From Bugula neritina (lineage: Eukaryota; Animalia; Bryozoa), in the NCBI GenBank assembly GCA_964035545.1, contig OZ037771.1, positions 13,515,133 to 13,579,132 on the forward strand: a DNA stretch of 64,000 nt, written 5' to 3'. The notes under the pieces are model-generated. The model was not told the origin of the DNA, did not search any database, and saw only the letters and a program-made list of their open reading frames with translations. The position numbers were made by a program, and so were the translations under genes. Below are positions 1 to 64,000 of the stretch, one piece after another (within the stretch, counting starts at the first letter, position 1; each line of letters opens with the position of its first letter).

Positions 1-888
1 AGACAATTAGATGTTTATCATGTTTACTGATGATAGTAATAGTAATGCCTAATGGTAATTTTAACCATGACATTTAATTTTACTTATGCCTTTTAGTTTT
101 AGTTTTAAACTTTTCCTTCTAGCAATTTGAATTTACTATATTTTACTTTTACTCACTTAATTTTATTATAAACTTGAAGCTAAACTAAAACGTGAAGTAA
201 AAATTTTAAGTTTAACTTCAAGCTTAGCAATAACTCTAACCTAAAGGCTGAAAGCAAAAGTTAAAGTAAAAGTTAAGTTAGTTAGGTCTAAAGCATACAT
301 TTACAATAACAACTATAATATAGTTATAAGTTATAAAATAAAAATTCAAGTTCAAGATCATCATGATTATGATTGTCACTTTGACTTCAAGGTAATGTAA
401 TTGCAACACTAACAGTAACTGTTAGACTTAGTCAGTAACTTAGTGTTACTGTAACACTTTGACTTACACTTACAGTTACTGTAGCACCAAATTTAACTAT
501 AACTTATGAATTATGAGTAGTCAATATATAACTAACTTGAAAAAAACTCTAAAATTAAGGCTTGCGTATATTACCACAATTCATATTAGGTTCACCACGA
601 ACATCAGTGAGTAGGTACTGAAACTGCAAGTTAAAAAATCTATGCAGCTTGTGCGGCACTGACTGTCACTGAGATACTCCTCCAACTACGAGACAGGATT
701 TTGCGAAAATGAGAAAATAATTATTGGTGTTAACGGAAACAAAACGAACTGAGTGTTAGACTAATTTACTACATATAGAAATCTTCGTGTTGTTTAATAT
801 AAAGTACGCTTAATATCTTTGCCCTGAAAAGGGCTAATGAAGCAAGTAAATTTGTTGGACAAAGGTACACGTGGTAACAACAACAAAA

Positions 889-3800
889 ATGGAGGATCGT
901 GGCAATCACAGTAGCAATGTATTACCAGGTAGTTTAAATTTTAATCGAAATATTTAGATTTTAATTGATTAAGAGTAATAACTGTTGACTAAATGTTTCA
1001 TGCAAAAATTTTGATTATCAAATTTCTAAATTGTTTTATTATATGTATCCTAATATTAATAAGTACTAACGTAACTCACTAACAGTAACTCAAACTGAAA
1101 CTCTAACTGTACGGCTACGGGTGTATACATAATACTGTATAGTACTACTAGTACTAGTACTACTACTAGTAGTACTACTAGTACTAGTACTATTAGTGAC
1201 AGTGTAATACTAGTAGTAGTACTAGTAGTAGTATTAGTGCATTAGTAATATTAGTAAACCTACTGATAACTGCTACTACTAGTAGTTACGGGCAGTAGTA
1301 GTCTTAGAGTTAGTCTATTACTATTACTATGTCTATTAGTAGTAGCCTTAGGCTTAGGCGTTCGTCAGTCGTTGAGTGTCACTGACTGTCAGTGTCACTC
1401 TCAGTCCCACCATTACTATGGGTCATGGATGACACACCATATGTGCGGGTGTATGCTTGGAAAATAATATATGGAGGACATGCTGTTGCCCTTGTATGTT
1501 TTCCCCTCTCCACGTCGCTGACGAAGCTAACGGAATAGCATGGCCATGAGCGGGGCTTTTGCAATTTGAGTTTGGCACCAACGCCGTCGCAGAAGCTGCC
1601 AGAGCGAGGTTGTAAACAACGAATAACTCCAGATTTGTTCACGGGCGTTTACTCTCCAAGCCTTTTCCATTGGTGGGTATTGCCGCAATATAGCGAAAGT
1701 TTCAGATCAGAGTTTTTCTTGTAGAAGTAGATGAGCCCGTCTTCCATATGAGCCTCATCTGCCTCTTAGAAGTAATTATGATGAGATTAAGTTATAAGTG
1801 ATAACTAAAAGTCAATAAGTATAACTATAGTCTATAAGTATTCGGTGAATTGCAGAATTATCATTACTACTAGTATTACTATTAGTATTACTAGGTGACA
1901 CTGAGAGTGAGTTAAACTTGAAAATCATAGTCATAATGATGATAAAACTAATCGTAAAAGTAAAACTTTCTTCGATTCTAAAACTAAAAGTGAGTAAAAC
2001 AGTTCTACTAAAACTAAAAGTTAATGGAATTGTAATAGTTTCAGTAATGTTAATACAATGTGAAAGTGAAAGTTTATGTCTAATAGTAATACTAATACTA
2101 ACAATAATAGTGATGCTGTAATGGCCATATTAATACTTAATAATTTTCCTTATATTGCTAATAGTATTATGCTAGCATTCCTATCACATTGACTTTTAGT
2201 TTTACTTTATTTAAATGTAATAGTAATACTAATAGTAATACTAATAGTATAGTAATACTAATAGTATAGTAATACTAATAGTAATAGTATAAGTATTACT
2301 CATAGTGATACTTTTACTATTAGTATTACATTTTGATTTAGTTTTACTATTACTAATTTATATTAACTCACAAAATTTTTGCTAACTCGAATAAGTTAAT
2401 TTTCCTATCATGCTAGTTAATAAGAAGTTGCAAGTAAAATCTCCATAATTCTGAAATTTATTAATAATCGACTGCATTTAAAGAGTTGTGGTGGCATAAA
2501 TGTTTCGTAAAAATTCTTTGAGTTTTTGTTTTGAGCGACAAGTTGACTTTTTCATGTAAAAGTATGTTGAGTTTCTTCAAAAAACTTTGCCATTTCTTTA
2601 GGAAATCATGCGCGGGGATGGAACGATCCTCCCCAGTTTATGTATGATGCACAGAAACAGGCCGGCACCATTACAGCCTCCAATCCGCTCGCTACTAACA
2701 AGCGTGTCGGACATAATTTATCCTCGACTGCTGCTCAAAACATTTCCACTGTAACGCATACAGGTAGGTTGTCTATGTGTGAGGATCCATCAGTCTTTCT
2801 GATTGGCTGAGACTAAGTACATTGCATATACTGAACAACTTACATGGCCACAATTTATATATGATTTAAATCCATTTAATATATTTCAAGGTCAAATGAT
2901 ATGTTGTTTGAGCATTTTTCAATAATGTTTCTGTAATTTACAGCCAATAATATGTTGATTAAAATTCACATTTTCTATCCTGATGAATGTCAAGTTTAAA
3001 GGATCACACTTCTGTTGACTTGCGCTTTACTTGGAGCTGTCTTCCAGTTATAAACATTTACCGTATCCTGTAGGTGTTGCCCCACCATCAGCTATGTTAG
3101 CCTCTGTACCAATATTAAACATGCCAGCCAAGTCTGAGACTGCGGCGAGTACACCCAGTAAAGCAGAGGCTGAGATTGTGGCACCTGAAATAGCAGACGA
3201 CGGGGAACTCTGCCAGTACTGCACTCGCTGTTTCTCCACCTCACTTCAGAGTCTACAGGATAGGGATAAGTTAGAGGTTCGTCTTCCCTTGTTTGTGTAT
3301 ACATTTCCTGCGTATAGTAGAATGTAGTTTGTTTTCTTTTTAATTTCTGCTAATTTAGTAGTCAATCTGATATAGTAGTGAGATTGATGTAGTAATAGTA
3401 AAAATAGCTGTAGTAGTAGTGGTGGCGGCGGCGGCAGCAGTAGTAGTACTAGTAGTAGTAGTGGTAGTAATAGCATTGGTGGTGGTGGTGGTGGAAGTGG
3501 TGGTGGTGGCGGCGACAGCAGTAGCAGTAATAGTACTAGTAGTAGTAGTGGTAGTGGTGGTAGTAGCAGCAGTAGTAGTACTAGTAGTAGTAACAGCAGT
3601 AGTAGTAGTAGTAATAGCATTGGTGGCGGTAGTGGAAGTGGTGGTGGTACCTGTAGTAGCCACACTTGGGAGTTGTCTACTACCAGTTACAGAGTAGATA
3701 ACTACGAATTTCGCTGCTGGTTTTTCAACAACGAATTATCAAAATTATTCTCAAGGGAACTTCAACAAAAGCTCTGCTCTACTTGAAACATTGAATCAAT

Positions 3801-4274
3801 CACGTATACTAGTGTCATGTAATAACTTTGTGTGCTATAGATGAGATTGGCCAATGATATTACTAAACGGATAAAGATATTCCAGCAGTCTTGGTCTTCT
3901 GGCAAGATTTCAGCCAAAGCTAAGCCAAACTGCGCCAGACTGTGTAGAGGTGGGTGTATATGATGTGCTGGCTAATCGGACAGGGGGTTGTAGTGTGCTT
4001 TTCTCTTCAATTTCCATCAACATCTTTCTTGTCAACTTGTTTAACTAGAGATGTATGGTTTACACACTGTCTGGTATATATATTTTTCTGATATATCAAA
4101 TACTTTCAACAAACGATATGTTACGGTGTTTCTAATGACTTTACAGCTCTAGAACTAGAGGAATATGCCGCCGCACACGACATCCACCTGCAACTGATGA
4201 CCGACCACGTGTCAGAGGTCAGTCAGTGGATGGTCGGCATCAAGAAGATGATACAGGCAGGCAACTCCTCATAG
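889..4274 (+). CDS. SRA1: Steroid receptor RNA activator 1 protein (SRAP), 5 coding exons, ~213 aa
   Basis: Exons 889-928, 2602-2763, 3074-3276, 3841-3949, 4147-4274 join in frame at GT-AG sites (642 nt). Translation contains [33 protein letters not shown] and [27 protein letters not shown], matching the SRAP hallmarks RGWNDPPQF and [20 protein letters not shown]. Confidence 0.93.
1135..1345. repeat. Degenerate ACT/AGT (ACTAGT) low-complexity tract in SRA1 intron 1
   Basis: Runs of tactagtagtactac; similar tract at ~2215-2300. Confidence 0.8.
1400..1770 (-). mobile_element. Non-coding RTE-clade retrotransposon 5'-UTR-like fragment or derived SINE
   Basis: GC-richer island. Minus strand reads CTAAGAGGCAGATGAGGCT..GAAAAACTCTGAT..GGAAAAGGCTTGGAGAGTAAAC..TGGTGCCAAACT..CAGCGACGTGGAGAGGGG..GGGCAACAGCATGTCCTCCATAT, motifs I recall from RTE-type 5' leaders. 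No RT ORF follows. Confidence 0.5.
3385..3662. repeat. Compound trinucleotide microsatellite (GTA/GTG/GCA)n in SRA1 intron 3
   Basis: Directly visible; explains the poly-Thr, poly-Val and poly-Leu ORFs. Confidence 0.92.
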
Positions 4275-6283
4275 CCTGTGGTCTTGCTCACACAGCTCCT
4301 AGGTAGTACTGCATTTACACAGACCCTTCGTATAAACTTAGCTTCTCACCTAGCCTGAATTCCTAACAGAAGTCAGATCATGATCTTGGTCTCGCAGGTG
4401 CTGTCCCGTAAACATTTTTAGCCTTTAGGTGTCTTGCCATTCAAGACTATAAAGATGTAATTTATCTTTATGCTATAGTTAAATGCTATTGAATTATCTA
4501 ACTAACTTCATTAGTAATATACGAAATACAATCACAGTGTATTTGACTTGAAAATTTGGCATAAATTTTCATAAAATGATAAAGTTTTAGGAAGAATTTT
4601 TTGCATATTATTCTTTATATCTTGAAATTGGTTTTAATATTTTGTCACAAACCGCAAATTTGTAGGACTAAACATTTCATTTTGCTATTAACTAATAACA
4701 CGCTTCTAAACTGACACTACTGGTATATATTTTGCCTAAGTTTCTTCATATTTCAATCTGCTCAGTCTTGTTATACTTGAGAAGTTGTGTTCCCTGTCAT
4801 GTCAGGCTAAAACCAACCAGCTGGTTAATGTCTTGAAATTTAAAGTTGTTTGCTTTGTTATACATAGGATTCGATTTTTTATACATTCGGATTGGTGCTT
4901 CACTAATTATTTTATAATGATTTGTATCATCGTATTTTCAATAGATTGACTATTCTTAGTTTTTTTACTTTTGGAATAATAATAAGCCAATAATCAGATC
5001 AATAAATGTTACCCTGGTGATACAGCCATCTTCTGCTTTTACCCTCTGACTCCAGTAAAGTAATATCTCTACCTGTTCTTGCCTCGTAAGCTTTCTTTTT
5101 AGATTCTAAATTAGTATCAACTTTCATTGTGATAATTCGGCACTTATGTTGTTGAAGAACGAGTCATGTAAGAGGTAGGTGAAGTAATGGAGAGAATGAG
5201 AAAAGCCTGTGTTCTAGATATGAAATGTAACAAAAGAAGTTCTGTTCTTAAGAGAATTTTAACCTGTGCCCCAAACTAAAATTTAATAAATTCATTAAAG
5301 AACTTAGGCTATCTCAATTTCTCCGCTACTGCTCCTAAATGTCAAGTTTTCCTGATAGTTCCCAGAAATCATCTATTAGAAATGCTCATGACAACAAATA
5401 ATAATATATTAACTACCAGTAAAGGCTTCTTGAGTAATACCAGGCATATATTTCTATTTTCATGTTCATGCATACAGCACTTGGCGACAATTTAAACATA
5501 ATATTGCAAACAAATAATATTTATTTCCAATTGTTCATGAGTTTCCTGGAAGCATAATATAATTTTGAATACAGCAATTACTTTTGCAATGTTTGTTTGA
5601 CTCTTGTCCTTTTGGACTTTTTGAAGCATCAATTATATAATGATATTAATAGTCCAGCTGTTCTATTGAATAAATTTATGGTAAATGATTATATACCTAC
5701 TTGCTATTTATTACAGCATGGAATGCTACAGTCAGTACATTTATATTTCATAGTGTTGGTTTATCCTGGGTAGGTGTACATTATATGGTCTGTCCAATTA
5801 AACAGTGGGGTGACAGTTAACCATTACTTTTAATACAGCTGATGATCAGCAGGTAAATAAAGAAGCAATTTGCTTCCAAACACAAGGTTGTTACAACAAG
5901 ACTGACCTCTAGTTTCAGATGTGCCAATATTTGACGCAGTCCTCAAGTACGACCAAGGCATAAAATAAAAACATGTGATCTCTCATATCATAGCATTAAG
6001 TTAGAATAATTGAATGGTTATTAGATGTTTTTTACCAGCCATTGAAAGGATTAAAGGTTTCTAAAGAGAAAACAGGCAATGTATAATTACATTATATCCT
6101 ATCATAAACAATTATTATTCCGATTATATCATGTAATGTATAAATACAACATGGCTTTATAGATTTTAGATATAATAATATGCTAACATACATGCCTACA
6201 TTATACTAGTGAACACATTTACAATACATGATAGCAAGTTCGCTATCATGGAGAGTTAATATAAATGTCGGACATGTTGAATT

Positions 6284-9200
6284 CTACTTGTCAGAAATAC
6301 AGTTGTTCAACCGGGCATTGTACTTCTGTTTTGTGTCCATGCAGGATGCCAGCAATTCCACTTTTCTAGATCCTTCTTTGGCAATCAACCTGTATCAATT
6401 ACACAGCAACACAATCATTACTATGTAAAAAATAAGTTTATAGTTGCTATCCTTGTGAGAAAACCCTGATGGAAAGGGTTTTGTTAGGAAGTACTAAGGA
6501 CTGGTTTAGATGAGGCACAGGAGCAATTATGGCTGGATGCTCTTCCTAACATCACCAATAGCCTTCTTCGCTTTGACCCCTAAACCACGGATGCTCCTCA
6601 CTACTATGTAGACATTGTAGTATTATACTATACTGAGTTACTGACCCTGTTACATTGTAGCAATTTTATTTTTAAAAATTATTGGCTTGTGGGAACTCTT
6701 ATGAGGATATTCTATTATGGATGTTACAAAAGACAATAGCATGCACGCACACACACATAACACACACACACATGCACACATGATAACCAAACTTACGCAG
6801 GTCTGTTACTAAGAACAAACAATTCCAATCTTTTCATGACGTTTGATTTGCTAAGATGCCTTCTTAACTTATCCATCAGAACTGCTGATTCAGAGGATCC
6901 CAAAACATAGACATTGTCGGTTGGCCAGTAAACAGTCAGTTGTCTGCCGTTACAGTGGTAGTATGGATTCATAGATGTAGAAAGACTGCAGTCTAAATTG
7001 GAATACAGGAAAAGTGGTGATTATGCTCTTTGCATAGAAATGTCCTATAAGCAGCTTGGAGTTAGGGGTGAATGAGTGCAGTAGTTTAGGGTTCTCAAGC
7101 TTGCAGTTGGGGGGTTCCACTGAAACCTTGACTCTAAAAAACTTCTGTCAAGTGTGGAGTTGGAGACTGACGCCATCTTGTTTATGTTGAATATTAGGAT
7201 AAAATTGGTAGAGTTGTAGTTGACAAGACTGTTATATTTTACGTATGTAGAAGAAGAGAAAGAACGAGAAAAGTATTGTGGGTAATATAATAAAGTATTC
7301 CTACAGAGAGAAGACAATTAATAGTATGGTTGTTTGTTAGTTATAAATGTTCATTGTCACAACAGCAGAAAATTGTATCCTATCAACATCAAGAGAGGAA
7401 AGCACAGTGAATTTACAGTGGATTTATAGTCACTATTTCTGTGAGAACTCCTGATGAAAAGGGTTTTTCAAACCAGGCTAAGGTTCTTAATTATGACTGA
7501 ATACCTTTCCTAACATCACCAATCGCCTTTACTGGGATTCGAACTACTGACTTTGTGTTTACTAAACCAGTACTCTAACTCCTAGACCTCAACTGTTCTC
7601 TTTTATGATTTGACTGATAATAAATGATAATAAATAAATCAAATTGATTTATACAGCCTAGTAATTCATACTAACCAAGTTCACATACTATACTCTGGAG
7701 TTTATTTTTCTGATGATTTAGTACCGTTTCTAGAACTCGTTTGCCGTAATCGTCTGCCCCGACTAAGCTACACTCCACTTCGTACTCGGCCATGAATGTT
7801 ATTCTTTTTGTCAAAGGAGTTTCTATAATAAAAGTTACTTTTACTGTATATAGTTTTAAATATAACTATAGTAAAAATTATTAGAAATTATTCTAGTCCC
7901 AACTTCCAGTAACAATATGTGGTATATAGTAGGTAGAGAGAGTGTCATTTGCTTTACCTACAAAATATAGTTCTGCATGTATAAATTATTGTTAAATCTT
8001 CAAATACATCTGTTATAATTATTTCATTGACCATATGTATGGCTATATATAGCTTCATATAATTCATTATATTACTGCATGGGATAAATGTGCAGCGTAG
8101 TTTGATTGATAAAATTTAAAACTATAATTTGCTGTCTAATTTTTTTTAAGTTCAGGAACACTTTATATTCAAATATCTTAAAAATAAATGGCAATTCAAA
8201 ATTATAAAATTTTGGCTCTCACTGGGACTCGAACCTAAGACTTCTGGCCTGCAAGCAAGCCTGCTATACCACTACACCACGGAGGCTACAGAGCAAACTC
8301 ATCCCTACAAAAGGATAAATTTATTTTATACTTACTGGTTACATTGACAGTGTAAGTACACGTTTCAGACATGGTCTTCTTCTTCATTAGGTATGAACCT
8401 TCAGGGAGACTTATTATGTTTCCGTCAACCAACTCCACTTTAGTTTCCTTTTGGCCTGGTTTCAGGTAGACTGTCATGTTCTCATACGGACACAAGGGGG
8501 GATAATACTGACTTCCTGTATTTATAAGAAGAAGTCTAGTAGAGTTTGTTTCAACAAAAAATATTTTTGCTGCAGAGTAGTTTGATATGTAATTATTTTA
8601 ATATAACAGCAAACACTGCCTCCCTGTTGTCTTAAAACTTCTTTTATTATTTTGTTTTAAGTTTATATTGCAAGAAAATTTTTCAAAGTTCAAATGTGAA
8701 CATTTTTGCTATACACAAAAACTTTCTGACTAGATGACGTAACATGTAATGAAACTATAACATTCACTATACGACAAGTATTAGTTAGAAACATAGTCAA
8801 TGATCTAAGCATTTTATCCAATGGGAGAGCAAGTTATAATAATATAAATGCAAATTATTTTTCAGGTAAGATAAAAAGTCCGTTTACTTACGGCTGAATG
8901 CGAAAATCCTAGAATATGCTCCAACATAAAGTTTCCCGTCTAAATTCAGCAACGATCTGGGTCCATAAGGGAAGCTCCCAGTAGTAGTAGTAAGCTTACA
9001 GCTATATCCTTGGTAAATACAAACATGACCAACCACTTGCTTGCTCATGTCTATCAGCTTCATTTTTCCCACATCATTTTGATAATCAATTACTATATAA
9101 GCATCATCGCCAAGGTTTGCAATGTCAGAAATAGCGCTAAAGCGGGCGTCATTAAACCGGCCGAAAGTATCGCCTGCTGTCTTTGAACCTGCTAAGACAC

Positions 9201-10407
9201 TATTGCTAACAGATCCATTATAAGCCCAGCTAACTAGAGAGATATATTTACCTCTGTTGACCACTAGTAGCTGCATGTCATGCCAACACAAACTCCGGGG
9301 ATATCTGAAGCCCGACCTGATTATGGTACTTGTCATTTTCGTTGTTGTGTCTACATACCTTAAAGCGTGATTGTTTGAGTCAGATATTATTAGTTTGTCT
9401 CGGTCTTTTGCGTCTAACACAGCTGCAAAGGGCCTGTTAAACAATGCATGCTCTCCATCTTGAAAACCCGCCGAGCCACATTTTCCAACAAAACTTTGAT
9501 AACGTTTTTCGTATCGACTGAGCAGTTTGATGCAATGCATGTCTTGAACAACTACAAACACATATTTAAGTGACGCTGATTGTGTAAAGCCGGTAATAGA
9601 GTTGACCTCATCTAAAACTACTGTGTCAGTCACGCATCCATCACTACTATACAGATGATTCTTTGTGGAATAGAGTAGAATGCTAGTTCTGTTGAAGCGG
9701 TCAGACTCCATGTGGGTGATGATGGAAGGTGTTCGAACGAAGCTGCTGATGTCATCATAGGACATGGTAGATAGTTCTCTCCACCTGGTGTAAATACAGT
9801 TTTGTTATTTATGCTAAAAATTGGTAGTGCAATACAATATAATACAATTGTTTTGCTTCAATCTGAACTCTAAGCTCAATTTATGTCTTGCACAAAAGCC
9901 ATTAGCATAGTCAAAGTAACAGTTATTGCCTTATTGTATTTTTATAAGTTAAATATAGATCTCATTGTTTACTGCTTTATTAAACTGAATGCTGCATATT
10001 AGTACTTACTCTGGTGGAGAAATATACTCTTCAGTCTTTACACAGGGTGTAATAGTTAACAGGATCTAAAATTAAATATATATCTAAAGTAAATATATAC
10101 TTAAAAAAAGCAACAGTGGTGTAGTGGTTAGAGTGCTGGCCTAGTATATGAACATAAGGTCAGTGGTGCAGTACAAACACTAGTGGTGATATGTTAGGAA
10201 GAGCATACAGTCATAATGCTCCTGTGTCACATATCAATAATAACCTACATTAACAAAAGCCTTCCCATTAGGGCTTCTAACATGGGTGTAGTGACTATAA
10301 ACTTGCAGGAACTTTTTTAAGTAACATATTTGACTGAATTTTTAGTTTAGAGCACTGGCTAAGGAACGATATTTACTTACCACTTTGAAGTACCATTGGC
10401 TTAACAT
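6284..10407 (-). CDS. NHL cluster gene G1: signal peptide + NHL propeller + HYR-like + Cys domain + tail, 7 exons, ~534 aa
   Basis: Exons 10407-10381, 10065-10010, 9784-8892, 8515-8336, 7822-7676, 6992-6797, 6389-6284 join in frame (1605 nt). N-terminus MLSQWYFKVILLTITPCVKT; NHL motifs VGKCGSAGFQDGEHALFNRP and IISDSNNHALR; ends SCMDTKQKYNARLNNCISDK*. Confidence 0.85.
6450..6600 (-). mobile_element. tRNA-derived SINE family A, degenerate copy
   Basis: Shares CCTTGTGAGAAA..GAGGCACAGGAGCAATTATGGCTGGATGCTCTTCCTAACATCACC with the copies at 7.4, 10.1, 40.9 and 54.1 kb. Confidence 0.7.
7425..7600 (-). mobile_element. tRNA-derived SINE family A
   Basis: B box (GGGATTCGAAC on + strand) plus the TTCCTAACATCACC body shared with other copies. 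Confidence 0.7.
8205..8309 (-). mobile_element. tRNA-like repeat family B
   Basis: Minus strand: TGTAGGGATGAGTTT leader, then GTGGTGTAGTGGT (A box), TTGCA loop, GGTTCGAGTCCC (B box). At least 7 diverged copies in the window. Confidence 0.7.
10110..10305 (+). mobile_element. tRNA-derived SINE family A
   Basis: GCAACAGTGGTGTAGTGGTTAGAGTGCTGGCCTAG head, then TGTTAGGAAGAGCATACAGTCATAA body and GACTATAAAC tail. Confidence 0.72.
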
Positions 10408-11648
10408 TTTTCCAATTTATAGGCTGGAAAAACACTTTGAAATTAATCTGTAATATTCAAAGCATATCTATCTTGTATTGCAAACATGAAGACTGGAATC
10501 AGTATGATTACATTATGCAACTGGTCAACATACGTAGTAGATATTTAATATCTGTAATCATGGTGTTAAATAATTTTGGCATATTCGGTTTGGTTATATA
10601 ATTATATACTTTAGTTTGAGTTAAAATTACAGCCTTCTTGATAAAGAGTGTTTTTATTCGTAAATGACAGTTGATATGGTGATTTCAAAGTAGTAGTTAA
10701 TTCTTTTGCAAAGATACACCCCTTTCTATAGAGTGGTTTACATATGCATTATATACTGAAAAGAAGAGTTACGTTACAGCATGTAGCGAATCTTCAATTG
10801 CAAGTTGCAGCATTTGGAGTTCACCAATAATTTCTATGTGAAACTTATGTATGTTTCAAAGTAAAAAAATATTTGAAATTTAGAGCATGTATAAAAACTT
10901 TATGCTGATGCTGAAATCTGATTATGAAAGTAAATGTGATCCCTTATAGTTATGTTATGCAATATATAGATATACATATCTTATAAGATAATTATAATGC
11001 AAGATTCGCATCAATTTGGTTTGTTGTGTAATTTAAAAATGAGAAAGTTCACGAAGGTTTAAAAATGCTAATATATTTGCTGTCATCTTCAAAGGATTGG
11101 AAAAATTCTGTATCAAGTTGTGAAGGCAGCTTATTTAGGTTAACATGTTAAAATATTTATTTACCACTATAGATTATTTTTGCATGCACATACATGTCTT
11201 AATTGATATTTTGTGCACATTCAAGAAGGCCAACAATTATTATATTCAATTAATACACAAACTAAGCAAAGAAGAATGTTCTTTTTTTAACTTTTTCCCG
11301 ATATTCTTGTGCTATGATCAAAGATGCATAACATGCATTATAGTAAATTAAACATGGTATATTTAAAGTTATATCTGTGGGAGTTTGCTATACAACATAT
11401 TATTTTAATCTTTCAACAAAATTTTAGGCAATTTATTATCAATGCATTATTTTCAAATTTTCACTATATACGTCTGCCAATCGAAGTGAACTTTATAGAT
11501 TCGGCTTTCAGGACAGCTACAGTTTGTTCAAATATAAAACTTTAAGCCTGGTCACTCAATCACAAATCAATGTCCATATACTTTCATATCATCTAATTGT
11601 AATCATACAATGAGAGAAAATAGTTTTTTGAAGTTGAAATTTGACCAA

Positions 11649-14365
11649 TTAATAGCCTATAAAAAGTTCCTGAGATCTAACTAAGATGTAAAAAGTACAC
11701 ATCTTGAAGTTATGTTGTCTTGTGATCTCGTAGTCGCCATTTGGCAGCTCAGCCGTGTGTCCATCTCCAACATCTACTCTGGCTGTCTCTTGACCAGCTG
11801 GATGGTAAATGGTCACGCTGTTGTACGGACATTCTTCTTTCATATTCTTTTCTAAAAATAGTAACAGGACATAGAAAGTTGCAGAGTATATGTTTAGATT
11901 GCTCACATTTCTTAGTAGCAAAATAAGTCTTCTTCAAAACTTGCAGTAATTATTTCTAGTGACACTTGCTTGGTGTGTTTATTTGTTTATGGTGAGATTG
12001 TTTGTGTAAATACTAATTGCAGTTTAGCACATTACAGAGTTTCCTCCTACCCCTTCCTTACTAAATTTCTCTCTCATTTTGAGACCTATGTATGTGTGTA
12101 TAGGAACAAAATGGTCAAATTTAATGGATTAGTCAGTCAAATCTGATATTTTATTATGTCACGAATTGAGGTTTTTAGGACCAGTAGCTTAAAGTGAAAT
12201 ACAAAGGCAGCATTTCATAGTAATGGAAAAATTGAAATAACCAAACTACTTTAATTTAATTGATAAAATTTGGTTTGGGTCGCTGGTTGAAATTATTTCC
12301 AGAGCAAAAATTCTTTTGCTCCATTTCTAATCTAGAGCATGCACAGGCTTTTATCAATTTTCCGTTACTGCACCTACCTATCATGCACATAACTTTTACT
12401 TACTGTTAAGTAATTTGATTCCTTTGATGAAGCCCACAAAGAGTTCATCTCCAACACTCATCAAAGAATATGGTTCAACTGGCAGCTCACAGTCTGTTTC
12501 TTCCTGCCTTTTAAAACAAATCTCTCCAACCAACTTTCTCTCCAAATCTATTAGCTTCACCTTTTTGTTCCCATAGTCACTTACAATGAACATTTTGTCT
12601 CCAATCTTCTCCAAACCACTCAGTCTTTTAAACCTTGCTTCATCGAACCCCCCAATTTTGTCTCCTGGAGTAGATGATCCACACAGTTTGACATTTCTCA
12701 CTGCACCATTCTGTTCCCAAGTAAGTTGGGAAATATAGCCTACTTGATTTGCAACCAGCAGCTGATGGTCTGCCCATTGCAGATCTTGGGGGTATTTGAG
12801 ACCAGACTGTATTACTGTTTGCAGATCTCTGGTGTTCAAATCCACTAACCTCACAGCGTTGTTAGTTTTGTCTGTAACTAGCAGTCTATTTGGGTTTCTC
12901 ACATCTGTAACAATTGCCCAAGGATTGTACATTCTTCCCACACCTATTCCTCCATTCCTATAGCCTTCCTTACCACATGTTCCCGCCAGATCTTCAAGTA
13001 GATTCAAGTCTCTGTCCAGAACTTTGATGCAGTGGTTTCTGTGATCAGCTATGGCTACGTGTGTGGCATTTACTTGTGTGAACCCGGTTACGGTTAGGAT
13101 GGTGAGGGTTTTACTTGTATAACCTCTGAGAGATTTCAGATAGTGACCATCAGCTATCAGGATACATTTGCCAAGTCTGTATTGATCTACTTCCATGTGC
13201 AGCACTGGGTAGGGGTTGTTGACGAAAGGCTGGAACTTATCAAAGATTGTTCTAAAAAATCATGCATAATATGATGCTAAATGATGACATGAGAGTCTCA
13301 TAGACAATGGAAATTTTTAACCCACACACCGCAATTTTACAAACTAAGCCAGTACAACTAGTTTTTTCAAACTGCCTAATTTGATCTGCGCTACTGGAAA
13401 TTACAATATTATAGAAATATTTTACGTTCAAATTAAATGCTAACATTGATTACACAGTCTACGATCAATTATCGATTTTAAAACATTTTCATTTTCACCA
13501 TCTCATGTGTTCAGTACAGGCTAAAACTAGCTATAATGTCTAAGCTTGGCTCGAAATTGTCTCCTGTTCTTTTTGATTAGCATCCAAAAATAAAACTGAT
13601 ATATAGAAAGTTATAAAAGTTCTCAAGAGTTGCCTTATCTGGAAGTTGGGTAATAAAGACTTTTAGCAAACTTTGTATTCTAACTTTTAGAGCAATAACT
13701 GTTACATGCTACAAGGAGATGTTTAGCTCTCAGCCTAATTTCCAAAGACAAGGCAAGTAGCAATGCATTAGTAACACAAACATTATTCAAACAAAATAGC
13801 AACTACAAAAATAATTTTTCCCAACATTTTTGTTTGAATTTAATATAGCTTCATTTTGCATAATGCTCACTTGAAACTATATTTTAAATATAGGTACATA
13901 GTATAAATGCGATTCAGTATTTTTGTTCCTGCTTTTCACCTGATTTTTTAAAAGTTGTTGACTAGAACACTAAAATAGTTGTATTAAAATTAAAACTTAC
14001 CTTGGCTCACCATTATTCTCAGCATATATCTTGCCAGAAAAAGCCACTGCTATCTACAAAACAGCAATATTCTTTTAACTTATTGACAAAATATTTTATT
14101 GCAAGCTGATTTTCTCTACTTAATTTCTTATGTAAATAAAAACCTAATATAATTACACTATTAGACTATTACATACTATTACACTTCATAATAGTTATAT
14201 ACTCACTAATGCAATCTACTATATAGTTATATAATATTATTATAATATTATATTATATTTATTCGCATACTATCATAATTTACTACAGCTATATATACTT
14301 ACTATAATTACTACTACAATCTACTAAATTTATGTACTTACTATTACAATCCACCAGGGCCCCAT
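11649..14365 (-). CDS. NHL cluster gene G2: signal peptide + NHL propeller + HYR-like, 4 exons, ~375 aa
   Basis: Exons 14365-14342 (MGPWWIVI), 14053-14001, 13251-12404, 11851-11649 are in frame (1128 nt). The HYR-like exon (CPYNSVTIYHPAGQ..LPNGDY..CTFYILV) lacks the donor seen in G1/G5 and runs to TAA. Confidence 0.82.
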
Positions 14366-15109
14366 GATTGTTTTGTAAACTACTGGAAAACTAGCCACCT
14401 AGCTTCTACATGTAAACAGTTTTTGTTTCATCATTGTTATTGCAAATTATAGCCCTAACAAAGCTGTGCACTACCTGTAATTACTAATTGTAGGTTATGT
14501 ATTTATGTGTTATACTCAGTCAATGATTTCTCTGACTATTTTGCCCATCATTAAACAAGAGATGATTATATAAGATATTTCTGTCCCTCCAATACTTTAT
14601 TTATTCTAAAATAATAAAACTGAAACATTATGATATGGCATGCCCAATGTAGGAGATAAACTGGTGTCATTTCAGATAGCCGGACACCAAATTAGGCGAC
14701 ACCAAATCTTGCCATCAATCAATGGTATTCAAACATATTTGACTACCTACTTTAAACTTTAAAATTAAATAAATATAATGTAGAAGAGTAGTTTAAAAAA
14801 CCCCTTTTAAATTATTTAAAAAAATAGGTATTTTATAGATGAACGATTAGTAAACTGTTAAAGTAATGGCTTCAATGAGTTATATTATACAGGTATACAG
14901 GTTTTCAGTTAGACACTTGTGCACATGGATTTACATGCAACCAAAATAAATGCAATTTGGGATCAAATATATCATGTTGTTAATTCTTAATGTTTTTTTT
15001 AAATGTTGGCTAGTTGGAGGGCCGTCCATAACCACTGCAAGCTCCTTCTAATTCTCATCGAATCTAACGAATTTGGTGTCATCACAGTTTTACAATAAAC
15101 TAAATTTTT

Positions 15110-15525
15110 CACTTAAAAGCTTCTCACATGAACGCTTCACAATTAGACACTAATTATTTACTCCAGTACAATATATTTTATGTGCAATTTATTTGAATAT
15201 TATCGAAATATATATTTAAATGAATTTGGGTCAACTGCTTGTCATTTAGCACATAAAGAAACTCCTTTGATCTGCATTAACTTATTATTTTGTGTTTTCT
15301 GTACTTCTTGTTGTTTGAAAAGATAGTTCAGTAATAAGTATTCATTAAAGATAATGTGTATACTTATTAATGCATTACTTTTTTGTCCTACAAAAATCCG
15401 TGAAAATTGGACTATTATTTCAAATAATTTATATTAGCTATTATAGCTATTAGCATATTAGCTATTTAGCAATCAATACAACAGTTTTATAGGTACCAAA
15501 ATAAAATATGGCATCTAACTGGGAT
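15110..15525. mobile_element. Degenerate copy of MITE family M1
   Basis: Interior (CTTTGATCTGCATTAA, TTTTTGTCCTACA, GCTATTAGCA) and the right end CATCTAACTGGGA match 52071-52537. Confidence 0.6.
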
Positions 15526-15796
15526 GAAACCACGAATTTGCTTCACTTGCTTCTAGTCTTATCAAATTGAGTAGGTATTCGAAACTAGCACTTCTAAACT
15601 TTAAATTTTTCCTATGGTTCAGTGATACAATAGAGTTTGTTATTTGAAAGCTTCTTAAAGTACATAATTGTAGACTTGGGCATACTAACAAACAAAGGAC
15701 GTAGTTGTGCATCTTTTCTACTCTAGGACACCATCTGGGTGCATTTGGACGTTGAATCAATAGAGCTAGTTTTCTTCACAGAATAATAACACAGCA

Positions 15797-18700
15797 ATGG
15801 CATTAGCACGGGTAGCAGCTGTAAGTATAGTTTGCTTTTAGTTTTACTAGTAATTTGCAAATTCAATTCTCGGCATAGTTTAATTTTTACATCTGAAGTG
15901 CTATATTGATACGTTTTAATTTTATATTATCTCAGCACTAGCTGTTTAATTTTACAGAAATATAATTTTCAAATGCTTACACCAACAGCTATTTAGAAAT
16001 ATGCAAAAACTGCAATATGTGCTTATGACTGTATTATTGTAACGTACGTGTAGGTCAATCACTAGTAGTAGTACTGCTATAACTTGCTATGGATAGGCTT
16101 ACATTATATATGGCATGTATAGTATTTTCATGAATCATGCTATTATCATTTATACTGTTTTATATTCTTATTCTAGTAATATAATATTGAATTGAATTAA
16201 CTTTGTCCATATAATATTATATGGACAAAGTTAATTCAATTTGTTAGTTAAAAGCAAACCAAATTCTATGTTAGCTTTGCACGCTTGAAGATTCCTAAAA
16301 TCTAAAAACACAACTTATTTGAATTTAATAGTCTGTGCTATTGTTAAAATTGCTGTATATTTTGGTAACTTTACTTTTAGATTCTGATGATCCTTACATC
16401 AAGGGTGACATCTGATGGACAAGTGAATTCAGGGTAAAACAACTTCTATACCTCTTACAAACACATGTCATTGCAAATCACATATCCTAACTTTTTGAAA
16501 AAAAACCAGATTTGTTTGCTTGGTGTGAGAGGAATTAGTTCAAAAATGAATTAAAAAAATTATTTCTGATATTTTTTTCTAGACTGAAATTTTTTTCAAT
16601 TTGTTGATTTGAAAATCTTAAAAACTCTTTACATTATTATAATATTACTTGGCTTAAATTTTTAACTGTACACTACAACAAGCATAAGATAAAGGAGGGA
16701 ATATTAACTGGAATAATTATTGGTTAGCAAATAATGCGAAAGACTTGCTGTCCGTTATGCAACTTCATTAGCAGCAAAGTTTCAAATCATAGACTGAATA
16801 TGTTGCGTAGCGTAGTGTGATGAATAACTCTCTTATACTTGCAAACTGGAGGCTTTGGGTTCAAAATTCAAATCCCAGTGGGAGCAAAAGTTTCATGGAA
16901 TGCAGCTTGCAACCTGTAACTTTTCAAAAGCCAGTGGTAGTTTACACTAAGAGTAGTCATTATCATTCTGCAGGCTAGTTGAATAAACTTAACAAGATTT
17001 TAATAAGCATTGTTTCATGCTTTTATTCTTTCCATGCTACATTACTAAGACCTTAATATTAGGTCTTTGGAATATTATGTAACATAATTTGTATATACTA
17101 GCTAAAATTATCATTTAATGCAGCAAAAACCATTTATTTCAGTGGGGGGCGGGTGTGTATAACTGCAAAATTGATAATTTACTAGGAAATTATTCTTTAA
17201 TTTACAGGTTTGCTGAGATTAAAATTAGATAGCAAATACTCAGTGAAAGCAATTGTTTCACTACTAATTGTGCAAATTCAAATAAATCTTAAAATTTGCC
17301 TTAATAAATATTAAAATTTTTATTTATTAACCTCTGAATATAGTAAAAAGTTGCTACTAGTAAATACATAGCAGTGCATTCTTGTAAAATTATTTATTTC
17401 AGCCTTATAAATAGCCTTTACATATTTTTACAAAGTAAGTTAAAGCAAACTTACTTTTGCTTTCTAGTTGACTTTGCAACAATTCAGGTTTTTTCCATTT
17501 ATTGAACAAGCATGAGATTCATCCGTGGAACAACAGTGAAAAATATTCTTAAATTTTACAAGAGTCAGGGTTCACATCTTTACAGTAGAAGAAGCTAACG
17601 TTTCTGACGAAATTAGCATATCAACAATAGCTCGGCCTATTTAGTCTAAGCTCTTGAGTAGCTTTAAGAGTTGCTACCTAAAAAATAATTGCCCCTACTG
17701 GGAATCGAACCCAAGACCTCTGGCTTGCAAACAAGCATGCTAACCATTACATCACAGGACCACTGGGTAAACTCATCACTACACTACCAAACAAATGCTT
17801 TAAATATCTGACTATCTACAGTGCTATTGTACCCTAGCTGCAGGTTTTTGCTGTAAACTGTGTTTATTTGCTTTTGATGCCATAAAAGGAACTCAGCTGA
17901 TGGTTAAGGCATACGATTAGAGAGTATTACAATAAAAAAATTATATACTCATTTATTTTTTTTCTTTTGGTATCGGTTGCTTTAGGTTGGAGAAGAGATT
18001 GTCATTCAAGTCTGAGTTTGATATCCGCTGTGAGTTGATAGACTATGATAATGATAGCAGACGGAGTCTGAGAACTTCTATTATAAGAAGAAAAGAGCAG
18101 CTACAGGGTCTCTGTGAAGAAGGTAGACAACTCCTGACATATGTGAATATCTTAAAGAATCCCTGAAACTATTTATGCTGTATTAAAATATCCATATATA
18201 TCTTAGTTAGTATCTACAGACTGTTTAAAGGTTGGATGCCCACGCAATTTTGTCTTATATTTAATTTTTTTGCAAACATGAATTGATTTAAGATTTCTTA
18301 CCACTTGCTGATGACATTCCTTGTTTCCTCTGAAGTCCTTGGTGTTATAAAACTAATAGTAATTAATGCTAACTTTTATTGCACAAAATATCTTATAAAA
18401 CAAAATTGTTTAACGTACAACTTTCAGAAGGTTTTTAGATAATTACTAAGGTACCTTATATATAAATATTGTAATATTGCATAAAGAAATGTTATGATGT
18501 GTGTTGAGGATTCTTTAAGTTCATTCATCACAAACATGATAGTTTCATAGACTTATTATATTGCATAGCTACTGCTTTCATAACGTTAAACATAATTAGC
18601 ACTAGCTACAAAGTTTGTTTTTATATGTGAGAAAATGTTTCAAAGTATATTAAATAAAATTAAATTTCATGATGTTTTTAATTTCTTTCTGATTAGATTG

Positions 18701-19170
18701 CATGATGTCATCAACAATGGACCCATTCTTTGACTGTACTAAGGACCATCTCACTGTGTATTGGCCGACAGACAATCTGTACAACAGAACCTCTCAGTTA
18801 CCACCAGCTACTATACGTAATAAACTGAAAAGAAAGCTCAGTCAATCAAATGTGATGAAAAACATGGAAATCTTCATCCTTTTCCATTCTCCTCCGTAAG
18901 TCAAAACTAAGATACATTGTAAACTTCATACTTATAAGACAAAGCTACTCCATTATGAAGTCTGCTACTTTTCCCAGTTGTAAAATGTTTTATAGAGTTG
19001 GTACAATATTCTGCTTATACTTATTAGGCTTTTGGCTTATTGTTTCATCTATTTATAGAGCAATAGCTGCCAACAAGAACTCTAGAGGAGAAAGTGTGGA
19101 TGTGGTTCTTTATTCAACGTGTGTAGATCAGACTAAACCTTATAATGTTGAAAGTGGTCAGTGCATCTAA
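15797..19170 (+). CDS. NHL cluster gene G3: propeller-less paralog, signal peptide + Cys domain + tail, 5 exons, ~174 aa
   Basis: Exons 15797-15820 (MALARVAA), 16381-16433, 17986-18122, 18697-18895, 19059-19170 are in frame (525 nt). Exons 1-2 have the family-typical 24/53-nt sizes; the last three exons are nearly identical to those of G5. Confidence 0.72.
16190..16241. repeat. Perfect 52-bp palindrome
   Basis: AATTGAATTAACTTTGTCCATATAAT|ATTATATGGACAAAGTTAATTCAATT. Confidence 0.95.
16800..16895 (+). mobile_element. tRNA-like repeat family B, degenerate
   Basis: GCGTAGCGTAGTG..CTTGCAAACTGGAGG..GGGTTCAAA..AATCCCAGTGGGAGCAAAAG. Confidence 0.5.
17690..17783 (-). mobile_element. tRNA-like repeat family B
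   Basis: GGGAATCGAACCCAAGACCTCTGGCTTGCAA..TAACCATTACATCACAGGACCACTGGGTAAACTCATCACTACA on the + strand. Confidence 0.72.
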
Positions 19171-21081
19171 GCTGTCTAACAGTATTACGTGGCAGAAGAA
19201 ATCAGTACACCTAACCTGTTTATTACTAGGAAAAAATTACTGTAAAAGTAAAATCTAAAGTAGATCTTGATGCATGCTGCTTTGGTATTACCAAAACAGA
19301 GCACTGTAAACAAATCCTTTGTAAACCAATTTTTGTCAAAAGCTAGACTCTGCAGCATTGAAAGTAAGAGATAAAAAATCTGTACTTGATTTCTTTTGAT
19401 TAGAGGGGCACCAGCCTTCTCCACCCTCAAACTTTGACAAAATTGTAATAAAGTTATAATTATACATACATTTTTGATAAAATGTTGTATTTGCTTGACT
19501 GTGACTCTATATGAAACTTTTATTGCAACATCAACCATAATAAAGTTTCTAAAAAGTAAACATACTACCATTTGTTATAAGTAAATAATTTAATTTCTAA
19601 AATATTTGTTTCATTAAAAGTTATTTACACAATTTCAAATAAAAAACATATTTTAAGATGAAAAATATTTTCACAACCGAAGAGTCAAAAATCACGTATA
19701 AAACATTCTAATAATTATTTAAAATAAGGCATTAGGGATATCAAAAAGAATCAGCCAGGGAATATCTCAATTTAGAGTCAATTATATTGACAAATAAGAC
19801 TGCAGAAAATAGCCAGATTATACCTTTTATAAGTATCCCTGTTTTATAAGTTTTTATAATAAAATAGATGAGCAATTAGGATGCAGTTGACACCCTTGAT
19901 TATGATTGACACACTTGGTCAGTGCTCTAGCCACTAGACTACAGTGCCCCCAGACTACAACTGCTTCTTAATTACTTGTCAAAATTAGCACCAATATAAG
20001 GCAGAGTAAAAATAAGTCAAGGAAGCACAAAAGAGGCTTCAGAATATACCAAATTATTGTGTATACTGTTGATATGTAATAGGAAGACTTCTATATAAAT
20101 AAAAAAATCACTATATTATTTTCAAGCCTTAATAATGTATAAATTCTCAGTTCAATTTGTTGAGAATGTAAAGTTTTTCCATAGTCTAGCTGGGAAGATA
20201 AAATGTTTACACTTGTTTTATTTTGATACAGATGTGTATTTCCAAAGACTGAATAAAATTAGTGTGTCTGAATTTGAGAAAATGGGAGGGTTTATAAAAG
20301 TCTAAAAATAGCTTTTTTCTGTAGTAGCCAAAATAGCTGTACATAAGCAAATAACACAACAGAGAAAAACATAAGGTAGCTAACATAGCTATGAAAATAC
20401 GATTAAAGCTGTAATGATGCAACAAAATCTCTCCAAGCCCCAAGGTCCCAACAACTGGCAAGAGGTCAAACTCTTGTAAGAAAGCACTAAAGTGCTTTAA
20501 GTGCTTTCAACACTTTACATGATAAGCTCATATAATAGCAGCTAAGCTAAGGTAAACTATGCACCTAACCTTTCTTAGCCGTTGAAACATTTGATAAATA
20601 TGGCAACTTCATAATTTTAGCTGATTACCTATGTTAATCTCTTTTTGTACATGATGTGCTTACTTCTCTAACTCAGAAATTCCGTTTCAGCTAACAGAGT
20701 TTAAACTGCTGAGAATTTTAGTTCAAGTAAATATTAAAGCTATTTTTTCTCTTAGTTCATAATCACTCTTCTAAGTGACTCCTTTATCTTAAAATGTCAT
20801 TGATCTCACAGATGTTGTGGTTGAACAATGGCGCAAGTTATAAATTATAGCACTAATAAGATGCTTTGGCTGTTACCTCACTACTCTGGTTAGTTGTTAA
20901 ATTAAAGACTCCTGCTGCACCTTATTTATGAAGCTCTAAATATTTATGTCTCTTCTTTAATTATCATCTATAGTATCAGAGGGCTGTATGCTCAAATAAT
21001 TTTGTTTTATGAGGTATTCTGGGCTTGTACTGGTACCAAAATAAAAAATAGCATCCGAGTGGGAAACCTCTATCTGGAACC

Positions 21082-21249
21082 CTACTACTACCACTACCAC
21101 TACCACCACCACTACCACTACCACTACCACTACCACTACCACTACCACTACCACTACCACTACCACTACCACTACCACTACCACTACCACTACCACTACC
21201 ATTACCACTACCACTACCACTATCACTACCACTACCACTACCACTACCA

Positions 21250-21309
<60 letters not shown>

Positions 21310-21310
21310 G
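21082..21310. repeat. (CCACTA)n / (CTA)n compound microsatellite
   Basis: Directly visible; explains the HY-repeat and poly-Val ORFs. Confidence 0.95.
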
Positions 21311-23135
21311 GTATAAATTAAACAAATAGCAATTATTTCTAACTTCATTGTATGCTATTCCTAACTGATGCAACATGCAGGCTGCGGTTTAATCGCTGAG
21401 TTGGCTTAAAAGTTTGGACTCTGAAATTTATGCATAAAATTATATATATAAAACTATTGTTTATCATTCACATCTGACCTATATCTCTAAAAGAGCAAAT
21501 AACATTAGTTTGAGAATTTATAGGTCAGTAAAATAAACAAAAGCAAAAATCCCTAACTCCATTGAGCAAAGGCCTACATTCCGTGCACTTGCCGACCTCA
21601 GCTAACCTGCTTATATGTTTCTCTTTAAGCCTTTTTATAAGCCATATAAGTGTTCTAAATACCCCTAAAGTTGCCCATACATTCTAATTCCTTTACACAA
21701 CCTCGATTGTTATTAAACTTGCACTAAACCTGAGGAGTGCTTTCCTATATTACATACAACCTAGGCTAGCTTACAGGAAAAGCTCCAACGTTGAAAATAT
21801 TTTACGAGTCTACAATCTTCGCAGCAGACCTTTTAAAGTCCATAATTTACTTTTAAAGAAAGTTGTTAGATAATTATATATTTTTCTATAGCTTTAAAAT
21901 CAATATAGCCTACAAACTAGTATTAAATGTAGTGAGAACTGTAGTGTAATTGACAGGACTAGCTGACAGCTACATAAAATTATAACATACTAAGTGTACA
22001 CTGCATGAATGCGGAAATGCTACCATTAGAATTGCTGAGTGAAAACTATGAACACTGGTGATTAATGCTTTCTAAGCACCAATTTGAGCGTAACTCTTAT
22101 ATAGGTATGATAGTTATTATAGTCAATAGCTATAATAGATTCAACCCAATACATGTTTATTTCTACTATCACACAAATAACAACATATATCAAATTATAA
22201 ATATGTGTCAAAGGTGTAAACATGTAGATACATTTGTCATTGCAGAAATTTTTTAATGGATTATTTGTTGGTGTTAGACATTTTTTATATTGTATATTAT
22301 ATGCTGTTTGGTGTAAATTGAGTAGTCAGATTGTTTATAAAAAGTACCTTTTTTTGTTACATTAATAATATTTTGAACTATGAAATACCTCATACATGCA
22401 GCACTTATCTACCATCTTCTGTTAATGAGCCTTTTAGTCAAGGGTTTATAGTTGGGGAAGACTGAACTCTGAACTCTGTACTCTGTACTCTTCAGAGTTT
22501 ACCATCAACACTTGTCTTTTATCTACTCTTCTAAATCAAGCTGATGGACTAATGACAGCATGTACGGTGACTACAGCTGCCAAATTACTATATAAATATT
22601 CTAAATTGTTTTATTCAACCCCTAAAAATGCAAGAAAAAATTATAATATGCTCTTGCTCATACTACCATGGCAAATAATCACACAATTCTTTTAGTTGTT
22701 GTTTTCAAAACTTTATTATATAAAACTAAACTTTGTATTAAATTTTTATTTTATTGAACTATAAATAACATGTTTGTTCCTACATAGATGTTCATCTATT
22801 AAAAGAATAATGGCATAGCCAAGTCTGAATTTTATGCAGAGTCAAAAAATAAAACCATATGAGTGTGCTATCCATAGCTATGGTGAAGTAAGTATATCTG
22901 CTTTGTAAACACAACCCTTAATTAATATAGAGTGAGAGATGCATTTGAAAAGGGTCTATATTGGCTATGGAAATTCTTTTGTGCTAACCTTCAATTTTAC
23001 GTAATAGCTGTAAACACAAATCTGCAAAAGTATGCCAGCTGTACACAAAATTTGCTATAAATAGCCAATGTTTGAGAGTTCCACCTTGTAGTTAGAGTTC
23101 CACCTTGCAGTTAGAGTTTCGGGTCACGAGCAGAA

Positions 23136-25686
23136 ATGGAGTGGTACCTGCTTACTTTTGTGAGTATTTTTATTTAGTTTATTTTATTTTTTCATACACT
23201 CATAGAAAAGTCTGTTTAACAATAATATCGATTTATATGGATTTAGATAGAAAACTTAATTAATCTATAATTTATGAAAAACTGAATTAGCCACCAGAGC
23301 TAAAAATGCTGTTGTTTCTATGTTTTTGCAACACAGGTACTTTAATAAACTATTCCTTGTATCAGTTTAGCTAAAAGTTATATTGAAGCTAGCTAATTTT
23401 AGAAATGAATCTTTTACTATAATATATTGAAAAGCCAGTAAATAGTAGCTGTATTGCTAGGCTTCTTTGGTCATGACTTTGAGGCTTTAAATTTCAAAAT
23501 CATTGAAAATAACTACAACATTTTATTTTTCTAAACTTCAGGCATTGGGAATAATTTTCAGTATTTGATATTTTTAGTGAACATTATACTTAGTGATGCC
23601 GTCCATGTATTATTTAGCACAAATTCAAACTGTACATTATCTTGACTGTATATTGATTCAACAATTATATGCTGTATAGTGTATGCCTTATTTCACTTTT
23701 TGTGCAATATAAATTAAAAAGTGTAATGCAATTTGTTTGTAGCTTAAGATTAGAGGGTAGTGATATTTAAAACCGAAACACACTGATTTTTAATTTATGT
23801 TTCTTATATTTTTGTAGCTTCTATTGGGTTACACAGGTCTGGCAAAGTCTGGTTCCCTCTCAAGGTAAATTTAAATTAATATGTTCTACTTTGGAAAATG
23901 CTTTCATGCACCCTCTTGTGTGTGTATATACCATTTAACATTGTAGGGCTATAGAGCAATGCTTTCGTTTGATGAAATTATTGTATTGATAAATGCTGTA
24001 ATGTTTTACAATATAAACCTCATAGTGAAAGTTGCTCAATCTCCTTCATAAATTATAATCAGTTACGTATTTCAATGCTTTTATAAGGTAAACCTGGTCG
24101 AACAGATAAATTGACACTTTGCCAGCGAATGCCTATTTGATAGACTTTGCTATTAGGTCTCTGGATGTAAAGTTCTCAGCATTTCTTGAAGTAATACACT
24201 TGTCCTACTCTTTTTATTAGTAATAAGTTTTATTCAGAAAGAAAATGTTGAGGTTCATGAAAATCTAATTTTTTACATCATTCAGGGGTTAAACTTAACT
24301 TTTTCAGCAACTCTTGTTTTGCTGTAACTGTAGTTCTATCACATGACATCATGTTATACTTATTCTAAGCATTGAATATTTTCAGTGTTTCGTTCAACAA
24401 AACTAAATTGATCTTCAAAGTATCTGAACTAGTTCACCACTTGGAGTTTGATAAATTCAAAGACGACGGGAGCATTCTCATTGGCACAAAGTCAAGATTC
24501 ATCACTTTCAATAATGATGAACACGAAATTCTACAATCTTTCTCAGTTCCTGGCTTTGTTCAAGTAAACATCACTCATGTAGTGCTAGCAGATGCCACTA
24601 GCTGGTGCCTCAGAATCCTGAACAGAAAGAACAATGTGACATCACCAGTTCTTAAAGGGACTTGTTTCCCTAGCCACACAGGTGTACCTAATTTGTACAA
24701 GCCATGGAAAGTTATAGAAGATATTAGGAATCCAGGAAATCTGTTGGTTACTGACAGGCAGGCAGACCTTCTGATGTCTGTAGATGTGAAGAACGGAGAA
24801 TGGAGTTCTGTAGCTGCACGTGGCTTGCATATGGTTGAATCAATGCAGTGGATGGGACAGCAGCTATTGCTGACCAGCAAATACAATGTGACTCGGCTGA
24901 CTTGGTCTGACGAAGGTGCTGTCAGTGTAGAGATCATTGCTGGTTCAGACAAGTCCGGAGACAAGCTTGGAAAACTGCTTTCTGCTAAGTTTAACCAACT
25001 TGCTGGAATTGGAAAGCTAGAAAAAAACAAGTTCATTCTTGCCGATTCCCTAAACTTCAAAATGAAGCTGATGGACATGGATGAAAACACTGTCGGTCCT
25101 GTTTGTTATGAGAGAGACTTCCCTAAGTATATAAAATGCAAGTGTACAGAGTGGCCTTACTCTTTTCTTAGTGATGGAGACACTCTTTATGTAGGAACAG
25201 ATGAAGGTGTCCAGAAGTTGAGTGGTAAGTTGAACCTGAGATTACCTGCTCTTAAAAATGCAGTTCACTATAAGGTTTAAATATAGTAGAAATAGTTTAA
25301 TGCATACATGTTGATTTTAATGATTAACATTAACTTTAGTACAATAGATTAGCCTCGGATACTAGAATAATATACTTCCAAATGGAGTAATAGGTCAAAT
25401 GTCTACGTTTAGAAAGTAGGTCACTGCCAAAATTTTACTTTTAAAACTTTTTCTATTAAACCAAAATATTTTCTGATTCCAGGTAAAAGTGAAACCTTTT
25501 AAATGTGTCAGCAATGTGTATAAACTGAGCTGGACTGAATATAAGTGTGCTGAATTTATACTGTAGGAAGGAAGTTTTATTTCTGCTAAGATGAACTCTG
25601 AAGGTCAACTCATTCAACTGGTGTTTCACTCTTCCTGTGCTGACGAAACTCTGTCTTATGATGCCGAAACTGACACCTGCTCTTAG
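23136..25686 (+). CDS. NHL cluster gene G4: signal peptide + divergent NHL propeller; 3' end ambiguous (tail exon only)
   Basis: Exons 23136-23159 (MEWYLLTF), 23818-23864, 24386-25224 (donor G|gtaagt). No HYR or Cys-domain exons. A tail-exon homolog (FISAKMNSEGQLIQLVFHSSCADETLSYDAETDTCS*) ends at 25686. Alternative ends are the unspliced stop at 25280 or a short out-of-frame end via the 25566 acceptor. Confidence 0.75.
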
Positions 25687-27050
25687 ACAGAGACTTGGTA
25701 AATTTGAGATAAACTGCAACTGCAACTTAGATACTCTTGTAATAACTGCATTATATCTCTGTGTGAATAGAAACCTATGGTGGCTAAATGTAAATTTCGA
25801 GTAATGCAATTTTAATAATTTTTTACTGATCATTTATAATCGGTAATACAAATAGCTTTTTGAGCATTTGAATTGTTGTTAAAATTGTTACTATTTGGTA
25901 GAAGATAACTAGTTTTCACATAACTTTTTTTTGAAACTTTGTTTTTAACTGCTAACCAAAGAGATGTTAAGTAAAAACAAATAACATAAACTGGCTAATT
26001 CTACATTGCTATATTGTAAAAACTGTTATTTTCCACCAAAAAATGCCTCAGTGTTTAAAAATAAATACTAAATTGATGGCTAGAATAACAATAGGTGCAT
26101 TTCTTATGGTTTTTAACTGCAAATATACTAAAAATTGTTTTGAAACAAATTAGTTAGCAGGTATTTTAATGAAATAATACTAACGTTGTTACTTCAATTA
26201 AAAATGTAAATATTCTTTAGTTTAAGTATTTATAATCACTACCACTATATCATAAATATATCAGATGCCAAATAAAAAAAAGTTATGTAAAAATCTTTTA
26301 TTCAACTAAAAATATTTTCAGTATTCAACTTCAATCACTGAGCTGCTTATTAGAAAGACGTTCTGCTTAAATTTTATTACAAAATTAAACATTTAAATAG
26401 ATAGTATAGTTGCATTATAAACTGCATAAAGTTGAGATGCAATGTAATAGCAATGATGTCTACCTTTGATCAATAATTTTTGTTTTCCGTAAACAATTTT
26501 TAAATATGTGTACCGCTAAAAGTAGGATAACTCCAAGAACGCTATAGGCATTTTATTTATATTAATGGCAAAATTATAGTTAAGAAATATACTATATAGT
26601 TGATGAATTATATATAGCTGCATACCAGCATGTGGCTAGAATAAATTACAAAGTGACAAAAATTCTGCTAGCAAATTATATTTAATTTTGTATTAAATAT
26701 GACAATCACAGCAGTCACATGCTGAGCTTTGAAAATACATGCAGGACTTTACTACGTGCCAAATTAAACTCCTTGAAACAGAAAATGATTTACTGCAAGG
26801 CAATGCTTATCTTAGTTGGAAACTCTATTTCCTAACATTCCACGAGTAGAGAGAAGCAATTGCTTTCTAATATCTTGGAGTGAATTTAGGTGAGTATTTG
26901 GCATTTTTAAAAATTCATAATTAAGGAAAAATATTGAAAAATCTAGCATTCATATACAATACATAATTTGTATTGTATTGTATATATAATGCATCGAATT
27001 TTTTTATGTAGATTTGTTATTCTCACACCACACATCATAATCATTTGGTG

Positions 27051-30000
27051 ATGCAGTGTTATTGGCCGGTAGCTGTAAGTAAAATACATTTTATTCCTAA
27101 GAATATGTTTTGAAATTTGTACTAATTTTATGCTTCACAACTTTCATTTATCTACATAATTGCTATTTAAGAATTATAATGAAAACACTTTGTTTAAATG
27201 CTTGTTTTTTTAATGCTAATTATAGTGGGAGTACCACCATTAAAATAAGAGCTATTGTCACACATATATATTTGCAGTATAAAGCAGCAACGAAGTTAAT
27301 AAGTTGAAAAAATATTTACTTGTTTTTATATTCAAACTAATAGTTTGGACTTTTAAGCTACACAAATAGCTATGTTTTCCTTCCTTTTTGAAACAAAGAA
27401 TAGCTTATGTAAAGTGCTGTTTTAACTTAATCAAAGCTTTTAATAATTTTAACAGCTTTACAAAATTATGTAACTTTGGTGTAAATAAATAGCTGTTCAG
27501 TACATTCTATTTCAATTATTGTAATATTTTAGATCGTAGGCCTTTTCGTTGGCTGTGTAGCTGCTAATGATGAACTTCAACCAAGGTACGATGTTTACTA
27601 TTTTTTCATTTTGAAAAACTACCTACTAGCTGCTAACCATAAGTGAAGCAGTTGTGTTAATAAACTCTATTGTCTTATAATTTAACAACTGACTTGTGGC
27701 TTCTTCACTTTACTGCTTAAGATATTATATGATTTGCCAAGTTCACATTTCCATCTGCTGCTCACAATGGCTTCACCCCAGATAGAAGCTTCCCAGTTAG
27801 ATGGTACTTTTTATTTTGGTACTATTAGCTAATAGAAATTATTTGGTATATTATTTCAATTTTCTCAAATATGTGTAGCTATGGGACATAAAAGCACTAA
27901 TACATTAATAATAGATATTATCTTTAATGAATACTCATTAACAAAATATCTTTTCAAACAAAAAGAAGTATAGATAATGCAAAATAATTGAGTTAATGCA
28001 GAGCAAAGAAATTTATTTATGTGCTAAATTACAAGCAATTGATCCAAGTTTTTTTAAAGATTAATATATTTCAATAATTTTAAAAAAAATTGCACAAAGG
28101 ATATATACTGTACCAAAATAAATAAATAGCGTCTAACTGGGAAGTGTCTATCTAACATGACACCTTCACAACGTCTGTAACAGACTTTAAAGGATTGCTC
28201 TATCTTAGTTTATTACAATCACATTATAATTATGAACTATAATCTAATGTGTATGCAAACAATTGTGACTTTGCAAAGGGATAGATGCCTAGAAAACAGC
28301 TTTTCAAAATTCCAATTTTGAGGGAGGTAAAATTTTCAGTCATGAAAAAGAATAGCCTAATACGTGACGTGTGAACGCCAGTAACTATGCTGCACGTGCT
28401 AACTATAACGCTAGTATTCAATGTTGCTGAGCGCAACATCAACCAATAACGCTCAAGCAGTTACAGTGCGCTATATAGGTCAGCTTTGGTGCGCCTATAA
28501 TATTGCACAATCTGACCTAGTTTAGATCGATCGCAGGCATTCATCCTAAAGAATGCATGTTTTTGCGATGCTTTTTTCTATGCTTACAAGCAAAATATGG
28601 CCTAATGTTATCACATACATGTTATTTAACATGTCAAAAAACTATAGATTGAGATAATTCACATTTGCACTTCTATAAATATACAAATTACGAGCTGAAA
28701 GATCACATCTCACAGTCATATTTCTATAGTTATTCATTTGTATAGTCACGTGACCAGCAGGAATGCTGGCGCTGTTACGTCACAGTTCCCAGCTCATTTC
28801 AAAATCGGCGTTTTGGCTGTTACCAATCTACACCCTCAACTTCAACTAACTTTTTCTACCTTTGGTCAAATGCTTTTTGTCAATGCATGCTTAGAAAAAC
28901 ACAATATTATGTGTGTTTGACCTAAATGGCCATTTATTAGACAAGATAGAGCAATCCTTTAAGGCCTCCTATCTTTTACCAAATACTTCTGGTTTTAGTC
29001 TCTTGTTCAGAAGTTCCACGCTCTTCCTCAACTCCACGCATCAAGTCCTACATATGGAAGTTGATAGGTACAAAAACGATGGAAGCATTCTGATTGGCAG
29101 TTCACAAAATCATCTTCAAACTACCAATGGGCAGACAACCACAACTTTGATAGCTGACCTTTCAGTCTCGGGTTTCACACAAATCAACAGAACTCACCTG
29201 GCAATAGTCGCTCAAATGATTCATTGCATCAAAATATTAAACAGAGACAACATGTTTACACAGACCCTTGCAGGAACATGTGGCACCAATGGTTACGCTG
29301 AAGGCGGGGTGGGAGTAGGACGTCTCTACAATCCGTGGGGAGTAGTCTTAGATATCAGGAACCCAGGTAATCTGTTAGTTACAGATAAACACAACAATGC
29401 ACTGAGGTCTGTAGATCTGAGAACAGGAGAACTGAGTACAGTCATCAATATGGGATTTAATGAGCCAGTAAAGATGCTGTGGGCAAACAGTACTCTGTTG
29501 GTGGTCAACCATCAACACTACATTTCTCAAGTGAGCTGGTTAGGAGATGAACACATTAGCAATAATGTTATAGCTGGTTCAATTATAGAAGGAGACGTGC
29601 TGGGGGGATTTGATGTGGCCAAGTTTAGCTTTCCCTTTGAAATAGAGAGAGTGGGATACAATATGTACATGGTTAGTGACTATGGGAATGAAAAGCTGAA
29701 GTTGTTGGATATGAATAGGCAAACAGTTGGCATAGTCTGTTACAGACGGATAGATGAGAATGAGACAAGCTGTAACCCTCCAGATGAGCCGGTAGCTCTG
29801 CTAAATATTAATAATACAGTCTATGTGGGACCTGATGAAGGACAGATCCATGCATTCAGTGGTGAGTTTTGATATTCTTGCTCTATAATATCGCCAACTA
29901 TCAATAGATGTTTAGGCATGGTAGAAAACCTCAAAAATATTTTACAGCATGATAGAAAACTAGAAAGATATGCGTCAGCATGATATATTCTTGCTATTGT

Positions 30001-31657
30001 TTTTATCATAATAATTAATCAACAAAATTCTACATAATAGCAATCATGATCTGTGTATATGTATAGAAAACATTAAAAAGTTGCAAGTTTCTATTCTTTA
30101 AAAGTTGAAAAATATATTAAATAAACAGTTTTGTATTTATTTAGTGTTTGATTTTTTAGGCACAACGTTTTTACCAGATGTCTGTCCACACAAGAATATC
30201 ACAGCCCTGCTGGCTCTAAATCAAAGCACAGTTAGCGTTTACCTGGGTGAAGGTCAAACAGAAAGTTTCCCAGAAGGTATTCACATGAAATCTGTGCCAT
30301 TTAATTCTCGAAGCTGCACTTACTACGTTATTGTAGAAAGTAAGTATCTAAGTCTATTCTCTAAAAATGTAGACAACATAATATGTACACATAACTTAAA
30401 CGTTTAGGTGATTGTAGTTCTGATACCAAACCTGGTAGTGCAATAACATTTTACTTTTAAATTACAAAAAGCTGATGCGATCCTTACAGCAAAGTCTGTT
30501 ATGGAAGTTGGGCTTTAGACATCATTGTTAAATGCAATTACATTCATATAAAATTTGATTTAAAGCTCATTATTTGAAACTTTACTGAACCGTAGGAGCA
30601 AGGGTAAAAAGAAGACTGTCATTCAAGTCTGAGTTTGATGTCGGCTGTGAGTTGATAGACTATGATAATGATAGCAGACGGAGTCTGAGAACTTCTATTA
30701 TAAGAAGAAAAGATCAGCTACAGAGTATCTGTGAAGAAGGTAGACAACTCTTGACATATATATGAATATCTTAAAGAATCCCTACACTAATTATGACAGA
30801 TGGGGAAATTTTGAGTTTGCTGAATCGATCACATAGCTAGTAGTTTCTTTTTCAAGTTTGTAAAAAAATTCTAAAATATGTTGAAATAAGACTGAATTAT
30901 TTTGTTTAGATTGCATGATGTCATCAACAATGGACCCAATCTTTGACTGTACTAAGGACCATCTCACTGTGTATTGGCCAACAGACAATCTGTACAACAC
31001 AACCTCTCAGTTACCACCAGCTACTATACGTAATAAACTGAAAAGAAAGCTCAGTCAATCAAATGTGATGAAAAACATGGAAATCTTTATCCTTTTTCAT
31101 TCTCCTCCGTAAGTTGAAATTTTTCCTGAAAACTCTTTTAGACCAAGCTTCTTATACCTAACTTGCTTCAGATAATTGATTTCCTTATCCTAATAGAGTC
31201 TAGGAAAACTTCTGGAAAATTACACTTAAAGTTTATTTATTGATGCTAACAGTTTATAAGTGTAGCTGACACTGAAAAAATGGTTTACTCTATTTATTGT
31301 ATACGCTTGTTTGTCATTAAAATATTTGCCTAAGATTTATGGCAATCATACATTATGCATGAATACTGATTGTAAAACCTTTTAATCTTTGATAAAGTTT
31401 TTCCGGCCTTACAAATTTCTTTCTGTATATGCATATTTATGTATATTGCATTAGGCCTATATTATAGTATATTTATTATATATATATATGAGTTATAATT
31501 CTTAAATTTACCGTTTGCTAACATTTTTTTTATTCATATCTCCAGAGCAGTTGCTGCCAACAAGAACTCTAGAGGAGAAAGTGTGGATGTGGTTCTCTAT
31601 TCAACATGTGTGGATCAGACCAAACCTTATAATGTTAGAAGTGATCAGTGCATCTAA
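27051..31657 (+). CDS. NHL cluster gene G5: full architecture, 7 exons, ~524 aa
   Basis: Exons 27051-27074 (MQCYWPVA), 27533-27585, 28999-29861, 30160-30339, 30596-30739, 30910-31108, 31546-31657 are in frame (1575 nt). NHL motif LAGTCGTNGYAEGGVGVGRLYNPWGV. Confidence 0.87.
27780..28150. mobile_element. MITE family M1 copy in G5 intron 2
   Basis: Inverted ends CTTCCCAGTTAGA ... TCTAACTGGGAAG; interior in opposite orientation to the 52-kb copy. Confidence 0.68.
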
Positions 31658-33612
31658 GCTGCCTAACAGTATTATGCTTTCGAAGATATCAATGTATAAT
31701 TTAACCACTATATATAGAGGGCGTGTAACAAATATATTATATATAGAATGCAGTAGCAATTTTTAAAATAATTTTTCTCTACATTTAAGCTAAAATAATA
31801 AATATCCTAGCCATGTTAACCAAACATTTCTCACCACACATGAACTTGAAAAAATATGTTTCACTTATTTTAGACACTTTACCTGATTTCATTTCTTTTG
31901 TGCTGTAATATTGACAATTTTCAGTATATTTTAAATAGCAAGAAGTTTTATTAACATTTAAGGTGCCTATATTTGTTTTAACTTAAGAATGTGAGTTTTT
32001 AGATTTATGCCTTTTATTCTATTTTTAGAAGTTATCTCTACCTTATTTTATTCAATGTAAACCCAATAAATTATTACACCGAGTTATGAAATTGCTCTAA
32101 AAATATTGTATCATCAATGTTAATTTAGCCAAAACCCTTGCATGATTTTATAAACAGTCTGTAACAGTTCTGCCTGTAGTAGTATATTGGTTCCAACGTC
32201 AAACCTCTTTATTGTGAAATCGTTATATGAGTAGGTAAAGATTTTCACAAAAAGGTATGCCTTTGGTAGTATGTAGTACCAACTATATTTTGGGTCTCCC
32301 TAAATAACTACTAGCTTGTCTACATGTAAATGATAAGCAACTGTAGGATGGCTGTACGTCCAAGCATCTGTTGGACTAAGTAAATGAATTGGAGTAACGT
32401 TTTCTAGCTTAAGTTTCAAAAAATTGTATTTTAATACTATAGAAAATTATTTTCACTAAACTGTTTCTAGTAAACTTGATTTTTGAAAGATCTGATAATG
32501 ACCTGATAAATAATGTGATTGTACTTAAAGACCAAGACTCTGCTGTAAACTAGCTTGTCTGCATAAAAAAATAAGCGCAACATATGAGAAACCCTCCATG
32601 TTGGAGCATGCAGCATCCATGTTGGAATATGAAACCTCCATATTGGAACATGTTGTGCCAGGAATGATTTAGTGAGATGGATAGCAACAAGCATGGAGCA
32701 ACAATCTAAATCTTAGAATTCATTGCTTACTTTTTGTCTTGTACTCTATCAAAATATGGTTACATCTTGTACAAAAATACATACTGTACATAAGTAACGT
32801 TCAAATAATATCAACAAAAACAAGAAAACTTCAAAATTATAATGCCACTTACAAACATTGGCTTTTTAGACTGTCTTTCTGGTAAGTGAACTACTAATAC
32901 AAACAAAAATAGCATAACAGAAAGCTAACAAATAGTTGAACAAGCTGCAAAAAAGCTAACATATACTTTCATTCAAATTTTGGCAAACAGCCAGGATTTT
33001 CTCGGTGGCACACATGCGGCCTCCATGTTGGAAAGTTTATTTGTGAGCTAATTGTTAAGCTGTCAAGTATGTCAGACATATTTACCATAAAGATATGTAC
33101 AGTCATAGTAATAAAACAATCATCAATAGTCAATACTCGCATATCATTTAAAAAGAATACAAATGTATAAGTAATAATTTTCTATTATAACCTAGAAAAT
33201 TTTCAACTATGACTATGAAACTAAGAGAGCAATCATATACGTTAGCCACTAAAAGTAATTATATATGTTAGTGAAGTGATAAATAGTACTTTATAGGCAG
33301 ACTTCATGAGAAGCTTTTTGAATTATGTACATTATAGTAGCCATACTGCCTGGTATCACAAGTATGTGAGAAAATATAATTATAAGTTTAGTTTGATAAG
33401 TACTGTAGAGAATTTAAAGTATTGAATGAACCAGTACGCTTGTACTTAATGACATATATTTAATAAAAGGCATTGGTAAAGACCATCTAACCTGTGTGAT
33501 TATGTTATGTAATGTTACAATGTGTATAACTATGTTACGTAACAAAGGTATTTTGATTTATTAGTTACTTTTATTAATTGTCTCAGATGGTTTCAAACTG
33601 AAAGACGTAGCA

Positions 33613-36159
33613 ATGGCTTTCTCCTGGTGGTTTGTGGCTGTAAGTAAAATTTTCTTATTATTCTGTTTATATTTAAAAACCGCAAATGCTAATTTTAAAA
33701 TGATAAATATTGTATAAAATAAAAGAATATTTCTTATTATGTAATAAGTGTGTTTGAAACGAAACATGAGTGAGATAATAAAGAATGAAAAACTAGTTAA
33801 TGAAAAGTCCAACAGCTATTTTAGAGCTAGCTTTGCATATGCTTTTTAAAGGTTTTAAAATAAATTTATTATTTTTCAGATTTTAGCTACTAGTAGCACA
33901 TGGTTTGCATCAAGTGAAGCTATTGCACCAAGGTAAATGAATTTTACATTATTTAGTCTAGCTACTTATTAGTGGAATTATTTTGGTTACTTTATACCAA
34001 GTTGTTTAAAGTATCGCTATGTAAATTTACCATAAAAAAATTATTTCACAAATAAGGCACTATTTAAAAATAGTATTAGGTTTTTTTAGACTTATGAATT
34101 GCTTCACATTATTTTATGGCAGTTAAACACAAGAATATTCAATTTTCAATGTTTATTTCCTATTAGAATTTTATTTAAAGCTTAGAAGTTGTTTCTCTAA
34201 AATTTTTGCCGTTCTTTGGTTAATATTTTGTTATTTATTGCATGAGTCATATTAAATCAAGCTTGCAATATTTAATAAAATATAGAATATAATATATTAT
34301 TTTACAAATTAAAACTGAATCTATTTGATAGCTTTTAAATTTACACTGAAATATTTTTTATACATTTCCTAGAGCTATTTTCATGAACTTAACTTGCATG
34401 TTATATTAATCAATTCACAAGGTTGTGTTTGAATGCTGTTTGTTTAAATATATGCTTTCTTTTTTAATAATTGTATTTATAGTTATTTAATGTATCATTT
34501 TAAGCAAAAACTTCAAAGACGTCCAACTGTTTTTGAACACAAGTCATCCAATTTTTCACATGGAGCTCGACAAGTTTAAAGATGATGGAAGCTTTCTAAT
34601 CAGTTCTAACAAACATCTTCAAACTACAAATGGAAAGGAAACAAGCAACCTCCTGTCATCTTTAATTACAAGCTTTACACAAGAGAGCACAATTCATGTG
34701 TATGTAGTGGATCACTACAGGCATTGTATAAAGAAATTCAACAGGAAGAAGAACAAATCAAGGACCTTAGCTGGAACCTGTGCTACCAGTGGATATGCTG
34801 AAGGAACAGTTGGAGTGGGCCGACTTAATAGACCATGGGGTGTGGTGGTTGATATCAGAAACCCAGGCAAATTACTGGTGACTGATAGAAATAACCACGC
34901 TCTGAGGTCTGTTGATGTGAAGACCGGAGAACTGAGTACTGTGATAAAGTTACATGGCCTTTTCCTTCCTAATAGTCTGGTCTGGTCAGGAAAAGATTTG
35001 CTGGTGACCAACCATTTCAGCATTTCAAGAGTTGACTGGTTGACCACTAACCAAGCTAGGAACACACTTTTGGTTGGTACGGGAACTTCAGGTCACAAGT
35101 TAGGCAGCTTTAATACGGCTCAATTCTCATCTATTATACATATAGCGAAACTGGAGGAAGGAAAGTATCTGGTTGCAGATTATGGCAGCAAAAGGCTGAA
35201 GCTGTTAGATATGGATGAAAAAGTCGTTGGCTTTGTTTGTATTAGAGAATCAGTAACTGAAAGTTGTGATCTTTCTGAGAAGCCCTTGTCTATGCTTAGT
35301 GTAGGAGAGACTCTGTATGTTGGAACAGAAAGAGGAATTTATGAATTGAAAGGTGAGTAAATTTAATCATGGAGCTTAGTGGTAAATTTTATCTGTAATT
35401 CAAAACTTAAACAGTTTTAGCAATATATTATGAGCAATCATTATTGATCTATTATACTGTTTTCTTGAATAAAAAATACGCTAATTTTATAATACAAAAC
35501 CACTAATTTTTCTTAGCACTAGCTATATTTGAAGTTACTGACAGCATTTTAAGTTTAAATCTTCTACGCACTGAAGTTTTGCATGCAGAGTTAGCAAAAT
35601 GTTTGTTACATTCTAATTTTAGAAAATAAAATACGAAAAAGACTGGTATTCAAAGCAGAGTACGATATAGCATGCTATGCAGTGATAGAAAATAGTGCTG
35701 GTAGAAAAGAAAAAATGAAAGAAATAATGCTGAATAGAAGAACACTGCTGCAAGACATCTGTGCTCAGAGTAAGTCCCTAAAAGTGTGCACAACTCCAAT
35801 TTCTGAAATTTAAATTTTTTGAATACAAGCTATCAACTTACTATTGATTAAAATCAAACTTTGAATTTGGCCAGAGATTCTTGAACATCATAAACCTAAT
35901 TGTGATGAAACATATAATTTATCTAGCTATATTATATCTATTTTTAGATTGCACCATGTCCACCACTCTACAACCTTCCTATGAATGTCGCCGTGAATAT
36001 CTTCTGATCCAGTACTGGCCCACAGACACATTTTACCCAGCCAGTATAAAAGAGCCACCTCAGGCCTTATTCCATGAGCTCAAGAATCGTCTCGGCGCAT
36101 CTACTTTGATGAAAGCTCTTGGGGTTTATCCCATCTTGTCAAAGCCTGTCATTGTTTAG
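33613..36159 (+). CDS. NHL cluster gene G6: signal peptide + NHL propeller + Cys domain (no HYR-like exon, no tail), 5 exons, ~428 aa
   Basis: Exons 33613-33639 (MAFSWWFVA), 33880-33932, 34505-35352, 35623-35769, 35948-36159 are in frame (1287 nt). Confidence 0.85.
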
Positions 36160-37145
36160 TCTAAGAAAAATATTTGCATGTGTCTGTAACTTCACTCACT
36201 CAATATAATATGTTATATTATATATATTATATATGGTGATGCAAAAAGATCTTAATTCATGGCTCATTTAAATCTTTCATCAATAAAAGTGAATCACCAC
36301 AGTATAAAACACTAAGCATTTGTGTTTATACAACATTGCATGATTACACTAAAATATATTTAAATTAGTTCTGCTTTAAATATGCCATGCAATTGGAATG
36401 GATGAAAATGAATACTTCAGCATATATATATATATATATATATATAGTAGAACTTTAAAATATTCAATTAAGTTGTCATTTAATTATAATGCCACTATAT
36501 ACTTAACTTTAACAAATTAACTAGGCAATGTGTGCCTCAATTAAACAATTTAAGTATTGTGTTAAAATAAAGCGATATTTAATATTATTCACACAGCAAT
36601 TATGCAAAATACATGGATAAAACCACGGCATGTGTTGTATCTACCAAAAAATACATCATAAACCTTTCTGCTTATCAGTTTAAATGCAAGATGTATAATT
36701 AAAATACAGTTGTTGAAATGTATTTTTGAGGCAAAAGATTTTCTCAGTAGGTATAGCAAATGAACTATAACCTAAAATGGCCAATAGGTGAGAGTTTCAG
36801 CTCAGTGCTTATAGCATTAATATATTATTACATGTTTTTGTTTTCTACATGTACCACACCAACATACTTTATTCATATTAGACAATGAGAGTTTTGTTTA
36901 ACAAATGTAATATTGGATTTGTATTATAATTTCTAGTCTAAACCAGACCAATCTCACAAAAATAATTAACATTATAAAAAATAAATTTGTAAAAACATAG
37001 TTATTAAATTTTTCGACTTTGTAATCTAAGCAGATACGAAACTCGTAATTATAGTAATTTATATATTTAGTTTATATGTTCCTTTAACTCAGAAGAACAA
37101 TATTGTGGGGTAGACTTGCATTAGACTGTTGAAACTGTAGCAACC

Positions 37146-39444
37146 ATGACTTACTGGTACTTTGGGATTGTAAGTATGGTATGATATTCTTTATCAATGT
37201 ATATGCAAAATATATATATTTGAAATTGTTAAACATTTACTTCTTAAAATGTTGGACTTTTTGTATTTCAGATTGTAGCAGTTTCTATCAAATGTATAAA
37301 AACTGATGAAACCATCAACTTTGGGTAAGAAATGTAGTGTATTCTTTAAATGAATATATTATGTCACATCTTACTATATCATATAACATGAACCTCTTTG
37401 AAATAGACTGGTTTATTTTATTCAAATTTTTTACAATAACAGCTGAGCTATTTTAAAATTGAATACTCTGGATTACTTAAACCTAAACACTACTTTTTTC
37501 TTCATAAATAAATCATGCATTTTTCAACATCTTTCTTTAATTAGAAGCATCTGTACTAGTTATTAGAAGTTGTCATATTTAAATTTGTGTTTGTAGTATT
37601 CTATACAACCATGCTGAGCTGTTCATCAAAACAAATGCCCCTGTTTTCCACATGGAGGTTGACCAGTATAAAAACGATGGTAGCCTTTTAATTGGCACCA
37701 AAAGTCATCTCCAAACTGTCAACACTAAGAAGATTACAGACCTTGCAACACTATTGGTAACAGGGTTTGTACAAGTGAACAAAACACACAACTTTATAGT
37801 AGACAACCAGAAACACTGCATCAAAGTGATAAACAGGGAGAATAATCAACTGAGAGACTTTGCAGGAACTTGTGGCACCAGTGGCTATGCAGAAGGTCGA
37901 CTGGGTGTAGGCAGGTTCCATAAACCGTGGGGTGTTATAGCTGATATTTTAAATCATGACAGACTTTTGGTAGCCGATAAAAGTAACCATGCTATACGGT
38001 CAGTTAATATAAAAACAGGAGAAGTGGGTACGGTGATAAAAAATGGATTTTTCTTTCCTAAAAGTTTGCAATGGGAAGGCCCAATCCTCAAGGTAACCAA
38101 CTATAATTTTATCACAATGGTTGGCTGGTGGAAAAATGGAGAAGTTACCAACACTCACATGGCTGGAACAACAAAAAAAGGAGACATTTTTGGCAGTTTT
38201 GATATGGCTCAATTTGGAATGCTTACAGACGTGGAAAGAGTGAGAGAAAACCAATATCTTGTTGCTGATTTTGAAAACAGCAAACTGAAGATTCTTGATA
38301 TGATTAATGGAGTTGTCAGCCCTGTCTGCTCCAAAGGGACGACAACAGAATGTAGCCTTCCGGATGAGCCGATTTCCATGCTGAATTTTGGCAATAATTT
38401 GTATGTTGGAACACAGAAGCATATCTACAAGCTAACTGGTGAATTAAACTAATCATGTTATGATCATGATATTATTTTTAATGTATAATCAGTAATATAG
38501 CTGCATGTTTTATGAAACTTTTTTTGTAAGCTAATAAATTTTGTCTCCACATAGGGTTCAAACCTAAGACCTCCAGCTTGCAAGCAAATGTGCTAACCAT
38601 TACACCACAGGACCACTTGGTAAACTCAGCACTACATCCTACCCAGTTCTCTGAACTTCACTGGCCTACCTACTACTCCTTCAGTCTTCAGACTCCTTTA
38701 GAGTACTACTAATACACTTTAGGCCTACTAAAAGCCGAAATAGCATGTAAAATATTTTTGCCTGCACTGGGATTCGAACCCAAGACCTCTGGCTTGCAGT
38801 AAGGAGCTAACCATTACACTAGGAAGACCACTGAATAAACTCTTCACTACAACTTTGTGTTTGTCAATTGCTAAAATTCAGTTTCTTTTCTATAACTTTA
38901 GATTTATATAAGCAACGTTCAGTAAACTTTCACATATTAATCAAATGTTTGCAATTTTTGTATTTTAGAGACACCAACACGAAAAAGACTGGTATTCAAA
39001 TCAGAGTACGCTATAGCATGCTATGCAGTGATAGAAAATAGTACTGGTAGAAAAGCAAAATTGAAGGAAATAATGCTAGATAGAAGAACAATGCTACAAG
39101 ACATCTGTGCTCAAAGTTAGTCCTTAAAAGTGTGCACAACTCCAAATTTTACATGCTAAAAGCTACTGCATGCATATGAGCTATCAAAATGTGATGGACA
39201 TTAAAAGCTATCTATATTATTTGTCTGTCTAGATTGCACCATGTCCACCACTCTACAACCTTCCTATGAATGCGCCCATGAGTATCTTCTGATCCAGTAC
39301 TGGCCAACGGACACTCTGTATCCCGCCATTATGCAAAAACCACCTCAGCCCTTATTCAATGAGCTGAAAAAGCGCCTCCACAAATTTCCCTTGACGAAGG
39401 CTCTTGGGATTTATCCCATCTTGTCTAAACCTTTCTCCATTTAA
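37146..39444 (+). CDS. NHL cluster gene G7: same architecture as G6, 5 exons, ~425 aa
   Basis: Exons 37146-37169 (MTYWYFGI), 37272-37324, 37597-38438, 38969-39115, 39233-39444 are in frame (1278 nt). Confidence 0.85.
38525..38851 (-). mobile_element. Two adjacent copies of tRNA-like repeat family B (38525-38636, 38746-38851) in G7 intron 3
   Basis: Both contain AACC(C/T)AAGACCTC..GCTTGCA..CTAACCATTACAC..GACCAC..TAAACTC..CACTACA. Confidence 0.72.
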
Positions 39445-40917
39445 CTAGATATTTGGAGCATCAATGACTCAAAATGATATATATTTAATAATATATTGTA
39501 TAACAATACAAAAATATCTAATCTTATGGGTCACATGTATCTAACCTAAATCTGCAAACAATAAAAGTAATTAATGCAATACACATCTACTTTAAATCAA
39601 TTAAAGATGCTTAACACATTATATGCAAGAATATTATGCGTTATTTCTTTTTAAAATGAACATGCAGTATTTTAATTGGTTCTAGAGCAGATAACTACCA
39701 TATAAACAATAATTATATGATGCGCTGCAACTATAACAATACAATTATATTGGGTAAACAAGACATATAGCTGTAGCAGTTTAAAGGAAACCCAGTTAAA
39801 TTTCCAAAACTGCAATTAATTGGCTAAAATTAGTGATTGTTTGTGCAAAACCAAGTAATTGCAAAGTTCTTAATCATACCATACCCATAAAACTTTTGCT
39901 CTAACTAGAATTTGAACCTGAAACCTTTAGATTGCAGGCAGCTATTTCATTCACTACACCACAGGGGTTACTGAGTATATTCAACACTACAATATAATGC
40001 TAATTTATAGTATAGTTAAAGGTTTGGGTGTTTGAAATGACAAGTGGCCTTTGTCTCTTGCATTAGAATACAATTATTATAATAATTATTATACACTTTG
40101 TAATATAATCAGTCTGACGAAGCTGCATATATCATACAAAGTACATGGTGAAAATTAACAACCTTAACCTAGCTTTTATAATAAAAGGGTATATAATAAT
40201 AAAATAACATATAATTATATTGTTACTTTTTCTGAACTCTTATATTATGTGTAATTTTATTGCCAAGTAAATACTGTTTATATCTTTAATTATATGTATA
40301 TATTATAATTGATTGCTGTTTACAAGAAAGGAAAGATGGTAATTTTCTCTCCAGCCGTGGATTGTAGTTTGAATATTACAGGTAAAGCAGCTTCTCAGTT
40401 GATTGCAGCTAATTGTCTGCTGAAAGAGAACCAAAATGCGTAGCTGGAGCTTTTTATTTGTAAGTAGTTTGTAAATATTTTATGGGTAACTTAAAACTTT
40501 TATATGAAACACAATTAGCACATGCAGGGCTACTCTGTTTATTTTAAACAATGGCACAAATAATTCATTACGCAGTGCAAATGCAAGTAGAATCTAAAGA
40601 CATAATGGCCCACCTTGCGCTTCAGTGAACCCGTAGAGATGAGAAAATATAGGGGTTTGTATAACATTACTAATTACAGGCTTGCTAGCTGACAGGCTAA
40701 TAATGATTAGCTTTCTGTGTACTTTATTTATAGAGCATACTCAATGGAATGTTGATACAGCCCTAATTGAGGTAGCTGCCTAATCTCTACATTTCCATTA
40801 TCAAGCTATGCAAATGGGTTTTTCATTCAGCCTATGGAAATAGTTTCATGGACGCAAAACCTCAGCCGGCTCCTTCTGTATGAAAAGTTTTACTTCGAAT
40901 TATGACAACTCACGCAA

Positions 40918-41120
40918 GTTTATAGTCGATATCCTTGTGAGAAACCTCTGATAGTAAGGACTTTTTGTTGAAACGGGCCAAGGACTTATTAAGATGAGGC
41001 ACAAAAGCAATTATGACTGGAAGCTCTTCCTAACATCACTAGTGGCTTTTGTCAGGACTCGAACCCATGACCTCGTGTTTACTAGGCGAATGCTCTAACC
41101 CCTAGACCACTGCTGCTTCT
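40918..41120 (-). mobile_element. tRNA-derived SINE family A, best-preserved copy
   Basis: Minus strand: GCAGCAGTGGTCTAGGGGTTAGAGCATTCGCC..GGGTTCGAGTCCTG head, then GATGTTAGGAAGAGCTTCCAGTCATAA body. Duplicated at ~54092-54285. Confidence 0.8.
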
Positions 41121-41547
41121 TTCCTTCGCCTTATGAATTATTGATCAAATCAAATGAAAAATTTTGTGACAGAGGCAGAGATCAGCGATTGTGGCAGCTT
41201 GTTAGTAGTTACATTATATGAATGTAAATATACAACTTATACATATCAAGTAATTTTATAAAAAAAGATACTATATAGATCTGCCCATATATAACTATAC
41301 CAGTATATACAACTTACAAGCAATCTTATTCTAGATGAATAGGAATAAAATAAGTTATTAAGTGTAAAGAGATTATGGGCGCTTTCGGATTCCTTACGAG
41401 TAGGGGGGGGGGGGGGGTGTAACAAAATGAACAGCTATTCATGAGCCAATAGAATGAGTCACTAGATTTTCCTCATGTAGAGTTATCTTCTCATGTATCA
41501 CATGTAGACTAGAGAAAGTAGAGTATACATATATAGTATGTTAATCA

Positions 41548-41666
41548 TGTGACACCGGCAGTGCAACCACTTGTTATTCAGTGTCACAGCTGCAGACAGA
41601 TGAGTAGAGTATAGTCTGCTAGTCATGTGACACCAGCAGTGCAACCACTTGTTATTCAGTGTCACA
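41548..41666. repeat. Two 41-bp direct repeats (period 78), each bounded by TGTGACAC/GTGTCACA inverted ends
   Basis: TGTGACACC(G/A)GCAGTGCAACCACTTGTTATTCAGTGTCACA twice; also present at ~54705-54823. Confidence 0.9.
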
Positions 41667-43113
41667 GTATTATAACTGTATTATTATATCATATATTTGG
41701 AATAATGGAATGATACTATCCACTATTCTTTCATTATTTATTTACACTCATTGAATGAGTTATTGATAAGCTAAATATAATGTGTATAAACAAACAAAAA
41801 GTACATGATTATCTAAAACTATACAATTCTCTCAGAAAGAGATATGAGAGAGATATAGAGATATAGAGATATGCTTGCTGGACTATATACAAGATGCATG
41901 GATCAGCTATATAACTAATAGCAGACAACTCTCTACAGTCATGGGTTATGCTGCTAGGAATCTGAGGCTTCGTTATAAAACTTATAGTGCTATAACATAA
42001 ATGTATTTACGCCTAACATGAAGAAAGAGTTTATAAAATAGATGCCTGCTGTTTAGTATGAACACCTGCAACGAGTTGTATTTATGTAATACTTTCTAGG
42101 TGGGCTTTAAACAAACAGTCATATTGATTATATGTATTAGCTTTATTCTCCTTTTGTATTGTATAAAGTTTTTATAACTGCTTAAAAAATAATAAACCAG
42201 TTTTGATTTCTAAGCTGTACATTCATGCGGCTTAGAAAAGGTTCGTATAGATTCCAGCAAATAACAACGAGGGGGGGTTGCTATTTGCTTATGTGTTGTT
42301 CATTTATTAGCTCAACACTCTCTATAATTTGACATCCATTGTATGTTAAACTCTGGTATTTAACCCATTAACATGTATGTTATTCTCATAGACTGTTGAA
42401 TTCATTACAAAGACGGTTGTTATAGATTACAGAGACAGCAGAGTTCTAAAGAGTTATATTAATATATTAAACTAGCAATCTATATCTGGACATATATAAC
42501 TATATACATTGTAATCTATTGAATGGTGAGTTACTGCTATTATATGATATGGAGGTATGGCTTTATCTTGTATTTATATATGTGTGTTGTATAGACTTAT
42601 TCTTAATTATTTACAGATTAACCAGTAACCATGGTAACCTAGCTAGTACGATTTGCAATAAAGAAAAGAAAGCCGCTTCTGAAACAAAGAATAAATAACA
42701 TGGCGTAAATTTGCCAAAGGTAAAAATATATATTTTTTAATATACAGCTAAAAGTAGGAAACTTATAGTCTAGAAGTATATAGATCACATCTAATATATA
42801 TGTAATACGTATATACAACGCTCCATGCTACCATGAAAACACAGCTTCTTTAAAATGAGTGTTGCGCTTTAATTGCTACAAATTGTATGTTAATTGTGAA
42901 TATGTTGTCAGTTTTTTATTATCAAATTAGAATTTGAGCCTATAAATATTATATGTTAAATAAGCAATGCTATTAGATAATGTATTCTATTGAATTGATG
43001 TATTGGGAAAAGTGCCGCAATATGTTGTATATATACTACATGACTAATGACAAGTGAATAGGTACTCACATTCATTATTCTATATACTCAGGTACAACAC
43101 AACATGGTGAATC

Positions 43114-49323
<6,210 letters not shown>

Positions 49324-50384
49324 GTTTTTGATTCTAGCTAGTTTCACAAACACATGCTTATAGCTCTATGGTAGTACTCTCATTGAGGTATTTTATGGCT
49401 CTGCTTTATAATACATATAAAAATAATAATTTTTACAATACTTACTACCCTAAAGGATCAGTTGAGTTTAGTCTTCAGTAACATCCATTTTTGAAATTTT
49501 TGTATACATGGCATTCTGTATTATACTTTGAAGAATATTTTTTGGGAAGGTGTGATTTATATTATATTATAGCTTTATTATTGTATGCCTAATTATGTTG
49601 CTCATTCTATCTATACAATGCAAATTTGAAATTGTAATCAACTTCTTGGCTATAGTAAGAATTCAAAGATATTTCTTTCAAAGTAATATTCACATGTATC
49701 TTTGGAGCTTAATTATAAGTTCTTGCATTTTCTTGCTTCATTTTATCATTTCAGCAAGTCTGTACTTTTGACAATATTTTATTTATACTGCATTTTATGC
49801 CACATTATATATGCCTGAATTCAGTTACAAAATTTAGAAAGCTCTTTTAGTTTTATAGAGTTAATAATATATCATATAGTTGTAGCTTTTATAGCACTTT
49901 TAGTACAATCATGTGTCCATGTATTTATTAGTACAAGTAAAATATATTGTGTGTTATATGCAAACATGTTATTCACTTCTGAACCTTAGTTTAACAGATA
50001 TTTATGCCTAAAAGTGATATTGAAACATGTTCCTGACAGAATTAAGTAACATGTTGAAGCAGATCTAAACAGTGCATGTATGTTAAGATGCATTAAGCTA
50101 TAATGTTCTTATATGTTATAGCTATATTATGAACCACAAACGTTTATTTGCTCCAGAAAATTTTTTTTAATAATTTCAAGTTGTGATATAATCAAAATTT
50201 TGACTAAATAACTATGCAGTGTGTTTTAAGTTACTTGAGCTTTACATTACACTAATTATTCCTATAATAACGTTAATTTACTCAAAGAGCATAACATACA
50301 CTACAGCTAGTATAAATATTCAAATTATTATAATAATTTACCTATACAAAGAGTATACAAAGTATGATATATTACGTGGTGTTT

Positions 50385-50632
50385 AGCGAAAATGGCATTA
50401 GTAAAATAGCACAGGTAAAAATGGCACAATAAGTAATAATAATAGCACAATAAGTATAATAATAATGGTACAAATGACAAAGTATAGGTAAAAGTGGCAC
50501 ACTTTCAATATTAGGGTTTGAGTTGCAGTTTGGGAAATTTTAACATCAGTGTATCATTTTTTTTTTCTATTTTGGTATTTGTGCCCAATTATTACCAGTG
50601 CCATTTTTACTGTGCCATGATTTTTACCTGAA
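50385..50632. mobile_element. Small foldback/MITE-like element with repeated AAAATGGCAC / GTGCCATTTT subterminal motifs
   Basis: CAGGTAAAAATGGCACA ... TGTGCCATGATTTTTACCTG; counterpart at ~62730-62946. Confidence 0.55.
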
Positions 50633-50913
50633 ATCAAGTTAAATATATGTGAAGTTGATACTCTGTTATAATTAGTGTTGCTATCATGCAGAATGGTATA
50701 AATAAACATCCTATTTCACTGAGCAAAGTTTTAACTTTTGTTTCATTATAATTTACATAACATGTTGATTTTCAGATATTGTTATATATAGCCTTAATTC
50801 AGGCAGAATGAGATCAGACTGACAGGGTATTATAGAAATGAAGCTCCAGGGTACAATGTATAGATGCTGCACTGAGTTCTAGAAACTTCTGTGAAGCTGT
50901 CTATTGCTGCTGC

Positions 50914-51614
50914 TGACACACTATAGCAAGCTACTATTTTTGTTGTTGAAATGTAAGCAGAAGTCACTACATCTTGTGTTGGCTATTCAATTTCCATAAG
51001 AAAAGTTTTAATTTCTTTACTGAAATGATGAAAAAATTATTTCAGTAACTTGATGATCAAAATAGTATCTCACTGCAGTAAATTGTAAAACAAATGCATT
51101 TAATCTATATGTATAAGTATAACAAGAAAGTTGCCAGTTGAGGATTCTGATGGAATTTATATATGCAGATATATATAACAAACTGTATTACGTTGGCTCA
51201 CAGGTTCTCTTCTCACCAAATTCAATAGATTACGAAAAAAAAGTTTGGACTCTATAGCGGTTTCTGACACACTATAGCTACTATTTTTGTTGTTGAAATG
51301 TAAGCAGAAGTCACTACATCTTGTGTTGGCTATTCAATTTCCATAAGAAAAGTTTTAATTTCTTTACTGAAATGATGAAAAAATTATTTCAGTAACTTGA
51401 TGATCAAAATAGTATCTCACTGCAGTAAATTGTAAAACAAATGCATTTAATCTATATGTATAAGTATAACAAGAAAGTTGCCAGTTGAGGATTCTGATGG
51501 AATTTATATATGCAGATATATATAACAAACTGTATTACGTTGGCTCACAGGTTCTCTTCTCACGAAATTCAATAGATTACGAAAAAAAAGTTTGGACTCT
51601 ATAGCGGTTTCTGA
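50914..51614 (+). repeat. Local ~350-bp tandem duplication present only in segment copy 1
   Basis: TGACACACTATAGC...TTTGGACTCTATAGCGGTTTCTGA occurs twice here and once (~63224-63583) in copy 2. Confidence 0.9.
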
Positions 51615-52070
51615 TTAATGATGAAAATCTGTGACTTAGATTTTTTGAGTCAAATTTGACTTTCAAAGAAGGAGAAACTATGTCTTGTATCAAAGATGGG
51701 AAAACATAAGAATTGTGTTGCTTAAACAGTCATCTGATTAAAATTTAAATCCATGCAGTTGTACAATATATATTGACAAGAATTTAGCATAAATAGCGAG
51801 AGGTCATTTAATACAGCTGCTGTATGTATCTTACGTATATAATGCATTATTATAGAAAGGACATAAGTGGCCAGATTTAAATTTAGATCAATTAAATATG
51901 CTTAGCATACAACACATGCAGAAATATTATGCATGCTTTGTTTATAAAAATAACATATTACTTTGATGGACTTTACAAAAAAAATGTAAAAATTATATTG
52001 CATAGGTATGAAGTTTTCACTTCACCTTTTGACGACTTAAATGACCGGTGTCATCCGGATAGAGGATATA

Positions 52071-52537
52071 GGCTAAATTTCCCACTTGGAGGCTTCCCAG
52101 TTAGATGCTATTTATTTATATTGGTACAATATATTATATTTTATGTGCAATTAATTTGAATACTGTTTAAATATATGTATGTTTAAATAAAGGACATATT
52201 AAGCACATAAATAAATTCTTTTGATCTGCATTAAAGTATTAATTTTACTTGTTTTTTGCTTTTTTTGAACAGATATTTTGTTAATGAGTATTCAATAATT
52301 AAAGATAATGTTTATTATTTATATATTACTGCTTTTTGTCCCACACAAATCTTTGAAAATTAGAACATCATTCCAAATAATTCATGTTAGATATTTAGCT
52401 ATTAGCATTTTAGCTATATATGTGGCAATGAATGCAACAGTTATACATATACAGGTATATTACTAGGTATATAATTATATGGCACCCAAATATAAAATAG
52501 CGTCTAACTGGGGAGCGTCCAAGTGGGAAACTTAGCC
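52071..52537. mobile_element. MITE family M1, intact copy in the spacer between the duplicated segments
   Basis: ~45-bp TIRs GGCTAAATTTCCCACTTGGAGGCTTCCCAGTTAGATGCTATTT / AAATAGCGTCTAACTGGGGAGCGTCCAAGTGGGAAACTTAGCC flanked by TA. Confidence 0.85.
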
Positions 52538-54091
52538 TATATAGCTATCGTCTAACTGCATGGAAAATAAGAGTCTATATCTGGCATAAAACCTTCTGAC
52601 CATAAGTGGAGTAAACTGAGTAAACCACTAGGCTAAGCACTGGTTACAATATTCCATCTTTATTTTTAACGTAAAACCATTACCAACCTTTCTTATATAA
52701 CAGGCCAACCATTAACCTATTGAACAATCTTAATTTTATAACACATGAGCAACTGACAGTTATACAAAAACATAAATACAAGAAATATCATTATTCGTGC
52801 ACATTGAAGTTACAACACTATAAATTGTCAAAAGAACAAAACTTGAATATATATAATGATATAATGCAATATAAAATTATAGCTGCCTTGTGGGCCTATG
52901 CCTCTTAGAATACTGATTATTCATTGTATTCGTCATTTGCTTGTTTGTTATAAATAGCTTAAAATACAGGCTATTCTCTGATGTCACTGTTTGTGCAAAA
53001 CCATGTAATTGCAAAGTTCTTGATCATACCAGACCCATAAGACTTTTGCTCCAACTATAACAATTCAAGCCTGAAACCTCTAGATTGCAGGCAGCTATTT
53101 CATTCACTACACCACAGGGGTTACTGGGTATGCTGAACACTACAATGTTATTATAATGCAACAATTTATAGCAGTTAAAGGTTTGGGTGTTTGAAATGAC
53201 AGTGGCCTTTGTCTTTTGCATTAGAATACAATTATAATAATTGTTATAAACTCTGTAATATAGTCAGTCTGACAAAGTTACATGTCATACAAAGTACATG
53301 GTGAAAATTACCTACCTTAATCTAGTTTTTATAATAAAAGGGTATAATAATAAAATAACATATAATTATATTGTTACTTTTTTCTGAACTCTTATATATT
53401 ATGTGTAATTTTATTGCCAAGTAAATACTGTTTATATCTTTAATTCTATGTATATATTATAATTGATTGCTGTTTACAAGAAAGGAAAGGTGGTAATTTT
53501 CTCTCCAGGTGTGGACTGTAGTTTGAATATTACAGGTAAAGCAGCTTCTCAGTTGATTGCAGGTAATTGTCTGCTGAAAGAGAACCAAAATGCGTAGCTG
53601 GAGCTTTTTATTTTTAAGCAGTTTATGAATATTTTATGGGTGACTTGAAGCTTTTATATGAAACACAATTAGCATATGCAGGTCTATTCTGTTTATATCA
53701 GAGGATGGCACAAATAATTCATCATGCAGTGCAAATGCGCAAGTAGAATCTAAAGACATAATGGCCCACTTTGCGCTTCAATGAACCCATAGAAATGAGA
53801 AGATATAAGTGTTTGTATAACATTACTAATTACAGGCTTGCTAGCTGACAGGCTAATTATGACTATCTTTCTGTGTACTTTATTTATAGAGCATACACAA
53901 TGGAATGTTGATACAGCCCTAATTGAGGTAGCTGCCTAATCTCTACATTTCCATTATCACGCTATGCAAATGGGTTTTTTTATTCAGCCTATGGAAATTG
54001 TCTTCATGGAAGCAAAATTGCAGCGGGAGATTCAATTAAACTGCTCCTTCAATATAAAAAGTCTCCTTCGAATTATGAAAACTCACGCAAA

Positions 54092-54285
54092 TTTATAGTC
54101 GATATCCCTGTGAGAAACACAGGATTTTTTTGTTAAAGCAGGCCAAGGACTTATTAAGACGAGGCGAAGGAGCAATTATAACTGGATGCTCTTCCTAACA
54201 TCACTAGTGGCTTTTGTCAGGACTCGAACCCATAACCTCGTGTTTACTAGGCGAATGCTCTAACCCCTAGACCACTGCTGCTTCT
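54092..54285 (-). mobile_element. tRNA-derived SINE family A (duplicated with the segment)
   Basis: Near-identical to 40918-41120. Confidence 0.8.
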
Positions 54286-56264
54286 TTCCTTCAAATTATG
54301 AATTATTGATTGAATCAAATGAAAAATTTTGTGACAGAGAGATCAGTGATTGTGGCAGCTTGTTAGTAGTTACATTATATGATTGTAAGCATACAACTTA
54401 TACGTATCAAGTAGTTTTATAGAAAATATACTATATAGATCTGCCCATATGTAACTATACCAGTATATACAACTTACAAGCAATCTTATTATAGATGAAT
54501 AGGAATAAAATAAGTTATTAAGTGTAAAGAGATTATGGGCGCTTTCGGATTCCCTACGAGTAGGGGGGGGGGGGTGGAACAAAATGAACAGCCATTCATG
54601 AGCCAATAGAATGAGTCACTAGATTTTCCTCACGTAGAGTTATCTTCTCATGTATCACATGTAGACTAGAGAAAGTAGAGTATACATATATTGTATGTTA
54701 ATCATGTGACACCGGCAGTGCAACCACTTGTTATTCAGTGTCACAGCTGCACACAGATGAGTAGAGCATAGTCTGCCAGTCATGTGACACCAGCAGTGCA
54801 ACCACTTGTTATTCAGTGTCACAGTATTATAACTGTATTATTATATCATATATTTGGAATAATGGAATAATACTATCCACTATTCTTTCATTATTTATTT
54901 ACACTCATTGAATGAGTTATTGATAAGCTAAATATAATGTGTATAAACAAACAAAAAGTACATGATTATCTAAAACTATACAATTCTCTCAGAAAGAGAT
55001 ATGAGAGAGATATAGAGATATAGAGATATGCTTGCTGGACTATATACAAGATGCATGGATCAGCTATATAACTAATAGCAGACAACTCTCTACAGTCATG
55101 GGTTATGCTGCTAGGAATCTGAGGCTTCGTTATAAAACTTATAGTGCTATAACATAAAATATGACTTTACGCCTAACATGAAGAAAGAGTTTAAATAGAT
55201 GCCTGCTGTTTAGTATGAACACCTGTGAAGAGTTGTATTTATGTAATACTTTCTAGGTGGGCTTTAAACAAACAGTCATATTGATTATATGTATTAGCTT
55301 TATTCTCCTTTTGTATTGTATAGAGTTTTTATAACTGCTTGAAAAATAATAAACCAGTTTTGATTTCTAAGCTGTACATTCATGCGGCTTAGAAAAGGTT
55401 CGTATAGATTCCAGCAAATAACAACGAGGGGGGGTTGCTATTTGCTTATGTGTTGTTCATTTATTAGCTCAACACTCTCTATAATTTGACATCCTTTGTA
55501 TGTTACACTCTGGTATTTAACTCATTAACATGTATGTTATTCTCATAGACTGTTGAATTCATTACAAAGACAGTTGTTATAGATTACAGAGACAGCAGAG
55601 TTCTAAAGAGTTATATTAATATATTAAACTAGCAATCTATATCTGGACATATATAACTATATACATTGTAATCTATTGAATGGTGAGTTACTGCTATTAT
55701 ATGATATGGAGGTGGCTTTATCTTGTATGTATATATGTGAGTTGTATACTTATTCTTCATTATTTACAGATCAACCTGTAACCATGGTAACCTAGCACGA
55801 TTTGCAATAAAGGAAGGAAAGCTGTTTCTCAAATAAAGAATAAATAACATGGCGTAAATTTGCCAAAGGTAAAAATATATATATTTTAATATACAGCTAA
55901 AAGTAGGAAACTTATAGTCTAGAATGATAGATTAAATATAATATAATATGTAATACGTATACAACGTTCCACGCTAACAGCATGAAAACACCCTTCTCTA
56001 AAATGAGTGTTTCGCTTTAATTGCCACAAAATTGTATGTTAATTGTGAATATGTTGTCAGTTTTTTATTATCAAATTAGAATTTGATCCTATAAATATTA
56101 TATGTTAAATATGCAATGCTATTAGATACATGTATTCTATTGAATTGATGTATTGGGAAAAGTGCCACAATATATTGTATATATTATATATGACTAATGA
56201 CAAGTGAATACTGGTACTAACATTTATTATTCCAATACTCAGGTACAACATGACATGGTGAATC

Positions 56265-57986
56265 ATGGAGGAGTACATTGCTGAATTAGAGTTACTTTTA
56301 ATAAAACATTTGGAAGAAGCAGAAACAACAGGAAACTGGGTTGACTATGTCAAGGTAAAATATTTATTTATAATTATATGAATAATATTGAATAATATTG
56401 AAACTTAAACATATTATAATTATATTAAAATATAATATTATATTACATGCATGAGCTGCAGTAGATAAATATTTAATGATTATGATTATTGTTGCATGGA
56501 AATGAACAAGTGAATAATTATATTATGATTATAGTGAGGTGCTGAATCAAAGCTGCAGCAAATGCTTATGAATGACATTTTTATCTTCATTATGATACAT
56601 TGAAATATCTCCACTATATAATAGTTTTATATAGCTTGTTTTATAAATAAACAAGTTTCAAACTTAAATAGCCAATCATTGCTTGCAGACAGGCTATTTT
56701 GAAATTAAAACACCTTCAAATGCACTTTTCAAGGACCATGGGTTTTTGAGTGCGAAGTTTAATTAAATTAAATTAAATTAAATAGCTGGGTATATTATAA
56801 AAACACAGCATTATAAGCTCATTTTGGAGTTTTCTCTTACTTATTTAGACATATAAAGTATATATTATTATAATTATGGGTTATTTAACACGTTAGGAAA
56901 AGTATTCCTACTTGCCATTTCACAACTTATGATAAACTAAAACTAAAACTTTTCATTTCCAAATATTATTATTATTAATTTTATTAAAAATTTGATTTTT
57001 TTATAATGTAACTATATGTAGGACACACTATATAAACCTATATAAACCACACTATAATAAAAGGCCTGGCCTCACAATCGTGAGAATCACACGAAATCGT
57101 GTGACGATTTTCGTGAGTTATCCTCTCGTTATGACCAGCCACGCACTCGTCGGACTAAACAAATAATAAATAGTCCGTGAATGAGTCTTGCACAAAATAC
57201 AAACAACAGAAGACTGCAAAATAGAGAAACATGGTAGAACTGAAATAATTACTGTTGCTAAAATTCTATTGACCAATCAAATGGTACTTATCACCGATTG
57301 CGGTTTTTCGTCCATCGTCATCGTTGTGTACACCTGTACATGTAACCATTGAACTATAACTATAGTTTCAGTTCAGTGCACCTAACGAAAACAATTCTGT
57401 TTGAATTTCTTCAAATTTTCTCGTATGATTGTGTTTTCGTATCGAATAGACAATTTTGTGTAATTCTCACGAGTGTGTGGCCAGCCTTTTACAGGTCGAT
57501 TCTCTACCTGCAAACTGTACTCAGACTATATAGTTTGTCATTTGGAGATGCAATAAAACTAAAACTGGATAAGAGCCATTTAGCTGCAGTGGTGAGATAA
57601 ATTTGCAACAAAAGCAACCAAGTTTTGGAAATTGACACAAGTAGTCTGGAACTGATGTTGAGTTATAGTATGGTAATCATTTCTATAGTACCTACAGCAA
57701 GTTGAACCTCTACAGCTTAAAGATAGACAATGTTGAGCAAAATTAACCTGTCTATATGATATAATTATAAGTAGTTGACATATGAAAAATAACATGTATA
57801 TATTATATAGACACAATCAGAAAAATCATCGTAATGAGTATAACATTTACTAAGAATGAGCACAGTTGTCAGATAATAAACATTAATTTTCAAAAATGCA
57901 CTATATATTATATATTATAAATTATATTATATTATATATTATATATATATATGTATTATATATATATTATATATTATATTATATAT

Positions 57987-58043
<57 letters not shown>

Positions 58044-61000
58044 GCAAATTGCAATATATATTAATGAACTAATATAAAGTTAATATTCAGTTATAGCTGT
58101 GAAAACGACAAAATTTTAAAATTCAGTCAACCAAGGGGTAGCATGCCAGCTTTAATATTTTAGCATTGATACATAAGTGAATTAAATTTCAAGAAATAAA
58201 ACTTTAGTTGTGCAGCTATAATAAGTTAACTTTTGTTTCATACGAACAATTTGTGTCCCTTTAAGGAATTGGTATTAACCTCGCATCCTAAATGTTGAAA
58301 CAGCTTCAGACTGAAAAAGTTAACAAAAATATTTATTATCTTATAAAGCAATCGATATATACTTATATAAATATAAGCAGTTGTCTTTCCTTTGTGATGT
58401 AGAGTCATGGCATAGCAAACCACCTGCAAACCATAGATTCACAAAACAGTCAGAGATACCAAAAAGTCTATGAAATAGAAAACAAATGGTACAAAGGAAA
58501 ACATCCACTCACTTTCACAGAGCACCAAGAATTGACAAGACATCATAAGCAACAACTTAAAGAATACCGAGAGAATACTATAATTACCTTTGACAGTTTG
58601 AATAGTGATGTAGAGTTGTTGGACATAGACAATGTGTTCAGTGATGCTAATTTAGAAATATCTAATCGGTTGTCTAATGATGTATTTGCAAGTAGTGAGG
58701 AGTGTTCCAAAGAATTTGCAGAATTTTCTCGTTCTATAATTAGATCAAGTAGAGAGTTGCTTAAAGGGTGTCAAACAGAGGCACCCTATAATTTTGCTAT
58801 AATTGCTTTGGGCTCAGTAGCTCGTGGTGAGGCAACTCCATATTCTGACCTTGAATACGCATTTCTCATTGAAAATGAAAATAAGAAAGAATATTTTACT
58901 CACTTAGCTGTTGACACATATTTTAGAATAACTAACCTCAATGAGTCTCCATTAAAAACCTTCAACATTAAAGTTGAAAACTCTCCTGACTGTCTCAGTG
59001 AGAGTTGTCCAGTAGGATATAGAATAGATGGTCTCACATCAAATGCTGGTAACATACCGACAGGAAATGGAATGGGTAGATCTCTCACCTTCACAGTTGA
59101 ACAAGCAGTGAAGCTGTACAAAGAGGAAGTGATGTCGCCATCTGAAGAACTAGCGAGTCTTTCTGATCTGCTCATGACATCACAGTTGATATACTGTTCT
59201 GATGATGGGGCACAGTTGCATGACAGATTTATGGAAGAAATAGCTACATATGAAAAAGTTACAGCTCAAAATGATCAGAAAATCAAACAGAAAAGAGTGG
59301 AGAGACTTTCTCTAGATTTACAGAAATATGATTTTCTCCCAGAATTTCAATATCGAACTGTTGTTGGTGAAGATGTGAAAGTAAAAGAAGACATTTTTCG
59401 TTACATCACTCTGTTGGCTACTAATCTAAACATTGCTCTTTGTTTACAGCTAAACCTTCCATGGAAGGTGTATGATGCAATTTATCAGTCAGGGATAACT
59501 TCTAAAGAAAATCTGAGATACCTTCACATTATCTTGGGACTCTCAATATACATGAGAACTATGGCATACATCACTATGGGAACCCAAAAAGCTGAAATCT
59601 TGTTGAGTACTCCAACAGCTGAGATGAAATTAAATGGAATTGAAAAAAGCAAACATTTCTATGTGCCAAGAAAAATATTTGTAATCTTTGGCTCAATACT
59701 GATTTCAATAAAGCAATCCCTCATATCAAGTATGCACAAAGGAAACAGGCTATTGTCAACATTGAAGGAGAAAAGTGTGAGTGAATATTTAGAATCAGTG
59801 CTTCCCAGTGATTTGGTGACAGATAAACATGATATGACAATCTGTGAAGTATTGTGTTATGTTGAAGACTCAAACACAGCCTTAAAGTACATATCTGCCG
59901 GTTCAGGTGTTGATATCAGAAGTGTAGGGTATGAGGAGTTTGTAAAATGTGTAAGATCAAAATACAACACAAACAAGTCAAATGGTTTAGAGAAAAAGTA
60001 TTTGGAAATGTGCTGTTATTTGTTGTTTACTGGTGACCATGCTAATAGTGCCATTGACTACCTGAGTTGGTTGATCAGTTACGAAACCAATTGGTTTAGT
60101 ATACTGCAACATAATAGACAAATAGCGGAATGTATGAACAGACTGAGTAGATATAAATCTGCAAAAAATATTCTCATTCAGATAAAGTCTACACTAGAAG
60201 AAGAGCTCATGATAGACAAGAACAAATCTCTTACTGAATACATACTAAGAAAAGTAGAAAGTTCTTCTGGATTACCTGAGTATCTGCTCCACCTGTTTCA
60301 AATCACATCTGATCTCTTCTGCTCACTGGGTAAAACTAATATTCACTCATCAAATTTGGTGGAAGCTAAGTTTTATCTAAATCAATCTCTTTCTATTCAT
60401 AGAGTATTGTGTGAAAAAAAGTTCTTAAATAATACAAGAAGATATATGATAACAGAATCTAAAATTCTGAGCTACTTAGGAACTGCGTGTCTCCATGAGG
60501 GCGGAAATAGCACAGCACTAGAATATTACACCCAGTCAATAGAGATATTGAAAGCTGTTTATGGTGAACATGCAAACCACTCTGATATGGCTATAAGCTA
60601 TAGTAATATTGGTGCTGTACACATACAACTAGGTAACTATGACACTGCACTAGAATATTACACCAAATCAATAGAGATGATGAAAGCTGTTTATGGTGAA
60701 CATACAAACCACTCTAATATAGCTGTTAGCTATAATCATACTGGTGATGTACACAGACGACTAGGTAACTATGAAACAGCACTAGAATATCACACCAAGT
60801 CAATAGAGATGATGAAAGCTGTTTATGGTGAATGTGCAGACCACTATAATATAGCTGTTAGCTATAATCGTACTGGTAATGTACACACACAACTAGGTAA
60901 CTATGACACAGCACTAGAATATTACACGAAGTCACTGCAGATGATGAAGGCTGTTTATGGTGAAGGCTCAGCCCATCCTAATCTTACAGATGTGATATCT

Positions 61001-61537
61001 TCCATTATCGACATCTATCTAAAATTCAACAGATATGAAGACTGTCTGTTCCTTTGCTATACTCCTGTGTTGAGGAATCAATGTCTGTCCAATGTCCTCA
61101 ATGAGATAGCAGCAAATTACATCAGATCATCAAACTACAGAAGAGCTGCTCAGTTTCTGCAGATTGCTATTTCTAAAGCTGCAGATCATAGCATGGAACA
61201 AGCTCACAACTACCACCAGATGGGCATATGTTACATGCTGATGTCATCATACAAGAAGAGTTGGTGTTGGTTGTACTCTGCTCTCTGTCTGTATCAGTCC
61301 CTACCCAAAACCAGACAGGTCATTTTCTTTCTTGGTAAAGTTCACCTGTCCATATCCCAATTACTTCTACACACTGGTCATGTGACTCAGTCTCTTGAAC
61401 ATTGTGAAAAATCTCTTGACAATCTTAACAATATCCCTGATGTCAATACAAACTCTGTTGTTAAAAGAATGAAGACAGAACTTCTACAGTTCCATGACTC
61501 ATTGCATCTTGTTAAAATCTTAACCAATCACTTCTAA
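56265..61537 (+). CDS. Nucleotidyltransferase (DUF294/GlnD-like)-TPR protein, copy 2, open frame, three 44-aa TPR units
   Basis: Probable exons 56265-56354, 57495-57591 and long exon 58403-61537 (linking exon unresolved). Motif AIIALGSVARGEATPYSDLEYAFL; TPR units start at 60554, 60686, 60818; degenerate TPR-like helices follow. Confidence 0.85.
57061..57489. mobile_element. MITE family M2 (duplicated with the segment)
   Basis: Near-identical to 43912-44340. Confidence 0.82.
57900..58040. repeat. (TA)n / (TATATTA)n microsatellite
   Basis: Directly visible. Confidence 0.95.
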
Positions 61538-64000
61538 CAGACATATTTATCACACATCTGGTTTCCTGCAAAATATTCAGGCTATGTTCCTCACTCTTGT
61601 CAAGCCTTTGAGTTGTGCTGTTTCCAGCATGTATAACGTTGCTAATAATTGTTGAGTTTTTGATTCTAGCTAATTTCACAAACACAGGTAGAGCTTTATG
61701 GTACTCTCATTGAGGTATTTTATGGCTCTGCCTTTATAATACATACAAAGATAATAATTTTTACAATACTTACTACCCTAAAGGATCAGTTGAGTTTAGT
61801 CTTCAGTAATATCAATTTTTGAAATTTGTGTACACATGCAGTCTTCTGTATTATACTTTGAAAGATATTTTTTGGGAAGGTGTGATTTATATTATATAAC
61901 TTTATTAATGTATGCTTAATTATGTTGCTTATTTTAACTATACAATGCAAATTTCAAATTGTAATCAACTTTTTGGCTTTAGTAAGAATTCAAAGATATT
62001 TCTTTCAAAGTAATATCCACATGTATCTTTGGAGCTTAGTTCTTGCATTTTCTTGTTTCATTTTATCATTTCAGCAAGTCTGTACTTTTGACAATATTTT
62101 ATTTATTATGCATTTAATGCCACATTATATATACCTAAATTCAGTTACAAAATTTAGAAAGCTGTCTTAATTTTAAAGAGTTATTTATAATATATATATA
62201 ATTGTAGCTATTATAGCAATTTTATCTCAATCATGTGTCCATGCATTTATTAGTGCGGGTAAAATATATTGTGTGTTATGCAAACATATTATTCACTTCA
62301 ATATTAATCTGAACTTTAATTTAACAGATATTTATGCTTAAAGTTGATATTGAAACATGTTCCTGACAGAATTAAGTAACATGTTGAAGCAGATCTAAAC
62401 AGTGCATGCATGTGAAGATGCATTAAGCTATAATGTTCTTATGTTATAGCTATATTATATGAACCACACAGACTGTTTTGAAGCATTCTAAGATGAATAA
62501 TATTTATTTGCTGGGGAGGGGGGAAGTTTAATAATTTCAAGTTAGATTATAATCAAAATTTTCATTAAATAACCGGTGTGTTTTAAGTTACTTGAGCTTT
62601 ACATTACACTAATTATTCCTACAATGTTAATTTACTCAAAGAGCATAACATACACTACAGTATTCATATATATAATAATTTACCTATACAAAGAGTATAC
62701 AAAGCATGATATATTACGTGGTGTCTGGCGAAATTGGCATTAGTAAAATAGCACAGGTAAAAATGGCACAATAAGTAATAATAATGGTACAAATGACAAA
62801 GTATGGGTAAAAGTGGCACACTTTCAATATTAGGGTTTGAGTTGCGGTTTGGGAAATTTTAACATCAGTTTATCATTTTTTTTCTATTTTGGCATTTGTG
62901 CCCAATTATTACCAGTGTCATTTTCACTGTGCCATTTCTACCTGAAATGAAGCTAAATATATGTGAAGTTGACACACTGTTATATTATTGTTGTTATCAT
63001 GCATATCGGTATAAACATCCTATTTCATTGAGCAAAGTTTTACCTTTTGTTTCATTATAATTTACATTACATGTTGATTTTCAGATATTGTTATATATAG
63101 CCTTACTCCAGGCAGAATGAGATCAGACTGGCAGGATATTATAGTTATGAAGCTCCAGGGTACAATGTAGATGCTGCACTGAGTTCTAGAAACTTCAGTG
63201 AAGCTGTCTATTGCTGCTGCTGCTGACACACTATAAAGCTACTATTCTTGTTGTTGAAATGCAAGCAGAAGTCACTACATCTTGTGTTGGCTATAATTTA
63301 GTTTCAATAAGAAAAGTTTTAATTTCTTTGAAATGAGAAAAAAATTATTTCAGTGACTTGAAGATCAAAATAGTATATCTCACTGCAGTAAATTGCGAAA
63401 CAAATGCATTCAATCTTCATGTATAAGTATAACAAGAAATTTTCCAGTTGAGGATTCTGATGTAATTTATATATGCAGATATATATAACAAACTGTATTA
63501 CGGTGCTCTCTCTGTAGCTCACGGGTTCTCTTCTCACCAAATTCTATAGATTACAAAAAAGTTTGGACTCTAGCAGTTTCTGACTAATGATGAAAAGCCG
63601 TGACTTAGATTTTTTGAGTCAAATTTGACTTTCAAAGAAGGAGAAACTATGTCTTGTATCAAAGATGGGAAAACATAAGAATAGTGTTGCTAATTGACAG
63701 TCATCTGATTAAAATTCAAATCCAGTTGTATATTATATATTGACAATAATTTAGCATAAATAGCCAGAGGTTATTTAATATAGCTGCTGTATGTATCTTA
63801 TGTATATGCATTATTATATAAAGGACATTAAGTGGCCAAGTTTAAATTTAGATCAATTAAATATGCTTAGCATATAACACATGCAGAAATATTATGCATG
63901 CTTTGTTTATAAAAATAACATATTACTTTGATTGACTTTACAAAAGAAAACTGTCAAAGATAATAACTATATGACGTTCTGGAACTGCAACTCAATTATA

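Follow-up and report, generated by a model that had tools for sequence, protein, structure and literature searches.

Seven related genes (G1-G7) lie at positions 6284-39444 of the window, the 64,000-nucleotide stretch of Bugula neritina DNA that was analysed, and both end coordinates are stop codons. A profile search of the window's six frames returned six propeller, three HYR-like, five CysA, five CysB and four tail exons, counts that agree with the seven-gene cluster and the architectures proposed in a first-pass annotation, and no exon remnants outside the exons listed below. In all seven gene models, which span 175-535 residues, every intron is GT-AG and there are zero internal stops. The short leader exons described earlier are present, with a first exon of 24 or 27 nt and a second of 47-56 nt. 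By itself the first-exon pattern lacks specificity (it occurs 16 times in 4000-42000, with seven of these used), and the exon 1 calls therefore rest on RNA for G4, G5 and G6 and on a GenBank model for G1.

That GenBank model, the B. neritina hypothetical protein EB796_001164 (KAF6040527.1; here P0203), is unannotated; across 434 columns it shares 88% identity with the G1 model. The two have their first five exons in common, and P0203 ends after CysA. Splice joints were checked at 22900-36200 with contigs of four runs from four studies (X1, X2, X4 and X8). The runs were guessed to be RNA (13 of the 14 runs found were), none being on record as such, and they differ from the window by ~3-9 letters per 100 over the listed pieces. 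The exons are:

10381..10407, minus: G1 exon 1, start of predicted signal peptide (gene model; P0203 starts identically)
10010..10065, minus: G1 exon 2, remainder of predicted signal peptide, phase 0-2 (gene model; P0203)
8892..9784, minus: G1 NHL propeller exon, phase 2-1, acceptor 9784 (as in P0203) or 9745 (P0203; profile search)
8336..8515, minus: G1 HYR-like exon, phase 1-1 (P0203; profile search)
7676..7822, minus: G1 CysA exon, half 1 of predicted SEA-like domain, phase 1-1 (gene model; P0203; profile search)
6797..6992, minus: G1 CysB exon, half 2 of predicted SEA-like domain, phase 1-2 (gene model; profile search)
6284..6389, minus: G1 Cys-pair tail exon, ends at stop (gene model; profile search)
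14342..14365, minus: G2 exon 1 (prediction)
14001..14053, minus: G2 exon 2 (gene model)
12404..13251, minus: G2 NHL propeller exon (Pfam NHL; profile search)
11649..11851, minus: G2 HYR-like exon, lost donor, runs to stop (gene model; profile search)
15797..15820, plus: G3 exon 1 (prediction)
16381..16433, plus: G3 exon 2 (first-exon pattern search; gene model)
17986..18122, plus: G3 CysA exon, shifted phase-2 acceptor, recent copy of G5 type (synonymous-site comparison with G5)
18697..18895, plus: G3 CysB exon, 97% amino-acid identity to G5 CysB (exon comparison)
19059..19170, plus: G3 tail exon, ends at stop (gene model)
23136..23159, plus: G4 exon 1 (gene model; X1 contig, of depth equal to the propeller contig's)
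23818..23864, plus: G4 exon 2 (joint to propeller exon in X1, X8)
24386..25224, plus: G4 NHL propeller exon (RNA-type contigs; profile search; dN/dS 0.12 against X1)
25567..25686, plus: G4 tail exon (RNA-type contigs)
27051..27074, plus: G5 exon 1 (joint in X1, X4)
27533..27585, plus: G5 exon 2 (joints in X1, X4, X8)
28999..29861, plus: G5 NHL propeller exon, predicted six-bladed (RNA-type contigs; predicted structure)
30160..30339, plus: G5 HYR-like exon, phase 1-1 (joints in 4/4 runs)
30596..30739, plus: G5 CysA exon (joints in 4/4 runs)
30910..31108, plus: G5 CysB exon (joints in 4/4 runs)
31546..31657, plus: G5 tail exon, ends at stop (joint in 4/4 runs)
33613..33639, plus: G6 exon 1 (joints from 33639 in X1, X4)
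33880..33932, plus: G6 exon 2 (RNA-type contigs; gene model)
34505..35352, plus: G6 NHL propeller exon (Pfam NHL; RNA-type contigs)
35623..35769, plus: G6 CysA exon, spliced straight to propeller exon (joint in 4/4 runs)
35948..36159, plus: G6 CysB exon, lost donor, runs to stop (joint in X1, X2, X4; gene model)
37146..37169, plus: G7 exon 1 (prediction)
37272..37324, plus: G7 exon 2 (first-exon pattern search; gene model)
37597..38438, plus: G7 NHL propeller exon (Pfam NHL; profile search; X4, X8 loose ends join its end to G7 CysA)
38969..39115, plus: G7 CysA exon, recently shared with G6 (RNA-type loose ends; synonymous-site comparison)
39233..39444, plus: G7 CysB exon, lost donor, runs to stop (gene model; X2 loose end covers stop region)

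Exon joints that the first-pass annotation had left for transcripts to confirm were seen in RNA-type contigs for G4, G5 and G6 and in loose contig ends (X4, X8) for G7. The G5 joints from the propeller to the tail exon are present in all four runs, as is the G6 joint from propeller to CysA, with no HYR exon between them, and the G4 joint from exon 2 to propeller is present in two of the four. The contigs also correct the G5 propeller acceptor to 28999. The tail of G4 has three tandem acceptors (TAG 25564-66, AAG 25568-70 and AAG 25572-74), of which only the middle one is in frame here; splicing at the acceptor used in X1 would shift the tail's frame in this genome. The proposed 1-1 phase holds for the HYR-like exons of G1 and G5 and for CysA of G1, G5, G6 and G7, and fails for CysA of G3 with its shifted acceptor. 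An independent 520-residue protein, P0063, aligns with the G5 model across 522 columns at 40% identity and holds the full architecture in a single reading frame, which we count as support for the family's module order.

All seven models have a hydrophobic start, and the predicted cleavage site at residue 19-20 has a small residue at -1 in 7/7 and a small or aliphatic residue at -3 in 6/7. Past residue 25, 19-residue windows peak at a Kyte-Doolittle value of 1.23 across the seven proteins, in keeping with the earlier view that they have no transmembrane segment. From their sequences, the G1-G7 proteins are predicted to be secreted. The two Cys pairs described earlier (HCIK..AGTCG and VC..C) are kept in all six propellers, and disulfide pairing of the cysteines is predicted. 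NxS/T sequons, said to be many, vary between 1 and 9 per protein, G5 (9) being the one protein rich in them.

Propeller head and stalk

In the predicted structure of the head, 24 strands form six blades (pLDDT 96). Its closest folds are SOQ1 (Z 30.5, rmsd 2.2, 267 aligned) and NHLRC2 (Z 29.9, rmsd 2.5, 269 aligned), and the top sequence matches are NHLRC2 (E 5.5e-20) and SOQ1 (E 1.1e-16), at 16-19% identity. Three of the six window propellers pass the curated 20-bit cut-off of Pfam NHL (PF01436), namely G2 (21.2), G6 (40.1) and G7 (24.5); G5 scores below it (15.6), and G1 and G4 have no match. Of 36 aligned family members, 23 match Pfam NHL at E <= 0.1. The modelled head belongs with the six-bladed NHL propellers of NHLRC2/SOQ1 type, not with those of TRIM-NHL type. 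The fold (Z ~30) and the RNA-type contigs bear out the idea of a transcribed NHL-propeller family, secretion being a prediction. A search for longer propeller relatives scored 11 of 7986, every one a weak partial match. Atlas look-alikes of the single-exon propeller are mostly bacterial, which makes a bacterial origin of this exon conceivable.

Human NHLRC2 and Arabidopsis SOQ1 share the six blades with the family but have, ahead of the propeller, a thioredoxin-like domain for which the family has neither room nor a Pfam match. The family instead starts with a predicted signal peptide, has two extra Cys pairs and bears a stalk behind the head. The TRIM-NHL proteins (Brat, TRIM71, Thin, Mei-P26) likewise have the six-bladed NHL fold, with weaker matches than NHLRC2/SOQ1 (Z ~26), whereas the family, predicted to be extracellular, is without RING, B-box and coiled coil; the only room for these is 26-28 residues, from two small exons, before the propeller exon. 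In P0063, 53 residues lie ahead of the propeller profile match. Teneurin NHL is also an extracellular propeller, and TEN_NHL appears among the Atlas look-alikes of the family, but the family has no YD shell, EGF repeats or membrane segment and is a small soluble multigene family.

CysA and CysB, annotated as two modules, always co-occur and are predicted to be halves of one ferredoxin-like (SEA-like) domain, with the order beta-alpha-beta-beta-alpha in a stalk model (mean pLDDT 63, best Z 6.3) predicted from an 8-row alignment. Its fold matches include extracellular alpha-dystroglycan (Z 6.3) and MUC16 SEA (Z 6.0). CysA+CysB is predicted to resemble the SEA/S6-like folds (MUC16, TMPRSS6, alpha-dystroglycan) in its alpha/beta arrangement (Z 5.7-6.3, rmsd 3.7-4.5, 92-110 aligned), the SEA entries, at Z 5.7-6.0, being below 8 and level with unrelated ferredoxin folds. 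Unlike SEA domains, CysA+CysB has four cysteines and no Pfam match (Pfam SEA has none at E <= 10 in the unbroken P0063 stalk), and it is without the SEA cleavage motif G-S-V-V. The stalk gave no PDB sequence match, no usable Atlas match and no Foldseek match at E <= 0.001, and among 394 longer candidate proteins searched with the CysB alignment, none scored.

The HYR label finds no backing in Pfam. Pfam HYR (PF02494) has no match at E <= 10 in any of the three exons, the P0063 stalk or P0203, and a profile search with the HYR-like exon gave only chance matches to repeats. Its resemblance to HYR is one of motif. In the model this part has two strands at pLDDT 50-67 and is barely covered by the fold search. 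The order of HYR-like exon, alpha/beta domain and Cys pair may resemble the stretch of SVEP1 and Uninflatable in which HYR is followed by an unnamed domain and a Cys-rich part; in contrast to that cassette, the family's HYR-like exon has ~58 residues and fails Pfam.

Variability of the propeller top face

Among 17 relatives (74-87% identical), with faces assigned from predicted secondary structure after the alignment had been seen, mean entropy is 1.27 bits at 59 top-face sites and 0.35 at 66 bottom-face sites, and of the 20 sites that vary most, 18 lie on the top face (permutation p < 1e-4). A second clade (n=6) has entropies of 0.73 (top) and 0.11 (bottom). The 20 most variable columns are enriched in Tyr (17.6%), His (7.4%) and Arg (8.9%) over the overall 4.1, 1.7 and 3.6%. 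Between G1 and P0203, 15 of 28 differences fall on top-face sites, which make up 69 of 284 (Fisher p 4e-4). G4 shows no top-face bias (of its 10 changes, 3 fall among the top-face sites, which number 39 of 160), and neither do close relatives pooled from 11 clusters (3.9% top, 2.8% bottom, p 0.16) or the six window propellers, which are saturated (p 0.62). Variability on a candidate binding face, as a recognition repertoire should have, is thus seen in the two clades of relatives and G1, but not in G4 or the pooled close pairs. No dN/dS value obtained here exceeds 1, the variable clades, which may mix paralogues, alleles and species, being known as proteins only; two metagenome scans for DNA around the relatives gave 249 and 92 pattern matches, 0 confirmed.

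In PMC9070667, NHL domains are described as using their top surface to bind partners, and in PMC5851990, the teneurin NHL domain as having disulfide-held top-face loops and setting homophilic specificity. As the proteins are predicted to be secreted and their relatives vary most on one propeller face, the genes likely represent a hitherto undescribed recognition family. It may be lineage-specific, as suggested earlier; in 30 clusters looked up, 1 record has a species name. We put at roughly 55% the reading, based on sequences and models, that G1-G7 are soluble recognition proteins with differing targets, probably microbial or non-self, bound via the variable top face, in a tandem family of a Bugula-type bryozoan. 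The predicted six-bladed NHL head would sit on an optional HYR-like and SEA-like stalk acting as spacer, matrix anchor or shared effector handle. Of the roles suggested earlier (recognition, adhesion, matrix), recognition gains from the top-face variability.

The proteins could instead have a structural or adhesive role in cuticle, mucus or larval cement, with heads and stalks cross-linking the matrix and top-face variability reflecting relaxed constraint. Predicted secretion, paired cysteines, glycosylation sites, the alpha-dystroglycan and MUC16 SEA matches of the stalk and the unbiased G4 and pooled pairs fit this role, which we consider possible, at clearly longer odds than recognition. 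The proteins have no repeats, low-complexity or collagen-like parts, however, and the Tyr/His/Arg enrichment at variable sites suggests a binding surface rather than drift. By analogy with teneurin, whose NHL domain packs on its neighbours, mere packing against the stalk could account for the conserved bottom face and leave the top relaxed; yet bottom-face loops are conserved in head-only members, where they are exposed too.

Secreted enzymes of the six-bladed lactonase/amidating-lyase type, with top-face variation tuning substrate range (for example, for bacterial signal molecules), seem unlikely. The lactonase-type propeller 2p4o is among the fold matches (Z 26.8, rmsd 2.2, 243 aligned), weak matches are named 'sugar lactone lactonase YvrE', and blade 1 keeps His-Met-Glu-x-Asp with the Asp invariant and the Glu nearly so. 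SMP-30, paraoxonase and amidating lyase have fixed metal ligands at the tunnel mouth, whereas in the family the tunnel-mouth residues at the presumed ligand positions vary freely in blades 3-6, and the nearest folds are non-enzymatic NHL domains.

Proposed duplication, exon loss and stalk exchange

Module order is identical in all seven genes and P0063, which speaks against free exon shuffling and points to duplication with loss of exons as the main origin of the genes. All 15 propeller pairs of the window have saturated synonymous sites (pS 0.67-0.77), which are unsaturated in the stalks of G6/G7 (CysA 0.15, CysB 0.36) and G3/G5 (CysA 0.15, CysB 0.08). With recently exchanged stalk exons beneath old, unrelated heads, some mixing is real. 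The combinatorial exon kit of the first-pass annotation is thus recast as nested deletions of a seven-exon gene plus two recent stalk exchanges. A quick tree, in which most forks are open, is compatible with a single origin of the window propellers and also with several.

An ancestral gene with two signal exons followed by propeller, HYR-like, CysA, CysB and tail exons would have duplicated long ago, and the copies would then have lost stalk exons. Loss of the phase 1-1 HYR-like exon leaves the frame intact, and G2, G6 and G7 end early because donors are lost, with read-through to a stop, in the HYR-like exon of G2 and the CysB exons of G6 and G7. Later exchange between G3 and G5 and between G6 and G7 may have placed different heads on near-identical stalks and left G3 a headless stalk.

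Purifying selection acts on G4 (dN/dS 0.12 over 160 codons against X1) and G3 (pN 0.040, pS 0.133 and pN/pS ~0.3 against G5). Ordinary birth-and-death duplication, in which one or two full genes function and the shortened copies are drifting remnants, would fit the lost donors, the frame of the G4 tail with X1's acceptor and the predicted key junction of G3, but is improbable given seven open frames despite saturated propeller synonymous sites, these selection values, the G4, G6 and G7 forms in RNA-type contigs and the lack of decayed exons; the first-pass view of the reduced genes as family members diversified by exon loss, not decay, stands.

Comparison with known recognition families

Bryozoans live in colonies and harbour bacterial symbionts. 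Beyond the recognition role preferred above, we more tentatively envisage a germline immune or self/non-self repertoire of dozens of secreted NHL heads with an antibody-like, Tyr-rich face and stalks swapped like constant regions, serving to tell apart symbionts and pathogens, or related and unrelated colonies. Our literature search found no published description of NHL proteins in bryozoans, although annotation tables of genome papers could list them; "NHL", "propeller" and "HYR" have 0 occurrences in the available portions of PMC13326412 and PMC13425148. If the proteins do serve recognition, they are concrete candidates for how bryozoans tell microbes or neighbours apart, and the NHL propeller joins the diversified recognition scaffolds. 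If they are merely structural, their domain architecture is still new to the literature searched, and the tandem cluster clearly illustrates exon loss combined with exchange of stalks.

Diversified recognition families of invertebrates include FREPs, C1q-domain proteins and Sp185/333. The family described here differs from them in its scaffold, an NHL propeller, but is like them a tandem multigene family, predicted to be secreted, with a variable candidate binding end on a more constant part and exchange between paralogues.

Gene models and transcripts

Module profiles run against all six frames recovered six propeller, three HYR-like, five CysA, five CysB and four tail exons, and no further module exon above 4 bits anywhere in the window. 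The propeller exons are six long open frames of approximately 290 codons each, two on the minus and four on the plus strand. Models built from splice signals for the seven neighbouring genes at 6284-39444 (G1-G7) contain only GT-AG introns and no internal stops, and the exon inventory of the first-pass annotation is borne out for each gene.

Architectures of the seven genes, from profile scan and splice models (head, propeller; stalk, HYR-like to tail)
G1 (minus strand) and G5 (plus strand): complete architecture
G2 (minus strand): propeller and HYR-like exon
G3 (plus strand): stalk only
G4 (plus strand): propeller and tail
G6 and G7 (plus strand): propeller, CysA and CysB

Both Cys pairs described previously are present in all six propellers, and the seven models agree with the annotation in showing no membrane segment. 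The ‘many’ sequons apply to G5 (nine) and not to the others, which have one to four each (4, 1, 2, 4, 9, 3 and 3 from G1 to G7). G2 and G3 are head to head with starts 1.4 kb apart (14365-15797), and could share a promoter.

Part of G5 is contained in 14 sequencing runs, 13 of them presumed to be RNA and none recorded as RNA. Contigs of four runs from four studies (X1, X2, X4 and X8) were aligned to 22900-36200. Their mismatches to the window run to several letters per 100, which places their origin in a sister species or a related population. The contigs leave out precisely the predicted introns, and RNA-type contigs thus back the predicted junctions of G4, G5 and G6. For G5, the propeller-HYR, HYR-CysA, CysA-CysB and CysB-tail joints each occur in 4/4 runs, exon 2-propeller in three and exon 1-exon 2 in two; for G6, propeller-CysA occurs in all four and CysA-CysB in three; for G4, exon 2-propeller occurs in two and propeller-tail in one. 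Loose contig ends read the end of the G7 propeller as joined to the start of its CysA (X4, X8) and cover the G7 stop region (X2). A nine-letter loose end before 30617, which by eye agrees with G3 at 7/9 letters versus 5/9 for G5, is a weak hint of G3 transcription. The G1 model is 88% identical over 434 columns to P0203 (KAF6040527.1), a Bugula neritina protein listed in GenBank as hypothetical, and the first five exons have the same layout. On this ground the window likely derives from a Bugula, a cheilostome bryozoan.

At 29713, 30985, 34817 and 34853, contigs extend as loose ends whose sequence resembles propellers and CysB but, compared visually, fits none of the seven genes; further family members are therefore likely expressed from other genome sites. 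In X1 and X2, a 117-nt in-frame skip with non-canonical ends within a G6-type CysB exon (35988-36106) probably reflects a deletion allele or a further paralogue.

Folds of head and stalk

The G5 propeller is predicted to have six four-stranded blades (pLDDT 96). The closest solved proteins, by profile and fold alike, are SOQ1 (E 5.5e-20, Z 30.5) and NHLRC2 (E 1.1e-16, Z 29.9), whereas TRIM-NHL domains score lower in fold (Z ~26). Against 1.84 billion representatives the propeller profile gave 42,995 matches at E <= 0.001; among the 150 listed, 29 cover the profile from end to end without a break and are family members, and the remainder are long multi-repeat proteins. One of the 29, P0063, carries the whole architecture in one frame of 520 residues, from a signal-like start through propeller, HYR-like, CysA and CysB to tail.

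The stalk model of P0063 has a mean pLDDT of 63, with 70-83 across most of CysA and CysB. CysA and CysB, previously treated as separate modules, are halves of one alpha/beta domain in this model, which would explain why neither occurs without the other. The best fold matches of the stalk are ferredoxin-like, including alpha-dystroglycan, MUC16 and TMPRSS6; all have Z <= 6.3 and score level with unrelated proteins, and ‘SEA-like’ would therefore name an arrangement and not membership. The exon labelled HYR-like has no Pfam HYR match; the label reflects a resemblance in motif. In 35 of 55 relatives (P0001-P0030 and 25 others), the propeller ends in G, C or R followed by E or K. Such endings would fit read-through of the same phase-1 donor, which suggests family-wide conservation of the propeller as a single exon and of the intron 3' to it.

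Variability of the propeller face and proposed role

A word-based search yielded 32 matches from 1053 candidates, of which 30 are family members. They include clade 1, with 17 proteins (P0001-16 and P0018; 74-87% identity), and clade 2, with six; P0022 belongs to neither and was excluded. The clades may mix paralogues, alleles and species. With faces assigned from predicted strands after the alignment had already been inspected (top, d-to-a and b-to-c loops; bottom, a-to-b and c-to-d loops), mean entropy in clade 1 is 1.27 bits for top-face, 0.35 for bottom-face and 0.29 for all other sites, and in clade 2 0.73, 0.11 and 0.18, respectively. Of the 20 sites that vary most in clade 1, 18 are on the top face, which has 22% of all sites; these 20 columns are enriched in Tyr, His and Arg, as are antibody binding sites. 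Between G1 and P0203, 15 of the 28 differences over 284 sites are on the top face (p 4e-4). Against this, only 3/10 changes in G4 are top-face and 11 pooled clusters of close relatives have no top-face bias (3.9% vs 2.8%, p 0.16); divergence among the six window propellers is too great for such a bias to be visible.

NHL domains bind partners at their top surface (PMC9070667), and the extracellular NHL domain of teneurins sets recognition specificity, its bottom face packing against adjacent domains (PMC5851990). We favor, at slightly better than even odds (about 0.55), that the family comprises recognition proteins that would be exported via a cleaved signal peptide (a heuristic prediction) and whose heads would each bind their own target through the top face, while the stalk would space or anchor the head or link it to a common partner. 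Microbial surfaces are the likeliest putative targets, because the colony is filter-feeding and symbiont-bearing; allorecognition is possible and fits less well, because the proteins are soluble and lack an anchor. A structural or adhesive role has perhaps one chance in five. That the propellers are enzymes is improbable. Of the functions proposed earlier, recognition is the one that gains from the top-face variability.

History of the cluster and its novelty

Module order is identical in all seven genes and P0063. Propeller pairs share 25-48% identity, and synonymous sites are saturated in 15/15 pairs, so the duplications appear to be old. The shortened genes would derive from losses of exons and donors: the phase 1-1 HYR-like exon is missing from G6 and G7, a donor is lost after the HYR-like exon in G2 and after CysB in G6 and G7, and G4 has lost three exons, with a phase clash at the tail. 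That these genes are drifting remnants, as such losses might suggest, is as improbable as an enzymatic role, and decay is counted out where examined, by a dN/dS of 0.12 for G4 versus X1 (160 codons with listed differences) and by pN 0.040 versus pS 0.133 for G3/G5.

The G4 tail exon (25567-25686) lacks 46 nt in X1 relative to the window, so that in X1 the TAG acceptor reads the final Cys pair in frame. Used in the window, this acceptor leads to a stop six residues on; a neighbouring acceptor would have to resolve the clash there, if it is resolved. The two would be different solutions to one phase clash.

At 24-47 synonymous sites per stalk exon, pS between G6 and G7 is 0.15 in CysA and 0.36 in CysB, versus 0.67 in the propeller, and between G3 and G5 it is 0.15 in CysA, 0.08 in CysB and 0.21 in the tail; the signal exons of G3 and G5 are only 46-49% alike and their introns mostly unalignable. 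Judged by sequence, both pairs are mosaics, most simply read as the outcome of stalk-exon conversion or partial duplication in recent times. The combinatorial exon ‘kit’ of the first-pass annotation thus keeps some truth in stalk-exon exchange, and fails on the one fixed module order.

Downstream, an 8-kb tandem duplication (39838-47835 and 52988-60964; 94% identical) carries in each copy an extended frame free of introns, in which a nucleotidyltransferase-like (DUF294) region precedes TPR repeats of 132 nt. Repeats are more numerous in the first copy, which also contains an in-frame stop (48355-48357); the second is open across 1044 codons. A 24-nt ATG micro-exon candidate in the duplicated block (40436-40459, with a copy near 53590) resembles the first exons of the cluster; the module profiles found no propeller or stalk exon after either copy in the window, so it may be chance or part of the TPR gene. 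Also present are a MITE-like dispersed repeat of ~330-390 nt (15121-15489, 27823-28147 and 52079-52445; inverted ends at 52066-52139 and 52469-52542), recurring short tRNA-like SINE copies (e.g. 8207-8309, 17679-17788 and 38536-38851), and a 347-nt direct tandem duplication (50900-51614; 99% identical), possibly an assembly echo.

In the literature searched we found no description of the architecture or of a hypervariable NHL face, and no paper joining bryozoa with the NHL repeat; matches to Bugula neritina and NHL appear to be cancer papers, and the main text of two recent genome or proteome papers does not mention such proteins. The family is real, transcribed and apparently undescribed, and its ingredients, propeller, tandem duplication, exon loss and conversion, are each of a known kind.
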